The notes under the pieces are model-generated. The model was not told where the DNA came from and ran no database searches. It worked only from the letters and a program-made list of their open reading frames with translations. Shown piece after piece: positions 1-64,000 of a stretch of DNA of 64,000 nt; within the stretch, counting starts at the first letter, position 1; each line of letters starts with the position of its first letter. The translations under genes were made by a program, and so were the position numbers. This stretch comes from a virus, in the IMG/VR virus record IMGVR_UViG_3300032677_001293. The stretch is one strand, 5' to 3'.

Positions 1-1
1 T

Positions 2-871
2 TCCAATGGTAGTACTTGGACTACACCAGCTGTAATGAATGGCTCAGCTACATTCGCTATCATGAATTCTGTAACAGTCAATAGTGCTGGATTATTTGTA
101 GCTGTTGGGTATGATAATAGTAGCAATGCTATGTATGCTACCAGTTCCGACGGTATTACTTGGACCACTCCATCATATATGTCTGGGGCACCAAGTCCTG
201 GAGGAATGACTGCTGTGACTGTTAATAGTGCTGGATTATTTGTAGCAGTAGGAATGGATACTAATAGTGACGCCATGTATGCTACTAGTTCTAACGGTAG
301 TACTTGGACTGCTCCGGCATATATGTCTGGAACACCAGTAACTATGCAAGTTTTTAGTATTACTGTTAATAGTGCTGGATTATTTGTAGCTGTTGGTACA
401 GTCGGTTCAGTAGCCACGTATGCTACTAGTTCTAACGGTAGTACTTGGACTGCTCCGGCATATATGACAGGATCAGCTGTAGTTGCTTATGCTACTTCAG
501 TAACAGTTAATAGTGCTGGATTGTTTGTAGCAGTTGGATTTAACAGCACTTCACCAGTATATACTACTAGTTCTAATGGTAGTACTTGGACTACTCCTGC
601 TGCTATGAATGGTTCAACAACACTAGCTTATATGGCAGGTGTTGCAGTTAATAGTGCTGGATTATTTGTAGCTGTCGGCTATAACCAATCTAACGAGGCT
701 GTATATGCTACTAGTTCCAATGGTAGTACTTGGACTACTCCTGCTCTTATGAACGGATCAACTGGAACTTATATTATGACTTCAGTTACAGTTAACGGAA
801 CCGGGCCATTTGCAGCAGTTGGATTTAATCAATCTACGCAAGCACCAGTCTCTGCTATAACAAATCGATAA
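2..871 (+). CDS. BNR/Asp-box repeat beta-propeller virion protein (5'-truncated by the window edge)
   Basis: About 48-aa repeat 'VNSAGLFVAVG...YATSSNGSTWTxP' occurs ~6 times; SxNGxTW is an Asp-box. The frame is open from base 2 (SNGSTWTTPAV) into the listed Met35. Confidence 0.8.
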   Translation, partial: SNGSTWTTPAVMNGSATFAIMNSVTVNSAGLFVAVGYDNSSNAMYATSSDGITWTTPSYMSGAPSPGGMTAVTVNSAGLFVAVGMDTNSDAMYATSSNGSTWTAPAYMSGTPVTMQVFSITVNSAGLFVAVGTVGSVATYATSSNGSTWTAPAYMTGSAVVAYATSVTVNSAGLFVAVGFNSTSPVYTTSSNGSTWTTPAAMNGSTTLAYMAGVAVNSAGLFVAVGYNQSNEAVYATSSNGSTWTTPALMNGSTGTYIMTSVTVNGTGPFAAVGFNQSTQAPVSAITNR

Positions 872-875
872 ATTA

Positions 876-2027
876 TTAAATTTTAAATAATTTTAAATTT
901 TGATGTATACGTTCTAATGGTTCGTCCCAGTTACCAATGCTAGGTTGTCTAAAAATACGACAGGAAGGATACCAAGGACTGTCTTCACGCTTTAATAACC
1001 AACGCCAATCTTGTCCAAATTGATTTAGTGGTAGCCAAAATGGTCGGCCCAATGCTCCTGCCAAATGTCCTACGGCAGTATCTACAGCAATTACTACATC
1101 AAGATTCATAATTAATCCAGCAGTATCGTTCCAATTTTGTATTGACCCCGGATATGCTTTTACACCTTGGTCAATTAATTGCTGTTCTTCTTCGGAAGAA
1201 CAATCAGTTTGTAAGTTAATCCATTCATATTCAGGATTACGCTTAATTAATTCAAACATTTTTTCAAAAGGTACAGCTTTATGTTGATTGATCCAACTAT
1301 CTCTGCGACCAGACCAAGCAAATCCTACACGCAATTTTGATTTTAATCCTAATCTATCTGCCCATACTTTAATAGCATCTTTACTAGGAGTTAGATACTG
1401 TAGATTATGTGGTAAATTTTCATAAGTGATATCTAAGTATCCCGGAATACTCATGATTGGTGTCCAGTAATCAAATTCAGGAAGTAAATCTTCTGGACCT
1501 AATATTCTAACCGGCATCAAAAATGAATTTTGCAATAATGGTTTTAAATTATTGTCAACACAAATGTACACATCTGCGCCAGCTATAACTAATCGTTCAG
1601 CGAACCGAGAAAATTGAATATTATCTCCATGCCCTTGTTCGCCTGTTATCAGTATAGTTTTACCAGCTAAATCTTGACCCTCCCAACGAGGTTGGCTTAA
1701 TTGGGGAAGTTTGCCGTCTAAGTGCTCAAACTGCCAACGCTTTTCATATTGCTTCCAACCACGCTTTAAATCGCCAGCCAACAAATAAGCCACAGCAAGA
1801 TTAAATTGAGCTACAGAATCATTTTCATTAATAGCTATGGCATTTTGTAAAAACCCATAAGCCCGTTCTGGGAACCCCATTTCTCTAACTACATTTCCGT
1901 AATTATTATATGCGGATCCCATATTAGGATTTTGTACAAATGCTTGGGCATAACAAGCAAGGGCTTTTTCAGGCTCAGAAATTGAGCGATAATGGTTGCC
2001 GTGGGCTAAAAGTTCGTCTGGAGTCAT
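876..2027 (-). CDS. TPR-repeat + GT-B (GT9/heptosyltransferase-like) glycosyltransferase
   Basis: N-terminal TPRs (AYNNYGNV..., AQFNLAVAYLLAGD), then EQGHGDNIQF and LDVVIAVDTAVGHLAGALG...DWRW...SPWYPS motifs of TPR-GT9 proteins. The ATG at 2027 lies 6 nt after a minus-strand TAAATA, so it is preferred over the TTG at 2033. Confidence 0.85.
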   Translation of the reverse strand: MTPDELLAHGNHYRSISEPEKALACYAQAFVQNPNMGSAYNNYGNVVREMGFPERAYGFLQNAIAINENDSVAQFNLAVAYLLAGDLKRGWKQYEKRWQFEHLDGKLPQLSQPRWEGQDLAGKTILITGEQGHGDNIQFSRFAERLVIAGADVYICVDNNLKPLLQNSFLMPVRILGPEDLLPEFDYWTPIMSIPGYLDITYENLPHNLQYLTPSKDAIKVWADRLGLKSKLRVGFAWSGRRDSWINQHKAVPFEKMFELIKRNPEYEWINLQTDCSSEEEQQLIDQGVKAYPGSIQNWNDTAGLIMNLDVVIAVDTAVGHLAGALGRPFWLPLNQFGQDWRWLLKREDSPWYPSCRIFRQPSIGNWDEPLERIHQNLKLFKI

Positions 2028-2033
2028 GAGCAA

Positions 2034-2085
2034 TATTTACTATAAGTTAAACACCTACTTTAAAAAACAGGCTATTCTATAAATA
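2034..2085. promoter_or_regulatory. Divergent T4-type late promoters
   Basis: TAAATA on the minus strand at 2034-2039 and a perfect TATAAATA on the plus strand at 2078-2085. Confidence 0.75.
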
Positions 2086-2093
2086 CTTGACAT

Positions 2094-2152
2094 AGAGCAA
2101 TTCCGCTCTTTATGCTGAGATTAAAACCCACAGCGTAGCGGCTAGAACCCGC
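2094..2152 (+). promoter_or_regulatory. Structured 5' leader with three tandem hairpins
   Basis: AGAGC/GCTCT, TATGCTG/CAGCGTA and GCGG/CCGC stems lie between the late promoter and the SD (AAGGAG) of ORF 2179. Confidence 0.45.
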
Positions 2153-2178
2153 ATCGGACTTCTTTAAGGAGAAAACAC

Positions 2179-2922
2179 ATGGGTCGTCCACTTAAAATTC
2201 AAAAATTATCACCTGGTTCAGGTATTATTACATCAATAGTAGCAAATCCTGTTCCTGTTGATCAAGGTTTCCCACAGTTTCAAAACTTAGATCCAAGCAC
2301 ACAAGTTATTCCATCTGGTATGACAGGTGCTGAATATTTGGGTGTAACTGGCGGCGGGTATGATGGTGGTGTTGCTACAGCAACATTCCCTGTAGTAGCT
2401 GTAAATGCTTACTTCCCAATCGCAGCAGCCGGCGAAGCAGCTTACATTATTACCCAAAAAGGTCAATACAAGTATCTAGTAGCGGCACAAGCTACAGTGG
2501 CAGTAACAGCTATTATTCCTGGTAATTCTTATATTATCAACACATTAGGCACTACAAACTGGACAGCTATTGGTGCTGGTCCTACTCCGGCAGTTGGTGA
2601 TGTATTCACTGCTACTCAAGTAGGCGCAGGTACAGGTTTAGCTAGCGAAGTAGTTCCGGCTTACTTGTCTAATGTAGCAACTGGCTCTTTAGTAGCTGGT
2701 CAAATGAATATGTCATTTACACCAGACGCTGGTACAACTACTATTCTTGCTAGTCGTTTAACTAACAAATACATTTGGGATGACGCAACTCCTCCAAATC
2801 GTTATGCGGTTAACTTCTTTACAAGTGACGTAACAACTGCTAAGTCGGGTGCCGATGCTGCAACATGGACCAACGGTACTGGCTTATTAGATTTGGCTGA
2901 AGTAAGTAGCTATACTTCATAA
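2179..2922 (+). CDS. Virion structural protein
   Basis: Late promoter, strong SD, beta-rich composition and a downstream terminator. Confidence 0.6.
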   Translation: MGRPLKIQKLSPGSGIITSIVANPVPVDQGFPQFQNLDPSTQVIPSGMTGAEYLGVTGGGYDGGVATATFPVVAVNAYFPIAAAGEAAYIITQKGQYKYLVAAQATVAVTAIIPGNSYIINTLGTTNWTAIGAGPTPAVGDVFTATQVGAGTGLASEVVPAYLSNVATGSLVAGQMNMSFTPDAGTTTILASRLTNKYIWDDATPPNRYAVNFFTSDVTTAKSGADAATWTNGTGLLDLAEVSSYTS

Positions 2923-2965
2923 TAACAGCTGAATCCAACGCAGATAAAGCAATCAGTAGTACTTT

Positions 2966-2993
2966 AATCCCCCAGTTTTATGGGGGATTTTTT
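2966..2993 (+). terminator. Rho-independent terminator
   Basis: AATCCCCCA-gtttta-TGGGGGATT followed by a T run. Confidence 0.85.
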
Positions 2994-3044
2994 ATGAGTT
3001 TAGCATTTGCAAAATCACATAAATAATCAAAAGGATCTTTTCTA

Positions 3045-3653
3045 ATGGCTTCGTATAAAAATATAAATTCTGATTATACACTAACCTGTAATAATGGTAA
3101 CGGATATTTTACGGTAAACGCCATAACAGCATTTGAGCAAGATGTTACCTTTAACGGCAATGTTACATACGTAGTCCCAGCAACAACTGAAGCAGCATTC
3201 TTTACAGCGGCAGCAAATAATGTTGGTACTATTTTTGACATGGGTTTGCTAGGACAAACAGGTCCTAATACTTTTGCTGGTTTGCGTTTTGACACATTTG
3301 TTAACGCTTGGCAAACAAGTGCTAGTGTAACATCTACAGGAGCTCCAATACAAGCCTATGCTAATATTGGATCAACACCAGCGGGCGACGATCAAGAAGT
3401 ACAATTTAATAACAATGGAGCCTTTGGCGCCGTTGCTAATCTTAAATATGACATTGCTAACAGCCAACTAACACTTAACGGATCTCAAGCATTTGGAAAT
3501 ATTGGAACAATACCTGGCAATGTAGCAAACGCAGTGGTACTTTACAGTAATGTTTCTGAAGGCGGCGGTACAGGATTATATTTTACATCTTCGTCATATC
3601 AAGACGAATTAGTTAGTAAAAGAAACGCAATCATTTACGGAATTATATTTTAA
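3045..3653 (+). CDS. Virion structural/fibre-associated protein
   Basis: TAAATA and SD upstream; carries a 'QEVQFNNNGAFG' module resembling the fibre repeat. Confidence 0.6.
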   Translation: MASYKNINSDYTLTCNNGNGYFTVNAITAFEQDVTFNGNVTYVVPATTEAAFFTAAANNVGTIFDMGLLGQTGPNTFAGLRFDTFVNAWQTSASVTSTGAPIQAYANIGSTPAGDDQEVQFNNNGAFGAVANLKYDIANSQLTLNGSQAFGNIGTIPGNVANAVVLYSNVSEGGGTGLYFTSSSYQDELVSKRNAIIYGIIF

Positions 3654-3662
3654 GGATTAATT

Positions 3663-3974
3663 ATGACAATAGCATTAGCCACACTTACAGATACAGCGAA
3701 TGCGATTTACACGAGTGTAGGTAATACAGCCATTACTTCGCTAACAATGTGTAACTGGGGACCAAGTTCAGTTACTACTAATTTGTATGTAGTTCCAAAC
3801 GGGTATACGCCTGATACTACAAACATTGCGTTAGCAAATGTATTAATTACTTCCACAGAAACTGCTCAACTGTATATGTTTGCAGAAAAATTATTATTAG
3901 GTCCAGGTGATACTATTTGTGCTAATACCTCAGCTAATACAGTAACCGCTATAACTTCATTTACTACACTTTAA
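3663..3974 (+). CDS. Small beta-sandwich virion protein
   Basis: 'YTSVGNTAITSL...EKLLLGPGDTI' is similar in layout to ORF 6186. Confidence 0.55.
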   Translation: MTIALATLTDTANAIYTSVGNTAITSLTMCNWGPSSVTTNLYVVPNGYTPDTTNIALANVLITSTETAQLYMFAEKLLLGPGDTICANTSANTVTAITSFTTL

Positions 3975-4381
3975 TGCCTAATTTTTACAAAAATCGTCTT
4001 TTGATATCTGGAAGTACTGCTACAGTAATGCCTGTAGGTGATACAGCCAATCGACCTAACGATCCATTAGTAGGCGCCTTTAGATACAATCTTGATTTAC
4101 CTGGCATAGAATATTGGACTGGTTCAGTGTGGGCAAGTATCAATTCTGGCGCAGTTACATACACTATTGACAATTTAGTCGGCAATGGAACACAAACAGC
4201 CTTTACAATGGGGCAATCAGTTTCCGATGCTTCACAGGTTATTGTATTTGTTGGATCAATTTATCAAGCACCGAATGTACAAGGCGGTGGTATATCAGCA
4301 TACACGGTGTCTGGCACAACTATTACATTTACAAGTGCGCCGCCAATTAATGCTTCAATAAACATCATACATACAGCTTAA
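3974..4381 (+). CDS. Fibre connector/structural protein
   Basis: Made of a 'PVGDTANRP...RYN...EYW' module and a 'GNGTQTAFT...VGSIYQAP' module; both recur in the giant fibres. Coupled to the previous gene by TAATG. Confidence 0.6.
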   Translation: MPNFYKNRLLISGSTATVMPVGDTANRPNDPLVGAFRYNLDLPGIEYWTGSVWASINSGAVTYTIDNLVGNGTQTAFTMGQSVSDASQVIVFVGSIYQAPNVQGGGISAYTVSGTTITFTSAPPINASINIIHTA

Positions 4382-4409
4382 CTAAATATTAAATTACCAG
4401 GAATAATAA

Positions 4410-6161
4410 ATGTCAATTAATAAAATACCAGGACAAATGCTACAAGCTAATCTTGAAAGAGATGGCAATAGTCTAGCCTTTATTAATAACGCAAATAGTA
4501 CTCCTACACTTTTTTTAGATGTTGCTAATACACAAGTTGGTATCAACACAGCAACACCTCAATCAACATTAGATGTTAATGGTACACTAAGCACTAATGC
4601 TATTGCTCCACATACACCTAGTGGCAATATTGCTATTAGTACTAATGTTAGTGTTACTGGAAATGTAACAGCACAAAATTTCTTTGGCAATGTTAGTATC
4701 AATTCAAGTGACAACATAATTTATGTTGCTACCAATGGCAATGATAGTAACACTGGATCATTTACAGAACCGTTTTTAACTATTGAAGCGGCGCTAAATG
4801 CTGCTTGGGAAGCAACAGGTAATGTAGGTGGGGTCGCAGTTCATGTTGCTCCTGGAACTTATACTGAAAATTGTCCGTTAACTATTACACCTAATGTATC
4901 CTTAATGGGCGATAATATTCGTAGTGTGTATATTCAGCCTGCTGATCCAACACAAGATTTATTTTACATGACAAACGGTTGTTATGTTTGGGGTATTACT
5001 GTACAAGGGTATACAAGTACAGCATTTAGTTATAATCCTAATGGGCTTACTTGTTCTACATATGGCTCGGTTTATAACTCCCCTTATATACAAAATGTTA
5101 GTTCATATACAACAATGCCGTTTTTATATATTACAACCGCTACATCTACTACTGGACAATTTAGCGCACCGTTTGCTCAAACAGGCGCTTGGCCATCTGT
5201 GGGCGACGAAGTTTTAGTTACTGGAATATTATCAGGTACTGCTACTATTACTGGTTACATTTCTAATACTGTTTATCATGTAATAGCATCAACACCAGGC
5301 GAAACTGTTACCTTATCAGCAACTCCAGGCGGCCCAGCTATTACAACAACTGCTGGAACAACCGACGGACTAACATTTACATATAATGTATTTGGTGGAT
5401 TATGTGTTAGTATTGATGGCAGTTTAGTTGATGCTTACAGTACTAAGGCAATGATTTTAGGATTTATTACAATCCTTAATCAAAATGGTACTGGCTTATC
5501 ACTTTCGAATGATGGATATAGTCAAGCGGTTAACATTTATACACTTTATTGTGGTATCGGAGTCGAAGTTAACTCTGGAGCATTTATTACACTTAATGCT
5601 TGCGACTGCGGTATAGGTACTTACGGATTAATTGCCAACGGCGTTGGTAGTTTACAAACTACAGGAACTACTGTAGGCAATAGTACCTCTGGTATTTTTA
5701 TAGTTAATAATTTATCAAATGGTCAACCATTTGTTAATACAGTTATGTCTATACCAGGCGATGACAATTATTATACTATTGATACTATTGCTCCTATCGA
5801 TGCGTTAACATGGAGTGTATCAATACAACAAGTATACACAAATACATTACCAGCTGGAACTACATTATCATTTTATACTCGTAGTGCTATTATTGCTAGT
5901 GCTCATACATTTGAATATGTTGGAGCTGGCACTACCTATGCCGCATTACCGCAGTACGGTGGCATTCCAAAAGAAGAAAATGAAGTAATTGAAATTGGTG
6001 GCGGAGTTATAACATTTACTAGTACAGATCAAAAAGGTAACTTTAAAGTTGGTAAAGGTTTTACTATTAATCAAGCCACAGGAACAATTACTGGTAACGA
6101 CTTTTACGAAAGTTTATTTGCTGAAATGACTCCGTTCATTCTAGCATTAGGTTCAGATTAA
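4410..6161 (+). CDS. Beta-helix (pectate-lyase-like/DUF1565) tail-spike-type protein
   Basis: 'IYVATNGNDSNTGS...PFLTIEAAL...VAPGTYTE' is the usual entry motif of right-handed beta-helices. Confidence 0.65.
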   Translation: MSINKIPGQMLQANLERDGNSLAFINNANSTPTLFLDVANTQVGINTATPQSTLDVNGTLSTNAIAPHTPSGNIAISTNVSVTGNVTAQNFFGNVSINSSDNIIYVATNGNDSNTGSFTEPFLTIEAALNAAWEATGNVGGVAVHVAPGTYTENCPLTITPNVSLMGDNIRSVYIQPADPTQDLFYMTNGCYVWGITVQGYTSTAFSYNPNGLTCSTYGSVYNSPYIQNVSSYTTMPFLYITTATSTTGQFSAPFAQTGAWPSVGDEVLVTGILSGTATITGYISNTVYHVIASTPGETVTLSATPGGPAITTTAGTTDGLTFTYNVFGGLCVSIDGSLVDAYSTKAMILGFITILNQNGTGLSLSNDGYSQAVNIYTLYCGIGVEVNSGAFITLNACDCGIGTYGLIANGVGSLQTTGTTVGNSTSGIFIVNNLSNGQPFVNTVMSIPGDDNYYTIDTIAPIDALTWSVSIQQVYTNTLPAGTTLSFYTRSAIIASAHTFEYVGAGTTYAALPQYGGIPKEENEVIEIGGGVITFTSTDQKGNFKVGKGFTINQATGTITGNDFYESLFAEMTPFILALGSD

Positions 6162-6185
6162 TAAAGAAATAACAAGGAAAAGATC

Positions 6186-6524
6186 ATGCCAGGCGCATTA
6201 AATAATTTTAGAACAACATTAGCAAATGTAACTACAACTACAGCCAATGTATATACACCACCTACTGGGTATGCTACTGTTGTATTGATGGCACAAGTTA
6301 GTAATAATGGCAACGCTACTATTGAAGTTTCTGCTGATGTATTAAGATCTGGCAATGCGTTTTCTCTTATTAACGCGGCACAAGTTCCGGTAAATGATGC
6401 TATTAGTGTTTTAACCGGACGATTAATTTTAAATGTGGGCGACGTATTACAATTTAAATCTAGTGATAACACTAGTGGACAGTTAGTTTTAAGTTATTTG
6501 GAAACACTGGTAACCGGTTCATAA
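6186..6524 (+). CDS. Small virion structural protein
   Basis: 'VYTPPTGYATVVLMAQVSN...RLILNVGDVL'; SD upstream. Confidence 0.55.
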   Translation: MPGALNNFRTTLANVTTTTANVYTPPTGYATVVLMAQVSNNGNATIEVSADVLRSGNAFSLINAAQVPVNDAISVLTGRLILNVGDVLQFKSSDNTSGQLVLSYLETLVTGS

Positions 6525-6525
6525 T

Positions 6526-8526
6526 ATGCCAATTAACCACACTAAACTTCTTAGCGGCCGTGCTCCAACAGTTCCTTATGATGAGCTTAGTGAATCACGA
6601 TATCAATTTTTAGCGTTAGGCGAAGCTGAACCTAACTTAGGTACAAGTGGTCAAGGAAATATTTTAACAATTGGTCCAGACAATACTCGTGTTTGGACTA
6701 ACACAATTAATGCTAATGTATCTACACAAACAATTTATGTAGACAATCTTACATCATATACACCTGGCGGCAATATTAATGTTATACCTTCGGGCAATGG
6801 CATATTAACTATTGCTAACACTTATGGCGGAGCAACAGGAATACAGTTAGGATCAAATACTACAGGAGCATTTATTAGTAATGCCGTAGTACTACAATCA
6901 AATACTAGCGTAACTAATGGTATTGCCGAATTAAACTTAATTTTAGGTAAATTGGTTCCACCGCAACCACCAGCATTTCCTGCTAATACAACATTAGCAA
7001 TTACTAATGCTACTACTGCGGCAAGAATGTGTTCAGGATTTACGCAACCTAACAATACAACTACTGGCAATAAGGCAGTACCGGCTGGCACTTTAGTAAG
7101 TGCTGTTCGTACACCTACATATACTACTAATACAATCGCTAATGCTGGTCCAGGTGACGCAGGTACAGTAACAGTTTATGTAGATAGTACAGCAGCTGGC
7201 ACCGTTACATTTAACAATAATGCTACCCCAACAGGAAATGGTACACACGGCAATTTAGTTATTACTAATAACGAAGATTATCACTATGCTAATAGTTCTA
7301 TTTTAGCAACTTTTTGGTATGTATTTTCAGCGCAAGCTACAGGAAATGTACCATCTGGTTGGAATGAAGTTTATATTTCAGACACACAAACAAGCAATAC
7401 TAACACAGCAGTTTGGTATTATGATGCTAGTACCGCATCTGCTCCTGTGTTTTCTTCTAATACATTTACTGCTTGTGCTACACCTAGCATAACTTATTCT
7501 AGTACAATTCCTCATTATAATTCAGGAACTAATTTTGTTATTGGATTTAATGTTAATAATTTGTCAGGTAATATGTATCCTAATAATGGAAATTTACTTA
7601 CAAATACTACAACTGCTGGCGGAGCATTTTTAGCGCCAGCAACAGTAAGCTATGCGGCAGCAAACGTAACAGTTCCATTAGCACAAAATTTATATGTTGG
7701 TTCAGGTAATGCTACAGTATCTACTACTGCTGGTATTGTAAATGGATTTGGTAGTAGTAATGCTGGCCCAAGTGTAACCGTAACAAATAGTTACAACGCG
7801 ACTACACATACATTTAACCCAACAGGCATTGTACTTTATAAAACAGGCACCGGCACAGCTATTGATGAATCTAATATTGTTATTGGATCAACTATAGGGT
7901 CTGGTTCTGGTAACGGATACCGTATTGTTAATCCTGGTACAGGAAATACTCCTGTATATACAGGAAACGAAGCACAGTTTAATAGTCAAACTGGCCCACT
8001 GTACACTTATGATGCTACAGTAGTTGGTTCCAGTAGTCAAGGTTTATTAACATTTAATCAAACTAATTATTCTGGCGGAGCATACTTGCCAGTAGGTCCA
8101 AACTTAACTGGTCAAGGATCCGCACAATACTTTACATTTAAATTTGTGCGCTCGGCGGCAAGTAAATTTGATATTCAGATTGCTGGAACAGTTGGCGGAG
8201 TGTGGGTAGCACTTCCAGGAAGTGTATTCGATACTAATATTTCTGGCATTGGCCCAACTTCAGATTTAAATGGTTGGTTGAATATGAGCTTACCGTATGG
8301 TGGCGCAGGTCGTCCTGGCGCTATTACAGCTAATGGCGGTAACGGTTCTGATGGTTGTAGTGTAGGCGGAGTACTTCCAATCAATACAGCTATTAACGGC
8401 AGATACACTTGTACCTTTGGAACTGTTTCTAGTTCTTCAACTAGCACAAACGAAATTTATGTACGCATTAGACTTACATCAGGACAAAGCGTTACAGCTT
8501 TATCATTACAAACGGCGAGCAATTAA
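6526..8526 (+). CDS. Virion structural protein (baseplate/fibre-associated)
   Basis: 666-aa T/N/G/S-rich beta protein in the late structural operon. Confidence 0.55.
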   Translation: MPINHTKLLSGRAPTVPYDELSESRYQFLALGEAEPNLGTSGQGNILTIGPDNTRVWTNTINANVSTQTIYVDNLTSYTPGGNINVIPSGNGILTIANTYGGATGIQLGSNTTGAFISNAVVLQSNTSVTNGIAELNLILGKLVPPQPPAFPANTTLAITNATTAARMCSGFTQPNNTTTGNKAVPAGTLVSAVRTPTYTTNTIANAGPGDAGTVTVYVDSTAAGTVTFNNNATPTGNGTHGNLVITNNEDYHYANSSILATFWYVFSAQATGNVPSGWNEVYISDTQTSNTNTAVWYYDASTASAPVFSSNTFTACATPSITYSSTIPHYNSGTNFVIGFNVNNLSGNMYPNNGNLLTNTTTAGGAFLAPATVSYAAANVTVPLAQNLYVGSGNATVSTTAGIVNGFGSSNAGPSVTVTNSYNATTHTFNPTGIVLYKTGTGTAIDESNIVIGSTIGSGSGNGYRIVNPGTGNTPVYTGNEAQFNSQTGPLYTYDATVVGSSSQGLLTFNQTNYSGGAYLPVGPNLTGQGSAQYFTFKFVRSAASKFDIQIAGTVGGVWVALPGSVFDTNISGIGPTSDLNGWLNMSLPYGGAGRPGAITANGGNGSDGCSVGGVLPINTAINGRYTCTFGTVSSSSTSTNEIYVRIRLTSGQSVTALSLQTASN

Positions 8527-11500
8527 TGACAATATCACAAGCACAATACGTTGACTTACTCGTTAAGAAACTTTATGGTGTATCAACTACAGATACAGCA
8601 ACAAACAAAAGTCCTTCTAACGAGTCCATTCTATCACCAGAACTTAATCGGGGTGATACCTTATGGACCCAAGCTAATCAAATCCCAACGGTTGCAGCTA
8701 ATGTAGCAAATATTTCTTTACAGTATGGAAATTCAAATCCTATTCAATGCGTACCTGATACAACATCAGTGCCAATTTTAAATAGTCAAGGGCAATTAAT
8801 TTATCCAACATGGTTAACAACTATACCTGAATGGATCCCACCTGAATTTGGTAGTGATTATACTGTTAACGCTTATGTTGGTCCAGCAAATATTGGAAAT
8901 TTAACCGGTGCTAATGTAACTTTTATTTCTGGTGATGGCGAAGGTGGCTCGTATCCAGGCGAATTTTTCTTTGACTATCAAGCAGGTTTATTATATTTTA
9001 TTGGCCAAACTATTCCTAATGTATTAACAACTGGAAATGTTGTTTATATTACTGGTTACAAATATAATGGATTAACAGGTGTAACAAATTTACCTAGCAA
9101 TACTAACATTGGTAGTATTAATATTGTTGATTCTACTATTTCGTCTATTGATGCTAACGGAAATTTAATAGCTATTGGTGGCACATCTGGCGTAGTTATC
9201 CCTAGCGGCAATACAGCACAAAGACCAAGTAATGCTATTTTAGGCACAACTAGATTTAATACTATTACAGATTCTATTGAAACTTGGGACGGCTCAGCGT
9301 GGGTTAATAGTGGTAATTCAATTACTCCTGGCACAATTACTGACCAACAAATTACACCAGATGGTGTATCAGACACTTATACATTAACACAATCAACTAC
9401 TAGCGCAAGTATTATAGTATCTATTAATGGTGTAACACAAGCGCCAGAAGTATCATATACTGTAACTGGAAATTCAATAACATTTACACAAATTCCGTTA
9501 ACGCAAGATTTGATTGACATTCGTTTTATTGCTTATACAACAACTGTATCAGCAATAACTAACTCTACTGGAAATTCATCTGTTAGCGTTGGCGCAGATG
9601 GCAATATATTATTCACTACGGCCAATATTACATTTGCCACAATGACAGCTAATGCTGTTGGTATTAACGGAGCTGTAAGCACTACTGGAAATATTACAAC
9701 CGATGGATACTTCATTGGTACTTTTGCTGGTAATATTGTAGCTAACATTGTAGCTCCTGGATTAAACACACAAGTCATTTATAACAGTAACGGTAATCTT
9801 GCTGCTAGTGCTGGATTTACTTTCAACGCAAATTCAAATGCGTTAACATCTTCTGGAAATATTACTGGCGCAAACATTTTAACTGCTGGAGCAATTAGTG
9901 CTGCTGGCAACATTATTGGTAATAATATTAGCGCAACTAATTTATCTGGTAATTTAACATCAGGCACCCAGTCTAATATTACTGGCCTTGGAACATTGAC
10001 ATCATTAAATGTTAATGGTAATATCAATGGTAGTAATGTAATCGCTTCAACTGTTAATACTACAAATATCAATGCTGTAAATGTTGGCAATAGTAGTACT
10101 TCTTATATTGGCGCCAATGTAAGTGTAACTGGAACCATTACAGCATCTAATATAGACGGAATTATTAATACAGCTAATCAACCTAATATCACTAGTGTTG
10201 GTACATTAACGAGTTTAAGTGTAGCAGGCGATACAGTTTCTAATTATTTTGTTGGCGACGGTAGCAACTTAGCTAATATTAACGGAGCCAATGTAACTGG
10301 AACGGTTCAAAGTGCTAATGTAGCAGATTTTGCTTTTAGTGTAAATGGCTCAAATGTAATTGGATCAGTGGCATCAGCTAATACTGCTAATACAGCTAAC
10401 ACAGTTACAGCAAATGCTCAACCTAATATTACTAGTGTTGGTGTATTATCAGGTTTAGCAGTAAGCGGCGGCATTTCTGTTAACGGTAACATCAATAGTA
10501 ACTCTAATATTTTAAGTAATGGCATTATATCAACAACTGGAAATATTACTGGAAGTTATATTTTAGGTAACGGAGCTTTCTTAACAGGTATTGCTCCAAG
10601 TTATAATGATGCTAATGTTATTAATTTGTTGAATACAGGATTAGCTGGCAATGTTATTCCATCAACAGGTAATACTTATAGTTTAGGTAGTCCAACAGCA
10701 CCTTGGGCAGAATTATATGTAAGTGGTAACTCCATTTATATCGATGGATCACAATTAAGTAGTAGCGGCGGCAATTTATATTTCCAAGGCAATGCTTTAA
10801 TTACTAGTAATCCATCAGGAAATTTTGCTGTAGCTAATACTTTAACAGCGGGTAATATTTCTACTGCTGGTTTTGTAAGTGCCGCTGGTAATATCACTGG
10901 CAACAATTTAAACATTTCTAGTATTTCTAGCACAGGAAATATTTTCTCAAACGGTATTATTAGTACAAGTAATACTATAATTGACGGCAATATTTCAACT
11001 TCAGGTAATGTAACTGCTCCATATTTTATTGGTAATTTAATTGGTAATATTTCTGGCAACTTAACAGTACCGGGCGCTAATACGCAAGTAATTTATAATA
11101 ATGACGGAGCGGCAAACGCTTCTGCTGGACTTACTTTTGATTATGCTTCAAATTCTTTAGTATCTACTGGCACAATCACTGGAAGTAATTTCTTAACTAA
11201 TGGATTTGTTAGTGCTACCGGCAATATTATTGGCTCACATTATATTGGTAATGGCGCAACATTATCAAACATTACAGGTGCTAATGTAACTGGATATGTA
11301 AACAACGCCACTAACGCAATAAGTGCGACAACCGCGGCTACTGTTACTACTAACGCTCAGTCTAACATTACAAGTGTTGGTGTATTAACAAGTTTAAGCG
11401 TAGCAGGAAATGCTTCAGCTGGCAATGTAACAACAACTGGCACAGTATCAGCTATTGGTAATATTCAAACTAGTGGTTACTTCATTGGTACTTTTGCTGG

Positions 11501-14500
11501 TAATATTTCTGGTAACTTAACGGTACCAGGATCTAACACACAAGTAATTTATAACAACAATGGTAATGCTGGCGCTAGTGCTGGATTTACATTCAACTCT
11601 GCTTCAAATGCTATGGTTGTTACAGGAGCAATTACTGGAAGTAACTTATTATCTTCAGGAAATATTAGTGCCGCTGGAAATATTATTGGTAACGGCGCAA
11701 CATTATCAAACATTACGGGTGCTAATGTAACTGGCTCTGTAGCAAATGCTACCTACGCAACAACAGCTGGTACATCAGCTACTGTTACAACTAATGCACA
11801 ACCTAATATTACTAGTGTTGGTGTATTAACAAGTTTAAGTGTAAGTGGCAACTCAACTCCAGGTAATTTATTAACTCCTGGCATGGTAAGTGCGGCTGGA
11901 AACATTTATACACCTGGATACTTTATTGGTAATTTCCAAGGTAACATTTCTGGCAACTTAACAGTACCTGGATCTAACACACAAGTAATTTATAACAATA
12001 ACGGTAACGCTGGTGCCAGTGCTGGACTTACTTTTGATTCAAGTTCAAATTCATTAATATCAACTGGTACAATTACAGGTAGTAATTTCTTAACAGGCGG
12101 ATATATTAGTGCCGCTGGCAACATTATTGGTAATGGTTCACAGTTAACATCAATCACAGGTGCTAATGTAACTGGTGTAGTAGCTAACGCAACTTATGCG
12201 GTAAATGCTGGCACAGCTCTTACAGTAACAACTAACGCACAACCAAATATTACTAGTGTTGGTACTTTAGCTAGTCTTACTGTAAGCGGTAATACAAATT
12301 CTGGTAATTTATTAACAGCAGGAATTTTATCTGCTACAGGTAATATTACTACTAGCGGTTATTTCTTAGGAACATTTGCTGGCAATATTTCTGGTAACTT
12401 AACAGTACCAGGTGCTAATACACAAGTAATTTATAACAACAACGGTAACGCTGGAGCAAGCACAGGATTTACATTTAATGCCGCTTCAAATGCCATGGTT
12501 GTTAGTGGTAATGTAACTGGTGGTAATATATTAACCGCTGGATTAATTAGCTCAACTGGAAATGCTGTACATGGTAATGTAAATGCCACAAATTATACTG
12601 GCAACACAGTTAGTGTATCTGGCAATATTTCAGCTAGTCAATTTATTGGTTCAGGTAATACTTTAAGTAATATTACAGGCGCTAATGTAACCGGTGTAGT
12701 ACCAAGTGCTACATTGGCAGCCACAGTAACTACTAACGCTCAGCCAAATATTACTAGTGTTGGTGTATTGACAAGTTTAAGTGTAAGCGGAAATTCCGTA
12801 CCTGGTAATTTATTAACAGCAGGTCAAGTAAGTGCTACTGGCAACATTGTAACTGCTGGTTATTTTATTGGTAATTTCCAAGGCAATGTAGTTGGCAACC
12901 TAACCGTACCTGGCTCAAATACACAAGTAATTTATAACAACCAGGGTAACGCAGGAGCGGCAGCCGGATTTACATTCAACTCTGCTTCAAATGCTATGGT
13001 TGTTACAGGTAATATTACTGGTGGCAACATTTTAACTGCTGGATCTTTAAGTGTAGCTGGCACAATAACTTCCGCAAATACAGTAGTTGGTGCTAATGTT
13101 TCAACAGTTGGCAATGTAACTGGTAACTATATAATTGGCAATGGTTCTACTTTAAGTGCTATTACCGCAGGAAATATTGTTGGTACTGTAGCTAATGCTA
13201 CATACGCAATATCTGCTGGAACTGTTACCGCCAATGCTCAATCAAATATTACTAGTGTTGGTGTATTAACAAGTTTAAGCGTAAGTGGTAATACAAATTC
13301 TGGCAATTTATTAACAGCAGGCCAAGTTAGTGCTACTGGCAACATTACTACAAATGGATATTTCTTAGGAACATTTGCTGGTAATATTTCTGGTAACTTA
13401 ACAGTACCAGGCGCTAATACACAAGTAATTTATAATAATAATGGCAATGCTGGAGCAAGTACAGGATTTACATTTAATTCTGCTTCAAATGCTATGACTG
13501 TTAGTGGAAACATTTCTAGTGGAAATGTTAGTGTTACTGGAACTCTTTATACTCCTAGCACAATAATTAACGGCAGTATTTCAACATCAGGAAATATAAC
13601 TGGCAATTATCATATTGGCAACGGATCATTATTAAGTTCAATTACTGGTGCCAATGTTACTGGAACAGTATCCAATGCTACTACAGCAACCGTAGCAGGT
13701 AATGTTACAAACAATGTTCAAAGTAATATTACAGCCGTTGGCATTTTATCAAGTTTAAGTGTAAGCGGAAATGTTACAGCAAGTTACTACAGCGGTAACG
13801 GATCATTATTAACAGGTGTTGTTGCTACAGGTATTGGTACTTTAGGCAATTTAAGTGTAACTGGTAACACACAAACTGGTAATTTATTAACTGGTGGATT
13901 TATTAGTGCTACTGGTAATATTACTGGTTCTTACCATATTGGTAACGGAGCAACATTATCAAGTATTACTGGTGCTAACGTAACTGGTACTGTAGCAAGT
14001 GCTACAATAGCTGGCACAGTAACAGGTAATGCACAAGGTAATATTACTAGCGTTGGCACATTAACAAGTTTAAACGTAAGTGGAACAGTATCGGCAGCTA
14101 CTTTATCAGCTAGCGGATCTGTTTACGGAACAGTATTCAGCGGTAAAGCTACTACAGCACAATACGCTGACGTTGCCGAACTATACTTAGCTGACGCAGA
14201 TTATGCTCCTGGAACAGTAGTAAGTTTTGGTGGAGAATTGGAAGTTACCGCTAGCTCAGTAGACGCTGACCGCAGAATTGCTGGCATTGTTTCTACAAAT
14301 CCAGCATACTTAATGAACAGTGAATTAGCAGGTGCTAATATAGTAGCTGTAGCATTAACAGGCCGTGTCCCAACTAGAGTAACAGGTATTGTTCGTAAGG
14401 GCGATATGCTAGTTTCCAATGGTGACGGCACAGCTCGTGCTGAAGACAATCCACAACTTGGTGCTGTTATTGGTAAGTCGTTAGAAGATTTTAGCGGCGA

Positions 14501-14537
14501 AACCGGGGTCATTGAAGTAGTAGTTGGTCGCTTATAA
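8526..14537 (+). CDS. Giant repetitive tail fibre with C-terminal intramolecular chaperone (peptidase G2-like) domain
   Basis: Seven copies of 'YFxGxxxGNxxGNLTVPGxNTQVIYN' and many NAQPNITSVG repeats; C-terminus 'AQYADVAELY...PGTVV...STNPAYLMN...GVIEVVVGRL'. Confidence 0.75.
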   Translation: MTISQAQYVDLLVKKLYGVSTTDTATNKSPSNESILSPELNRGDTLWTQANQIPTVAANVANISLQYGNSNPIQCVPDTTSVPILNSQGQLIYPTWLTTIPEWIPPEFGSDYTVNAYVGPANIGNLTGANVTFISGDGEGGSYPGEFFFDYQAGLLYFIGQTIPNVLTTGNVVYITGYKYNGLTGVTNLPSNTNIGSINIVDSTISSIDANGNLIAIGGTSGVVIPSGNTAQRPSNAILGTTRFNTITDSIETWDGSAWVNSGNSITPGTITDQQITPDGVSDTYTLTQSTTSASIIVSINGVTQAPEVSYTVTGNSITFTQIPLTQDLIDIRFIAYTTTVSAITNSTGNSSVSVGADGNILFTTANITFATMTANAVGINGAVSTTGNITTDGYFIGTFAGNIVANIVAPGLNTQVIYNSNGNLAASAGFTFNANSNALTSSGNITGANILTAGAISAAGNIIGNNISATNLSGNLTSGTQSNITGLGTLTSLNVNGNINGSNVIASTVNTTNINAVNVGNSSTSYIGANVSVTGTITASNIDGIINTANQPNITSVGTLTSLSVAGDTVSNYFVGDGSNLANINGANVTGTVQSANVADFAFSVNGSNVIGSVASANTANTANTVTANAQPNITSVGVLSGLAVSGGISVNGNINSNSNILSNGIISTTGNITGSYILGNGAFLTGIAPSYNDANVINLLNTGLAGNVIPSTGNTYSLGSPTAPWAELYVSGNSIYIDGSQLSSSGGNLYFQGNALITSNPSGNFAVANTLTAGNISTAGFVSAAGNITGNNLNISSISSTGNIFSNGIISTSNTIIDGNISTSGNVTAPYFIGNLIGNISGNLTVPGANTQVIYNNDGAANASAGLTFDYASNSLVSTGTITGSNFLTNGFVSATGNIIGSHYIGNGATLSNITGANVTGYVNNATNAISATTAATVTTNAQSNITSVGVLTSLSVAGNASAGNVTTTGTVSAIGNIQTSGYFIGTFAGNISGNLTVPGSNTQVIYNNNGNAGASAGFTFNSASNAMVVTGAITGSNLLSSGNISAAGNIIGNGATLSNITGANVTGSVANATYATTAGTSATVTTNAQPNITSVGVLTSLSVSGNSTPGNLLTPGMVSAAGNIYTPGYFIGNFQGNISGNLTVPGSNTQVIYNNNGNAGASAGLTFDSSSNSLISTGTITGSNFLTGGYISAAGNIIGNGSQLTSITGANVTGVVANATYAVNAGTALTVTTNAQPNITSVGTLASLTVSGNTNSGNLLTAGILSATGNITTSGYFLGTFAGNISGNLTVPGANTQVIYNNNGNAGASTGFTFNAASNAMVVSGNVTGGNILTAGLISSTGNAVHGNVNATNYTGNTVSVSGNISASQFIGSGNTLSNITGANVTGVVPSATLAATVTTNAQPNITSVGVLTSLSVSGNSVPGNLLTAGQVSATGNIVTAGYFIGNFQGNVVGNLTVPGSNTQVIYNNQGNAGAAAGFTFNSASNAMVVTGNITGGNILTAGSLSVAGTITSANTVVGANVSTVGNVTGNYIIGNGSTLSAITAGNIVGTVANATYAISAGTVTANAQSNITSVGVLTSLSVSGNTNSGNLLTAGQVSATGNITTNGYFLGTFAGNISGNLTVPGANTQVIYNNNGNAGASTGFTFNSASNAMTVSGNISSGNVSVTGTLYTPSTIINGSISTSGNITGNYHIGNGSLLSSITGANVTGTVSNATTATVAGNVTNNVQSNITAVGILSSLSVSGNVTASYYSGNGSLLTGVVATGIGTLGNLSVTGNTQTGNLLTGGFISATGNITGSYHIGNGATLSSITGANVTGTVASATIAGTVTGNAQGNITSVGTLTSLNVSGTVSAATLSASGSVYGTVFSGKATTAQYADVAELYLADADYAPGTVVSFGGELEVTASSVDADRRIAGIVSTNPAYLMNSELAGANIVAVALTGRVPTRVTGIVRKGDMLVSNGDGTARAEDNPQLGAVIGKSLEDFSGETGVIEVVVGRL

Positions 14538-14608
14538 TTTTGAAATTATAAGCGCATATAACCAAAAATCCCCAGTCACGGTAAATACTTCATAACAAGG
14601 AGTTTACT

Positions 14609-17600
14609 GTGGCCGGAAATTTAACCAGAATTAATAATAATCAAATCACTGACGCTGTCAGTGGTAATACTCAGTTTGGTATTAACGCAAATACCAAAGT
14701 GCAACCGTATTCCGTTACGTCAACATTGTTGGCTAACAACTTAACATATGGATCAGACCTTACTATTACAGGTAATTTGTCTGTAACAGGTAATGTTACC
14801 GCAATTGATACTACTAATGTAACAATTGAAGATCCATTATTGCTTTTAGCAAGTACACAAACAGGCAGTCCTGCTGTAGATATTGGATATATCGGACAGC
14901 GTGGAACATCAAATAATATAGCTTTAGTTTGGCAAGAAAGTAATACAGCATTTATCACTGCTTATACAAATTCTGGTGCAGGCGATAATACAACAATTAA
15001 TGTATTAAGTTATGCTGACTTTATTACAGGTAACGCTACAATTACTGGCAACTTAAACGCTGCTAATATTTCTTTCACAGGCAATGTAATTGGTAATTTA
15101 AGTGTAACTGGCACACTTGTTGCTGGCAATGTAGAATCTCTTGGTTATGTAAGTTCAGTAGGCAATATTACAGTTGGCTCTGGCAGTTATTTTATTGGCG
15201 ACGGTGGATTAATTAGTAACATTAATGCTGCTAACGTAAGTTCTACAAAAATTAGTAATGGCGGCACATACGCAAATATTGCTAGTCCAAATGGCAATTT
15301 AGAAATTGCTGTTGGCGCAAGTTCTGATATAGTAGCTACATTTTACGATCAAGGTGTTAATTTTGCGTTAGATGTAAGTGCCCAAGGAACTGTTTATGCT
15401 AGTGCTGTTGGTACTACAACAGATGTTAGCGCAGGCGGAAATGTTTATGGTGCTAACTTTACAACAACAGGCTCACAAGGCAATATTACTGGTGCTAATG
15501 TAATTTCTGGAATTACATTAACAGCAAGCGGTACAGTTTATGCTGCTACCGATGTTAGCGCCGGCGGCAATGTAAATTCTAATAATGTTAATGTTACAAC
15601 CAATGTTAGCGCAGGTGGAAATGTAACTGGAAATTATATCAATGCAGTTACAGATATTAGCGCAGGCGGCAACGTAAATGCTTCAAACGCAGTAAACACT
15701 CAATCATTAAGTTTAAGTGGCAACGTAATTAGCGCATTAAATGTATCTAGTAGTGTTACTGGACAAAATATTTTTGCTATTACTGATGTAAGTGCTCAAG
15801 GCAATGTTAATGCTCAAAACGCATTAAATGGTGCTAATTTAAGTTTAAGTGGTAATGTAACTAGCGATTTAAATGTATCTAGTAAAGTTACTGCTCAGTA
15901 TGTTGTTGCTACAAATGACGTTAGTGGTTTAGGTAATGTAGTTGCTCAAAACGCATTAAACGGTGCTAATTTAAGTTTAAGCGGCAATGTAATCAATGAT
16001 TTAAATGTATCAGGTAATGTTAACGCAGGTAATTTTACAACTCCTGGTTTAATCAGTGTTACTGGTACAGCTACAGTTGGTAATGTATCAACAGTAGGTT
16101 TAGTAAGTGCTGTAGGTAATGTTATTGGAGGCAATGTAACTTCTGTTGCTGATGTAATTGCCGGCGGCAATGTTTATGCTAACAATGTATTTGCTAACTC
16201 AAGTGTTAGTGCTACTGGTAACATTGTTACAAATCAATCATTTATTGGTAATGCGTTATCTGGCAACACATTAATCATTACAAGTACATACGGCGGATTA
16301 CAATTCAGCGTAACCGGCAATATTAATGCTGGTAATACTTGGATTACTAATGTACCAGTTCCAGTTAATCCTACCGACTTAGCTAACAAAGAGTATGTTG
16401 ACGGTATTGCTAACGGATTACAATTAAAAGCATCTAGTAATGTTGCTACAACAGGAAACATTGCTACAACAACTGGACAGTCATACACATATAATAACGG
16501 CACAGCTGGCGTAGGCGCAACAATTACATTTAATACTCCTGGAGTTGTTACTATTGATAGTGTAGAACTTACAGCTGGATTGCGTGTTCTTATTAAAGAT
16601 GAGCCATTAGTAGCTCCAACTGACGGAACAACACCTTCTGCTGCTTATAACGGTATCTATACTGTAACAACAGCAGGTACAGTTGGTACAGCATTGGTAT
16701 TAACTCGTGCTACAGACGACGATGTTCCGGCACAAATGTATAGTGCTTACACATTTATCACTTCACCAGCAGGAACAGTAAACAGTTCAAGTGGTTGGGC
16801 AAGTACAAATACCCCAACAAGTCCTGGAGATCCAATTGTTGTTGGCACAACATTGTATATTTTCAGTCAGTTCTCGCAAGCTGGCGTCTATACAGGCGGC
16901 AATGCTATTAGTGTAACTGGCAGTACAATTAATGCCTTATATGACGGTGTTACAGTTGGTGTAAACGGTTCTAATCAACTTTACATTCCAGCTAATGCTA
17001 CATTAACAACACCAAACATTGGTGATGCTACTGGTAATAGTTTAAGTGTTACAGGTAGTTTAACTGGCGACATTATTACTGTAGCTACAGCAAGTATTAC
17101 TGGTAATGTTTTATCTGCTAATATTACAACTATCAATATTTCTGTAACTGGCAATATTCAAGATAGTGTTAATGTATCTAATACTGTAGTAGCTAATAAC
17201 TTCTTTGCTACTACTGCTGTAAGTACAGCAGGTAATATTACTGGCGGAAACATTACGTCAGCTAATTTCTATGACACTAATGTTGGCGCAAGTCAAGTAA
17301 CATACGGTAATAGTTCTGGCAACGGATTAATTAGTTCTAATAATAACTTCACATTTGATGGTGTTAACTTATCTATCCAAGGTACTGGCGGTAATATTAG
17401 TGCTACTGGTGTTGTTGCTACTAACTTATACGATACTAATGTTGGGTCTAACCAAATTGTTTTTGGTGACACAACTGGAAACGGATTGTTAGAAGGTAAT
17501 AGTGATTTCACATTCGATGGTACTAATTTATCTATCTATAGTACAGGTGGTAATTTAAGTGCTACTGGTGTTGTTGCTCAAAACATTTATGATTTCGATC

Positions 17601-18958
17601 TTGGTTCAAGTCAAGTTGTTTTTGCTGATGCTAGCGGTAACGGATTGTTAGACGGTAATAGTAACTTTACATTTGATGGCACTAACTTATCTATCTACGG
17701 TACAGGCGGTAATATCAGTGCTACTGGTGTTGTTGCTCCTAACATCTACGATGTAAATGTTGGCGCAGGTCAAATAGTATTTGGTAATGTAAGCGGCAAT
17801 GGTTTATTAACTGGCGCATCTGGCATTACTGTAGATGGTACCAACTTAACAGCTACTGGCAATATTACAGCGGCTAACTTTACAACAAGTGGCTCACAAG
17901 GTAATATTACTGGTGCTAACATTGTTTCTGCTGTAACATTAACAGCAAGTGGCAATGTGTACGCTCAAAACTTAGTAACTACTAACACTACAATTAACGG
18001 CGGAGTGTTTACTACTGGAGTTGTTAGTGCTACTGGCAACATCCAAACAGCAAATTACTTTATTGGTGATGGCGCATACATTAGTAACATTAACGCTGCT
18101 AACGTAAGTTCTACAAAGATTAGTAATGGCGGTTCATATGCTAATGTTGCTAGTCCAAACGGTAACTTAGTAATTGCTATTGGTGCCAGCTCAACTCAAG
18201 TTGCTACATTCTATGATGGCGGTACAAACTTTACTGGCCCAGTAAGTGCTAGTGGTAATATTGTATCTGGTACTACATTATTAGTTGATACTACAACAAG
18301 TTCTGTAAGTCTTGGTGCTAATACAACAGAAACAGCAGGCGCTACATTAGCAATTAACGCTACTGACTCTATGTTGTTACCAGTTGGTAATACAGCACAG
18401 CGCCCAGTTACACCAGCAACAGGTATGTTGCGTTATAACAGTACAGTTTCACAATGTGAAATCTGGAACGGTGCTGCTTGGGTAGCAGTTGGTGGTAGTT
18501 CATACACAGTTATTCAGAATGAACAGTTCAATGGTGACGGTACTACTGTAGCGTTTACATTAGGATCAAGTCAAACTACTGATAGTTGTATCGTTACTAT
18601 CAACGGTGTGGTACAGATTCCAACTACAGCATACTCTGTAAGTGGTGTTTACCCAACTTGCGTATTGACATTTACTGAAGCTCCAGAAGTTGGCGATACA
18701 ATTGATGTTCGTGAAATTACTACAACAACAAGTGTAACAGCTATTTCTAATAGTCCTGGTAACTCAGTAGTTTCCGTATCAGAAACTACTGGACAAGTTA
18801 ACATTACTGGTAACTTAGTAGCTGAACTTAATAGTGCGGCTCCAAGTTTAACAGCTAACGCAACTATGTCATTCCAGTTAGTCAATAATACAACTTTAGC
18901 CATACTTGTACGCGGTACAGACGGTGTTACAAGAAGTACAACACTTACTTTATCGTAA
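14609..18958 (+). CDS. Giant tail fibre/adhesin-like protein
   Basis: GTG start with SD AAGGAG and upstream TAAATA; contains 'ANKEYVD...RVLIKDE...NGIY' fibre module and internal repeats. Confidence 0.7.
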   Translation: MAGNLTRINNNQITDAVSGNTQFGINANTKVQPYSVTSTLLANNLTYGSDLTITGNLSVTGNVTAIDTTNVTIEDPLLLLASTQTGSPAVDIGYIGQRGTSNNIALVWQESNTAFITAYTNSGAGDNTTINVLSYADFITGNATITGNLNAANISFTGNVIGNLSVTGTLVAGNVESLGYVSSVGNITVGSGSYFIGDGGLISNINAANVSSTKISNGGTYANIASPNGNLEIAVGASSDIVATFYDQGVNFALDVSAQGTVYASAVGTTTDVSAGGNVYGANFTTTGSQGNITGANVISGITLTASGTVYAATDVSAGGNVNSNNVNVTTNVSAGGNVTGNYINAVTDISAGGNVNASNAVNTQSLSLSGNVISALNVSSSVTGQNIFAITDVSAQGNVNAQNALNGANLSLSGNVTSDLNVSSKVTAQYVVATNDVSGLGNVVAQNALNGANLSLSGNVINDLNVSGNVNAGNFTTPGLISVTGTATVGNVSTVGLVSAVGNVIGGNVTSVADVIAGGNVYANNVFANSSVSATGNIVTNQSFIGNALSGNTLIITSTYGGLQFSVTGNINAGNTWITNVPVPVNPTDLANKEYVDGIANGLQLKASSNVATTGNIATTTGQSYTYNNGTAGVGATITFNTPGVVTIDSVELTAGLRVLIKDEPLVAPTDGTTPSAAYNGIYTVTTAGTVGTALVLTRATDDDVPAQMYSAYTFITSPAGTVNSSSGWASTNTPTSPGDPIVVGTTLYIFSQFSQAGVYTGGNAISVTGSTINALYDGVTVGVNGSNQLYIPANATLTTPNIGDATGNSLSVTGSLTGDIITVATASITGNVLSANITTINISVTGNIQDSVNVSNTVVANNFFATTAVSTAGNITGGNITSANFYDTNVGASQVTYGNSSGNGLISSNNNFTFDGVNLSIQGTGGNISATGVVATNLYDTNVGSNQIVFGDTTGNGLLEGNSDFTFDGTNLSIYSTGGNLSATGVVAQNIYDFDLGSSQVVFADASGNGLLDGNSNFTFDGTNLSIYGTGGNISATGVVAPNIYDVNVGAGQIVFGNVSGNGLLTGASGITVDGTNLTATGNITAANFTTSGSQGNITGANIVSAVTLTASGNVYAQNLVTTNTTINGGVFTTGVVSATGNIQTANYFIGDGAYISNINAANVSSTKISNGGSYANVASPNGNLVIAIGASSTQVATFYDGGTNFTGPVSASGNIVSGTTLLVDTTTSSVSLGANTTETAGATLAINATDSMLLPVGNTAQRPVTPATGMLRYNSTVSQCEIWNGAAWVAVGGSSYTVIQNEQFNGDGTTVAFTLGSSQTTDSCIVTINGVVQIPTTAYSVSGVYPTCVLTFTEAPEVGDTIDVREITTTTSVTAISNSPGNSVVSVSETTGQVNITGNLVAELNSAAPSLTANATMSFQLVNNTTLAILVRGTDGVTRSTTLTLS

Positions 18959-18977
18959 AAGTTGCTTAAAAGCAGTT

Positions 18978-19008
18978 AATAACAGGACCCAAGTGGTCCT
19001 GTTGTTTT
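18978..19008 (+). terminator. Rho-independent terminator
   Basis: AATAACAGGACC-caagt-GGTCCTGTTGTT then TT; a TAAATA follows at 19012. Confidence 0.75.
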
Positions 19009-19039
19009 GACTAAATAATACTAATAAATTGGAAAAACA

Positions 19040-20212
19040 ATGGGCTTAACACGAATCCGCGCAGAGCAAATATCAGATATTGATTACAAACAAGCAGTTA
19101 GAGTTATTTCGACTTCTAATGTTACATTGTCCGGCGGAGCTCCGAGCACGGTAGATGGGGTAAGTCTTAATGCCGGCGATAGAATTTTAGTAGCAGGACA
19201 AAGTACTGGCAGTGATAATGGCCTTTACGATGTAACTGTAGTAGGTACCGGAACTAGCGGTACTTGGGTACGCACTTCAGATGCTAATACTACTGGCGAA
19301 ATTAATGCTGGTATGATTGTTATGGTTACTGAAGGTAACACATACGCAGATACATCTTGGAAATTAGTTACAGATGACCCTATCGTAATAGGAACTACAA
19401 GTTTAGAATTCTTACAAAATACTGGAAATTCTTTTAGTATTATTAATGTAGTTGGTAGTGCCAATGTTGTAGCAAACGGTGTAAGTAGTACAGTATCTTT
19501 TGCTAGCGGCAATAATTTTTCTGTAACTGGCAATAACACTTCTGACGTTATTACATTTAGTGTTTCTCAAAGTCCAAGTTTTACTGGTAATGTAACAGCT
19601 AATCACTTTAATGGCAATGCTGTTGGGTTAACATCAATTCCTGGAGCAAATGTAACAGGTCAAGTAGCTAACGCATTAATAGCAGGTACAGTTTATACCA
19701 ATGCTCAACCAAATATTACTAGCGTTGGAACATTAACTAGTTTAACTTCAACAGGTGTAATTTCAACTTCGGGCAATATTTACGGTGGCGGCATTAATTC
19801 AACATCAAGTCCTACACCACCAAGTAACCCAAGCGTTGGAGATTTTTGGTATAATACAACTACTAACGCCCAATATCGTTATACTTTTGATGGCACAGAT
19901 TATTTTTGGTTAGACGATTATGGATCAACTCAAGGAACTGATGGCACATTTAGTCAAGTTATTAACGGCACAAGTAATGTTTCAATTTATACTTCCAACG
20001 GTAATGTTAGCGTTGGTGTAAATGGTACAGATAATATAGCAATATTCAGCACAACAGGTGCTTATGTGTCAGGTTTAAACATAACATCAAGCAATCCACC
20101 GGCGACTAGTACAAGTCCTGGTGTAACAGGACAAATAGAATGGAGCGCAGGATATATCTATGTATGTACAGCTACTAATACATGGGTAAGAGCGGCGTTA
20201 AGTACCTGGTAA
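19040..20212 (+). CDS. Tail fibre proximal/connector protein
   Basis: 'DYKQAVRV...DGVSLNAGDRILV...NGLY' fibre N-terminal module and a 'PSVGDFWY' module. Confidence 0.65.
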   Translation: MGLTRIRAEQISDIDYKQAVRVISTSNVTLSGGAPSTVDGVSLNAGDRILVAGQSTGSDNGLYDVTVVGTGTSGTWVRTSDANTTGEINAGMIVMVTEGNTYADTSWKLVTDDPIVIGTTSLEFLQNTGNSFSIINVVGSANVVANGVSSTVSFASGNNFSVTGNNTSDVITFSVSQSPSFTGNVTANHFNGNAVGLTSIPGANVTGQVANALIAGTVYTNAQPNITSVGTLTSLTSTGVISTSGNIYGGGINSTSSPTPPSNPSVGDFWYNTTTNAQYRYTFDGTDYFWLDDYGSTQGTDGTFSQVINGTSNVSIYTSNGNVSVGVNGTDNIAIFSTTGAYVSGLNITSSNPPATSTSPGVTGQIEWSAGYIYVCTATNTWVRAALSTW

Positions 20213-20260
20213 AGGGTAACCCAAAATTATAATAAATAAAAGTTAACAAGGATAACAAAC

Positions 20261-23200
20261 ATGGCATTTCCAACTTCGCCCATAAACGGACAAACAGCAG
20301 TAGTAAATAATATTACATATACCTATTCTACGGCTACTAATTCCTGGACTAGAACACCTTCGGGCTTTGTTAATATAAATGCTTCAGGAAATGTTACAGC
20401 GGGCGGCAATATTCAAGGTAATTTAATTATTGGTAATGGTTATTATCTTACTAATATTAACTCTGCTAATATTGTTGGTTCATACGGGGATGCCAATGTT
20501 ACAGCATTATTAAACACAGGTTTATCTGGCAATGTTATTCCTTCAGCTAACAATGTTTATAACTTAGGAAGTCCTACTAATCAGTGGGCTGAATTATATT
20601 TAAGTGGTAATTCTGTATATTTTAACGGTACCGCATTAAGCGGAAATGCTACTACATTAACATACGGCGGCAATGCTGTTATTGTAGCAAACAGCGCGGG
20701 TAGTATTTCTATTGTTGGAAATGTTACAGCCAATTATATTATCGGCAATGGAAGTTTATTAACATCATTAAATGGCGCTAACGTAACTGGCACAGTAGCT
20801 AACGCAACTTACGCAGTAAGCGCAGGAACAGCAGGTACTGTTACTACTAACGCACAGCCAAATATTACAAGTACAGGTACACTAACAAGTTTAAGTGTAA
20901 GCGGTAATGCTCAATTAGGTAATGTATCAACAGCAGGTTTTGTAAGTGCTACTGGCAATTTAACAGCAGGCAATTTATTAATTAATAGTAATGCTAATAT
21001 TCTTGGCAACTTAAATGTTCAAGGTAATGTTACTTTTGTTAACTCTAATGTAATTACTGTAAATGATTTATACATTGAATTAGCTAATAATCAAACTACT
21101 TACGCTAATATTAACGGCGCAGGATTGAATGTTGGCCAAACTGGCAATGTATTAACTAATTGGACTTATAACTATACATCTAATGCGTGGACAACCAATG
21201 TTGGTGTAAGTGCCACTGGTAACATTAGCGGTAATTATATTATTGGTAACGGAGCATTATTAACAAATATCAATGCGTCAAATATTGTTGGCGCATATAG
21301 TAATGCCAATGTGGCCGCTTACTTACCAACATACTCTGGCAATATTACAGCCGGCAACATTAGTGTTACAGGAAATGTAACAGCTAATTATCATATTGGC
21401 AATGGCGCAACATTATCTAGTATTACAGGTGCTAACGTAACTGGTACAGTAGCAAACGCGACTTATGCGTTAAGTGCTGGCTCTGCTGTCGGTACGGCAG
21501 CCACAGTAACAACTAATGCTCAACCAAATATTACATCTGTTGGCACATTAACGAGTTTAAGTGTTACTGGAAATACACAAAGCGGCAATTTATTAACTGC
21601 TGGATTAATTTCAGCTACTGGTACTATTACTGGCGGCAATGTTGTTGTTCCTCCTTACGGCGCAGTATTAGCTAATACAATTACTATGTCTGGTAATGCT
21701 AATATTGTTCCACAACTGCAAGTTGGATCCGCATTAAATAGTAACGGTTTAATTCAAATTTATAACGGCAGTTCATTTAATGTTATTAGATTAGATGGCT
21801 CGGACAGTTCTATTAGTGCTACTGGTAATATTATTGGTGGCAATATTTTTACTGCTGGGTCAATTAGTGCTACTGGTAATGTTACGGCCAATTATCATAT
21901 TGGTAACGGCGCTACATTATCGAGTATTACCGGTGCTAATGTAACTGGTACAGTAGCTAATGCCACATACGCAACTTCTGCTGGTACAGCTACTTCTGCT
22001 ACAACAGCCGGTACTGTTACAACTAATGCTCAACCAAATATTACATCTGTTGGTACACTAACAAGTTTAACATCCACTGGTTTAATTAGTACTACTGGTA
22101 ATATTTCTGGAAATTATATTTTAGGTAATGGTAGTCAATTAACCGGCATCATTACATCAGTATCTAATGTAGTTAACGGCGGCAGTAATTTAAATATTGG
22201 CGCCGCAAATGCTAACGTAACTATTTCTGTAAGTACAGTAGGCAATGTGGCAGTATTTACACCAACAGGAGTTAGCGTATTAGGCACAGTAACAGCCAAC
22301 GGCAACGTTACTGGCGGAAATATTAATACTGCTGGCTTAGTAAGTGCTACCGGTAATTTGGTAGGTGGCAATATTACAACAGCTGGTCTAGTAAGTGCTA
22401 CTGGTAATGTAACTGGTAACTATATAATTGGCAACGGCTCACAGTTAACATCAATAACTGGCGCTAATGTAACTGGTACAGTAGCTAATGCTACATACGC
22501 ATTATCTGCTGGTAGTGCTGTAGGTACTGCAGCCACTGTTACTACAAATGCTCAACCAAATATTACATCCGTTGGCACATTAACAAGTTTAACATCAACA
22601 GGCTTAATTAGCACAACTGGCAACGTAAGTGCTAACTATGTAATTGGCAATGGATCATTATTAAGTTCAATTACTGGCGCTAACGTAACTGGTACGGTAG
22701 CTAATGCTACATACGCATTGTCAGCAGGCTCTGCTGTTGGTACTGCTGCTACTGTAACAACCAACGCACAACCTAATATTACATCTGTTGGCACACTAAC
22801 AAGTTTAAGTGTAAGTGGTAATGCTACTAGTGGAAATATTTTAACTGCTGGATTAATTTCAGCAACAGGTAATGTTACAGGCAACTACTTTATTGGTAAT
22901 GGTAGTCAATTAACTGGCGTTACAGCTAGCGGTGTTGCGGCTAACGCATTAACAGGTAACACATTAAGTTCAAATGTAATATATTCTAGTTTAACAACTG
23001 TTGGCACATTAGCTAATTTATCTGTTGCTGGTAATACAACATCCGGCAATTTATTAACTGGTGGATTATTAAGTGTATCTGGCACAATCACAAGCGGTGG
23101 AAATATTTCTGCTGGCAATGTTACAACTACTGGGTTAGTTAGTGCTACAGGCAATGCTACTGTTGGTAACTTAACTACTGGCGGCCAAGTAACTGCTCTT

Positions 23201-26200
23201 GGAAATGTAACTGGTGGTAATATTAATACTGCTGGCATTGTAAGTGCTACTGGTAACATTTATGGTAATAATTTAGTTATAAACAATATTGAATCTGTAA
23301 CAGGAAATATTTCTGGCGGAAACATTTTAACTACTGGTCAAGTAAGTGCTACTGGTAATGTAAGTGGTGGCAATGTTAATACTACAGTAGTTAATAGTAC
23401 AAGTACATTAACACTTGGCGCTCTTAGCGGAATTACATTATCATCAGTTGGTAATATCAATGTAAGTAACTCAGTTATTAACAATTTAGGTGCGCCAGTA
23501 AACAATAATGATGCGGCAACTAAATTGTATGTTGATACTGTAGCACAAGGTTTAAGCGCAAAGGCTTCAGCAAATGCGGCATCCACAACATCCATTAGTC
23601 CATATACATATAGTCAAGGTAATGCTGGCATTGGCGCAACACTTGTTGCTTCTTCAAATGGAGCATTAATATTAGATACTATTGCTGTTACAGCAAATGC
23701 TCGTGTTCTTATTAAGAACGAAGTTGGTAATTATGTTAATAATACAACTCAAAGCGCTGCGTTTAATGGTATCTATCTTGTTACACAAACAGGTAATGCC
23801 ACAGCACCGTATATCTTAACTCGTACAACTGACGATGATACATCATCTCAAATTCCAGATGCTTTCATATTCATCGAACAAGGTGCTACACAAGCTGATA
23901 CTGGCTGGGTTTGTTTAACAGATCCTCCTGTAACAGTAGGTATCACATCAATTAGTTGGACACAATTCTCTGGAGCTGGTTCATATACAGCAAATACATC
24001 GGCTGGTTTAAGTTTAACTGGAACAGTATTCAGTGCTCAAGTAGATGGTGTAACAACAACCTTTGATACTAATGGTAATATTATTGTTAAAGCAAGTGCT
24101 AATTTAACCACACCGAATATTGGCAACGCTACTGGTAATAGTTTAGTCGTTTCAGGCAATGGATTAATTCAAGGTACTAATTTAAGTGCTACTGCTAATA
24201 TTATTGCTGGTAATGTTAATACTGCTGGGCTAGTAAGTGCTACAGGTAATATAATTGGTGGAAATATTACAACCGCTGGGTTAGTAAGTGCTACTGGTAC
24301 AATTACTTCTGGTGCTAATATTACTGGCGGAAATATACTAACTAGTGGATTAGTATCTGTTACTGGCACCATTACAAGTGGCGGCAATATTACTTCTGGA
24401 AATATTTTAAGTGCTGGATTAATTAGTACAACTGGTAACGCTATTCACGGCAATGTTACAACTGCTGGATTAATAAGTGCCACTGGTAATATTACAGGCA
24501 ATTATATAATTGGTAACGGTTCACAATTAACATCAATTACAGGTGCTAATGTTACGGGTCAAGTAGCTAATGCATTAATTGCCGGCACAGTTTACACAAA
24601 TGCTCAACCAAACATTACTAGTGTTGGTACATTAAGTTCATTAAGCGTAAGTGGTAATGCTACAAGCGGCAATTTATTAAGTGCTGGATTAATTAGTGTC
24701 ACTGGTAATGCTACAGCAGGAAATATCACAACTGCTGGATTAATTAGTGCTACAGGTAATGTAACTGGTAATTATTTTATTGGTAATGGTAGTCAATTAA
24801 CAGGTGTTGCGGCATCTAGTGTTAATGCTAATGCTTTAGTAGGCAATACATTAAGTTCAAATGTTACAATTAGTAGCTTAACTACAGTTGGCACCTTAAG
24901 TTCGTTAAGCGTAGCAGGAAATACTCAAACAGGTAATTTACTAACTGCTGGTATTGTAAGTGCTACTGGTAATGTTACTGGTAATTATATTTTAGGTAAT
25001 GGCGCTTTCTTAACTGGTGTAATTACAAGTGTAGCGAATATTAATAACGGTACAAGTAATGTATCTATTGCTAGTGCTAATGCTAACGTTACTGTTGGTG
25101 TAAGTGGCGTAGGTAATATTGCTGTATTTGCCACAACAGGTGAATATGTAACTGGACTTGTTAGTGCTACTGGTAATTTATATGGTAATCATGTTTTAGC
25201 TACACTAAGCGTTAGTGCTGGCGCAAACATTAGAGCTAACCTTGGCGTATATGGTAATGGAATATATTCTAGTGGCGACATGACTGCTACTGGTAATATT
25301 TCTGTAACTGGAAATATTAGTGCGGCTGGTAACATTTTTGGTGGCGGTGTAAACTCAACTACAAGTGCTACACCTCCAAGTAGTCCATCCGTTGGCGACT
25401 TCTGGTACAATACAACAACTAATGTACAGTATCGTTATACATTTGATGGCACAAGTTACTTCTGGTTAGACGATTATGGCTCAAGTGCTGGTGTAAATGG
25501 TACATTTAATGCTATTACAAATGGCACAAGTAATGTAAACATTTCTACTGCTAATGCTAATATTGCTGTAACAGTAAACAACACACCTAATGTTGTTGTT
25601 TGGGCAACAACTGGTGAATATGTAACTGGCGTAATTAGTGCTAGTGGCAATATCAGCGCACCGTATTTCTTAGGTAATGTAATTGGTAATATTTCTGGTA
25701 ACTTAATTGTACCAGGCGCAAATACACAAGTACTTTATAACCTTAACGGCGATGCTGGCGCAAGCGCAGGGTTTACATTCAATCAAGCGTCAAATGCTAT
25801 GACAGTTAGTGGTAATATTACTGCTAATAATTTAAGTTTAACAGGTAACATTATTCCTAGTGCTGCTAATACATACACATTAGGTAATGCTACAAATACA
25901 TGGCAAGAAGTTTATGTAGGTCCAAGTTCATTATACATTGGTGGCAATGCGTTAAGCGCAGTTAATGGTGTATTATCATTTAACGGTGCTAATGTTGTAA
26001 CAACAACAACTCCTACTGGCAATATTTCTGTAACAGGTAATATTACAGCGAATTACTATATTGGCAATGGTTCATTATTAACTTCATTAACAGGAGCTAA
26101 TGTAACTGGTACAGTGGCTAATGCGACATACGCATTGTCAGCTGGATCTGCGGTTGGAACAGCGGCTACCGTAACAACAAATGCACAACCAAATATTACA

Positions 26201-26926
26201 AGTGTTGGTACACTATCAAGTTTAACATCAACTGGTTTAATCAGTACAACAGGAAATGTAAGTGCTAATTATGTTATTGGTAACGGTTCACTATTAACTT
26301 CACTAACAGGTGCTAACATAACTGGTACTGTAGCTAATGCGACTTATGCGTTAAGCGCAGGTTCTGCTGTTGGTACAGCGGCTACGGTTACAACTAATGC
26401 TCAACCAAATATTACTAGTGTTGGCACATTAACAAGTGTAACATCGTCTGGCACAATTAGTACAACTGGTTCAGTATTAGCAGCAACATTATCTGCTAGT
26501 GGTTCAGTATATGGTACTGTGTTTAGTGGAAAAGCTACTACAGCACAATACGCTGACTTGGCAGAAAATTATGTAGCTGATGCCGACTATGAGCCAGGTA
26601 CTGTTGTTATATTTGGCGGCGAAAAAGAAATTACAGTAACTGATGTACATCAAGATACACGCATGGCAGGTATTATATCAACTGATCCAGCATACTTGAT
26701 GAACTCAACTATAGATGGCTTACCAGTAGCGTTAACAGGTCGTGTACCATGTAAAGTAGTTGGCGCAATACGCAAAGGCGACAGATTGGTTAGTAGTGGA
26801 ATAAAAGGTGTAGCCACTGTTTTAGATCCTACTAAATACCAGCCTGGGTGTATAATAGGTAAAGCGTTAGAGGACTATGATTCCGATAAGGTAGGAGTAA
26901 TTGAAGTAGCAGTAGGAAGATACTAA
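20261..26926 (+). CDS. Giant repetitive tail fibre with C-terminal intramolecular chaperone domain
   Basis: 2221 aa; MAFPxSP N-terminus, GANVTGTVANATYA and NAQPNITSVG repeats, C-terminal 'AQYADLAENY...GVIEVAVGRY'. Confidence 0.75.
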   Translation: MAFPTSPINGQTAVVNNITYTYSTATNSWTRTPSGFVNINASGNVTAGGNIQGNLIIGNGYYLTNINSANIVGSYGDANVTALLNTGLSGNVIPSANNVYNLGSPTNQWAELYLSGNSVYFNGTALSGNATTLTYGGNAVIVANSAGSISIVGNVTANYIIGNGSLLTSLNGANVTGTVANATYAVSAGTAGTVTTNAQPNITSTGTLTSLSVSGNAQLGNVSTAGFVSATGNLTAGNLLINSNANILGNLNVQGNVTFVNSNVITVNDLYIELANNQTTYANINGAGLNVGQTGNVLTNWTYNYTSNAWTTNVGVSATGNISGNYIIGNGALLTNINASNIVGAYSNANVAAYLPTYSGNITAGNISVTGNVTANYHIGNGATLSSITGANVTGTVANATYALSAGSAVGTAATVTTNAQPNITSVGTLTSLSVTGNTQSGNLLTAGLISATGTITGGNVVVPPYGAVLANTITMSGNANIVPQLQVGSALNSNGLIQIYNGSSFNVIRLDGSDSSISATGNIIGGNIFTAGSISATGNVTANYHIGNGATLSSITGANVTGTVANATYATSAGTATSATTAGTVTTNAQPNITSVGTLTSLTSTGLISTTGNISGNYILGNGSQLTGIITSVSNVVNGGSNLNIGAANANVTISVSTVGNVAVFTPTGVSVLGTVTANGNVTGGNINTAGLVSATGNLVGGNITTAGLVSATGNVTGNYIIGNGSQLTSITGANVTGTVANATYALSAGSAVGTAATVTTNAQPNITSVGTLTSLTSTGLISTTGNVSANYVIGNGSLLSSITGANVTGTVANATYALSAGSAVGTAATVTTNAQPNITSVGTLTSLSVSGNATSGNILTAGLISATGNVTGNYFIGNGSQLTGVTASGVAANALTGNTLSSNVIYSSLTTVGTLANLSVAGNTTSGNLLTGGLLSVSGTITSGGNISAGNVTTTGLVSATGNATVGNLTTGGQVTALGNVTGGNINTAGIVSATGNIYGNNLVINNIESVTGNISGGNILTTGQVSATGNVSGGNVNTTVVNSTSTLTLGALSGITLSSVGNINVSNSVINNLGAPVNNNDAATKLYVDTVAQGLSAKASANAASTTSISPYTYSQGNAGIGATLVASSNGALILDTIAVTANARVLIKNEVGNYVNNTTQSAAFNGIYLVTQTGNATAPYILTRTTDDDTSSQIPDAFIFIEQGATQADTGWVCLTDPPVTVGITSISWTQFSGAGSYTANTSAGLSLTGTVFSAQVDGVTTTFDTNGNIIVKASANLTTPNIGNATGNSLVVSGNGLIQGTNLSATANIIAGNVNTAGLVSATGNIIGGNITTAGLVSATGTITSGANITGGNILTSGLVSVTGTITSGGNITSGNILSAGLISTTGNAIHGNVTTAGLISATGNITGNYIIGNGSQLTSITGANVTGQVANALIAGTVYTNAQPNITSVGTLSSLSVSGNATSGNLLSAGLISVTGNATAGNITTAGLISATGNVTGNYFIGNGSQLTGVAASSVNANALVGNTLSSNVTISSLTTVGTLSSLSVAGNTQTGNLLTAGIVSATGNVTGNYILGNGAFLTGVITSVANINNGTSNVSIASANANVTVGVSGVGNIAVFATTGEYVTGLVSATGNLYGNHVLATLSVSAGANIRANLGVYGNGIYSSGDMTATGNISVTGNISAAGNIFGGGVNSTTSATPPSSPSVGDFWYNTTTNVQYRYTFDGTSYFWLDDYGSSAGVNGTFNAITNGTSNVNISTANANIAVTVNNTPNVVVWATTGEYVTGVISASGNISAPYFLGNVIGNISGNLIVPGANTQVLYNLNGDAGASAGFTFNQASNAMTVSGNITANNLSLTGNIIPSAANTYTLGNATNTWQEVYVGPSSLYIGGNALSAVNGVLSFNGANVVTTTTPTGNISVTGNITANYYIGNGSLLTSLTGANVTGTVANATYALSAGSAVGTAATVTTNAQPNITSVGTLSSLTSTGLISTTGNVSANYVIGNGSLLTSLTGANITGTVANATYALSAGSAVGTAATVTTNAQPNITSVGTLTSVTSSGTISTTGSVLAATLSASGSVYGTVFSGKATTAQYADLAENYVADADYEPGTVVIFGGEKEITVTDVHQDTRMAGIISTDPAYLMNSTIDGLPVALTGRVPCKVVGAIRKGDRLVSSGIKGVATVLDPTKYQPGCIIGKALEDYDSDKVGVIEVAVGRY

Positions 26927-26928
26927 TA

Positions 26929-29900
26929 ATGGCATTTCCTTTAAGCCCGACAAACGGACAAACGGCTAGCATAAACAATATTGTTTATGTATATTCGTCA
27001 ACTACAAACACATGGACTAGAACTGCTCCGGGCTTTGGTAACATTGGAGCCTCGGGCAACATTTCTGCTATAGGAAGTATTTCTGCGGCAGGTAATGTCT
27101 ACGGAAATTATATTGTCGGTAATGTAACTGGAACAGTAACTAACGCTATTACAGTAACAGGTAATGCTCAACCAAATATTACATCTGTTGGCACATTAAC
27201 AAGTTTAACATCTACTGGGTTAATTAGTACAACAGGTAATGTATCGGGCAATTACATTTTAGGTAATGCTAGTCAACTATCAAATGTTAATGCTAACACA
27301 ATTAACACTACCTTTATCGGTACTGCTAATACTTACTATCTTGATTTTGTTGCCGCAGATGGAGCAAATAATCAAACAGTATATAATTCACCATTTTTAA
27401 CTTATATACCAACTTCTGGATTACTGGGAGTTTCAGCGTTAACTGCTACTGGTAACATTAGTGGAAATTATATTATTGGTAACGGTAGCCAACTTACTGG
27501 ATTACCAGCTGGATACGCTAATAGTAATGTAGTATCTTATGCTCAATCGGGTTGGGCTGGAAACATTATTCCAAGTTCAGCTAATACATACACACTAGGT
27601 AATGCTACCAATTATTGGCAAGAAGTTTTTGTAGGCCCAAGTTCACTGTACATCGGTGGTAATGCTTTAAGTGCTGTTAATGGTGTATTAGCATTTAATG
27701 GATCTAATGTTGTACTAACAACAACTCCAGGGGTTATTTCTACAACTGGCAATATTATTGGCGGAAATTTAATAACAGCTGGGTATGTTAGTGCCACTGG
27801 CAATATTACAGGTAATTATATTATTGGTAACGGATCACAATTAACTGGACTACCAGCTAGTTATGGCAACGCCAATGTAGCCGCTTACTTACCAACATAT
27901 ACAGGAAATTTAACTGCTGACAATATTAGTGTTACTGGAAATGTAACAGCTAATTATGTTATTGGTAACGGCGCAATATTATCAAGTATTACTGGTGCTA
28001 ATGTAACTGGTACTGTAGCTAACGCAACTTATGCCTTGAGTGCTGGTTCTGCTGTTGGCACAGCGGCTACTGTTACTACAAACGCACAACCAAACATTAC
28101 TAGTGTTGGTACGCTGACATCATTAAGTGTAAGCGGTAATACTACTAGTGGAAATATTTTAACTGCTGGACAATTAAGTGCTACTGGAAATTTATCAGGC
28201 GGCAATTTATACATACCTGGTAGTGCTAATATTCTTGGCAATTTAAATGTTCAAGGTAATGTTACTTTTATCAATAGTAATGTTATTACAGTTAATGATT
28301 TATACATTGAATTAGCCAACAATCAAACTACTTACGCTAATATTAACGGCGCTGGATTAGCAGTTGGACCGAATGGCAGTGCATTAACATATTGGCAATA
28401 TAATACAGGATCTAACGCTTGGACTACCAATGTTGGCGTTAGCGCAAGCGGAAATGTTACCGGTAATTATTATATTGGTAATGGCGCAACATTATCAAGT
28501 ATTACAGGTGCTAACGTAACTGGTACTGTAGCTAATGCGACTTATGCTATATCTGCGGGTACAGCAACTTCTGCGACAACTGCCGGGACAGTAACTACTA
28601 ATGCTCAACCAAATATTACAAGTGTTGGCACACTAACAAGTTTAAGTATAAGTGGCAATACTACTTCAGGTAATATTTTAACTAATGGATTTGTAAGCGC
28701 CACTGGCACTGCAGTTACTGGAGTCAATGCCGCTCAATTTGGTACACCTAATGTATCATTACACGCTAATGCTGTAGTAACATCTGCTGGTAATTCTAAT
28801 CAAAGCGCACAATTCGCTTTTCAAAATTTCAGTAATGGTTCCTTAGCATCCACTGACTTAGCATTATATAATAACCAAGGCACAGACAGCACATACTTTA
28901 TTGACATGGGTATCTTAGGCAGTAGTTACGACGCTGCTAATCAAGGATTTAATGTTGCTGGAGCAAATGACGGTTACTTATATGTAACTGGTAATAGTCA
29001 AACTGGCCCTGTTAATTCAGGAGCCAATGTTGGTAATTTAATTCTTGGCACTACTAATGGTCAAATTATTGCGTTTGTTGGCAACACATCTAATGCTAAT
29101 ATTGTTACAGTAACAAGTAATACAGGTTTTGCTGTCACTGGAAATATTAGTGCTAATGGATTAATAACTGGCGGAACATTATCCACTACTGGCGTAGTTT
29201 ACGGCGGAAATATTGCGGCCAACGGAAACATTACTACTGGCAATCTTAGTGCTACTGGTAATATTGTAGGTAGCTACTTTATTGGTAATGGCTCGCAATT
29301 AACTGGATTACCAGCAGGAAATTATAGTAATGCCAATGTAGCCGCTTACTTACCAACATATACCGGCAATTTAACTGCTGGCAATATAACAACTACTGGA
29401 TTAGTAAGTGCTAGTGGAAATATTAATACGTCGGGCAATATTAATCAAGCAGGTACTGGAAATATTAACGGCTACAACGGATATTTTAGTAATAACTTTA
29501 CAGTAATTGGAACATTCCAAAGTACAAGTAATATTACATCCAATGGCGCAGGTATTTTCTACGGTAATGTTACAACAGGTGACGGAGCATTATACGCCGG
29601 CGTTCCTGGATTCACCCCATTGGGCTCAGACGTTGTATTACAGTTAGCTGGTAATGTTAATAGCTATAGTCAAATTAATTTTCAAAATATTAATTCAGGA
29701 AGCGGCGCAAGTACTGACTTTATTTTAACTGCTAATAACGGTAACAATTCTGCTTATTACGCCGACTTTGGTATTACTGGTAATAATCACGTTGACCCTG
29801 CGTTCTTTGGTGACAGTTCAACCTTAAATGATATTTACTTGTATGCTGTAGCTACTAATCAAGCAGGTCCAAGTACAACAAGTGGTCCTGGTAATTTAAT

Positions 29901-31833
29901 ACTTGGATCATCAAACGGACAAATTAAGTTATTTGTTGGTAATACTGCCCAAGCAAACGTTATTCAACAAATTAGTTCTATTGGTATTGCTGTTAATGGA
30001 GTAGTTAGTGCTACTGGTAATATCACTGGCAACTATATCTATGGTAACGGTGCTTTCTTAACCGGCATTTCAGGTGGTGGCAATGGCGGCGGAAATGGCA
30101 CAGCTATTCTTAACGGATCAAGTAATGTAAACATTGCGACAGCCAACGGTAATATTACAGTAGGTGTAAGCGGAGTAGGCAATGTTGTTACTTGGGCACC
30201 AACAGGCGAATATGTGTCAGGTGTAATTAGTGCTACTGGTAACATCACTGGTGGAAACATTGTAACAGGTACTGGTACTGGCGGTAACCTTACTGGTGCT
30301 AACGTCATCAGTGCTAACACATTTGTTGCTACAGCTAATATAAGTGCTATTGGTAATATTACAGGCAGTTATATTTTAGGTAACGGCGCATTGTTAACTG
30401 GAGTTAGTACTAGTTCAAGTAATATTAATAACGGTACAAGTAACGTAACAGTAACTGGTTCTGGTGCCAACGTTACTGTAGGTGTTGGAGGTACTGCTAA
30501 CGTTGCGGTATTTGCTTCGACTGGTGAATATGTAACTGGTGTAATTAGTGCCACCGGTAATATTACAGGTGGCAATCTTAATGTTCCATTTGGTGGTGTT
30601 ATTATTGCTAGTAATATTGTTGTTCAAGGCGCCGGTAGTAATCTTACTGTCTCCAATGGTGCAATACTACAGTTAAGTGGAAGTGCTGTGTGTTCGCTTT
30701 CCAGTCCTGCTGTTATCAGTGGCACGGGTAACATAACTGCCGGTAATATTGCTGGTGGTAATGTCCTAACAGGTGGTATTGTCAGCGCCACCGGTAATAT
30801 TACTGTTGGTAATATTGGAACTTCTGGTTTAGCAAGCGTTGTTGGTAACGTACAAGCTGGTAACATTAGAACAGTTGGATTAATTACAGCTACAGGTAAC
30901 ATTACTGGTGGTAACATATTAACTGTTGGATTGATATCGGCTACAAGTACTATAACAAGTGCGGCTAATATTATTGGTGGCAATATTACAACTGTTGGAT
31001 TATTGTCGGCTACAAGTACTATAACAAGTGCGGCTAATATTATTGGTGGTAATATCCTCACCGCTGGCATAATGTCAAGTACTGGAAACATCACCGCTGG
31101 TAATATAATTATTCCGGGCGCCTTTGGCCAAGTAGCTATAATCAATGGAACTTTGAATGTAACTGGTACATCTATTGTTCGCCTAGCCAATGCTTCTGGC
31201 TCAAATACTGTAGTACTTGATTCTCTCCTTGGTACTGTCAGTGCTACAGGCAACGTTACAGGTAACTATTTCATTGGTAATGGTAGTCAATTAACTGGTA
31301 TTATAGCCAGTGCTGGAGCTGCTATTACTAATGGAAACTCCAATGTCACGGTCAATGCCAATGCCAATGTAACTGTTGGTGTAACCGGTACAAGTAATGT
31401 GGTCGTTGTTGCGCCAACTGGCGAATATGTCACTGGCGTTGTCAGTGCCACTGGCAATGTTACAACACCTAATACTATAAGTGGCGGTACAATAACTGCT
31501 ACTGGTAACGTGTTTGACAGTATTGGTCCAGTTAGAAATATTCCAATTAATACTCAGGCGGCAAACTATACCTTAGCAATCACCGACAACGGCAAATTTG
31601 TTAGTACTACATCTAACGTTTTTGTTCCTAATACTATATTTTCTGCTGGTAATGCTATAACATTATTCAATAACTCGGCAGCCAACGTTACTGTGTACGC
31701 AAATACTAGTGTTACTATGTATTTGGCAGGTACAGCTACTACTGGTAACCGTGTGCTAGCACAGCGTGGTATGGCCACTATACTTTGTGTAGCGGCTAAC
31801 ACATTCGTTATTTCTGGCGCAGGACTATTCTAA
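26929..31833 (+). CDS. Giant tail fibre (distal)
   Basis: Same MAFPxSP N-terminus and repeats as ORF 20261, with a different C-terminal domain (NYTLAITDNGK...VISGAGL). Confidence 0.7.
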   Translation: MAFPLSPTNGQTASINNIVYVYSSTTNTWTRTAPGFGNIGASGNISAIGSISAAGNVYGNYIVGNVTGTVTNAITVTGNAQPNITSVGTLTSLTSTGLISTTGNVSGNYILGNASQLSNVNANTINTTFIGTANTYYLDFVAADGANNQTVYNSPFLTYIPTSGLLGVSALTATGNISGNYIIGNGSQLTGLPAGYANSNVVSYAQSGWAGNIIPSSANTYTLGNATNYWQEVFVGPSSLYIGGNALSAVNGVLAFNGSNVVLTTTPGVISTTGNIIGGNLITAGYVSATGNITGNYIIGNGSQLTGLPASYGNANVAAYLPTYTGNLTADNISVTGNVTANYVIGNGAILSSITGANVTGTVANATYALSAGSAVGTAATVTTNAQPNITSVGTLTSLSVSGNTTSGNILTAGQLSATGNLSGGNLYIPGSANILGNLNVQGNVTFINSNVITVNDLYIELANNQTTYANINGAGLAVGPNGSALTYWQYNTGSNAWTTNVGVSASGNVTGNYYIGNGATLSSITGANVTGTVANATYAISAGTATSATTAGTVTTNAQPNITSVGTLTSLSISGNTTSGNILTNGFVSATGTAVTGVNAAQFGTPNVSLHANAVVTSAGNSNQSAQFAFQNFSNGSLASTDLALYNNQGTDSTYFIDMGILGSSYDAANQGFNVAGANDGYLYVTGNSQTGPVNSGANVGNLILGTTNGQIIAFVGNTSNANIVTVTSNTGFAVTGNISANGLITGGTLSTTGVVYGGNIAANGNITTGNLSATGNIVGSYFIGNGSQLTGLPAGNYSNANVAAYLPTYTGNLTAGNITTTGLVSASGNINTSGNINQAGTGNINGYNGYFSNNFTVIGTFQSTSNITSNGAGIFYGNVTTGDGALYAGVPGFTPLGSDVVLQLAGNVNSYSQINFQNINSGSGASTDFILTANNGNNSAYYADFGITGNNHVDPAFFGDSSTLNDIYLYAVATNQAGPSTTSGPGNLILGSSNGQIKLFVGNTAQANVIQQISSIGIAVNGVVSATGNITGNYIYGNGAFLTGISGGGNGGGNGTAILNGSSNVNIATANGNITVGVSGVGNVVTWAPTGEYVSGVISATGNITGGNIVTGTGTGGNLTGANVISANTFVATANISAIGNITGSYILGNGALLTGVSTSSSNINNGTSNVTVTGSGANVTVGVGGTANVAVFASTGEYVTGVISATGNITGGNLNVPFGGVIIASNIVVQGAGSNLTVSNGAILQLSGSAVCSLSSPAVISGTGNITAGNIAGGNVLTGGIVSATGNITVGNIGTSGLASVVGNVQAGNIRTVGLITATGNITGGNILTVGLISATSTITSAANIIGGNITTVGLLSATSTITSAANIIGGNILTAGIMSSTGNITAGNIIIPGAFGQVAIINGTLNVTGTSIVRLANASGSNTVVLDSLLGTVSATGNVTGNYFIGNGSQLTGIIASAGAAITNGNSNVTVNANANVTVGVTGTSNVVVVAPTGEYVTGVVSATGNVTTPNTISGGTITATGNVFDSIGPVRNIPINTQAANYTLAITDNGKFVSTTSNVFVPNTIFSAGNAITLFNNSAANVTVYANTSVTMYLAGTATTGNRVLAQRGMATILCVAANTFVISGAGLF
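30922..31056 (+). repeat. 69-bp in-frame tandem duplication
   Basis: Copies start at 30922 and 30991 and share the identical core tcggctacaagtactataacaagtgcggctaatattattggtgg. Confidence 0.85.
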
Positions 31834-32477
31834 TGACAATGCAATCGGCCTTTGCCGGCACCCCAAACAGTTTTGCTTTTATTGTTACTGCCGCTGGCTC
31901 AGGAAGTATCCTTTCACCCAGTTATGCTGGCAATGCCATAGTAGAAGCCATAGGTGGGGGTGGTAACGGATTTGCCATTGGTACCAGCAATCTGAGTACC
32001 GGAGGTGGTGGTGGGGCCTATGCCCGTAGTACTATTACCGTTACTGGTGGTACTACCACACTATTTTATCTAGTTGGTAGTGCTACTGCCAACAGTTGGG
32101 TCAATACCAGTAATGCTCAACCAACACTTACTACCACAGGTTGCAGTGCCGCATTTGGACGAAACGGTGTATCAGGTACTGCCGGCGCAGGTGGCACCAC
32201 TGCCAACTGCGTAGGTACTACTACATTTGCCGGCGGAGCAGGAGCAGGCGCAAGTAATGCCAACGGTGGTGGTGGTTCAGCAGGTGACACAGGAGCTGGT
32301 CAAAACGGCGTGGCTGGCGCAGGTGGTACGGCAGGCACTGGTACAAATTTACCAGGCGGCACTGGTGGAAGTAGTACCACAGCAGGCATTGCTCCAGGCG
32401 GCGGTGGCGGCTCAGCACGTAACGGAGCTACCCTAGCCGGTGCGGTCAGCTCAATTCGCATAACTTTTACACAATAA
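31833..32477 (+). CDS. Glycine-rich fibre-tip adhesin (polyglycine, gp38-like architecture)
   Basis: GGGG/GGGGGAY/GAGG/APGGGGG motifs; coupled to the distal fibre gene by TAATG. Confidence 0.6.
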   Translation: MTMQSAFAGTPNSFAFIVTAAGSGSILSPSYAGNAIVEAIGGGGNGFAIGTSNLSTGGGGGAYARSTITVTGGTTTLFYLVGSATANSWVNTSNAQPTLTTTGCSAAFGRNGVSGTAGAGGTTANCVGTTTFAGGAGAGASNANGGGGSAGDTGAGQNGVAGAGGTAGTGTNLPGGTGGSSTTAGIAPGGGGGSARNGATLAGAVSSIRITFTQ

Positions 32478-32505
32478 TAGACATAATCAATTAAGGAGAT
32501 TAAAA

Positions 32506-32679
32506 ATGACTGTAGCTGTAGTAGACTCATCTAATACTGTTGTTAATTTAATCGTAGCTGAGGTAACAGATTTACCGCCAGCTGATTGTCAATTAATAGC
32601 GGTGCCTGATTCCAACGATTATTATCCTAACATAGGTGATACTTGGAACGGATCAAATTTTGTACCACAAAGTAGTTAA
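32506..32679 (+). CDS. 57-aa fibre-associated small protein, possibly a chaperone (absent from the ORF track)
   Basis: SD AAGGAG 7 nt before the ATG; translates MTVAVVDSSNTVVNLIVAE...IGDTWNGSNFVPQSS*. Confidence 0.7.
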   Translation: MTVAVVDSSNTVVNLIVAEVTDLPPADCQLIAVPDSNDYYPNIGDTWNGSNFVPQSS

Positions 32680-32690
32680 ACAATTTAATT

Positions 32691-33353
32691 ATGCAAGCTA
32701 GATACAGACAAGACTACCCAGGTGAATTTGTAATTACAGAATCTAAGTGGACTGGTGGCAAGAAAAAAGAAAAGCGTGAATGGATTGCTAATCCAGTTAT
32801 CAACCAACACTTGTCTGGTCGTGCGGCTGCCATAGGTACTAATGAAAGTAAATTACAATTTGACTATACAGTATTAGAGCATCATCGCGGTGGATTACTA
32901 GGTTCTAAAAAATTACAAACTTATGGTACAGCAGAAATTGCTCAAGAAATGCGTTTAGATTTTGCTGTTGATTTAGACTACAATAATATTGAACCATTAA
33001 TTGAAAACAAATATACAGAAAATAATATTGTATATACTACAGCTCGCAACTGTATTAAGACTCCGGGTGAGTTTTATTTAATTCCACAAAATCCACATTT
33101 TTGTACTGTAGTATTACCAATTTATCTTGCGGCGTTTGACGGCCACAAGGAAATATATATGATTGGCTACGACAAAGAAACTGATGCTGGACATAATGAT
33201 TGGATTGATCAAGTTACTAGTATAATAAATGCTTATGACAGTACAATTTTTGTCATGGTTGGTAACAAATTAAATATGCCAGATGCTTGGCTATCTTGCC
33301 CCAATACAAAAACTTTAGATTTTAGAGACTTTGTAACTTATTGTGACGTATAA
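32691..33353 (+). CDS. Maf/DUF115-like (sialyltransferase-fold) glycosyltransferase-related protein
   Basis: 'RAAAIGTNES' early and 'YLAAFDGHKEIYMIGYD' late resemble the IGNGxS ... AxxxGxkxIyLxGfD signature. Confidence 0.45.
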   Translation: MQARYRQDYPGEFVITESKWTGGKKKEKREWIANPVINQHLSGRAAAIGTNESKLQFDYTVLEHHRGGLLGSKKLQTYGTAEIAQEMRLDFAVDLDYNNIEPLIENKYTENNIVYTTARNCIKTPGEFYLIPQNPHFCTVVLPIYLAAFDGHKEIYMIGYDKETDAGHNDWIDQVTSIINAYDSTIFVMVGNKLNMPDAWLSCPNTKTLDFRDFVTYCDV

Positions 33354-33775
33354 AGTTGTTGCTGTATAATTGAAATCTTTTGTTGTACGGCAGAAAAATT
33401 TATAGTGCTCCATAGTCCCGGGTGTAGTGGTTTAGGCCAAGTCCCAGAATTGATCCAGGCATAACCCGAATGTTCGTCGTTTAGTCGAGGGTTAAATTCA
33501 TTGTCAACTACAGCAAAAAAAGTATTATATTCAAATCCGCCATCTGCTGATGTAAATTTTTCTAATGGCATCAGCTTAACATATTCAGGCATACTGCCCA
33601 ACTCTTCCTCACACTCACGAACCATGGCAGCCATTATACTTTCTCCCTGTTCAATTTTGCCGCCTGGCAAACCCCAAGAGTCTGGGTGTTTAGGATCGTT
33701 TCTCATCAAATATAAGTAGCGATTAGTAGATTGGGAATAAAACCAAATTCCCACAGCGGCGACAATGTTTGACAT
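33338..33775 (-). CDS. Nudix hydrolase
   Basis: Nudix box GGKIEQGESIMAAMVRECEEELG. Confidence 0.92.
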   Translation of the reverse strand: MSNIVAAVGIWFYSQSTNRYLYLMRNDPKHPDSWGLPGGKIEQGESIMAAMVRECEEELGSMPEYVKLMPLEKFTSADGGFEYNTFFAVVDNEFNPRLNDEHSGYAWINSGTWPKPLHPGLWSTINFSAVQQKISIIQQQLYTSQ

Positions 33776-33790
33776 GATAATATTTTCTGA

Positions 33791-33850
33791 ATAAATAAAG
33801 GTGTAGTTCGCGGGACGGCAATCCCCAACTACTCTAACGCTTAAAGGAGC
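33791..33850 (+). promoter_or_regulatory. Late promoter and stem-loop leader of the HNH gene
   Basis: ATAAATA at 33791; GTAGTT..GGGA-cggcaa-TCCC..AACTAC hairpin at 33803-33832; SD AAGGAG. Confidence 0.55.
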
Positions 33851-33858
33851 AATCAGCT

Positions 33859-34710
33859 ATGTGTACTTATTGCGGCACAAACAACTATCGTAAAATCTAC
33901 AAAAACCATACGGGAACAATTCCTAAAGATTACTTGGGTCGTAGATATGAAATCCACCATATAGATGGTAATCATAATAACAACAACCCAGATAACTTAA
34001 TAGCAGTTACCATTCAAGAGCATTATAATATTCATTATAATCAGGAAGATTGGCCTGCTTGTTTAATAATGGCCAAGCGTATGAAAATATCACCCGAAGA
34101 AACATCTAGGTTGGCAAGCCTAGCTACACAAAAAAGAATAAAAAATGGAACTCATCATTTTCTTGGAGATAAAAATCCAATGAAAATAGCATCTAAGAAT
34201 GGCACTCATCATTTTCTTGGAGGTGAAATACAAAGAGATTTTAATCTTAAACGAGTAGCAGACGGTACACATCCTTTTCTTGGAGGCGAAGTACAACGAA
34301 AAAGCAATCAGGAAAGATTAGCTAACGGAACTCATCATTTGTTAGGGCCAACACATAATCAAAATAAAGTCAAGAATGGTACCCATAATTGGTTGACAAG
34401 GGCAGATGGATCTAGTGTATCGGCAGATAGAGTTAAAGCAGGGACACATAATTGGGGAGGCCCTGAGTTTAATCTTAACCGGGTAGCGAACGGTACGCAT
34501 CCTTTTATGAAAAGACCAGATGGCTCTAGTTATCAATCAGACAAAGTAAAAGCAGGAACACATCATTTATTAGGCGGTGCTGTTACCCGTAAACAATTAG
34601 AAGATGGCACTCATCCTTCGTGTAATAAAATATCTTGTATTTTTTGTAAAAAAACTGTATCAGCTGGAATGTTTAAACGATGGCACGGTGATAACTGTCG
34701 TACTATATAA
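33859..34710 (+). mobile_element. Free-standing HNH homing endonuclease with a GTH repeat array
   Basis: EIHHIDGNHNNNNPDNL..VT.QEHY.IH is an HNH motif; nine 'GTH' repeats and a C-terminal CxxC...RWH. It is inserted antisense between gp15 and the Nudix gene. Confidence 0.85.
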
Positions 34711-36103
34711 TAAGCGACCACTCGCCTCCGGCGTAGAGGCCCTGATATGATTTAACCCATCCATGACCAATCCACTTGTACTGGATTTCTGTAACTATGT
34801 TTGTGCAATATTGAATATTATTAGGACTTGATTGACTGTCAAAAGAAACTACCCACTGACCACCGTCATATTGAATAATATCATTTGGGTATGCTACTAA
34901 TACTTGTCCGCTGGTACCTAGCCATGCTTGTGCGTAACCATTATCGCTACCTGTACTTTCAGTTAGCAAATACCGCTGACCTACAGCAGCGTCCGGCAAT
35001 CCTTGTCCGGGCCCACTGGCTCTAGGATTAATAACAGAATTAACTGGTGGCAATGTATTAGGCGGAATAGATTCTTCTAATACAGAAAACAATAAGAATT
35101 GGTCATTAGTAGGATCAAACGCCACAGTACCATAAACTTGACTACTGTCTTCTTGTGTAAGTGCTATCATACTAATACCTGGGCGGAGTGTTCCGTACAT
35201 ATTGATCACAGGAGTCCATTCTAAGTTACTAGGCTCCACAGGATCTGGCGGGGGCAATTCATTATTAGTCTCGTCCACTACAGCAGAGCGAGCTAAAATT
35301 TGTAATTTATTGCCGATCAATACCACTTGATATCCGTAAGGAGTAATATATTGACGAGTACCTAATAACAAATCATTATTTCTAATAGCATTAACCATGT
35401 CGCCGGATCCGTCATAGATACTAGCAATAATAGTTTCAACAACGCCAAGTTTCTTAACTTTAGCAGGCAATGACAACCATACAGGTAAGGCAAATTTAAC
35501 AGTAGCAATATCAATAGGATCTTCGGTGCCCATAGGAATACTACGGCTACTCCAACCAGTACTTACTAATTCAACAATACTTAAACTAGTCCAATCCATA
35601 AAACTATCTGAACTTTGTATTTCTAAACTAGGATTAAACAATGGTAATATTTGTTCTAATAACTGCATTTTTTGATTAGTGTTACTAGTCCAAATATCTA
35701 AGTTAATGGATAACTTATATGGTGCTGGCATATAACGCTCAACTTGAAACGCATTGCCCTGTGTAGTTTCGTAAGTTCCTGTAGCAGAATCATACTCGCG
35801 CTGACGAATAGATTTGTTATCTACATAAGTTGGATTTTGCATACGAGGACGGTCAAAGTCTAACCCAGTAATATAAAAAGTCATTAATGGTGTACTTGGC
35901 ATATTACTAGCACTATTTTCTTGTAAAATAGTTTGTACTTGTCTAGAGCTATCGCCATAACGAACTGGAACACGATATAATGTATCGCCTGTGTTAGCGG
36001 CTCCGGCCTCATTGCGACCAAACTCTACTTGGAAGCCTGAAAACATACGGGCAAATTGAATCAAATAGCGGCGTATTTGTTCGTCGAAAAAATATGATTG
36101 AAT
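34703..36103 (-). CDS. Tail sheath stabilizer/terminator (T4 gp15-like); probable AUU start
   Basis: VPVRYGD...PAPYKLSINLDIWTSNTNQKMQLLEQILPLFNP. The frame extends to ATT-CAA-TCA-TAT-TTT-TTC-GAC-GAA-CAA (IQSYFFDEQIRRY) with SD GGAG 6 nt upstream. Confidence 0.8.
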   Translation of the reverse strand: MQSYFFDEQIRRYLIQFARMFSGFQVEFGRNEAGAANTGDTLYRVPVRYGDSSRQVQTILQENSASNMPSTPLMTFYITGLDFDRPRMQNPTYVDNKSIRQREYDSATGTYETTQGNAFQVERYMPAPYKLSINLDIWTSNTNQKMQLLEQILPLFNPSLEIQSSDSFMDWTSLSIVELVSTGWSSRSIPMGTEDPIDIATVKFALPVWLSLPAKVKKLGVVETIIASIYDGSGDMVNAIRNNDLLLGTRQYITPYGYQVVLIGNKLQILARSAVVDETNNELPPPDPVEPSNLEWTPVINMYGTLRPGISMIALTQEDSSQVYGTVAFDPTNDQFLLFSVLEESIPPNTLPPVNSVINPRASGPGQGLPDAAVGQRYLLTESTGSDNGYAQAWLGTSGQVLVAYPNDIIQYDGGQWVVSFDSQSSPNNIQYCTNIVTEIQYKWIGHGWVKSYQGLYAGGEWSLII

Positions 36104-36105
36104 AA

Positions 36106-37458
36106 TTATCTCCCTGGTGGTCTTGGTTTAGGTGGCAAATTACCGCCTTCGTTACCATTATCGGCTTGCGGTTTAAGCAATTCAGATAATGACTGACGAC
36201 TTGGTATATTACCTTGATCTGATGTTGATACAGTATATGTATTGTTAACAAAGGAACTACGCTGTGTTAAGTTATTAGCACCCCAATCTAAAGGTGTGCG
36301 TACATCGTCGGATATAGCTTTCCAACCAGCGCCGTTGTAACGGAATAATCGATTTGGGAAATAATCTAAACGCAAGCAATAATCTCCTGATGTTGGGTTT
36401 ACTGGAAACGAAACGCCTGGTGTAACAGGCAATCCGTTTGGCGCCATCTGGTCGCCAGTTAAGTAGCCCATGGTGTAACCAAACGACTTTGGACTTTCAC
36501 CGTCGCCTTGTTGTGCCCCGTCTACTGTTGGGCCTGTTTGACTAGCATTTAATCCTTCGCTACTAGGTTCGCCTTCTGGAGTAGTAGGTAAAATATAAAA
36601 TGAAACATTGTCGTAACCACTAAGTGGTACATCAACATTGGCTTGTACAACTAACGCATCATTAATTTGTAAATCTTTATTACGGGTAGAATTAACATCA
36701 CCCATAGTGGTTGGCTTTTCAATTAATGCCCAGTAGTTAGGATCTGTAATATCGGTTCCTGGTGGAACATTAGCTTTAGCTTCGTAATAATATTCGCCTG
36801 ATTTAACAATATCACCGCGAGGATAATAATTTCCATTGTCCCAAATATTATCAGGCATGAATGGCTGATTAATAATTTGCTGATATTCTTGTGCGTTAAC
36901 CATTGGTGTAGCTTTAACCCGCCACAAGTGCGGTAACCAAGTTTGAGAAAAGCCTTCTGCGGCAAATGCGGCATCTTGAATAACATAATATTTAGGCAAT
37001 GCTCTTGTAATGTTACTATTCAATGGATAGTAATCTTTCATGTTGGGCATTTCAAGTACATCGCCAGCCATTAATTTACGGCCATAAGTGTCGATCATAT
37101 CATTGTAATGGAATGTAATATACAATGTATCGTTGTTTAGGAACAATCCAAATTGAGTTAAATCAAAGTTGATGTCGTTGTGAGTATAAACGCCACGCAT
37201 AATATAAACATCAGGATCATACGCACGGTCACGATTTTCTAATAGTAGCAAATCCTCGATAAACAATGGATTTTCTGAATTATAAACAGGTAGTGTAGCG
37301 TCAGCATTTCCTGGATTATCTGTAGTATCTACGATTGGGCCCATATACTTGTGGACAAAAATGTCCAGCCCGCCAACGGTGTAGCGTTCAGAAATTGTAC
37401 GATCCAAGAATTGATAATCGTTGGTTCTATTAGGGCGGTATAGTGATAAGCGTGGCAT
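36106..37458 (-). CDS. Neck protein (T4 gp14-like) with an inserted CBM5/12-like module
   Basis: 'DLTQFGLFL.NDTLYITFH...GDVLEMP' core; adjacent to gp15 and near gp13. Confidence 0.7.
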   Translation of the reverse strand: MPRLSLYRPNRTNDYQFLDRTISERYTVGGLDIFVHKYMGPIVDTTDNPGNADATLPVYNSENPLFIEDLLLLENRDRAYDPDVYIMRGVYTHNDINFDLTQFGLFLNNDTLYITFHYNDMIDTYGRKLMAGDVLEMPNMKDYYPLNSNITRALPKYYVIQDAAFAAEGFSQTWLPHLWRVKATPMVNAQEYQQIINQPFMPDNIWDNGNYYPRGDIVKSGEYYYEAKANVPPGTDITDPNYWALIEKPTTMGDVNSTRNKDLQINDALVVQANVDVPLSGYDNVSFYILPTTPEGEPSSEGLNASQTGPTVDGAQQGDGESPKSFGYTMGYLTGDQMAPNGLPVTPGVSFPVNPTSGDYCLRLDYFPNRLFRYNGAGWKAISDDVRTPLDWGANNLTQRSSFVNNTYTVSTSDQGNIPSRQSLSELLKPQADNGNEGGNLPPKPRPPGR

Positions 37459-37482
37459 AACAAGTATTTAGCTTTCAAAAGG

Positions 37483-37511
37483 TTGACTAGTAATTCCAAA
37501 TATCATATAAT
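37483..37511 (+). promoter_or_regulatory. Sigma70-type early promoter
   Basis: TTGACT-17 nt-TATAAT. Confidence 0.8.
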
Positions 37512-37518
37512 TAGTGTT

Positions 37519-37770
37519 ATGGATGATATATTAGACAGGGTAAATCAAGCAGAATTAAAGATTTCTACCATAAAAAGTAAGGTAGCTTACAGAGATTTAC
37601 GAAAAATGCTAGCAGGGGTTGATAAGATTATGACTGAAATTAGCAAGGAATCGGTTGAATGTAGACGCAATAAAAAGGACTCGCCAAAATATAAAGATTT
37701 GATAAATCAAGCTAATTTACTATTAGATAATTTAGAACAACATATTACCTTTGCGGCACTAATAGGTTGA
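37519..37770 (+). CDS. Hypothetical early protein (helical)
   Basis: The ATG lies 7 nt after the -10 box; the TTG start in the ORF track is the -35 box itself. Confidence 0.65.
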   Translation: MDDILDRVNQAELKISTIKSKVAYRDLRKMLAGVDKIMTEISKESVECRRNKKDSPKYKDLINQANLLLDNLEQHITFAALIG

Positions 37771-37795
37771 CATTACTTAACTAAGAATATACACT
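37767..37795 (+). promoter_or_regulatory. Sigma70-type early promoter
   Basis: TTGACA-17 nt-TACACT. Confidence 0.75.
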
Positions 37796-37804
37796 ACTAA
37801 GACT

Positions 37805-38950
37805 ATGGCAAAAAACGAAATTACAATTAAGAGATTAAACCCCAAGGGTGCTGAAACCAAATATGTTGGCTTTGAACCAGAATGGCGAGTACAGCCAGAC
37901 GATACTAATCGTATTAGTTCACTAGCCAATGCGTTCCAATGGTACAATTATCATTATGGTAAAAAAGATGCTAAAGACATGATTGCTATGTATTTAGAAA
38001 TTAATAATCGCAAACCTGATGCTAAATTAATTCGTGGAATTCCAGATAGTCAAATTCGTGTAACGCCAGCGTGGGTGTGCCGCATGAGTGTAATGGGACT
38101 TATTCTTAACGAACATGAGCAATGTATTTTAGATGAGCAAATTTCTTTAATGCTCAAATCTAAACAGGAAGTTAAAAAAGCAGCTGCCACAGACGGTGAA
38201 GTAGCCCAACAAAAATTAACAATTCAAGACCATCTCCGTGAAAAGGCAAGTGAGTGCGCTGGGGAACTTGAAGGAATGTTTGATGACTTTATTGTAGCCG
38301 GAGCAAAAATGTCAGCAGACTTTAAACCTATCGCATTAATTCGCGGTATGAATATCTCTCCGCAAATGATTCCTAATCTTACAGCAGTTTGGGATTTAAG
38401 ACTTGCTGAATTTAATGAAGTATTAACTGGCGAAGACGAACAATTAGTAGAAGGATATAGCCACTTATCCAAGGCACAATTAAAACAATGCGTTAAATTC
38501 TGTGAAACAGTATTAGCAGATTGCTCGAGCTATATTTCAATTAAGAAAGTAGAACGCAAGCCTCGTGCTAAGAAAGCAGTAAGCCCAGAAACTCAAGCTC
38601 GTAAATTTAAGTACCTTAAAGAATTTACAGAACTTAATCTTAAATCTGAAAATCCAGCAAAACTTGTTGGCGCAAGCGAAGCATGGTTATATGATACAGC
38701 AAAACGCAAGCTAATTCATGTAATGGCCGACGCACACTTGGGTACATTTGCAGTAAAAGGTTCCGCTATTATTGCTTTTGATGCTTTAACAACTGTACAG
38801 AAAACTTTACGCAAACCAGCTGAACAAATCAAAGCAGTTATGTCGGGCGGAAAACCAGCAATGCGTAAATCGTTTGGGGATATTAAGGCTACAGAAACCA
38901 AGTTTACGGGCCGGGGCAACGAGAATATAATCATTCTAAAGGCTTGGTGA
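37805..38950 (+). CDS. Hypothetical phage protein
   Basis: 381-aa ORF with normal codon usage and a basic C-terminal domain (KTLRKPAEQ...GRGNENIIIL). Confidence 0.7.
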   Translation: MAKNEITIKRLNPKGAETKYVGFEPEWRVQPDDTNRISSLANAFQWYNYHYGKKDAKDMIAMYLEINNRKPDAKLIRGIPDSQIRVTPAWVCRMSVMGLILNEHEQCILDEQISLMLKSKQEVKKAAATDGEVAQQKLTIQDHLREKASECAGELEGMFDDFIVAGAKMSADFKPIALIRGMNISPQMIPNLTAVWDLRLAEFNEVLTGEDEQLVEGYSHLSKAQLKQCVKFCETVLADCSSYISIKKVERKPRAKKAVSPETQARKFKYLKEFTELNLKSENPAKLVGASEAWLYDTAKRKLIHVMADAHLGTFAVKGSAIIAFDALTTVQKTLRKPAEQIKAVMSGGKPAMRKSFGDIKATETKFTGRGNENIIILKAW

Positions 38951-38956
38951 AAATGC

Positions 38957-38983
38957 TAAATATATGGACACGGAGTCCATATG
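38957..38983 (+). promoter_or_regulatory. Late promoter overlapping an RBS-sequestering hairpin
   Basis: TAAATA at 38957-38962; ATATGGAC-acgga-GTCCATAT spans the SD and the AT of the start codon. Confidence 0.7.
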
Positions 38984-39751
38984 GCATTGCAATCTGAATC
39001 TACATTAGAAACATTAAAACAAAATTTAATTGAATATGTTCGCCTTCAATTAGGCGATCAAATGATTGATATTGAGCTAGATGCGGCTCATTACGAATCA
39101 GCATATCGTAACGCAATCGGCACATATCGTCAACGAGCACAAAACGCTTATGAAGAAAGTTATACCTTCATGGAGCTCGTAACTAATGTAAATATCTACG
39201 ATTTGCCAGAAGAAGTTATTCAAGTTCGTCAAATTTTTCGCAGAACTTTTGGCGATTCAACCGGCCCGTATGCCTCCAATTTTGACCCATTCTCTCAAGC
39301 AACATTAAATGTTTATTTGATGAACTTTAATGTGGCTGGCGGACTTGCTACATACGATTTTTACTCACAGTATGTCGAACTTGCTGGCCGTATGTTTGGT
39401 GCTTACATGAACTATACATGGAATCCAGTTACTAAAAAACTACAATTAATTCGTGATCCTAAGGGAGTAGGCGAAAATGTATTACTTTGGACTTACAACT
39501 TAAAGCCAGAAGTAAATTTACTCTCTGACTATCAAATTCGTCAGTGGATTCGTAATTTTATGCATGCCAATTGTAAAGTAATAATTGGTGAAGCTCGCGA
39601 AAAATTTGCGTCAATATCCGGCCCGCAAGGCCCAACTTCCTTAAATGGAGCCGCAATGAAGGCCGAAGGTACAGCATTAATGCAACAATGTATCGAAGAT
39701 TTGAAAAACTATGTTGATGGCAGCCAGCCGCTCACATGGGTGATAGGCTGA
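38981..39751 (+). CDS. Neck/head-tail adaptor protein (T4 gp13-like)
   Basis: 'LIEYVRLQLGDQMIDIELD' and 'IIGEAREKF..I.GP.G..SLNG' match gp13-type neck proteins. Confidence 0.8.
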   Translation: MALQSESTLETLKQNLIEYVRLQLGDQMIDIELDAAHYESAYRNAIGTYRQRAQNAYEESYTFMELVTNVNIYDLPEEVIQVRQIFRRTFGDSTGPYASNFDPFSQATLNVYLMNFNVAGGLATYDFYSQYVELAGRMFGAYMNYTWNPVTKKLQLIRDPKGVGENVLLWTYNLKPEVNLLSDYQIRQWIRNFMHANCKVIIGEAREKFASISGPQGPTSLNGAAMKAEGTALMQQCIEDLKNYVDGSQPLTWVIG

Positions 39752-39802
39752 TTGGATAGATTGAGATTGACTTGGATTATAGGATAGTGTATAAATAGTA
39801 GT

Positions 39803-40624
39803 ATGAAATCTATACTACAAGACATTATTGTCAACGATACAAGCTACAACAAATCTGCTACCAAAATGCTCAAAAAGACTCATCCTGAGTTATGGGCAGA
39901 TATACTAAACGCTACATCGTTTCTACCTGCTACCGCAAAACCTAAGCAACGTATTTGGCACGTATTAAATAACACATATGAAATACCCCTCTGTCCAGAA
40001 ATAGGTATTGAGGTAAAGTGGCACGAGAATAGATATCTTACCTACTCATCATTGCAAGCAAGTAGAAAAGATGTAGCAAAAAAACTGAGCAAAACTATTG
40101 CAGGCGATAATCATTGGCGTAGCAAAGATCCTAAAAAAGCCAAAAAAGCAAATAAAAAATATTCTAATGGCTATACTACTGGTAGAATTATTGTAGATCG
40201 TTCTAAACGAGATACCGAATCAATACTTGAAAAAACAAAGAGTACCTGGCTTAAAAAATACGGTGTAGATAATCCAAGTAAAGACAAAGCAGTCCAAGAA
40301 AAAATATACCAAAAAGCAGTAGAGCGTGGCTGTACTCCTCGAGAGGAAAGGTCGTTGCGCCGCATATACTATGACGCTGTGTGGCGGATTACCGAGGAAA
40401 GCTGGCGTGATCATTTTGATGACATAAACCCCACTAGATTGAACCGAAGCCATAATGCATTGGACCATATCTACAGCATCCAGCAAGGTTTTCGAGAATC
40501 GATACCACCTTATATCATAGGGCATTATACTAATCTTCGTGTTATTGGATTGAGCGAAAACGGTATAAAAGGCATGCGCTGCGACAAGTCCAGAGACCAA
40601 TTATTTGACGATTTCTTTGGTTAA
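39803..40624 (+). mobile_element. Putative homing endonuclease (HNH-like C-terminus)
   Basis: 'KKYGVDNPSK' repeat-type motif; C-terminal 'ALDHIYSI..GF...NLRVI...EN..K'. Confidence 0.55.
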
Positions 40625-40631
40625 ACTCCTA

Positions 40632-40660
40632 TTGTAATCTAGTCTAAATCGTGCTATACT
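40632..40660 (+). promoter_or_regulatory. Sigma70-type promoter with extended -10
   Basis: TTGTAA-17 nt-TATACT with TG at the extended -10 position; the ATG is 6 nt downstream. Confidence 0.65.
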
Positions 40661-40666
40661 TACAGT

Positions 40667-41191
40667 ATGGCACAACATATAATGATAGACATAGAAGGGT
40701 TGGCAACGACCCCAGACGCTACGATTTTGACAATCGCAGCACAATCTTTTGACCCATTTGGTAGTGGCTACGGAGCGAATAGTTTTTATGCCAGGGTTAC
40801 ATTAGAAAGCCAAGAAGACAGAGTTATTACTGAAGATACAATAAATTGGTGGGCTACTCAGCCGGAAGCATCCGCAGAAGCATTTGCTGAAGATAACAGA
40901 ATTTCATTAGGTGATGCGTTAGAAGGATTACACAAGATTTGCTGGCACGCCGACTTTGTTTGGGCCAACGGTCCAACTTATGACATGAACATTCTTGAAC
41001 ACGCTTACAAATCTTTAGGCAAAGTTCAACCTTGGCAGTTTTATAAAGTACGAGATGCCCGTACAATTTACTCTTTGTGGCCCGACTGTCCTCGCCCGCC
41101 AACAGAACATCACGCATTACAAGACTGCAAACGACAAATAGATATGCTTCAAGCAACATTCAAGCATCTTGGCATTACTGCCATTAAGTAA
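40667..41191 (+). CDS. DEDDh 3'-5' exonuclease (DexA/RNase AS-like)
   Basis: MIDIEGL, WANGPTYD, RDART and HHALQD motifs. Confidence 0.85.
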   Translation: MAQHIMIDIEGLATTPDATILTIAAQSFDPFGSGYGANSFYARVTLESQEDRVITEDTINWWATQPEASAEAFAEDNRISLGDALEGLHKICWHADFVWANGPTYDMNILEHAYKSLGKVQPWQFYKVRDARTIYSLWPDCPRPPTEHHALQDCKRQIDMLQATFKHLGITAIK

Positions 41192-41211
41192 TTTAACAAA
41201 AAGGACGCATT

Positions 41212-41880
41212 ATGATTATTGGAATTTGTGGATTAATTGGATCAGGCAAAGACACTATTGCTGATTACTTACAAAATATACATCAATTCCGACGAGAATC
41301 ATTTGCTCATACACTTAAAGATGCTGTAGCTAGTATATTTGGATGGGACCGCGAATTGCTTGAAGGTCGTACACGCGAAAGTCGTGAATGGCGTGAACAA
41401 GTAGATCCATGGTGGGCAGAACGCTTGGGTATTCCTGGTTTGACACCACGCTATGTACTACAATTTTGGGGCACCGAAGTAGCAAGAAAAGCGTTCCATG
41501 ACGATATTTGGATTGCGGCATTGGAAAATAAATTAAGAAAAACCCATGATGATATTGTAATTTCTGACTGTCGTTTTCCTAATGAAATTAAAGCTATTAA
41601 AAAATCTGGTGGCATAGTAATAAGAGTTACTCGTGGGTCTGAACCCGAATGGTTTAAGCTAGCAGAAATAGTAAACCGCGGGCCTGAACGAAATTTAACT
41701 TGGTCAACTAGTAAAGAAAAGTTATCACACTTTAATATTCATGCTAGCGAAACAGCGTGGATCGGCACTGATTTTGACGCTATTATTGATAATAATGCCG
41801 ATGGGTTAGACAATTTGTATAAACAAGTTAAGAATCTGGTTCAAGATCTCCAGACTTCCACGGAAGATCAGCCTTCTTAA
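41212..41880 (+). CDS. Deoxynucleoside monophosphate kinase (T4 gp1-like)
   Basis: P-loop GLIGSGKDT, PRYVLQFWGTE, ISDCRFPNE and HASE motifs. Confidence 0.9.
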   Translation: MIIGICGLIGSGKDTIADYLQNIHQFRRESFAHTLKDAVASIFGWDRELLEGRTRESREWREQVDPWWAERLGIPGLTPRYVLQFWGTEVARKAFHDDIWIAALENKLRKTHDDIVISDCRFPNEIKAIKKSGGIVIRVTRGSEPEWFKLAEIVNRGPERNLTWSTSKEKLSHFNIHASETAWIGTDFDAIIDNNADGLDNLYKQVKNLVQDLQTSTEDQPS

Positions 41881-42172
41881 CATCTACTACACAGTTCAAG
41901 CATATAGTTTTTAAGTTACGAACGCTACTATTATTTAGATTTCCATCTATATGATATACTAGTAATTGTGCGGCCCATCTAGCTCTAAAACCGCAACGGT
42001 CGCATACATTTTTCTTTTTATAACCGCTAAGTTCCCAGCGTGGAGTTTGCGGTTTTTCTTTTCTTTTCTTACGAATACACAAGCTACACTTACTGCGATA
42101 ATAAATTTTATCGTTTCTGTGGTAGGCAACGGCTCTAGGGCGTTGATTACAAGCTGGACATACGGGGCGCAT
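41828..42172 (-). CDS. Small Zn-binding HNH-family protein
   Basis: Several CxxC pairs and HIDGNLNNSSVRNLKTICLNC; its own TAAATA lies 5 nt upstream. Confidence 0.7.
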   Translation of the reverse strand: MRPVCPACNQRPRAVAYHRNDKIYYRSKCSLCIRKKRKEKPQTPRWELSGYKKKNVCDRCGFRARWAAQLLVYHIDGNLNNSSVRNLKTICLNCVVDVKKADLPWKSGDLEPDS

Positions 42173-42283
42173 ACACCTATTTAGCTATATCTATAGCTAC
42201 GAACCTACTATATAGGCCGTGGTTATCGTGCTCTTTTTGATTAAAATACTAAATATTAATATTAATAAAAAAGGATTTTAAAC

Positions 42284-45200
42284 ATGGCTAGCACATTAGT
42301 ATCTCCAGGCGTACAAGTTACAGTAGTTGACGAAAGTCAATATCTTCCGGCCGCTACGAATTCGGTGCCGTTTGTAGTTATCGCTACAGCGTCAAATAAA
42401 CTATCCGCAGATGGTACAGGTATTGCCCCAGGAACATTAGCCGTAAATGCTGGCAAATTGTTCTTAGCAACTAGTCAACGAGCTCTATCTGCCAACTATG
42501 GTGTTCCGTTCTTCTATCAAACAACTAACGGTACTCCTATCAATGGATATGAACTTAATGAATACGGCTTATTAGCTGCTTATTCTGCGTTAGGTGTTAC
42601 AAATCAATGTTATGTACTTCGTGCTGATATTGACTTAGCTGCTCTTACAGCATCATTAACCCGCCCAACAGGAAGTCCAGATAATGGTACTTACTGGTTA
42701 GATACAGTTAATACACAATGGGGATTATTCACATGGAATCAAGTTAGTGGAACATTTACTAATGTAATTCCGTCAGTAATTACAAATCAAGATTACTTGA
42801 CTCCATCATCAACTGTACCATTACAAAGTTATGGCAGTATTGGCCAATATGCTGTTGTTGCTACTAACACATCTAATCCAATTTATTTCAAGCGTGGCGG
42901 CCCAACAGCATCGCAAGCTGGTTCGTATGCAGCTGCTTATTTTGGTAATTTGTATAATACTTGGGTTCAACTTGGTAGTGCCCCATGGCAAACTTCTTGG
43001 CCAACTATTCAAGGCACAAATACACCAAGTAGTTCATCATTAACAGCTAGTGATACATTTAAAATTAATAATATATTAATTACTGTACCGTCGAGTCCTA
43101 CTGTATCTCTTATTGTTGATGCTATTAACCAAGCAGGTATTACTGGAGTATATGCGGCTAATATCGGTGGCGCATTAAACTTATATGCTGATACTACGGC
43201 AGGTATTGTGTCATCTATAACTAATTTAACATCTAATGGCACTACTGCTACTGTAACATTTAGTACAGCAGTACCAACACCATATGTTATTGGCAGTACA
43301 ATTTATCTTTCTGGAGTTAGTAACACTGGATCAGCTAATACATCATTATATAATGGCTATTATACAGTTACAGCGTCAACATCTACTACTGTAACTTTTG
43401 CGACTACAACTACAGCTCCATATGTAAGCGGCACAGGTACTGCTATAAATGAAGGAACAGTAGTTCTTGCTAATAATGCTGGCACTTCATTTGCTGCGTT
43501 AGGCTTAACAGCAGGAACATACAATGCTCCAGAATATCAAGTAAGTCCAAGTTATACTGTACCACAATGGAATACATTTAGTGCTATGCCAGAACCAACA
43601 GGCTCTGTGTGGCAAAAATCTAATAGTGTAAACCAAGGCACAAGTATTGTAATGAAGCAATATAACTCTACATTAGGGTTATATGTAATACAATCCGTAA
43701 CAGTATATCCTAGTGATAACGCTGCTCTTTATGGTTTAGATCCATCGGGTGGCGGCCAAGGCATTCCTACTGGCACTTTATATGCTAGATCTAATCCAGT
43801 TAGTGATGGCACATCGGGATATCAAATTCTTGAACGTTACACAACAGGCCCAACTATTGTTACCGGTAGCAATACAACACAAACATTTAGTTCTGGACAA
43901 TCTTTCTCATTAGGCGCAAGTCAGCCTGGCACAGCAGTTAATCAATGGCGCACAGTTAGTTTAGTGTCTATTGGACATTCAGGTAATCCAACAGCTAGCG
44001 ACTTTGTAGCCGCTATTAGTGCCGCTGGCATTCCTTATGTAAGTGCTACTATTAATAGTGCTGGCGCTATTGTAATGCAACATAGCAAAGGCGGAGACAT
44101 TGAATTAGTTGATTTAAATGGCGGAACTGTTGTTACTGATGCTGGCTTTACAACTAGTACTTTCTTATGCCGTCAGCGTTATGTTAACGGTGCTGCCGCT
44201 GGTTTAGTTTTAAGTAACTGGGTAGGTAGCACAACATTTACATACACAGCATCTGATGTGGCTCCAGATCAAGATCCAACTGATGGCACATATTGGTATT
44301 ATAGTGATGCTACACAAGTAGATATCATGATTCAAAACAATGGTGTATGGACAGGATATCAAAATTGTACATCTGACAGCCGTGGTTATGATTTATCTCA
44401 AACCAATGCTACTGGTCCAATCATTAGTGCTACTCCACCATTAACACAAACTGACAATACATCACCATTAGTATATGGCGATTTATGGGTTAATACTTCT
44501 GATTTAGAAGATTATCCAATTTTATCTCGTTGGCAAAATGTTAACGGTGTAGATCAATGGGCACAAATTGATAACACAGATGCTACACAATCTAATGGTA
44601 TTTTATTCCAAGATGCTCGTTGGGCTCCAAATGGTACAACAGATCCTGTATCTGCTGCTTTACCAACAATCCAAAGTTTATTAACAAGTAATTACTTGGA
44701 TCTAGATGCTCCAGACGCATTATTATATCCAACAGGAATGTTGTTATGGAATACTCGTCGTTCAGGATTTAATGTTAAAACATATCAATCAAATTATTTT
44801 AACAATAATACTTTCCCAACATACGACTGGGTTTCTACAACATCTTATACAATTGGTCAATATGTCCAGTATGATAATATTGTGTATGCTTGTATTCAAA
44901 ATAACTCAAATCAAGAGCCAGACACAAGTCCAACTTATTGGTCAGTACAAACTGTAACAAATACATGGTTAACTGCTACAGGAAATCGTCCAGATGGTTC
45001 ACCATACATGGGTCGTCAAGCTCAGCGTGAAATTATTGTTAAAGCTATGAAGAGTGCTATTGATACTAATACACAGATTCGTGAAGAACAAAATTCTTAC
45101 AACTTAATCGCTGTTCCTGGATATCCAGAATTGGCTCCTAACATGGTAGCATTGAATAATGAAATTAATAATGTGGCATTTAGCATTATTGATACCCCAT

Positions 45201-45958
45201 TACGCCTTGCTCCAGCAGATATTGTTACATGGGCAACTGATAATAATGGTTTAGGTTTACCAACAGGCGATGGCAATTTAGCAGCTGGCGATGCTTACGG
45301 TGGCACATTCTATCCAAGCTGTCAGACAACTGATTTGAGCGGAAACTATTGTGTAACTTATCCAAGTCACATGATGATTCGCACAATTATTCGTAGCGAT
45401 GAAATTGCTTATCCTTGGTTAGCTCCAGCTGGAACACGTCGTGGTTTAGTTGATAACGCATTCCAGTTAGGTTACTTAAATGGTATTACTGGTGTATTTG
45501 AAACATTAGGCGTTGGACAATCATTGCGCGATGTATTGTATGAAAACCAAATTAATCCAATCACTTATATCCCAGGTGTTGGTATTACTAACTTTGGTAA
45601 TAAGACATTACAAGCTACAGCTACAGCATTAGACCGTATCAACGTAGCTCGTTTAGTATGCTTTATCCGTACTAGACTTGAAACAATTGGTAAGCAATAT
45701 TTGTTTGAACCAAATGATCAAATTACCCGTACAGAAATCAGTAACTCAATCGTAAGTTTAATGATTGACTTGGTTGCTAAACGCGGTATTTACGATTACT
45801 TGGTTGTATGTGATAACACAAACAATACACCAACTACAATCGATCAAAATCAGTTATGGGTTGATATTGCTATTGAGCCAGTAAAAGCTGTGGAATTCAT
45901 CTATATTCCATTGCGTATCGAAAACACTGGAGCGATTGCGGCGCAGGCTGCTGCTTAA
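42284..45958 (+). CDS. Contractile tail sheath protein (gp18), enlarged to 1224 aa
   Basis: LVSPGVQVTVVDES N-terminus; PWLAPAGTRRG, LYENQINPI, ALDRINVARL and IEPVKAVEFIYIP motifs. Confidence 0.95.
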   Translation: MASTLVSPGVQVTVVDESQYLPAATNSVPFVVIATASNKLSADGTGIAPGTLAVNAGKLFLATSQRALSANYGVPFFYQTTNGTPINGYELNEYGLLAAYSALGVTNQCYVLRADIDLAALTASLTRPTGSPDNGTYWLDTVNTQWGLFTWNQVSGTFTNVIPSVITNQDYLTPSSTVPLQSYGSIGQYAVVATNTSNPIYFKRGGPTASQAGSYAAAYFGNLYNTWVQLGSAPWQTSWPTIQGTNTPSSSSLTASDTFKINNILITVPSSPTVSLIVDAINQAGITGVYAANIGGALNLYADTTAGIVSSITNLTSNGTTATVTFSTAVPTPYVIGSTIYLSGVSNTGSANTSLYNGYYTVTASTSTTVTFATTTTAPYVSGTGTAINEGTVVLANNAGTSFAALGLTAGTYNAPEYQVSPSYTVPQWNTFSAMPEPTGSVWQKSNSVNQGTSIVMKQYNSTLGLYVIQSVTVYPSDNAALYGLDPSGGGQGIPTGTLYARSNPVSDGTSGYQILERYTTGPTIVTGSNTTQTFSSGQSFSLGASQPGTAVNQWRTVSLVSIGHSGNPTASDFVAAISAAGIPYVSATINSAGAIVMQHSKGGDIELVDLNGGTVVTDAGFTTSTFLCRQRYVNGAAAGLVLSNWVGSTTFTYTASDVAPDQDPTDGTYWYYSDATQVDIMIQNNGVWTGYQNCTSDSRGYDLSQTNATGPIISATPPLTQTDNTSPLVYGDLWVNTSDLEDYPILSRWQNVNGVDQWAQIDNTDATQSNGILFQDARWAPNGTTDPVSAALPTIQSLLTSNYLDLDAPDALLYPTGMLLWNTRRSGFNVKTYQSNYFNNNTFPTYDWVSTTSYTIGQYVQYDNIVYACIQNNSNQEPDTSPTYWSVQTVTNTWLTATGNRPDGSPYMGRQAQREIIVKAMKSAIDTNTQIREEQNSYNLIAVPGYPELAPNMVALNNEINNVAFSIIDTPLRLAPADIVTWATDNNGLGLPTGDGNLAAGDAYGGTFYPSCQTTDLSGNYCVTYPSHMMIRTIIRSDEIAYPWLAPAGTRRGLVDNAFQLGYLNGITGVFETLGVGQSLRDVLYENQINPITYIPGVGITNFGNKTLQATATALDRINVARLVCFIRTRLETIGKQYLFEPNDQITRTEISNSIVSLMIDLVAKRGIYDYLVVCDNTNNTPTTIDQNQLWVDIAIEPVKAVEFIYIPLRIENTGAIAAQAAA

Positions 45959-45960
45959 AG

Positions 45961-45988
45961 AAAGTTGGGCAAGAAATTGCCCAACTTT
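45961..45988 (+). terminator. 12-bp perfect hairpin (terminator/processing site) between sheath and tube
   Basis: AAAGTTGGGCAA-GAAA-TTGCCCAACTTT; a TAAATA follows at 45995. Confidence 0.75.
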
Positions 45989-46021
45989 ATTAACTAAATA
46001 AAGTATATCGGAGATTAACAA

Positions 46022-46678
46022 ATGGCAACATCATCACTAACTAACATGACCGTTCCTTTAGGAGCAGACGGACAAAGCGCATCAACCCAAGGCTTATTAA
46101 TGCCTAAATTGGCATATCGCTTCCGTGTTTTCTTTGCGAACTTTGGTGTAAGTACACCTACAACAGAGCTAACAAAGCAGGTTATGAAGTTTGACCGTCC
46201 ACACGTACAGTTCGAAGAAATTAAATTACCAATTTATAACAGTACAGTTAAAATTGCTGGCAAGCATACATGGAATGATGTTACTTGCGATTTGCGTGAT
46301 GATGCTCAAGGCAATGTAAGTAAATTAGTTGGCGAACAGTTACAGAAGCAATTAGACTTCATGGAACAAAGTTCTGCTGCGTCTGGGATTGATTATAAAT
46401 TTACTATTCAACTTCAGATTCTTGACGGCGGTAACGGCACTAACGAACCTACTGTATTAGAAGAATGGCAGATTCTTGGAGCATACTTAAAAGATGTAAA
46501 TTATAATTCAATGGATTACAATACATCTGACGCAGTTAAAATTGGATTAACAATCACATTTGATAACGCTATCCAAGTTAACAGCGCAGGTACTCCAACA
46601 GGTGTAGGTCAAGCTATTGCGTACACAGTTGGCTCTATCGCTACTGGTGCTGCGTCTACTAACACTAGTACAACCTAA
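46022..46678 (+). CDS. Tail tube protein (gp19)
   Basis: PKLAYRFRV...AGKHTWND...W.I.GAY...YDNA-like tube fold; directly follows the sheath gene. Confidence 0.85.
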   Translation: MATSSLTNMTVPLGADGQSASTQGLLMPKLAYRFRVFFANFGVSTPTTELTKQVMKFDRPHVQFEEIKLPIYNSTVKIAGKHTWNDVTCDLRDDAQGNVSKLVGEQLQKQLDFMEQSSAASGIDYKFTIQLQILDGGNGTNEPTVLEEWQILGAYLKDVNYNSMDYNTSDAVKIGLTITFDNAIQVNSAGTPTGVGQAIAYTVGSIATGAASTNTSTT

Positions 46679-46683
46679 ACGCC

Positions 46684-47883
46684 ATGGGAACCGGCTTCTT
46701 CGGCCAGGGCGGTGATTTATTACAAGCATTTGGGCAAGGTGCGTTCAGCGTACCTGGCTTAAAAGATTACACCCACGCTAGTAAAACTTTTGAAACAAAC
46801 GGATATCAACTTACACCTCGGTTTAAGTTTTTATACCATGTTTTCTTTAATATCAATACTGGACAAATTCCACAACTACAAGCTGCGTATGGATCTGGCA
46901 CAGTAGAAACTATCGGCATGATGGTTAAAAGTATTGATTTACCTAAGTTTAAAATTGATACAGCCGTTATGAATCAGTACAATCGTAAAAGAGTTGTACA
47001 AAGTAAAATGCGTTATGAACCAAGTCGTATTACATTCCATGACGACCAATCTGATTTAATTCGTAATATGTGGTATAACTATTATACATATTACTATAAA
47101 GATCCAAGTCAAAAATATCAAAATGTAGCTACACAATCTGGCACATTAGGAGCATTACAAACATTTAGTAATGGATTTAATTACAACGCTAACGACATTT
47201 ATAGCCAAACATTACAAAGTGCCGACTGGGGCTTTATTGGTGAAAGTTATTCCGACGGAACTAACACTGGCACATCTACAACTGGTAAACCAGCTTTCTT
47301 CCGCGACATTACTATCTATGGTTTAAGCCAAAAGAAATATGCGGCTTGGACATTAATTAATCCAATTATTTCACAATGGAATAGTGATACTTACGATTAT
47401 TCCGAAGGTAGTGGCACTATGAAAAATGATGTTACTATCGAATATGAAACTGTAAAATATTATTCAGGTGCTATCGGTGGGGCTCAGCCTAGCAACAAGG
47501 TTGCTGGATTTGCTGATCCAGCACACTATGATAATATACCATCGGGTATTACACGCCCAGGCGGAACTAAATCGGTATTTGGTCAAGGCGGCTTATTAGA
47601 TGCTGTTGGCGGAACTGTTGAAGATTTACAAGCATTGGCATCTGGCCAAGGTGGATTACAAAATGTTATCGGTGCTGTACAGACTGCTGGTACAGCATAT
47701 AATACATTTAAAAATGCTAATCTTGGACAGATTATTAGACCAGAATTACAAACAGCGGCTATCAATGTAGCACAATATAGTTTACCTAACGCAACTCGTG
47801 CGGCAGTTAATTCAGCTAACGGAATGTTATTTCCACGAGCACCAACATTACAACCAAGTAATGGTATTAACGGAGGACCTTAA
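46684..47883 (+). CDS. Tail-tube-fold baseplate protein (gp48/gp54-like)
   Basis: 'VKSIDLPKF...NQYNRK...ITFHDD...LINPII' tube-like motifs. Confidence 0.6.
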   Translation: MGTGFFGQGGDLLQAFGQGAFSVPGLKDYTHASKTFETNGYQLTPRFKFLYHVFFNINTGQIPQLQAAYGSGTVETIGMMVKSIDLPKFKIDTAVMNQYNRKRVVQSKMRYEPSRITFHDDQSDLIRNMWYNYYTYYYKDPSQKYQNVATQSGTLGALQTFSNGFNYNANDIYSQTLQSADWGFIGESYSDGTNTGTSTTGKPAFFRDITIYGLSQKKYAAWTLINPIISQWNSDTYDYSEGSGTMKNDVTIEYETVKYYSGAIGGAQPSNKVAGFADPAHYDNIPSGITRPGGTKSVFGQGGLLDAVGGTVEDLQALASGQGGLQNVIGAVQTAGTAYNTFKNANLGQIIRPELQTAAINVAQYSLPNATRAAVNSANGMLFPRAPTLQPSNGINGGP

Positions 47884-47885
47884 TT

Positions 47886-48245
47886 ATGTCCACAGTTAAC
47901 GCTACAAATCCAAATATTGATTTATCAGTACACATATTTGATAAATTTTATAACTATCGTCAATCAGTATCTGCTCAAGAGTATGATGCTGTTCATAGTT
48001 ATTTGCTATCAGTTTTTGCTACACCTAAACAAGCTGGAAATTTTACATCAACAATGTTTAGAATTGCTGGAGTATCAGGTATTCCTGTTATGCAATTACT
48101 ACAATCAATACAAGGAATGTCTGGTCCGCAAATTACTTTAACATTTGCTTTTTATTTAAACACATTCCAAAGTCCTTCGACTATGTTGGGAATTCAAGCA
48201 CAAACAGTACCTAACTACTATGTTGCTCACAACATTAAGCAGTAA
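47886..48245 (+). CDS. Hypothetical virion protein
   Basis: Intact ORF within the tail operon. Confidence 0.55.
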   Translation: MSTVNATNPNIDLSVHIFDKFYNYRQSVSAQEYDAVHSYLLSVFATPKQAGNFTSTMFRIAGVSGIPVMQLLQSIQGMSGPQITLTFAFYLNTFQSPSTMLGIQAQTVPNYYVAHNIKQ

Positions 48246-48250
48246 TCATA

Positions 48251-48685
48251 ATGGCTAATTTCCGCCAAGGTCTCTACGAAGTAAAAAATGCTAGCAAGTA
48301 TGTAGGTAATGGAAAACCGCGATTTCGTTCTGGTTGGGAATTAACTTTTATGACTTTTTGTGATACAAATGAAAATGTATTACAGTGGGCATCAGAACCT
48401 GTGCGCATTCCATATCGCCACCCACTTACTGGTAAAATTACAATGTATGTGCCGGATTTTATTGTAACATATCGTGGTCCAAATAATACTGTAAAAGCAG
48501 AGCTGATAGAAATTAAACCAAAATCACAAAGTATAGTAGAAGCAAAGATGAAAGATCGCGACAAAGCGATTGTAGCAATCAACTACAGCAAATGGGATGC
48601 AGCCACTAAATGGGCCAGGCAAAACGGCCTTACATTTCGTGTGATTACAGAAGGTGATATCTATAGGCAGGGCGGCAAAAAGTAA
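48251..48685 (+). CDS. Head completion nuclease (T4 gp4-like, TnsA fold)
   Basis: KYVG...RSGWE..FM.FCD...WASE...Y.PDF...EIKP...KW.AA motifs. Confidence 0.9.
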   Translation: MANFRQGLYEVKNASKYVGNGKPRFRSGWELTFMTFCDTNENVLQWASEPVRIPYRHPLTGKITMYVPDFIVTYRGPNNTVKAELIEIKPKSQSIVEAKMKDRDKAIVAINYSKWDAATKWARQNGLTFRVITEGDIYRQGGKK

Positions 48686-48716
48686 TAGGACCTATTAAAA
48701 ATGCGGTAAATACCGT

Positions 48717-49325
48717 ATGAATTCTGATTTAACCTACTATGTTTATGCTTACTTGCGCAAAGATACACTTACTCCTAAGGAACACAATGTTAAAGTTCCT
48801 ACAGATGAGCATAGAATTGTTATTGTAGAAAAAAATTTAACAGATTTAGGTGCTTGTGCTATTGAACGCCGTCTTATTAGCTGGTACGGACGCAAAGATT
48901 TGGGCACTGGCATTTTACGCAATATGACAGACGGCGGTGATGGTACAGCTGGGTATAAATTCTCGCAAGAACAATTAGTAAACCGCTCGCAACAACGCAA
49001 AGGCGTAGCACAACCTAACGGTCGCAAACCAAAACAATCAAATGCTGGTTATATCGAAGCCTGGAAAACTCGCGATAAAACAGTAAAAATATCTACCCGT
49101 GAATTATTAAAAGAAACAAATACAAAAATATGGGCAGATCCTAAATTAAGAGATCAACAGAGCAAGACACGAAAAGAATATTTGAAAAATAATCCTGAAG
49201 AATTAGCAATATCAATCTCAAAATTACAGAAAAAAGTTTGTTGCCCTCGATGCGGAACTATTACAAACAAAGGTAATTTAGCCCGCTGGCACAAAGAATG
49301 TAAAAAGGAGACTCAAAATTACTAA
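48717..49325 (+). pseudogene. Degenerate GIY-YIG-like homing endonuclease (YIG segment missing)
   Basis: [12 protein letters not shown] runs directly into KEHNV with no YIGKG..R; the later [25 protein letters not shown] and C-terminal CxxC..RWH are intact. Confidence 0.6.
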
Positions 49326-49815
49326 GAAACTTGAAGAATTGTTTGGATTTACTGATGAAGAGAATATGGCTCCTTCTATTAGCGAAACGCTAACTCCAGA
49401 AGAGACACGCACAGCTATCATAGAAATTGATGATACTATAGATAAAATTGACGAAGCATTACCTGCTATTCGTGATTTGGAAGCAAGTGATAAAGAACTA
49501 GACGAAATAGCAGAATTAGCCAAACAAAGCTATCAAGATTTATCCGATTTGGGCATGAATGTAGACAGTAGATTTGCCGCAGAATTGTTTGCTGTGGCTG
49601 GGAATATGCTGGGACACGCACTAACAGCGAAAACTACTAAACTGAATAAAAAATTAAAAATGATTGACTTGCAACTTAAAAAGTTAAAGTTAGATCAAGA
49701 CGCCGCCAAAAAATCCGGGGATTTAACCAGCATTCCTACGGCCGAAGGACAGGTATTAACTCGCAATGATTTGCTGGAACGCTTACTTAGCGACAGAGCA
49801 CAAAAAGACAATTAG
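49318..49815 (+). CDS. Probable terminase small subunit (gp16-like); probable AUU start
   Basis: SD AAGGAG 7 nt before ATT-ACT-AAG-AAA-CTT-GAA-GAA-TTG-TTT (xTKKLEELF); helical/coiled-coil protein ending '[10 protein letters not shown]'; upstream of the large subunit. Confidence 0.5.
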
Positions 49816-49840
49816 TATAAATATAATATAGGAAACAATC

Positions 49841-50461
49841 ATGAAAAATTTTAAAGATTACTTAGCAGAATCCGAGCGCACATATAACTATCGTATCAAA
49901 GTAGTTGGTGATTTGCCTTCAGGATTTATCACAAAACTTAAAAGCAAACTTGACCAATTTGATCCATTGTCAATTGGCGCAGATAAGTCAACTCCAATTC
50001 AAGCTAAACCAGCCGATTTTCCAGCACAAGAAAATCAAAAAGTTACTAGCTTTGATGTTAAGTTACGCTACCCAGCAATCGAACCGCAAATTAAACAAAT
50101 TGCTCGACTACTTGGGTTTGATGAAAATAAAATTATTATGCAAACATCGGTATTTGATGACAGCGTTGACTTTATCAATAAGCAAGTTGAAGACCAACCT
50201 GAATCATTATTAAACGATACTGATTATCCTGCTGACAACGCAGAACAAAAAGCATTGAAGAAAGATTATTCAGCTGATCCATTTGACCATGCTGTATTAA
50301 AAAATGCTTATCGTAGCAACTTTACTATTGCTGGCGGAAGTCCTAAGCCTGCTGAAACAACAAATGAGTTACCACAAGGTGATGACTCTCCAATGACACA
50401 CGCAGAAAAGCGTCCACGCAAGCCAGCAACTGGCGCACAACCATCAGGAAACTACAAATGA
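49841..50461 (+). CDS. Head internal/prohead-associated protein
   Basis: N-terminus MKNFKDYLAE resembles the T4 capsid-targeting sequence; TATAAATA upstream. Confidence 0.55.
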   Translation: MKNFKDYLAESERTYNYRIKVVGDLPSGFITKLKSKLDQFDPLSIGADKSTPIQAKPADFPAQENQKVTSFDVKLRYPAIEPQIKQIARLLGFDENKIIMQTSVFDDSVDFINKQVEDQPESLLNDTDYPADNAEQKALKKDYSADPFDHAVLKNAYRSNFTIAGGSPKPAETTNELPQGDDSPMTHAEKRPRKPATGAQPSGNYK

Positions 50462-52995
50462 GCTTTTTTTACGACCTTAACAAAAAACTAAACGGCATTG
50501 GCGCTGAACAGAAAAAATTAGCAGAGAGTAAAGAAGCTCCTAAAACTCCTGCTCGTCAAACACTTGAGCAAGCATTGCGTCAAGATTTGACAGCATTAAT
50601 GGAAGGCCAAGTAAACGAAATTAGCCAATCTACAAAAGATAGTTATGCTAAAAAAGCAAAAGCAGAAGTAAACATTTACAATCGTAATAAAAATAATCCA
50701 GCACCAAGTCCTAAAGATAAGGAAATGTCTGCTATGTCCGCCGCTCGCCGCGAAAAAGGTTTAGCTCGTATGACCAAGGAAGATGGCACAGGCGGCGCAA
50801 ACTTTTCTGGATCAGGAAGTTTAGAAGAGAAAAAAGAAAAGTGGATTCAAAAAGCTACTAAGCCAAGCACAAAAGGCGACTTACATAAAGCTCTCCATGT
50901 GCCACAAGGTGAAAAGATTCCTAAAGGTAAGATTAGTAAAGCAACACATAGTAAAGACGCACACTTACGCCACATGGCACAGTTTGCTAAGAATGTAGCC
51001 AAAGAAGATGGCGGCAGTGAAATGGAATGTGATAATCCAACTCCATCAAAAGGTATTCCGGGAAATGTTCCAGTACCAGGTAAGATGGATCGTTTGCGTG
51101 GCAAGCGTGATTATTACGAAGCTGACCATAGTGAAGAAGATATTATGGATTATTTAAATCGTAAATTAGCTCCACACGACAAAGAACAAGCTCGTGAAGA
51201 TGCTGTAGCAACTTCATACAATAAAGGCACTGGCAAGCCAGACGCACACAACGGCATGGAATTTGAAGGCAACGCATTTACTGGCAAACTTAAATCAACA
51301 CCTAAAGGTGGCAAATTTAAAGTTGGCGGCGAAGAGTATACAGATACAAGCGAACTCGACGAAGCAGTAAGTCGTAAACATTTCCAAGCTATTGCTGATA
51401 CACTCAAGCATATCGAAGATATGAATAAGCGTAAAGAATTAGCGCAACACCATGCGTCAGCATTTAAGTTAGCTAATCCACGATTTGACCAAGCTCGTTT
51501 CTTTAAAGCAGCTGGTATCACTGATGAAGGCATCGCTGGCCAAGCGGCTGGTACATTAGCTGGTGGCGCACTAGGTGGGCCAGTGGGCGCTGCTATTGGT
51601 GGCGCAATTGGCAATAATTTAACAGGCGATGGCGCTGTTGAAGAAGGTTTTGACGACATGGATGCTTGGTTGAAACAGCGCGAAGCAGAAAAAGGCACAG
51701 GCAAGTTTGATAAGCGTAAAACATCAACTGGTACTGTGTACACACGCAAGCCAGAAACATTTGATGAGCCAGATGCTAGTGATGATAGCGGATCAGCAGT
51801 TAAGCGTGGTCGTGGCCGCCCAGCTGGTACTAAAGGTGCTACAGGTTCCCGTGGACCTACTGGCAAAAGTAAATTAATGTCTAAAGGTTCCATTCGTGAA
51901 GAAGGTGATCATGTTTGTTCTGAATGTGGACAAATGATTGCTGAAAAATCAAAAAGCCAAGCACAAGCACACATGATGGCTGGTGTAGCACACAATCCTA
52001 AATTTGCTAAAAAAGTTGGAATCAAACAGTCTGTAGGCAAAGAATTTAACAAAGCCGACAAAGGTAAAGACATTAGTAAGTTACCTAAAAAAGTTAAAAA
52101 GACTGAAGAAGGTAAGGGCGACGGCAATTTAGCCAACAATGCTAAACCTTATGACAAAGTAACTAAGGGTGATGTTATCGCTGGGCGTCTTGGTAAAGAC
52201 GAAGAAGGCGGTAAGAAGAAATTTAAAAAAGAAGAGAAAGTTGATGAAACAACAACTTCTGGTAGCGTAGCAACTTCTGCGCCAAAAGCTGCTAAATCTG
52301 GCGGCATGAAATTTGGCGGCGGCATTTACGATTCATGGAATCGTGATATCGAAGCTATGATTAGTGAATCAGTTCAAGTTAAACAACAAGTAGTTGAACA
52401 CGCAGAAGATGGTGACGAAGAAGCGATTACAATTACAGCCACAGGTGCTGATGTACATCGTATCAAAGAGTTATTAGCCGCAATGGGTATTCAATCAAGC
52501 GAAGAAGGTCACTCACATGACGATGGCGCTTGCGGTACTTGTGGTGGCGTCCCATGCCAATGTGATGAGATGAATGATATGGAAGAAGGCGTTAAGGGTG
52601 CTATTGCTGGAGCCGCTTTAGGTTCAGTAGCTGGCCCATTAGGTGCTGTAGCTGGCGGATATGCTGGCGATAAAATTGGCGATTATGTAGATGACAAATT
52701 AAATTCTGCTCCTGCTGCCGCTCCTGCTGCTAGCGATCCTACAGCTTCTATTACTGATACTAGCGATGAAGAAGAAATTGCCGAAGCAGATGCTCCTGTT
52801 ACACAAAACAGTCCAGATTATCCTTCTAATCAAGAATATGATGATGATGCATTACAATATAGTGGCGGATTAAATGGGCCTAAGTCAACTGGACAGTCTA
52901 CTATTCCTGTATTAGCAAGTCAAGATGAGCGTCAAGTTTCTGAAGCTAGTAGCTTTTTGAATTTGTACAAAGCATTCGCTAAGATTGTAAAATAA
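50458..52995 (+). CDS. Mosaic head-internal polyprotein
   Basis: Unrelated short modules (basic peptides, two glycine zippers, AT-hook KRGRGRP) each delimited by x-x-E sites. Confidence 0.55.
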   Translation: MSFFYDLNKKLNGIGAEQKKLAESKEAPKTPARQTLEQALRQDLTALMEGQVNEISQSTKDSYAKKAKAEVNIYNRNKNNPAPSPKDKEMSAMSAARREKGLARMTKEDGTGGANFSGSGSLEEKKEKWIQKATKPSTKGDLHKALHVPQGEKIPKGKISKATHSKDAHLRHMAQFAKNVAKEDGGSEMECDNPTPSKGIPGNVPVPGKMDRLRGKRDYYEADHSEEDIMDYLNRKLAPHDKEQAREDAVATSYNKGTGKPDAHNGMEFEGNAFTGKLKSTPKGGKFKVGGEEYTDTSELDEAVSRKHFQAIADTLKHIEDMNKRKELAQHHASAFKLANPRFDQARFFKAAGITDEGIAGQAAGTLAGGALGGPVGAAIGGAIGNNLTGDGAVEEGFDDMDAWLKQREAEKGTGKFDKRKTSTGTVYTRKPETFDEPDASDDSGSAVKRGRGRPAGTKGATGSRGPTGKSKLMSKGSIREEGDHVCSECGQMIAEKSKSQAQAHMMAGVAHNPKFAKKVGIKQSVGKEFNKADKGKDISKLPKKVKKTEEGKGDGNLANNAKPYDKVTKGDVIAGRLGKDEEGGKKKFKKEEKVDETTTSGSVATSAPKAAKSGGMKFGGGIYDSWNRDIEAMISESVQVKQQVVEHAEDGDEEAITITATGADVHRIKELLAAMGIQSSEEGHSHDDGACGTCGGVPCQCDEMNDMEEGVKGAIAGAALGSVAGPLGAVAGGYAGDKIGDYVDDKLNSAPAAAPAASDPTASITDTSDEEEIAEADAPVTQNSPDYPSNQEYDDDALQYSGGLNGPKSTGQSTIPVLASQDERQVSEASSFLNLYKAFAKIVK

Positions 52996-53005
52996 GGAAT
53001 AATAA

Positions 53006-53539
53006 ATGAGTCAAGCTAACGTATACACATCAGTATCAAACGCAGTATGGTACACTGATAAATGCGAAATTGTAACTGGTGCTACAACAGTAACATATAA
53101 CATTTACGAAGTTGCTATTGGTCCTAACATTTTGTTTAGCGGCACAACAGCTAACGGCAGTAATATTATTACTACCTCTGCGGCAATGTTTTTACCAGCT
53201 AACAGCGCAATTAGCGGAACTGGTATTTCTAGTGGCACTACAATTAGTTCACAAGTTACTTACGAAAGCGTAACATTAAGTGCGGCAGCAACTGCTAATG
53301 CTACTAATGTGTTTACGGTAACTCCTCCACCTAATGGTAATATGTACTCAGCTGCTCCACAAGTAGCGGCTAATAGTCGTCAACAAATTTTTGTTGGAGC
53401 TGGTAATCGTTTAACAATTACTGGTGCTGACTTTACTGCTCGTGAATTAGGCACAGCTTCTTCTGCCACAGCAGGTGTAATTGGTACAAATTATAGTGAT
53501 GGTGTTGTGCCATCCGATAATGTACCAGATGTTGCTTAA
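53006..53539 (+). CDS. Virion structural protein
   Basis: T/S/A-rich beta protein; SD upstream. Confidence 0.5.
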   Translation: MSQANVYTSVSNAVWYTDKCEIVTGATTVTYNIYEVAIGPNILFSGTTANGSNIITTSAAMFLPANSAISGTGISSGTTISSQVTYESVTLSAAATANATNVFTVTPPPNGNMYSAAPQVAANSRQQIFVGAGNRLTITGADFTARELGTASSATAGVIGTNYSDGVVPSDNVPDVA

Positions 53540-53544
53540 CAATT

Positions 53545-53913
53545 ATGCGAGCTAAAGAGTTCATAGCCGAAGCTCATGAAAAATTTTCAGATGAGCAACT
53601 AATGCCTATGGCCGGCGCCGAGCGTTATGACGGCTTAGATAACTCTAATCCTTATGCTATGTGGCGTTTTATTGTAGCGGCTGCTGGATGCGGTGGCAAA
53701 GATAATCCGCATCCACCGCTAGCTAAGTTGGGTCCTATTGGACAAAAATTATCTACACTAGCTTACAGTCAAGGTGACGCAGATATTTTAAATGCGACAG
53801 CAAAGGCTATGGGCGAAAAAAGCACACCGATTAGCACTATTAAATCTGAAGAACCTAGTACAGTACACAAAACAAGTCCTGTAAAAGGATTTGCAGGTTA
53901 TAAAAGAAAATGA
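53545..53913 (+). CDS. Head internal protein (paralog 1)
   Basis: Starts MRAKEFIAE (compare T4 IPIII MKTYQEFIAE) and ends SPVKGFAGYKRK. Confidence 0.6.
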   Translation: MRAKEFIAEAHEKFSDEQLMPMAGAERYDGLDNSNPYAMWRFIVAAAGCGGKDNPHPPLAKLGPIGQKLSTLAYSQGDADILNATAKAMGEKSTPISTIKSEEPSTVHKTSPVKGFAGYKRK

Positions 53914-54311
53914 GAGCTAAAGAATTCATCACAGAAGTAGCTCTTGGTCGAACAGGTAGTTTACAACAAGATATTGCGTTAGCTTTACCAGGTGCGTGGA
54001 AAATTCCAGCACTTAAAAATCAAGATCCATATTTACAATATCGGTTTGGTGTAGCTATTGCCGGGGCAAAAGGCGCTGCTCAGCGTAAAAAAGATGGTGT
54101 ACCGCCATTTGAAAAAGATAATGTATTTGGTGAAAATGAATTTGTAGTAAGTTATGATCCGCATACCGGAGTATATATTCGTGATGCGTTAATAGCTATG
54201 GGATTACCTGGCGACGATGCTATACAAATAGCCACAATGGCTAGTGAAGAAATGCCAGATATAGATAAAGTAAGTCCTGTTACAGGATTTGCTGGTTATA
54301 AAAGAAAATAA
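53910..54311 (+). CDS. Head internal protein (paralog 2)
   Basis: Starts MRAKEFITE and ends SPVTGFAGYKRK. Confidence 0.6.
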   Translation: MRAKEFITEVALGRTGSLQQDIALALPGAWKIPALKNQDPYLQYRFGVAIAGAKGAAQRKKDGVPPFEKDNVFGENEFVVSYDPHTGVYIRDALIAMGLPGDDAIQIATMASEEMPDIDKVSPVTGFAGYKRK

Positions 54312-54328
54312 TAATTAAGGAGTTACAA

Positions 54329-55153
54329 ATGAAGAAGTTATTTACAGGACTATTATTAGTCTTAGCAACATCAACAGTATTTGCGTGGACACAACGTGCC
54401 CCATTTCCAGTAGCACAATGTCAAGCACACGCACCATATGGTTTCCCACAAAGTGCTAAACCAATACAGCCATTATGCCAACAAGCGTATCTAGTAGGCT
54501 ATGACGCACAAGCTAAGTTACCAGAATTTGTTATGTATGAATTATTGCCACAAAACGCATTAGGTTGTGTCGCTCGTACTAACGCATTTGCTCCAAATCA
54601 ATTTGTTCAAAATGGCGCTGTTCCAGGCGACTATGCTGGCACAGGTTACGATAAAGGACACATGGCTCCAGATGGTGATTTATCATGGGATCCACAAGTA
54701 GAATATGAATCATTCTTAATGACTAATATGAGCCCACAAGCCGGCTCGTTGAACCGTGGTATTTGGAAATTATTAGAAACTAGTGTTCGTGGTTGGGCTG
54801 TACAACGCAACCAGTCGTACACAGTTATTGCGGGTGGTTTGTATGGGCAAGGCGATAAAGTTATTGGTAAAGGCGTTATTGTACCACATGGCTTTTACAA
54901 GATTGTAATCAACAATCAAACTAAAGAAGTAGCCGGCTGGGGCTTCCCACATACAGCACCATACCCTAACTTGGGTAATGACTTAACTAAATTCCGTGTT
55001 CCTGTTGCTACTATCATGGCAGACGCACAAGTTAAGTATGCTTTACCACAAGGTTATATTGAATTAGCCCCAGGTAAAGAATGGAGTGTGGATTTTGGAA
55101 AATTAACTCAAATGAAACGCCAAAAATGCGGAGCTAACGCTTCAGACGATTAA
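54329..55153 (+). CDS. Secreted DNA/RNA non-specific endonuclease (NucA/Serratia family)
   Basis: YDKGHMAP...ESFLMTNMSPQ..LNRGIWK.LE and VPHGFYK motifs; Sec-type signal peptide MKKLFTGLLLVLATSTVFA. Confidence 0.9.
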   Translation: MKKLFTGLLLVLATSTVFAWTQRAPFPVAQCQAHAPYGFPQSAKPIQPLCQQAYLVGYDAQAKLPEFVMYELLPQNALGCVARTNAFAPNQFVQNGAVPGDYAGTGYDKGHMAPDGDLSWDPQVEYESFLMTNMSPQAGSLNRGIWKLLETSVRGWAVQRNQSYTVIAGGLYGQGDKVIGKGVIVPHGFYKIVINNQTKEVAGWGFPHTAPYPNLGNDLTKFRVPVATIMADAQVKYALPQGYIELAPGKEWSVDFGKLTQMKRQKCGANASDD

Positions 55154-55192
55154 AAACTTGCCGATCAAGGGTCATAACAGTTAAATACAATT

Positions 55193-56755
55193 ATGGCCTT
55201 TGACGCAAGCTCGCTAGCTAAAACCCCCCACAAACAACAAGTTTGGACTGAACAACAGCTCAAAGAATTCGCTCTTTGTGCTGATCCAGTAACCGGCCCA
55301 GAATATTTTATGGATCATTTCTTCTATATCCAGCATCCGGTTAGAGGGAAAATGCAGTATCATCCTTTTGAGTATCAAGAGCGATTAATTAACACTTATC
55401 ACAATTATCGTTTTAGTATTTCTATGATGCCACGACAAACAGGTAAGTCTACATCAGCCGCAGGTTACTTGCTATGGTATGCAATGTTTGTTCCAGATTC
55501 CACAGTTCTAATTGCCGCACACAAGTATGACGGCTCCCAAGAAATTATGACTCGTGTGCGATATGCGTATGAAATGTGTCCTGATCATATTCGCGCTGGC
55601 GCCACAAACTATAATAAAGGCTCTATAGAATTTGAAAACGGTTCACGCATTGTGTCGGCAACAACTACAGAAAACACAGGTCGTGGTATGTCTATATCAC
55701 TATTATATTGTGATGAGTTCGCATTCGTTCGACCTAGCGTAGCACAAGAATTTTGGACTTCAATTTCGCCAACACTAGCAACTGGTGGTAAATGTATTAT
55801 TACATCTACACCTAACTCAGACGAAGATCAATTTGCGCTGTTATGGAAAGGCGCTCTTAAAATGGAAGATTCACACGGTAATCCACAAGAAGTAGGCATC
55901 AATGGTTTCCGTGCTTTCCGTAGCTATTGGAGAGAACATCCAGACAGAGATGACGCTTGGGCTGCGGCGCAACGAGCACAATTAGGTGAAGACCGTTTCC
56001 GTCGCGAGATGGATTGCGAATTTATTATTAACGATGAGACGCTAATCGCGCCGGCTAAACTCATAGACTTAGAGGGAATGGAGCCTATACACCGTACAGC
56101 ACAAGTTCGTTGGTATAAACAACCTGAGCCTGGCAGAATGTATTGCGTAGGTCTAGATCCATCATTAGGTACTGGCGGCGATCCTGCTGCCATACAAATT
56201 TTTGAAGCAAACACCACAGAGCAAATAGGTGAGTGGAAACACAACAGAACACCTATTCCAGAGCAAATTCGCATACTTGCGGACATTGTCAAATACATTT
56301 ATACTATTGTTAAAGACGAAGAATCAGTTTATTATTCTGTAGAAAATAATACCATTGGCGAAGCGGCACTTATATCCATTGATCAGTTTGGAGAAGAAAA
56401 TATTAAAGGCTATTTCTTGTCAGATCCTACCAGAGGAGCCGGCAGGTATCGTAAAGGTTTCAACACTAGCCCTAAAAACAAACTTACAGCTTGTGCTAAA
56501 TTAAAAACATTAATTGAAACAAATAAAATGAAATTACGCAGTCGTCCATTAATTTCTGAACTAAAAACATTCGTGGCCAACGGGGTTAGTTATGCGGCAA
56601 AACCAGGCAGTACCGACGACTTAGTTATGGCTACATTGCTGGTTACACGCATGATGATATTACTTCAAACTTACCATCCAGAAATGGATACGCAAATGCG
56701 TGATTTCGGGGAAAGTATTACCCCGCCGTTGCCCTTTATTTCAACAATGTATTAA
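55193..56755 (+). CDS. Terminase large subunit (gp17)
   Basis: Walker A PRQTGKST, Walker B LLYCDEFAF, ITSTPN, nuclease GLDPS and DDLVMA. Confidence 0.97.
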   Translation: MAFDASSLAKTPHKQQVWTEQQLKEFALCADPVTGPEYFMDHFFYIQHPVRGKMQYHPFEYQERLINTYHNYRFSISMMPRQTGKSTSAAGYLLWYAMFVPDSTVLIAAHKYDGSQEIMTRVRYAYEMCPDHIRAGATNYNKGSIEFENGSRIVSATTTENTGRGMSISLLYCDEFAFVRPSVAQEFWTSISPTLATGGKCIITSTPNSDEDQFALLWKGALKMEDSHGNPQEVGINGFRAFRSYWREHPDRDDAWAAAQRAQLGEDRFRREMDCEFIINDETLIAPAKLIDLEGMEPIHRTAQVRWYKQPEPGRMYCVGLDPSLGTGGDPAAIQIFEANTTEQIGEWKHNRTPIPEQIRILADIVKYIYTIVKDEESVYYSVENNTIGEAALISIDQFGEENIKGYFLSDPTRGAGRYRKGFNTSPKNKLTACAKLKTLIETNKMKLRSRPLISELKTFVANGVSYAAKPGSTDDLVMATLLVTRMMILLQTYHPEMDTQMRDFGESITPPLPFISTMY

Positions 56756-56780
56756 ATTAAAAATAGCTAAATAATATACC

Positions 56781-59048
56781 ATGGCAGAAAACAACGCTAA
56801 CCAGAAATTAAACGACTTACTCATTAGTAAGAATTTTGACCCGCAGTCATTAGATAGTATGGGCAAACCTGCCCCATCTCCAGAACAAGCTGATTTATTT
56901 TCTTTTGATTACAAAGGTGAATCAGGACAAAACTATGGCACAGTAGTTGTGATGCTTACCGAAGACAATAATCTAAATGTTTACTTTGGCGATAATATTG
57001 GTAAAAGTATGGAAGGCGATGACAAAAAAGGTTGGTTTGACTTTTTATATCAATTGCGTATGTTTGCCAAGAGAAATTTATTAAGTTTCTCATTACAGAA
57101 TTTAAACAAATTAAAATACAGTATGCAAGGTCAAGCCGCAATTAGCGAAGGCTTATTTGAATCTTGGGCTGGCACAAAAACTCAATCATGGAATGGCGCA
57201 GAAACTGAAGCTAGACTAATGATTAAACATAAACGAGCTATTGGCGAGAATGATGCTCGCTTCCGTTATGTAGAATCTTTATTTGTAGAGACAGCCGAAG
57301 GTGAACGCTATAAATTGCCGTTTACAAAATTATCAGCTGGTCGTGCTATGGTAGAACACGTGCGTCAAGGTGGTAAGCCTTACGATATTCGCGGACAACA
57401 TATTGCTACTATTGTTGAAGAAATGAATTTATTAAGTCGTTTCCGTCGTGCCAATCAAGGTAAAATCTTTGAAGGTGAAACACAGCACTTAGTAGAACAA
57501 GCTACACATTATTACGAAACATTACAAAGTAATCTAAAAAGTTTAAGTACAAAAAATGGTTACGCAAAGTATTTTGAAGGTTGGGATCCAGCCGCATTAA
57601 GTGACGAAGATGTTATTATCGAAGATTTGCGTCATATGTTTGTGGAACAAAACATAGATTCACGCATCGAGCAAGCACTACCATTATTGGCAAAATTACA
57701 ACGGGAACAAAGCATGAAAGAAGCTAACATATTTGAAAATTGGGCAAACCTTATTCTTGAAGGTACTTGGGCAGTTCCGGATACTAAAGAGAAACAAGCT
57801 CAACTAGTTAGCTTGCTTAGTCAAGAATTACCAGTAGGTCCTGATGCTACTAATGCTACAGAACTATTATATGACTTGTTAGGCGATGACGAATTGTTTG
57901 ACCGTTTAGAAGAATTGGCTGAACAAGATGCCAATGCCGACGCTCGTGAAATTATTCTTTCTCGTTTGGAACAATTAAAAAGCAATCCAGCTATAGCACA
58001 AGTTATTGGACAATTAAAGAACCCAATCCCAGATTCACAAGAACCAGTTCAAGAGCGCATTAAAGATCCACACACACAAACAGAAGATCCACCAAATACA
58101 CAGCAACCAGAAGTTACTCCTAATATGCTAGACGAATTAAGTCCAGACACATTAGGTAGCTATGTTAAGCGAGCAAGCTCTGACCGTGCTATGAAAAACT
58201 TCGACCAAGGTGTAGATATGGGCGTTTCATATGGCGAACGTCAACCAAAATTTGACGCAGAAAAAGATCGGCAAGATAACAATCGCCGTCGTGGTATTCA
58301 TAAGGCAGTTAATCGTTTAGTTAAAGAAGGCGCAATGAACGAAGTAGATATTTTACTACAAGATATTGCTCGCAACAATGTTGATATCTACAATATCTAT
58401 GCTAATCCAAAAACTAATGTAGAAAAATTTGTAAGTAAACAAATTCATGATAAAATTGACGAGATTACATTCGAAACTGGATTACATCCAAAAGACGACA
58501 TTGATAAAATATTACAAATAATTTATGATGATATAGCCAAAGACTATGACGTCGACGAAGGCGCTATTGGTAAAGGATTGGGATTGATTGCCGGCGAATT
58601 AATTGCTCCAGAAATTCCAGGTAGCGGAATGATAGGCGCACATATCGGTGATACATTAGGCGATAAATTGAGCAATATGATTAGCGGCAACAATGACGAA
58701 GTGGACGAAACCGCTAGTAGTACTGCTGACCAAATGAAACAAGTACAAGATGAAATTGAAAAAATTGTCCGCTCGGGCGGTCGTGTGGGATTAAATGATC
58801 CGTTAAGTCAAAAGTTAAAAGCACTTAAAGATAAGTTACATTCTGCCAAAGAAGTTAACGAAAATACAGCGTTAACTGGCCCGTACGGACACTCTGGCAA
58901 ATTAGAACCAGTCGAAGGCACTGACGAAGATATGATGGCAAGAATTAAGTTCTTAGCAGGAATCAGAGAAACCGACGCACCAACCGAAACTCAAGCAGAT
59001 TCCAATTTAACTACCATGAAATCTGTCAGTTCCATCTTCCTTAGATAA
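56781..59048 (+). CDS. Large head-associated protein with a mosaic Glu-delimited C-terminal half
   Basis: Globular-looking N-half followed by modules after LDE/VKE/VDE/VNE, including a glycine zipper and a module similar to one in ORF 50458. Confidence 0.55.
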   Translation: MAENNANQKLNDLLISKNFDPQSLDSMGKPAPSPEQADLFSFDYKGESGQNYGTVVVMLTEDNNLNVYFGDNIGKSMEGDDKKGWFDFLYQLRMFAKRNLLSFSLQNLNKLKYSMQGQAAISEGLFESWAGTKTQSWNGAETEARLMIKHKRAIGENDARFRYVESLFVETAEGERYKLPFTKLSAGRAMVEHVRQGGKPYDIRGQHIATIVEEMNLLSRFRRANQGKIFEGETQHLVEQATHYYETLQSNLKSLSTKNGYAKYFEGWDPAALSDEDVIIEDLRHMFVEQNIDSRIEQALPLLAKLQREQSMKEANIFENWANLILEGTWAVPDTKEKQAQLVSLLSQELPVGPDATNATELLYDLLGDDELFDRLEELAEQDANADAREIILSRLEQLKSNPAIAQVIGQLKNPIPDSQEPVQERIKDPHTQTEDPPNTQQPEVTPNMLDELSPDTLGSYVKRASSDRAMKNFDQGVDMGVSYGERQPKFDAEKDRQDNNRRRGIHKAVNRLVKEGAMNEVDILLQDIARNNVDIYNIYANPKTNVEKFVSKQIHDKIDEITFETGLHPKDDIDKILQIIYDDIAKDYDVDEGAIGKGLGLIAGELIAPEIPGSGMIGAHIGDTLGDKLSNMISGNNDEVDETASSTADQMKQVQDEIEKIVRSGGRVGLNDPLSQKLKALKDKLHSAKEVNENTALTGPYGHSGKLEPVEGTDEDMMARIKFLAGIRETDAPTETQADSNLTTMKSVSSIFLR

Positions 59049-59110
59049 ATAAGTATTAGAAAGCAATAATCGGCAACATTAATAAGGCAACTTAACCAGT
59101 TTAGTAGTAA

Positions 59111-59142
59111 ACACAGACAGTCCTGTGTATAATAAAGACTGT
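59111..59142 (+). promoter_or_regulatory. H-type pseudoknot in the gp32 leader (autogenous operator candidate)
   Basis: Stem 1 ACACAG/CTGTGT; its loop ACAGTC pairs with GACTGT at 59137-59142. Confidence 0.65.
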
Positions 59143-59205
59143 AGGCAACTTTAATCTAGTAACATAGATAGGCATCACATTTTATAATTTGAAAGGCAAC
59201 TTAAA

Positions 59206-60195
59206 ATGGCATCATTAGCAGAAATCAGAGCCCGCTTACAAGCGGCAGAAGGTAATAAACAAGGCGGTAATTCACAAGGCGACCAAGCAATTTATCCACA
59301 TTGGTCAATTGACGAAGGTCAAAATGCCACACTCCGCTTCCTCCCAGACGGTAATACAAAAAACACATTCTTTTGGCAAGAACGAGCAATGATTCGTTTA
59401 CCATTTAGTGGTGTTAAGGGAGAATTAGAATCCAAACAAGTACAAGTTCGTGTTCCATGCGTTGAGATGTGGGGCGAGACTTGCCCAATCTTGTCAGAAG
59501 TACGCACATGGTTTAAAGATCCAGCGTTGGAAGATATGGGTCGTAAGTATTGGAAAAAGCGTGATTACATTTTCCAAGGCTTTGTTCGTGAGAACCCATT
59601 GTCAGATGACAAGGCTCCAGAAAATCCAATTCGCCGTTTCATTATCGGCCCACAAATCTTCACACTTATCAAAGGTGCGTTGATGGATCCAGAGTTGGAA
59701 GAATTACCAACAGACTATTTAAAAGGTCTTGACTTCCGTATCTCTAAAGGTAGCAAAGGCGGCTTCGCTGACTATTCAGGCTCTAAGTGGGCTCGTAAAG
59801 AATCAGCACTAACAGAAGCTGAACAAGCGGCTATTGAACAATATGGTTTGTTTGATTTATCAACATTCCTTCCAAAGAAACCAACTGATGTTGAGTTGAA
59901 AGTTATCAAGGAAATGTTCGAAGCATCAGTGGATGGTCAGAGCTATGATGCTGAGCGTTGGGGTCAATACTATCGTCCAGCAGGAGTAAATGCTCCGGCA
60001 GGTACTTCAGCACCAGCGGCCATAGCAGAAGATGCTCCAGTAGCTAAAGCGGTGCCAGCGCCAGTAGCTTCTAGTTTTGATGAAGAAGATGATGTTCCTG
60101 TAACAAGTGCTCCAGTTTCAACTTCTGCGGCAACTTCGGACAAAGCGCAAGATATTTTGCAAATGATTAGAGCACGTCAACAAAAGACTGTTTAA
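59206..60195 (+). CDS. Single-stranded DNA-binding protein (gp32)
   Basis: LRFLPDG, Zn-ligand PCVEMWGETCPI, K.SKGGFADY..S.W and an acidic/low-complexity tail. Confidence 0.9.
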   Translation: MASLAEIRARLQAAEGNKQGGNSQGDQAIYPHWSIDEGQNATLRFLPDGNTKNTFFWQERAMIRLPFSGVKGELESKQVQVRVPCVEMWGETCPILSEVRTWFKDPALEDMGRKYWKKRDYIFQGFVRENPLSDDKAPENPIRRFIIGPQIFTLIKGALMDPELEELPTDYLKGLDFRISKGSKGGFADYSGSKWARKESALTEAEQAAIEQYGLFDLSTFLPKKPTDVELKVIKEMFEASVDGQSYDAERWGQYYRPAGVNAPAGTSAPAAIAEDAPVAKAVPAPVASSFDEEDDVPVTSAPVSTSAATSDKAQDILQMIRARQQKTV

Positions 60196-60872
60196 TGACC
60201 GTAGCTTTTGTCTATAAATGGACTCACATACCGACCTTAAAGTGGTATGTGGGTTCCAGAACCGCCGAAGGCTGCCATCCAGATGATGGGTATATCGCAT
60301 CGGCTAAATTACTGAGAAAGCATATCTTAGAAAATAAAGAAGAGTGGAAACGAGAAGTCATCAGTATCGATAGTGTTAAAAATGTATTAGATCTAGAAAC
60401 AGAAATCTTACAAATGTTTGACGCAAGACACGATCCTAGAAGTTGGAATCGACACAACAATGATGGCATAATCGTAATCACAGGCGATAAAAATCCAATG
60501 AAAGATCCAGAAGTGGCACAACTAGTAGCAAATGCTATTCGTGGTGATAATCACTGGACCCACAACTTAGATGGTAAAGAACATCCGCAAAGAGGACAAA
60601 AGCGACCAACAATAACGGGCGACAATCATCCAAATAAAGATCCAATAAATGCTGCTAAGATTAGTAAAAGTCATACAGGTAAACGACATGAATACATGGA
60701 CGGCAAAAAAAATATTATGCATCGTGAAGAAGTATTAGCGCAATTATCGGGCGGCAATCATTGGGTGAATAAAATTGAAAACCGGTTGACTTGTGAACAT
60801 TGCGGCATTACAATAATGAAAAGCAATTACACTCGTTGGCACAGCAAGAATTGTAAATTTAAAAAGGAATAA
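60195..60872 (+). mobile_element. Seg-like GIY-YIG homing endonuclease
   Basis: FVYKW...WYVGSR...DDGY..S...E...N.HN catalytic domain, GDxN/H repeats and C-terminal CxxC..RWH. Confidence 0.75.
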
Positions 60873-60874
60873 AA

Positions 60875-61933
60875 ATGGCTAAACCTTACGACTTCAGTAA
60901 GTTCAGGAAAGATATTACAAAATCTATTGACGGAATGTCAATTGGATTTAACGATCCAACAGATTGGGTTAGTACTGGCAATTTTGCTTTGAACTATCTC
61001 ATCTCAGGAGACTTTAACAGAGGAATTCCTTTGGGTAAAGTAACAGTATTCGCAGGTGAATCGGGCGCAGGTAAGAGTTATATCTGTTCTGGTAACATTG
61101 TAAAGAACGCACAAGACCAAGGTATTTTCGTAGTATTAATTGATACAGAAAATGCGCTAGATGAAAAATGGTTACACAATCTAGGCGTCGATACAAGTGA
61201 AAGCAAATTGCTTAAACTTAACATGGCTATGATTGATGACGTGGCTAAAACAATTTCAACCTTTATGCAAGATTACAAAACATTACCAGACGGCGAGCGT
61301 CCAAAGGTATTGTTTGTAGTTGACTCATTGGGTATGTTGTTGACTCCAACTGACGTTAATCAGTTTGAAGCTGGCGATATGAAAGGTGACATGGGTCGTA
61401 AACCTAAGGCACTTACAGCGTTAGTTCGTAACTCAGTTAACTTCTTTGGTAGCTTTAACGTTGGTATGGTATGTACTAACCATACATACGCTTCACAAGA
61501 TATGTTCGATCCAGATGATAAAATCTCAGGCGGACAAGGCTTTATCTACGCATCAAGTATTGTTGTTGCTATGAAGAAAATGAAGCTCAAAGAAGACGAA
61601 GACGGTAACAAGATTAGCGATGTTATGGGTATTCGTGCTGGGTGTAAAGTAATGAAAACTCGTTATGCTAAACCTTTTGAAGGAATGCAAATTAAGATTC
61701 CTTATGAAACAGGTATGAATCCGTACAGCGGTATGGTGGACTTAGCTGAAAAGCGTGGCTTGCTCAAGAAAGAAGGCAACAGTTTAGTATTCGTATCGTC
61801 AGATGGCGAAGTTATTAAACAGTTCCGTAAAAAATGGGAAGCTAATGAAGATGGTTGCTTGGATAAAATCATGGCAGACTTCGGAAAACCAGCAGAAACA
61901 GTAAGTACTGATGACACAGTAACGGAGGAATAA
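60875..61933 (+). CDS. uvsX: RecA-like recombinase UvsX
   Basis: Walker A AGESGAGKS, IDTENALD, VVDSLGML and NHTY...SGGQG motifs. Confidence 0.95.
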   Translation: MAKPYDFSKFRKDITKSIDGMSIGFNDPTDWVSTGNFALNYLISGDFNRGIPLGKVTVFAGESGAGKSYICSGNIVKNAQDQGIFVVLIDTENALDEKWLHNLGVDTSESKLLKLNMAMIDDVAKTISTFMQDYKTLPDGERPKVLFVVDSLGMLLTPTDVNQFEAGDMKGDMGRKPKALTALVRNSVNFFGSFNVGMVCTNHTYASQDMFDPDDKISGGQGFIYASSIVVAMKKMKLKEDEDGNKISDVMGIRAGCKVMKTRYAKPFEGMQIKIPYETGMNPYSGMVDLAEKRGLLKKEGNSLVFVSSDGEVIKQFRKKWEANEDGCLDKIMADFGKPAETVSTDDTVTEE

Positions 61934-61935
61934 GA

Positions 61936-62193
61936 ATGTCAGTAGATTTAGCAAAAGAAATTTATAACGAACTAAAGCGTTTTGTAAACGTAGTGGATCG
62001 CGATGAAGCCGCAGAAACATTAGTAGCAGTACTAATTGATAACGATATTGATGCGGACGATATCAAAGATACATTTAAATCTGAGTCAGAAGTTAAACGA
62101 GCTCTTACAAGTTATCTTAAAGATCATCAAGATGATGAAGATGATGATGAGGAAGACTTTGAATACGATGACAACGAGAACGAAGACTATTAA
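61936..62193 (+). CDS. Small acidic hypothetical protein
   Basis: SD GGAGG upstream; D/E-rich C-terminal tail. Confidence 0.7.
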   Translation: MSVDLAKEIYNELKRFVNVVDRDEAAETLVAVLIDNDIDADDIKDTFKSESEVKRALTSYLKDHQDDEDDDEEDFEYDDNENEDY

Positions 62194-62645
62194 TGTGGTA
62201 TAGTCGTGTAACAGCCGATTTGGGTGCGATACCAGATTTTATTGCACACTATGAAACTGAACTCGAAGATGCTAAACGGGAATGCCGGGTAGGTGGTTTG
62301 ATTGAAAAAAATATTACTGCTTTACCTGGTATTACTGAACACAGGTTCAATCAGCTTCAAGAAATTGAAGCGGTATTGAATTATCTTAATATACAATTAC
62401 GCAAAATTCGTCGTAAGCATTTTCAAAAGTATTTGGAAGGATATGCTCGTGCGTTAACTAGTCGCGATGCTGAAAAATATGTAGATGGTGAAGACGAAGT
62501 TATTGATTTCGAAACACTCATCAATGAAGTAGCATTGTTACGCAATCGCTATCTCGGTATTATGAAAGCTATGGAATCTAAAAACTTTATGTTAGGTCAT
62601 ATTGTTAGACTCAGAGCAGCAGGAATGGAAGATATACAGGTATAA
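62193..62645 (+). CDS. uvsY: Recombination mediator UvsY
   Basis: Helical protein with 'YLE.Y.RAL.SRDAEKYVDGE'; lies downstream of uvsX. Confidence 0.75.
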   Translation: MWYSRVTADLGAIPDFIAHYETELEDAKRECRVGGLIEKNITALPGITEHRFNQLQEIEAVLNYLNIQLRKIRRKHFQKYLEGYARALTSRDAEKYVDGEDEVIDFETLINEVALLRNRYLGIMKAMESKNFMLGHIVRLRAAGMEDIQV

Positions 62646-62646
62646 A

Positions 62647-63399
62647 ATGTTTAGAAACGAAGACGAAGCACATCAACATAGTTTACAGATTCTCAATCAC
62701 TTAGCCCAATATGAAGATTTTATGATGTCTATTAAGACATTAGCTGATATTGGGTGTGGCACTGGTCGAGATTTAGAATGGTGGGCCACTAGAACTACAA
62801 GCGGAGATAGACCTTCACCTCTCAATATACAATGTCAAGGTATAGATATTGTAGAGAGTTTGCCAATGGCACATCAATATACCAATATCACTTATCAGAA
62901 AGTAGATTTTGAATCAAGTATCTATCCACCGCCTGATAAATTTGATGTATTGTGGTGTCATAATTCATTTCAATATGCGCTCAATCCAATTCAAACATTA
63001 ATCAATTGGCGAGACATTACTTCGCCTGGGGCTATGTTAGCCTTGGCCATCCCACAAACAACTAATATACATCATAAAGATTTAGATTTTAGTCAACAGG
63101 ATGGATGTTACTATCACTATACTTTAGTTAACTTAATTCATATGTTAGCGGTAGCAGGGTGGGATTGTAAATCTGGATTTTTTAAACGAGATCCTATTGA
63201 TAATTGGTTATATGTTGTGGTGTACAAAAGCGAAACGGCTCCCTTTGATCCTAAAACTGTTCGTTGGTACGACTTAGTTGACGCTAAACTATTACCTGAT
63301 TCTGCTGATAAATCAGTATTGGCAAGAGGCTATTTGCATCAGCAAGATTTAGTCCTGCCTTGGCTAGACAAGAGTTTAACTTGGTTGGGCGCACAGTAA
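62647..63399 (+). CDS. Class I SAM-dependent methyltransferase
   Basis: LADIGCGTG motif I and FDVLWCHNSFQY. The ATG at 62647 follows the uvsY stop. Confidence 0.85.
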   Translation: MFRNEDEAHQHSLQILNHLAQYEDFMMSIKTLADIGCGTGRDLEWWATRTTSGDRPSPLNIQCQGIDIVESLPMAHQYTNITYQKVDFESSIYPPPDKFDVLWCHNSFQYALNPIQTLINWRDITSPGAMLALAIPQTTNIHHKDLDFSQQDGCYYHYTLVNLIHMLAVAGWDCKSGFFKRDPIDNWLYVVVYKSETAPFDPKTVRWYDLVDAKLLPDSADKSVLARGYLHQQDLVLPWLDKSLTWLGAQ

Positions 63400-63425
63400 T
63401 TCGTTGTATTAAAACAACACATTTG

Positions 63426-63449
63426 ACCCCCGTTTTTAGGGGGTTTTTT
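63426..63449 (+). terminator. Rho-independent terminator
   Basis: ACCCCC-gttttta-GGGGGT followed by TTTTT. Confidence 0.8.
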
Positions 63450-63454
63450 GTAGG

Positions 63455-63483
63455 TTGACGAATAATTGCCATTTTGCTATACT
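63455..63483 (+). promoter_or_regulatory. Sigma70 early promoter
   Basis: TTGACG-17 nt-TATACT with an extended -10 TG. Confidence 0.8.
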
Positions 63484-63518
63484 ATTAACATAGTAAACAA
63501 TTAAGCAAAGGAAATAAT

Positions 63519-63686
63519 ATGTCAGTATATAATGTAACTTACACAGTATATCGCCCAGGTAGTGGTGAAGTTTTAAGCGAAGGCACTATGCCTATTAACA
63601 CTAGTTCAGCTTATATGGCTGAACAAACAGTTAAAACTATGTTTGGCTCCGCAGAAGTGGTAATTCGTTATACCAATCCTGCTTAG
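63519..63686 (+). CDS. 55-aa early protein (absent from the ORF track)
   Basis: SD AAGGA; translates MSVYNVTYTVYRPGSGEVLSEG...VIRYTNPA*. Confidence 0.7.
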   Translation: MSVYNVTYTVYRPGSGEVLSEGTMPINTSSAYMAEQTVKTMFGSAEVVIRYTNPA

Positions 63687-63715
63687 TTGACAATAAATTG
63701 TTTTTACAATATAAT
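63687..63715 (+). promoter_or_regulatory. Consensus sigma70 early promoter
   Basis: TTGACA-17 nt-TATAAT. Confidence 0.9.
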
Positions 63716-63749
63716 AGTTACTTAAAATATAAAAGTAGGAGCTAAAAGT

Positions 63750-64000
63750 ATGGCAAAGGTATTAATTAAAAATGGTGTGTATCGCAATATGCCAGTTCAA
63801 AATGTTGCGTTCACTTTAGTAAAAGATTTTCAAACAGGCGCCAAAGGAGGCTATGTGACAGTAAAATCAGATGGCTTTTTTGGTCCAGAGTATGACGATG
63901 TTCGTGTTAAAATAAATGGAATCGACGATGTAGAATTTGTTGTCGACGGCGAATATTCTCCTTATGTTCCTCAGACAACTTTTAAAGAAATTGCTCAAGC
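63750..64000 (+). CDS. Early protein, 3'-truncated by the window edge
   Basis: SD AGGAG; MAKVLIKNGVYRNMPVQNV... stays open to the end of the window. Confidence 0.7.
   Translation, partial: MAKVLIKNGVYRNMPVQNVAFTLVKDFQTGAKGGYVTVKSDGFFGPEYDDVRVKINGIDDVEFVVDGEYSPYVPQTTFKEIAQ

What the first reader, a model, noticed from the sequence alone, without database searches (positions are those of the whole stretch)
876..33775. Possible virion-fibre glycosylation system: sequon-rich giant fibres between two glycosyltransferase-fold genes and a Nudix hydrolase
Seen: about 29 kb of fibre genes whose repeats are dense in N-x-S/T (GNIT, ANVT, ANAT, PNIT, GNIS, GNLT) and Ser/Thr, with few charged residues. 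A TPR-GT9-like gene with a late promoter is on the left (876-2027); a Maf/DUF115-like gene (32691, co-oriented with the fibre genes) and a Nudix hydrolase are on the right. Established: TPR+GT-B enzymes (FlmG) and Maf proteins glycosylate flagellins, HMW1C glycosylates adhesins at N-x-S/T, and Aah/TibC heptosylate autotransporter repeats. Inference: the phage may glycosylate its own fibres for folding, protease resistance or adhesion. Asn ladders in beta-solenoids could also explain the sequon density with no glycan.
Basis: inference. Interest (0 to 1): 0.75.

Follow-up and report, generated by a model that had tools for sequence, protein, structure and literature searches.

The report
Phage fibre operon flanked by transferases
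An uncultured lake jumbo phage has a 30-kb late fibre operon with a TPR-heptosyltransferase-like gene at one end and a stripped-down Maf-like gene at the other, so it may sugar-coat a virion protein, but the N-x-S/T "sequons" come from the fibre repeat, the Nudix gene is unrelated, and no sugar has been measured.

Summary
The window comes from a lake-water jumbo myovirus distantly related to PA5oct and Atu_ph07.

- **TPR-GT9 gene (876-2027, minus strand).** It has three TPRs plus a GT9-fold GT-B domain (Z 19 to GT9 structures). A TAAATA box sits 5-6 nt before its ATG with no SD. This box is conserved in at least 63 of 80 relatives, which points to a leaderless late mRNA.
- **Its constant partner is not a giant fibre.** It is the divergent first operon gene at 2179-2922. 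That gene's 5' leader is the orphan Rfam motif freshwater-2.
- **Gene 32691-33353.** It has the Maf/MptE/CstII fold (Z 11.9 to Maf 5mu5), but it belongs to a paralog group that lacks the family's GNGxSR and YGCNA motifs. The motif-bearing mini-Maf found beside the 2179-type gene in 41 of 80 related loci is absent here.
- **Sequons.** They exceed composition shuffles (z 3.3-6.0). The reverse pattern is almost as enriched, and the excess disappears once the single repeat family is collapsed.
- **Nudix gene.** It is a backbone gene syntenic with the gp15-like gene, including in phages that have neither transferase.

Best reading (about 0.45): late cytoplasmic O-glycosylation of an operon product by the TPR-GT9 enzyme. 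This scan has already reported the same cassette on other genomes.

The parts
876..2027 (-). TPR + GT9-fold glycosyltransferase (383 aa from ATG 2027; the TTG at 2033 listed by the ORF finder is probably not the start)
   Evidence: Pfam TPR families plus PF01075 at its cut-off. AF2 model pLDDT 89. Residues 119-385 match GT9 3tov Z 19.1, WaaF 18.6, WaaC 17.5 and TibC 17.1; residues 1-104 form three TPRs. GHGD137 and D318-T-x-x-x-H323 are invariant in 36 homologs. Homologs are 383 aa.
2033..2038 (-). TAAATA late-type box, 5-6 nt before the GT9 ATG, with no Shine-Dalgarno: predicted leaderless late transcript
   Evidence: Sequence. The box keeps the same spacing in at least 63 of 80 related loci while the flanking sequence varies.
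2078..2085 (+). TATAAATA late promoter box facing gene 2179
   Evidence: One of only 3 exact copies in 64 kb (12.4 expected). All three lie just upstream of + strand genes. TAAATA is conserved at this position in 36 relatives.
2093..2181 (+). freshwater-2 RNA (Rfam RF02980), the 5' leader of gene 2179 up to its start codon
   Evidence: 66.3 bits against a gathering score of 49.9; the only Rfam hit in the window. Three hairpins; 9 of 15 pairs have compensatory changes in 36 relatives.
2179..2922 (+). First operon gene (247 aa, no known family), constant divergent partner of the GT9 gene. Conserved MGRPLKIQK N-terminus and ...YTS C-terminus; variable middle
   Evidence: Adjacent to GT9 in 73 of 80 loci by tblastn, and a divergent copy was found by eye in L008, one of the loci tblastn had missed. 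No Pfam, PHROG, NCBIfam, phage-database or Atlas match.
3045..8526 (+). Smaller fibre and baseplate-like genes (3045, 3663, 3974, 4410, 6186, 6526)
   Evidence: PHROG tail-fibre and baseplate-wedge matches. Same order in the complete relative G008.
8526..31833 (+). Four giant repeat fibres (8526-14537, 14609-18958, 20261-26926, 26929-31833) plus a 390-aa fibre gene (19040-20212)
   Evidence: Composition and sequon counts. Repeat motifs GN[IVL][TS], ANVT, ANAT, PNIT and GNGS. One repeat family covers 149 of 181 segments. PHROG matches.
31833..32680 (+). Gly-rich 214-aa ORF (31833-32477) and a 57-aa ORF with its own SD (32507-32680)
   Evidence: No family match for the 214-aa ORF.
32691..33353 (+). 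Mini Maf/MptE-fold protein, motif-less paralog; last gene of the operon
   Evidence: AF2 pLDDT 96. Maf 5mu5 Z 11.9, MptE HPPK Z 10.5, Cst-I Z 9.8. CstII Foldseek E 8e-4. 8 of 56 relatives weakly hit PF01973. Lacks GNGxSR and YGCNA. Preceded by a fibre gene in at least 52 of 76 loci and followed by Nudix in 80 of 80.
33338..33775 (-). Nudix hydrolase. A backbone gene, not part of the candidate system
   Evidence: PF00293 60 bits. 40% identical to the Paride Nudix, which sits next to that phage's gp15-like gene.

Best explanation
The region is the late fibre operon (2179-33353) of an uncultured freshwater jumbo myovirus.

On its left, a divergently transcribed gene encodes a TPR + GT9-fold enzyme made late from a leaderless mRNA. 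I infer that this enzyme is a cytoplasmic protein O-glycosyltransferase. Its three TPRs would bind an acceptor protein, as in FlmG and OGT. Its GT-B domain would transfer a host-supplied sugar, with ADP-heptose as the default guess for a GT9 fold, to Ser/Thr of one or more operon products before virion assembly.

The best-supported acceptor candidate is the always-adjacent 2179 protein. The Ser/Thr-rich fibres are possible further acceptors.

The Maf-fold protein at the far end is a diverged paralog of a motif-bearing mini-Maf that many relatives carry next to the 2179-type gene. In this phage it has lost the nucleotide-sugar loop, so it may act as a non-catalytic adaptor or assembly factor, or use another ligand.

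The N-x-S/T sequons and the Nudix gene play no part.

Shown here: the folds, the motifs, the synteny and the promoter conservation. Inferred: any sugar transfer, the donor and the acceptor.
For: - **Enzyme.** GT9 fold with invariant GHGD and D-T-x-x-x-H motifs, plus an N-terminal TPR. More than 4000 homologs at 57-99% identity indicate strong purifying selection.
- **Timing.** The TAAATA box 5-6 nt before the ATG is conserved in at least 63 of 80 relatives. The operon opposite has a conserved late box.
- **Linkage to gene 2179.** The 2179-type gene is next to GT9 in 73 of 80 loci, and a divergent copy was found in L008, one of the loci tblastn had missed.
- **Bracketing.** GT9 and the 32691-type gene bracket a fibre block of variable length (about 9 to over 30 kb) in every long-enough contig. 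These include G001, G002, G004, G005, G007, G008, G010, G011, G012 and G015, two of them 93-100% complete 320-344 kb genomes.
- **Minimal form.** L020 and L049 keep GT9, the 2179-type gene and a mini-Maf even without giant fibres.
- **Distant homologs.** TPR-GT homologs in other phages sit among structural and glycan genes. In ctDrO704 the neighbours include the capsid gene, an FkbM methyltransferase, a GalT-like gene and an acyltransferase. In S-SRM01 they include a tail fibre, a sulfotransferase and a glycosyltransferase.
- **Precedent.** The FlmG TPR domain binds flagellin and its GT-B domain glycosylates it (PMC7591256). Mycobacteriophage virions are glycosylated (Freeman 2023, cited in PMC12619734).
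Against: - No glycan has been observed, and donor and acceptor are both unknown.
- Sequence support for GT9 is borderline: PF01075 scores 22.0 bits against a cut-off of 22 over 29 residues, and a single-sequence search finds no PDB hit.
- The window's only Maf-like gene lacks the nucleotide-sugar motifs.
- Complete relatives carry no sugar-nucleotide synthesis genes: no NeuB and no CMP-sugar synthetase. The enzyme would therefore depend on the host, which is unknown.
- Gene adjacency in a densely packed phage genome is weak evidence for an enzyme-substrate pair.
Confidence: 0.45

Rival explanations
1. There is no virion glycosylation. The TPR-GT9 enzyme modifies a host target, such as the LPS core or a host envelope or regulatory protein, late in infection, for example to block superinfection or adsorption of progeny to debris. 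Its position beside the fibre operon would be coincidental.
For: - GT9 enzymes are classically LPS heptosyltransferases; the best fold matches are WaaF and WaaC.
- The giant fibres vary freely in number and length while GT9 stays 57-99% identical.
- Iyer et al. read phage GT clusters as surface-polysaccharide modifiers (PMC7824862).
Against: - LPS heptosyltransferases have no TPR domain. TPR-GT-B fusions with known function (FlmG, OGT, SPY) modify proteins.
- The strictly conserved divergent pairing with gene 2179 and the late leaderless expression fit a morphogenesis role better.
Confidence: 0.2
2. The 32691 protein is a non-catalytic descendant of a mini-Maf. It would serve as a fibre assembly or attachment factor, or as an acceptor-presenting adaptor, rather than as a transferase.
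For: - It and its whole subgroup lack GNGxSR and YGCNA, yet keep other invariant polar residues and have gained a conserved N-terminal beta-hairpin extension.
- It is always the last gene after the fibres.
- In G008, G007 and G004 it coexists with a motif-bearing paralog.
- Maf-2 needs a separate adaptor, GlfM (bioRxiv 10.1101/2023.12.03.569772).
Against: - The FDGH-K-E-I segment shared with motif-bearing members is retained, and 55-82% identity across relatives fits either an enzyme or a binder.
- No binding or structural test was possible.
Confidence: 0.4
3. The Maf/MptE-fold proteins are small-molecule pyrophosphokinases or other nucleotide enzymes, with no link to glycosylation.
For: - The second-best fold match is archaeal MptE HPPK (Z 10.5), and thiamine pyrophosphokinases follow.
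- The motif-bearing relative in pelagiphage HTVC008M lies between uvsY and uvsW, a DNA-metabolism setting.
Against: - The best match is Maf (Z 11.9), and sialyltransferases of GT42 and GT29 dominate the next ranks.
- In this phage clade the genes always sit inside the late fibre operon.
Confidence: 0.12
4. This is the first reader's version: N-glycosylation of the giant fibres at N-x-S/T sequons, HMW1C-style.
For: - Sequon excess over composition shuffles is z 3.3-6.0.
- Foldseek also lists GT41 enzymes SPY and OGT.
Against: - The reverse sequon is nearly as enriched, and the excess vanishes after collapsing repeats.
- The catalytic domain superposes rigidly on GT9 (rmsd 3.3 A over 250 residues). 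The GT41 hits align at rmsd 15-17 A, driven by the TPR.
- HMW1C was not among the 50 Foldseek and 50 VIA-align rows shown.
Confidence: 0.04

Closest known systems
FlmG flagellin O-glycosyltransferase (Caulobacter; PMC7591256)
   Same: N-terminal TPR plus C-terminal GT-B domain. It is cytoplasmic and is encoded beside the genes for the filament proteins it modifies. The TPR domain supplies acceptor recognition.
   Different: FlmG is 596 aa with a long TPR region and transfers pseudaminic acid. This protein is 383 aa with three TPRs, and its GT domain is GT9-like. Sequence relatedness to FlmG was not tested. The acceptor here would be a virion protein.
LPS heptosyltransferases WaaC/WaaF and the autotransporter heptosyltransferases TibC/Aah (GT9 fold)
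   Same: Best rigid structural matches (Z 17-19 over about 240-250 residues). The GxGD and D-[ST]-x-x-x-H motifs are conserved. TibC and Aah O-heptosylate Ser/Thr of repeat-rich adhesins.
   Different: These enzymes have no TPR domain. There is no clustered-Cys iron site of the TibC type. Sequence similarity is marginal. The donor sugar is unknown.
Maf flagellin glycosyltransferases (MAF_flag10/DUF115, PF01973; Magnetospirillum Maf 5mu5) and CstII/Cst-I sialyltransferases (GT42)
   Same: The 32691 protein shares the core fold (Z 11.9 and 9.8). Motif-bearing relatives in sister phages have a GNGxS-type loop like Maf and CstII.
   Different: It has 220 aa against about 630, with no acceptor-binding flanking domains. 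The window's copy lacks the nucleotide-sugar loop and gets no Pfam hit. The phage has no nonulosonate pathway.
Mycobacteriophage virion glycosylation (Freeman et al. 2023, as cited in PMC12619734)
   Same: Phage-encoded glycosyltransferases next to structural genes modify virion proteins.
   Different: Different enzyme families and hosts, and different targets (C-termini of capsid and tail-tube subunits). That case was shown by experiment; nothing has been measured here.
Earlier reports of this scan on related phages (e1-5803481, e1-5704642, e1-5391071)
   Same: Same cassette: mini-Maf and motif-less paralog at the ends of a repeat-fibre operon, with a TPR-GT9 gene. Sequons were judged a by-product of the repeat.
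   Different: This window lacks the motif-bearing mini-Maf. New here: gene 2179 as the invariant partner of GT9, its freshwater-2 RNA leader, and the Nudix synteny with the gp15-like gene.

Membership tests
GT9 (heptosyltransferase family, PF01075) | GT-B fold of two Rossmann-like domains that superposes on solved GT9 enzymes | tested here: met
   Residues 119-385: 3tov Z 19.1 (250 aa, 3.3 A), WaaF 1psw Z 18.6, WaaC Z 17.5. Foldseek gives 1psw E 5.6e-9.
GT9 (heptosyltransferase family, PF01075) | Sequence match to the family profile above the curated cut-off | tested here: inconclusive
   PF01075 scores 22.0 bits against a cut-off of 22, over 29 residues only. TIGR02193 scores 16 bits against a cut-off of 185. 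Many homologs carry a precomputed PF01075 hit. A single-sequence PDB search finds nothing.
GT9 (heptosyltransferase family, PF01075) | N-terminal GxGD catalytic Asp and C-terminal D-[ST]-G-x-x-H nucleotide-sugar motif (motif definitions recalled from the WaaC literature) | tested here: met
   GHGD137 and D318-T-A-V-G-H323 are invariant in 36 homologs.
GT9 (heptosyltransferase family, PF01075) | Uses ADP-heptose as donor | not testable with these tools
   No biochemical data. The host is unknown.
BAHT (TibC/Aah autotransporter heptosyltransferases) | Cys-coordinated iron site and dodecameric assembly (Lu et al. 2014, recalled; listed in the references of PMC7591256) | tested here: not met
   The four Cys (27, 157, 277, 358) are dispersed with no CxxC, and none is invariant in alignment A2. 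The TibC fold match is Z 17.1, no better than for LPS enzymes. Oligomeric state was not tested.
FlmG-class / TPR-GT-B protein glycosyltransferases | N-terminal TPR acceptor-binding domain fused to a C-terminal GT-B domain | tested here: met
   Three TPRs at residues 1-104 (Z about 18 to peptide-binding TPRs), followed by the GT-B domain.
FlmG-class / TPR-GT-B protein glycosylransferases | Binds and glycosylates a defined protein acceptor | not testable with these tools
   Only a wet-lab assay can decide this.
GT41 (OGT, SPY, HMW1C) | Catalytic domain superposes on GT41 rather than on other GT-B families | tested here: inconclusive
   SPY and OGT lead the Foldseek E-values (6e-10), but they align at rmsd 15-17 A across both domains, whereas GT9 aligns at 3.3 A.
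Maf / MAF_flag10 / MptE-like (PF01973) | Core fold | tested here: met
   5mu5_A Z 11.9 (175 aa, 3.7 A) is the top hit among 48,161 chains; MptE 8sd5 Z 10.5; Cst-I 2p56 Z 9.8.
Maf / MAF_flag10 / MptE-like (PF01973) | Match to the Pfam profile | tested here: not met
   The window protein has no PF01973 hit at E up to 1. Only 8 of 56 relatives hit weakly, best E 9e-4.
Maf / MAF_flag10 / MptE-like (PF01973) | Gly-rich GNGxS nucleotide-sugar loop after the first strand | tested here: not met
   The window has A-I-G-T-N-E-S-K where motif-bearing relatives have V-I-G-N-G-x-S-R. YGCNA is replaced by YGTAE.
Maf / MAF_flag10 / MptE-like (PF01973) | Flanking acceptor-binding domains (N-terminal domain; C-terminal TPR in Maf-1) | tested here: not met
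   220 aa against 632 aa for 5mu5. The only addition is a short N-terminal beta-hairpin.
Nudix hydrolases (PF00293) | Nudix box GX5EX7REUXEEXGU and a profile match | tested here: met
   60.1 bits against a cut-off of 21.1. The box reads G-K-I-E-Q-G-E ... R-E-C-E-E-E-L-G in the translation.
freshwater-2 RNA (RF02980) | Covariance-model score above the gathering threshold | tested here: met
   66.3 bits against 49.9, full model length 1-84. Compensatory changes in 9 of 15 pairs among 36 relatives.

The most novel reading that the evidence does not exclude
A large clade of freshwater jumbo phages carries a dedicated virion-protein O-glycosylation module that differs from the mycobacteriophage one. 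A leaderless late TPR-GT9 enzyme would glycosylate the product of its divergent neighbour, the 2179 family. Translation of that neighbour is controlled by the orphan freshwater-2 RNA. Mini-Maf paralogs, one catalytic and one adaptor-like, would extend or direct the modification to the variable fibres. This would give freshwater-2 its first biological context and extend the FlmG/Maf logic of flagellin glycosylation to phage appendages.
Probability: 0.15. Interest if true: 0.75.

Novelty: new variant of a known kind. Interest (0 to 1): 0.5.

Why it matters
- **If the TPR-GT9 enzyme glycosylates a virion protein,** this abundant lake-phage clade would be a second, mechanistically different case of phage-encoded virion glycosylation. 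More than 4000 homologs and hundreds of IMG/VR contigs belong to it. The mycobacteriophages are the first case. This one would use the TPR-plus-GT design that bacteria use for flagellins and adhesins. Surface glycans could affect adsorption, stability or protection from proteases.
- **Separately, the freshwater-2 RNA motif now has a context.** It lies in the 5' leader of one specific late gene, which makes this orphan Rfam family testable.
- **The negative results also matter.** Sequon density in repeat fibres and a nearby Nudix gene are not signs of a glycosylation system.

Tried and rejected
- **Complex prediction:** TPR-GT9 (A2) with the 2179 protein (A4) gave no verdict (score 0.00). This is not evidence either way.
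- **The look-up of encoding contigs:** Synteny was taken from IMG/VR loci instead.
- **The search for related loci:** the full Maf-like alignment A1 had no conserved stretch to search with. The search was repeated with subgroup alignment A3.
- **Near-identity DNA searches of the phage collection:** no match.
- **tblastn of the 32691 and 2179 proteins against the phage collection:** no match.
- **Protein Atlas for the 2179 protein:** no usable hit.
- **PDB profile searches:** A1 gave spurious ankyrin matches to the LAAFDGHKE segment and only a weak Cst-I hit (E 0.016). A2 was dominated by TPR proteins. The GT domain alone found nothing.
- **NeuB and CMP-sugar synthetase families in the complete relatives G008 and G007:** none found.
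- **3045-3653 as a diverged mini-Maf:** rejected; hhalign probability 0.5%.
- **A second Maf-like gene elsewhere in the window:** none in the six-frame profile search.
- **Paride_0472 as a 32691 homolog:** rejected.
- **Sequencing-run search:** no RNA holder listed, only lake, freshwater and pond DNA runs. No reads were laid.
- **Literature searches:** no description of this cassette, and nothing on freshwater-2, in the held library.

Full report
**What the window is.** The 64-kb window has 36-42% G+C and is densely packed with co-oriented ORFs. It has no near-identical record in the phage collection. Its gp15-like tail-completion protein (34703-36064) is 30-35% identical to those of the jumbo phages PA5oct, Paride, Atu_ph07 and Phosso. 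Related IMG/VR contigs reach 320-344 kb, and one has terminal repeats and is rated 100% complete. The DNA occurs in lake, freshwater and pond metagenomes. It is therefore an uncultured freshwater jumbo myovirus.

**The fibre observation.**
- ORFs on the + strand run from 2179 to 33353. Four of them are giants of 2003, 1449, 2221 and 1634 aa.
- The giants hold 2.0-5.9% charged residues, 12-13.5% Asn and about 25% Ser+Thr. Typical genes in the window have 15-30% charged residues.
- PHROG profiles label several of these ORFs as tail fibre or baseplate proteins. Pfam finds nothing.

**The sequon observation.**
- N-x(not P)-S/T counts exceed composition-preserving shuffles in all four giants: 87 vs 65, 61 vs 43, 110 vs 71 and 76 vs 51 (z 3.4-6.0). 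Most other ORFs scatter around expectation; a few short ones (o35, o54329) also exceed it.
- The excess is not specific to sequons. N-x-T is enriched 1.61-fold, the reverse T-x-N 1.47-fold and N-x-S only 1.2-fold. The strongest signals are GN (2.9x), NI (2.8x) and G-x-I.
- The 334 sequons fall into a few repeated words: GNIT, GNVT, GNIS, ANVT, GNGS, PNIT and ANAT. All are positions of one recurring unit of about 60 residues.
- Of 181 forty-residue segments, 149 form a single similarity cluster. With one representative per cluster the excess is z 0.6, against 1.0 for the reverse pattern.

**The left-hand transferase (876-2027, minus strand).**
- Homologs are 383 aa, so the ATG at 2027 is the start.
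- Pfam finds TPR repeats and a borderline GT9 match.
- An AlphaFold model built with 36 homologs (pLDDT 89) shows three TPRs (residues 1-104) and a two-lobed Rossmann domain.
- The catalytic part superposes on GT9 enzymes: 3tov Z 19.1, WaaF 18.6, WaaC 17.5, TibC 17.1, at rmsd about 3.3 A over about 250 residues. GT41 enzymes (SPY, OGT) rank high in Foldseek mainly through the TPR and align at rmsd 15-17 A.
- The GHGD and D-T-x-x-x-H motifs are invariant among homologs.
- There is no clustered-cysteine site of the TibC type.
- The family is very large, with more than 4000 metagenomic proteins and the best 120 listed 57-99% identical.

**Its promoter.**
- The only exact TATAAATA nearby (2078-2085) is on the + strand and faces gene 2179.
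- On the minus strand a TAAATA box ends 5-6 nt before the ATG, with no Shine-Dalgarno sequence.
- In at least 63 of 80 related loci the same box sits at the same distance while the surrounding sequence varies. This fits a leaderless late transcript. The claim of late expression is supported, but in this form.

**What the GT9 gene travels with.**
- In 80 IMG/VR loci, the divergent neighbour is a homolog of gene 2179 in 73 cases by tblastn. Where I checked a miss (L008), a more divergent copy was present.
- This protein has a nearly invariant N-terminus (MGRPLKIQK), several conserved internal motifs and a conserved ...YTS C-terminus, with a variable middle. It has no match in Pfam, PHROG, NCBIfam, the phage collection or the Atlas.
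- Giant-fibre homologs lie within 10 kb in about 59 loci.
- Two loci (L020, L049) run from the gp15-like gene through Nudix, a small protein and a mini-Maf to the 2179-type gene and then GT9, with no giant fibre. The constant partner of the enzyme is therefore gene 2179, not the giant fibres.

**The right-hand gene (32691-33353).**
- It has no Pfam, PHROG or NCBIfam hit.
- An exhaustive HMMER search found 146 representative relatives.
- The AlphaFold model has pLDDT 96. A Foldseek-independent search of 48,161 chains puts the Maf glycosyltransferase 5mu5 first (Z 11.9). MptE pyrophosphokinase (10.5), Cst-I (9.8), SteA and eukaryotic sialyltransferases follow. Foldseek gives CstII.
- Eight of 56 relatives weakly match PF01973.
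- The alignment splits the family in two. Distant members carry V-I-G-N-G-x-S-R, Y-G-C-N-A-x-Y-R-D and an N-N-x-Y-A-G-T insert. The window's protein and its close relatives have none of these, and instead have a conserved N-terminal extension.
- The motif-bearing type lies directly after the 2179-type gene in 41 of the 80 GT9 loci. In the near-complete genomes G007 and G008 both types are present, one at each end of the fibre block.
- The window has only the motif-less type.
- That type is followed by the convergent Nudix and gp15-like genes in 80 of 80 loci. It is preceded by a co-oriented fibre gene in at least 52 of 76.

**Co-occurrence.** Wherever a contig is long enough, the TPR-GT9 gene and the 32691-type gene lie about 12 to 53 kb apart on either side of a fibre block. 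This holds for G001, G002, G004, G005, G007, G008, G010, G011, G012 and G015, and for two shorter contigs. In G006 (212 kb) only the motif-bearing type was found. This is real linkage, but within one phage clade, so it counts as few independent events.

**The Nudix gene.** It has an intact Nudix box. It is 40% identical to the Nudix gene that directly follows the gp15-like gene in Paride and other Wroclawvirus phages. Those phages showed no homolog of either transferase in tblastn. In the window an HNH endonuclease gene is inserted between the two. The Nudix gene is a backbone gene and not part of the candidate system.

**Donor sugars.** The complete relatives encode no NeuB-type synthase and no CMP-sugar synthetase. 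Any donor must come from the host. Maf enzymes can use CMP-Kdo when no nonulosonate is available (bioRxiv 10.1101/2023.12.03.569772; PMC11339370 abstract). GT9 enzymes typically use ADP-heptose (established knowledge).

**Mechanism proposed.**
- TPR-GT-B fusions of known function modify proteins. In FlmG the TPR domain binds flagellin and the GT-B domain transfers the sugar (PMC7591256).
- By analogy, the late-made TPR-GT9 enzyme would O-glycosylate an operon product in the cytoplasm before assembly. The 2179 protein is the most consistent candidate and the Ser/Thr-rich fibres are possible further ones.
- Distant TPR-GT homologs in other phages also lie among structural and glycan-tailoring genes.
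- The motif-less Maf-fold protein may be an adaptor or assembly factor.
- Every step beyond fold, motif, synteny and promoter conservation is inference.

**Side finding.**
- The 5' leader of gene 2179 (2093-2181) is the only Rfam match in the window. It is freshwater-2 (RF02980), at 66.3 bits against a gathering score of 49.9.
- It begins just after the late box and ends at the start codon.
- In 36 relatives, three hairpins are kept and 9 of 15 pairs show compensatory changes.
- As far as I recall, this motif was described from freshwater metagenomes without a known function. The held library has no paper on it.

**Relation to earlier work.** The only experimentally shown phage virion glycosylation I found cited is in mycobacteriophages. 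I found no paper on this cassette. This scan has already reported the same cassette on other genomes, with similar verdicts. My tests here agree with those reports independently.

**Verdict.** The finding is a new variant of a known kind and is unproven. This window is a weaker example than its relatives because it lacks the motif-bearing mini-Maf.

Noticed in passing
window 2093-2181 (+): The orphan Rfam cis-regulatory motif freshwater-2 (RF02980, 66.3 bits) is the 5' leader of the first fibre-operon gene. It lies between a conserved late promoter box and the start codon. Three hairpins show compensatory changes in 36 related phages. This gives the motif a genomic context: a jumbo-phage late gene next to a TPR-GT9 gene.
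   Followed up: partly
window 2027-2038 (-) and 80 related loci: The TPR-GT9 gene has a TAAATA box 5-6 nt before its ATG and no Shine-Dalgarno. The box is conserved in at least 63 of 80 relatives, which predicts a leaderless late mRNA.
   Followed up: yes
window, whole: Exact TATAAATA occurs only 3 times in 64 kb (12.4 expected), at 2078, 39790 and 49816. All three are on the + strand just upstream of genes. The octamer is depleted except at likely late promoters.
   Followed up: partly
window 35-871 (+): A 278-aa ORF made of about six BNR/Asp-box-like repeats (...VNSAGLFVAVG...YATSSNGSTWT...) in which Asn replaces the usual Asp. This creates N-G-S sequons (12 against 6 expected). Weak Pfam BNR_2 match.
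   Followed up: no
window 32507-32680 (+): An unlisted 57-aa ORF with a strong SD (AAGGAG) lies between the Gly-rich ORF and the Maf-like gene.
   Followed up: no
window 33859-34710 (+): An HNH homing-endonuclease gene is inserted between the Nudix and gp15-like genes. These two are adjacent in Paride. In L020 and L049 other endonuclease-like ORFs occupy the same gap.
   Followed up: partly
L163 (Pelagibacter phage HTVC008M, 77489-78319): A motif-bearing mini-Maf homolog (36% identity) lies between uvsY and uvsW in a pelagiphage, with three matching places in that genome. In this case the family sits in a DNA-metabolism context.
   Followed up: no
L166 (Caudoviricetes sp. ctDrO704, 44 kb): A distant TPR-GT homolog (29% identity) sits between the major capsid gene and genes annotated as FkbM methyltransferase, GalT-like protein and acyltransferase. 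This may be a separate virion-glycosylation island in a small podovirus.
   Followed up: no
window 14400-14537 and 26790-26926: Two giant fibres end in a shared conserved C-terminal domain (...IGK[SA]LED[FY]...GVIEV[VA]VGR) that matches PHROG 22593. It recalls the auto-cleaving chaperone domains of other fibres, but has no Pfam match.
   Followed up: no

Follow-up and report, generated by a model that had tools for sequence, protein, structure and literature searches.

A candidate modular virion-protein precursor with exchangeable, glutamate-bounded cassettes from metagenomic phages

We describe P0001, an 845-aa ORF (50458..52995, + strand) in a window of 64,000 nucleotides, i.e., the whole stretch of viral DNA that was analysed, as a candidate modular virion-protein precursor. 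Judged from its sequence and those of its relatives, P0001 is a conserved scaffold bearing cassettes that can be exchanged, rather than a loose string of captured genes. Our favoured reading, held with moderate confidence, is that the protein is targeted to the prohead as a precursor with exchangeable, Glu-bounded cassettes and is cut by a gp21-type protease during head maturation.

With 1,980 cluster representatives, the family to which P0001 belongs is common in metagenomes, yet it is missing from cultured phages and so has gone unstudied. When the complete P0001 sequence was searched by tblastn against 50,697 phage records, no full-length homolog from cultured phages appeared and residues 494-574 only, i.e., the DUF3008-like part, were matched; near-identical DNA of the locus was not present in the phage records. 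No homolog of the framework was found in PA5oct, 121Q or 201phi2-1, either by direct comparison or by profile search, and literature searches found no published description of such a modular precursor.

Results

Framework and cassettes

On re-reading the sequence, the 845-aa ORF and all of the module strings quoted in the original prediction were located at the positions claimed, with residue 125 at nt 50830, residue 303 at nt 51364, residue 497 at nt 51946, glycine zipper 1 at 51529-51645, the AT-hook RGRGRP at ~51802 and glycine zipper 2 at 52588. The parts of P0001 and three neighbouring genes are as follows.

49841..50461, + strand: upstream 206-aa gene with a T4-capsid-targeting-like leader ending L-A-E; homolog of PA5oct virion protein gp282
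50458..50604, + strand: conserved helical N-terminal leader (aa 1-49), ending L-M-E; candidate head-targeting region
50605..50781, + strand: optional basic insert cassette (aa 50-108), after LME and ending in E; in about one third of homologs
50782..50829, + strand: conserved linker (aa 109-124), ending L-E-E; E123 100% and E124 83% Glu, P3 = L
50830..51027, + strand: KWIQ cassette (aa 125-190), a basic helical mini-domain; pLDDT 91-94 at aa 140-180
51028..51267, + strand: conserved framework segment (aa 191-270), ending E-F-E
51268..51363, + strand: GNAF beta-hairpin module (aa 271-302), a predicted hairpin; P1 Glu in 59/60 contexts
51364..51528, + strand: NPRFD three-helix module (aa 303-357); pLDDT 94-96
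51529..51645, + strand: glycine zipper 1 (aa 358-396), spanning the E-G joint to VEE; weak DUF456 match under the cut-off
51646..51768, + strand: conserved helix and hairpin (aa 397-437); V427, Y428, T429 and R430 invariant or nearly so
51769..51903, + strand: basic disordered segment with AT-hook core RGRP (aa 438-482); net charge +5
51904..51945, + strand: short CxxC segment (aa 483-496), ending I-A-E; E496 96% Glu, P3 I/V/L in 85%
51946..52110, + strand: DUF3008-like basic cassette (aa 497-551); phrog_16759 at 1.2e-15, net charge +10
52111..52248, + strand: GKGDGN cassette and K-rich linker (aa 552-597), ending in an invariant V-D-E; E597 100% Glu
52249..52569, + strand: universal core (aa 598-704) with TTTSGSVAT, an alpha-beta-beta-alpha unit and the Cys cluster CxxC-x4-CxC
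52570..52785, + strand: variable acidic region and glycine zipper 2 (aa 705-776), ending in an invariant I-A-E
52786..52992, + strand: highly conserved C-terminal tail (aa 777-845), disordered except for a helix at aa 831-844; many invariant residues
53545..54311, + strand: tandem paralogs of 122 and 133 aa with capsid-targeting-like leaders ending I-x-E

The family consists of a collinear framework with fixed slots, in which differing cassettes substitute for one another. This framework makes up about two thirds of P0001 and is collinear family-wide, as seen in 111 of the 120 homologs compared, and full-length members range from <500 to >1,200 aa, a variation in length of about 2.5-fold. In the leader, for which helices are predicted, M1, F4, Y5, L7, N8, L11, L47 and M48 are nearly invariant; this N-terminus is unlike the T4 capsid-targeting sequence and is followed by L-A-E and L-M-E (residues 23 and 49). 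The AT-hook core (R452, G453, R454, P455) is also nearly invariant among homologs, and binding to the DNA minor groove is predicted from the motif. The universal core was present in 120/120 near-length homologs and had no PDB relative in a sequence-profile search; folded alone it again gave the alpha-beta-beta-alpha arrangement, at a pLDDT of 57 that is too low for structure search.

The slots are filled in several ways. At least three unrelated alternatives occupy the KWIQ slot in homologs, and KWIQ copies with 64-86% identity occur in proteins of other architecture. The GNAF module is mobile, its position differing between homologs, and the aa 397-437 segment, preceded by E396 (96% Glu), is also found in other proteins (P0174). 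Other cassettes occupy the DUF3008-like slot in homologs, with two in tandem in P0039; residues 497-551 alone had no Pfam match at E <= 1 and did not reach the gathering score of DUF3008 (PF11450), and an alternative cassette of this slot (e.g., in P0004) has a precomputed PF11450 match. Homologs also swap the GKGDGN cassette for a glycine zipper or an EF-hand-like cassette, and LysM inserts occur in P0040, P0041 and P0044. Glycine zipper 2 shows GxxxG periodicity, with residues 712-747 scoring 17.1 bits for PF13488 against a cut-off of 25, and its region matches phrog_6056 ('internal virion protein') at 3e-4; certain homologs carry PF13488 or PF05433. The modules are mutually unrelated, as had been proposed, the pair of glycine zippers being the sole internal repeat in the 845-aa protein.

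The AF2 model consists of small confident mini-domains separated by disordered linkers which hold the Glu sites. Foldseek found no match in the PDB at E <= 0.001, a wide VIA-align search with residues 301-371 returned generic three-helix bundles only (Z <= 6.7), and the ESM Atlas had no usable named cluster. In BFVD the whole-chain matches were meaningless, and stand-alone proteins of 51-78 aa each matched a single mini-domain. Pfam gave two sub-threshold matches only (DUF456 and Gly-zipper_Omp), and PHROGs no enzymatic family.

Glutamate at module boundaries

The original prediction had each module starting directly after an x-x-E triplet. In P0001 alone this pattern is not significant (15 [LIVM]-x-E against ~10 expected) and carries little weight because the protein contains 68 Glu, ~8% of its residues; it becomes significant once relatives are compared. 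Among homologs, the residue that precedes a module (P1) is Glu in 59/60, 25/25, 20/20, 50/50 and 37/37 distinct contexts, raw counts which exceed the true number of events, the homologous sequences not being independent (the GKGDGN module accounts for a 20/20). P3 at these joints is mainly I/L/V/M and P2 is variable.

Gain, loss and replacement of modules precisely at Glu boundaries, which had also been foreseen, was borne out by homolog alignment and by the indels. Directly after Glu began 51 of 99 non-redundant large indels (null mean 10.6, null maximum 24; 2000 trials), and 36 of the 99 were Glu-bounded at both ends (null mean 1.9, null maximum 8).

Conservation across 76 homologs divides the individual sites. 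E108/E49, E124, E302, E496, E597, E776 and E829 are Glu in at least 83% and have a hydrophobic P3 in at least 85%, with E776 reaching 100% Glu and L/I/V at P3 in 93%. At E270, E551, E583 and E704 the Glu is kept without the hydrophobic P3 of the T4 motif, MEE710 is weakly conserved, and VNE54 is confined to the approximately one third of sequences that have that insert. E637 forms an invariant L/I-x-E but lies within a helix predicted for the folded core, and may be a structural residue. At the V-x-E of E597 the Val is encoded by all four of its codons and P2 varies, which indicates selection on the peptide and not on the DNA joint; for the same reason recombination microhomology was rejected as the origin of the conserved joints.

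Modules as stand-alone genes

Three modules are known as stand-alone ORFs of 50-67 aa whose ends match the Glu boundaries. Solo forms had been proposed for the AHNPKFAKKVGI, NPRFD and KWIQKA modules, and the first two are now documented. The AHNPKFAKKVGI-type module, which is the DUF3008-like cassette, stands alone as a 52-aa ORF in BUCT555, as 201phi2-1 gp383, which is absent from the list of virion proteins, and as the 50-aa P0229, and the 121Q virion protein gp51 begins with it. The NPRFD module stands alone as a 51-aa ORF in G002 (L089:681-836), which sits among small non-structural genes. The GKGDGN module has a solo form of 67 aa (P0209). KWIQKA fared otherwise, being seen inside other multi-module proteins only, with no clean solo ORF.

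The idea of a polyprotein built from captured effector genes is thus upheld in part: Glu-bounded exchange and solo homologs speak for it, and the collinear framework, with its cassettes in defined slots, speaks against it.

These data also bear on whether P0001 is cut at all. An uncleaved or end-trimmed, largely disordered virion protein acting as one chain, e.g., one that organises DNA in the inner head or takes part in ejection, would turn the Glu joints into flexible acidic linkers that tolerate shuffling. Cleavage is still putative, Glu makes up 8% of the protein with no enrichment of [LIVM]-x-E in P0001 alone, and the hydrophobic P3 is missing at several boundaries, all of which suit such a chain. 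However, linkers predict neither exactly one invariant Glu directly before a module, combined with a hydrophobic P3 and a variable P2, nor inserts that follow Glu and also end in Glu, nor solo ORFs beginning one residue past Glu, and we regard the single chain as quite unlikely.

Genomic context and the protease

The P0001 gene lies between neck/tail genes and the gene for the large terminase subunit, with sheath and tube genes a few kb upstream, and the surrounding gene cluster is conserved in 80/80 related loci. Using the T4 capsid-targeting sequence for comparison (PMC8442874), a leader of ~10 aa with I/L-x-E at its end, we found that genes with similar leaders flank the family member in 80/80 loci, amounting to 221 ORFs that share one strand; in the window three neighbour genes carry such a leader and P0001 is without one. 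The locus is syntenic with PA5oct gp281 and gp282, both detected in virions by ESI-MS/MS, and gp281, for all its synteny with P0001, has no detectable sequence similarity to it. The gene context points to the phage head.

The protease gene was correctly stated to lie outside the window, which is also without a head module. PF03420 (Peptidase_S77, gp21-type) was found above the cut-off in three genomes: G001 (L088:10406-11053), which is complete and related and has a family member of its own at ~244.9-246.7 kb, G002 and PA5oct. In all three the capsid-protein propeptide has L-x-E at its end, and a motif similar to the one after E597 comes next; a short module is common to the family and to the acidic core protein adjoining the protease in G002. 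In T4, the sequence after which gp21 cuts is L/I-X-E, and among its substrates are gp22, gp67 and gp68 of the core, which it cleaves at multiple sites (PMC9026906).

That precedent, together with the module shared with the acidic core protein and the conserved, collinear framework, would also suit a core or scaffold accessory that serves assembly only. By this account Glu cuts just take the protein apart and make room in the head for DNA, as happens to gp22, gp67 and gp68 of T4, whose many fragments mostly exit the head (PMC9026906); the fragments would have no role after assembly, and the cassettes would tune core assembly or head size. Against this, the cassettes are confidently predicted mini-domains, they also exist as independent genes outside structural modules (the G002 51-aa ORF and 201phi2-1 gp383), which is unexpected for disposable filler, and many fragments are strongly basic, such that retention on DNA is expected. 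A role confined to assembly seems to us quite unlikely. A tail tape measure or other tail-internal protein was considered, given that sheath and tube genes are only a few kb away and that glycine zippers and LysM are known from certain tape measure/ejection proteins, but it was rejected as very improbable since family length runs from <500 to >1,200 aa, the AF2 model is mainly disordered with no long helix, PHROGs and Pfam gave no tape-measure family match and the immediate neighbours have head-targeting-type leaders.

Discussion

A prohead-targeted, protease-cut precursor is the best explanation for P0001 because of the boundary rule, the indels, the conserved sites, the ends of the solo ORFs, the AF2 mini-domains, the gene context, the S77 protease and the shared core module. 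Under this explanation a jumbo myovirus related to PA5oct would express P0001 late and direct it to the prohead. Its framework consists of the N-terminal leader, the AT-hook segment, the site at which V-x-E meets TTTSGSVAT, the alpha-beta-beta-alpha and Cys core and the C-terminal tail, into whose slots cassettes of 30-70 residues are exchanged by recombination, every unit being Glu-bounded, mostly by [I/L/V/M]-x-E. During head maturation the T4 gp21-type (S77) prohead protease would most likely cleave at the Glu sites, yielding ~15-20 peptides and mini-domains. The basic fragments (AT-hook, DUF3008-like and KWIQ) would be retained on the packaged DNA, and certain fragments may exit with it at infection. 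The architecture, the boundary statistics, the solo homologs, the synteny and the protease of relatives are direct observations; from them we infer the head location, the cleavage, and what becomes of the fragments and what they do.

If the cuts are real, this would be, according to our literature searches, the first polyprotein-like strategy in tailed phages, with a head-maturation protease freeing many mini-proteins from an exchangeable array. The range of cargo known from the heads of giant phages would grow, the [I/L/V/M]-x-E joints would offer a sequence rule for predicting packaged peptides in metagenomic phages, and small proteins would have a natural modular route into capsids. Dozens of conserved mini-domains, some of them also solo genes, would become candidates for early host takeover or DNA condensation.

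A further step, possible if unlikely, is combinatorial peptide delivery, whereby mini-protein genes from a pool, also encoded singly as early genes, would be shuffled into head-targeted precursors in the form of Glu-bounded cassettes, and the protease-freed effectors would be injected together with the genome before phage expression. These effectors would be small and number dozens, with DNA-binding, membrane-active and possibly anti-defence activities. If true, it would be a phage equivalent of the viral polyprotein which doubles as an evolvable array of effector cassettes.

Comparison with known systems

[quoted passage not shown] However, the T4 internal proteins are single-domain and cut once, whereas P0001 has ~15-20 candidate sites, exchangeable cassettes and another N-terminus, and there is no sequence homology between them. 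The predicted cuts in P0001 also resemble the multiple Glu cuts made by gp21-type proteases in T4 gp22, gp67 and gp68 and in head and inner-body proteins of phiKZ, 201phi2-1 and SPN3US (PMC9026906). Those proteins are without shuffled, independently folding mini-modules that double as solo genes, and no homology was detected between P0001 and the T4 core or phiKZ-type inner-body proteins.

Polyvalent proteins (Iyer et al. 2017; PMC5512222) are mosaic, are encoded near virion genes, are proposed to be packaged and co-delivered with DNA, and are sometimes processed. P0001 has the mosaic architecture beside virion and packaging genes. In the polyvalent proteins, however, the domains are large and enzymatic (ART, MPTase, ParB-like, lysozyme and others), and Pfam found none of them in P0001, whose modules are non-enzymatic and 30-70 aa long; a built-in peptidase acts there, and the head protease would process P0001. 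The widest parallel is with eukaryotic viral polyproteins and the adenain-cut core precursors of adenovirus. Sequence, protease and virus lineage are all unrelated and the parallel is one of analogy only, but in each case a virion protease would convert one product into several, some of them basic, DNA-associated peptides.

The gene and its neighbours

P0001, the protein under study, is encoded as follows.

50458-52995, + strand: ORF of 845 aa (translation)

It is rich in A, K, G, E, D and S, with 68 Glu, and all module strings quoted in the original prediction were recovered at their coordinates. Self-comparison of the protein revealed no internal repeats besides two glycine zippers. The window is a large-myovirus region for tail, neck and packaging, encoding tail fibres, a 1,224-aa sheath, tube proteins, a head-closure protein and a T4-type large terminase subunit. 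A gp32-like SSB and UvsX are also encoded, and several homing endonucleases are interspersed. Homing-endonuclease-like genes of HNH and related types number at least four (33859-34710, 39803-40624, 48717-49325 and 60195-60872) and lie among the structural and recombination genes, and the unusually long sheath (42284-45958) has a carbohydrate-binding module inserted (CBM_5_12, at 24.6 bits slightly under the cut-off). The terminase shares 52% identity with that of the Pseudomonas jumbo phage PA5oct, whose gene order (adaptor, sheath, tube, head closure, terminase) is that of the window. In this shared order PA5oct gp281 holds the position of P0001, and both gp281 and gp282 are annotated as virion-detected by ESI-MS/MS; no similarity between gp281 and P0001 was detectable by direct comparison or profile search.

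Three small genes around P0001 have leaders similar to the T4 capsid-targeting sequence (PMC8442874), each ending L/I-x-E.

49841-50461: 206-aa gene directly upstream of P0001; residues 1-10 very like the T4 capsid-targeting sequence, with L-A-E at the end
53545-53913 and 53910-54311: tandem paralogs of 122 and 133 aa; similar leaders ending I-x-E

The 206-aa protein is a homolog of gp282 (33% identity), the N-terminus of which is without the Glu of this leader, while the tandem paralogs have a common C-terminal motif ending GYKRK. Such leader genes were found on the strand of the family gene in 80 of 80 related loci (221 genes, with none on the other strand; 2,556 ORFs), and in nearly all of these loci two or three genes of the tandem-paralog kind follow the family gene. 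In several loci a homing-endonuclease-like gene separates a leader gene from the family gene. Between the leader genes and the terminase of the window lies a DNA/RNA non-specific endonuclease (54329-55153; PF01223, 1.8e-36).

A conserved frame with exchangeable cassettes

No full-length relative of P0001 was found among 50,697 phage records. Metagenomes yielded 762 near-length and 835 shorter matches, on contigs of up to 375 kb, and clustering at 50% identity gave 1,980 representatives. P0001 had been predicted to be a chain of captured modules, and here the exchangeable cassettes were borne out but the free chain was not, as 111 of 120 homologs are collinear with P0001 over a conserved frame. 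In both family alignments (A1 and A2) this frame begins with the N-terminal leader, passes through a Gly-rich linker with L-E-E at its end and the helix-hairpin block, continues with the invariant RGRP core of the AT-hook and an invariant V-x-E that precedes TTTSGSVAT, and closes with an alpha-beta-beta-alpha unit bearing a Cys cluster and a C-terminal tail of very high conservation. Between these elements unrelated cassettes substitute for each other across homologs, so that the family is not fully collinear without shuffling. The slot after L-E-E124 has at least three alternative cassettes; that after I-x-E496 is filled by one of two DUF3008-type variants or by another basic cassette, with a tandem pair in the homolog P0039; and in that after T-E-E551 the cassette is of GKGDGN or EF-hand-like type, or is a glycine zipper. 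Both the glycine zippers and the GNAF hairpin vary in position between members.

Some modules also stand alone. Stand-alone copies of the DUF3008-like module are a 52-aa ORF from the head-gene region of Stenotrophomonas phage BUCT555, 201phi2-1 gp383 and the 50-aa homolog P0229; in the 121Q virion protein gp51 the module makes up the N-terminus. The NPRFD module is a 51-aa ORF among small genes of the related 317-kb genome G002, the GKGDGN module lies within a 67-aa ORF after a short Glu-ending leader, and BFVD includes solo proteins (51-78 aa), each matching a single mini-domain. The solo ORFs start 1-3 residues from the position following the boundary Glu and end near the next boundary. Stand-alone occurrence had also been expected of the KWIQ module, which was seen only within other multi-module proteins, as Glu-bounded copies of 64-86% identity.

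Glutamate at the module boundaries

In P0001 alone the x-x-E pattern is not significant (15 [LIVM]-x-E against ~10 expected), and the Glu boundaries gain significance from comparison with homologs. We scored the residue immediately before each module's first conserved position in distinct contexts from 241 retrieved proteins, counts that exceed the true number of events because homologs are not independent.

Glu preceding each module (distinct contexts)
GNAF module: 59/60
DUF3008-type module: 25/25; P3 (two residues before Glu) I/V/L/M in all
GKGDGN module: 20/20
Helix-hairpin block: 50/50
C-terminal tail: 37/37; P3 L/I/V in 34

That P2 is free and the upstream residues vary argues against simple inheritance. 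Among 99 non-redundant indels (≥15 aa, taken from 1,234 close pairs where the flanks align well), 51 start directly after Glu (null mean 10.6, maximum 24) and 36 are also Glu-terminated (null mean 1.9, maximum 8; random placement, 2,000 trials), in agreement with the predicted gain and loss of modules at these boundaries. Column profiles of 76 homologs gave at least 83% Glu, with a hydrophobic P3 in at least 85%, at E108/E49, E124, E302, E496, E597, E776 and E829, and at least 96% Glu at E357 and E396. At E597 the P3 Val is encoded by each of its four codons, P2 varies among D, E and K, and both Glu codons (GAA and GAG) occur at P1; the constraint therefore falls on the peptide rather than on a DNA joint.

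Predicted structure

The AF2 model, built from the 76-sequence alignment, resembles beads on a string, with confident mini-domains at 140-180 (pLDDT 91-94), 281-300 (a hairpin), 305-355 (pLDDT 94-96), 399-430 and 623-675. The remainder, including the AT-hook, DUF3008-like cassette, glycine zippers and conserved tail, is disordered. Structure and PDB sequence-profile searches gave no informative match. In a less likely rival reading P0001 would be an uncleaved disordered virion protein, against which the Glu-bounded indels speak. The candidate cut sites fall in disordered joints, except E637 in a core helix, and the predicted fragments measure 5-107 aa, five strongly basic (pI ~10) and the remainder acidic.

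The prohead protease and its possible substrates

As predicted, the protease gene lies outside the window: no S77 prohead protease was found in the 64 kb. A Peptidase_S77 (T4 gp21-type) protease is present in the T4-like head module of the complete relative G001, of G002 and of PA5oct.

Major capsid proteins: L088:12175-13371 (G001), L092:1356-2552 (G002), L093:1851-3038 (PA5oct)
Very acidic core proteins of ~260 aa, directly upstream of the protease: L090:1255-2073 (G002), L088:9632-10399 (G001)

The capsid propeptides end in a conserved L-x-E followed by NASAG..GNIAT, which resembles the invariant motif after E597 and DASAG..GSVAT in the related protein P0190; this likeness may reflect P-prime-side recognition or a common docking site. 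The acidic core protein holds the position of T4 gp67/gp68, and that of G002 has an AEKAG..DIEYDE module that also occurs in certain family members (per-genome E = 2.6e-4). This shared module would also suit a less likely rival, in which P0001 is a core protein serving assembly only. After the terminase, a 755-aa virion-type protein (56781-59048) looks folded in its N-terminal part; its C-terminal region combines V-D-E preceding a glycine zipper with the site V-D-E|TASST and a FLAGI motif like that of the G001 scaffold C-terminus; it may be a further substrate of the same protease.

Interpretation

We consider P0001 to be probably a head-targeted precursor cut by the S77 protease at its Glu joints. 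The least likely reading is a tail protein, which the tail genes of the window might suggest and which sits poorly with the capsid-targeting-like leaders alongside. That the fragments of the precursor act after injection, as originally proposed, seems rather unlikely, with DNA condensation or mere clearance from the head as the alternatives. We did not find a description of such a gene in the literature on prohead-protease-processed phage polyproteins, DUF3008 or PA5oct proteolysis. A close comparison is with T4, in which gp21 cuts after the Glu of L/I-X-E, processing core proteins to several fragments and internal proteins once (PMC9026906, PMC8442874).
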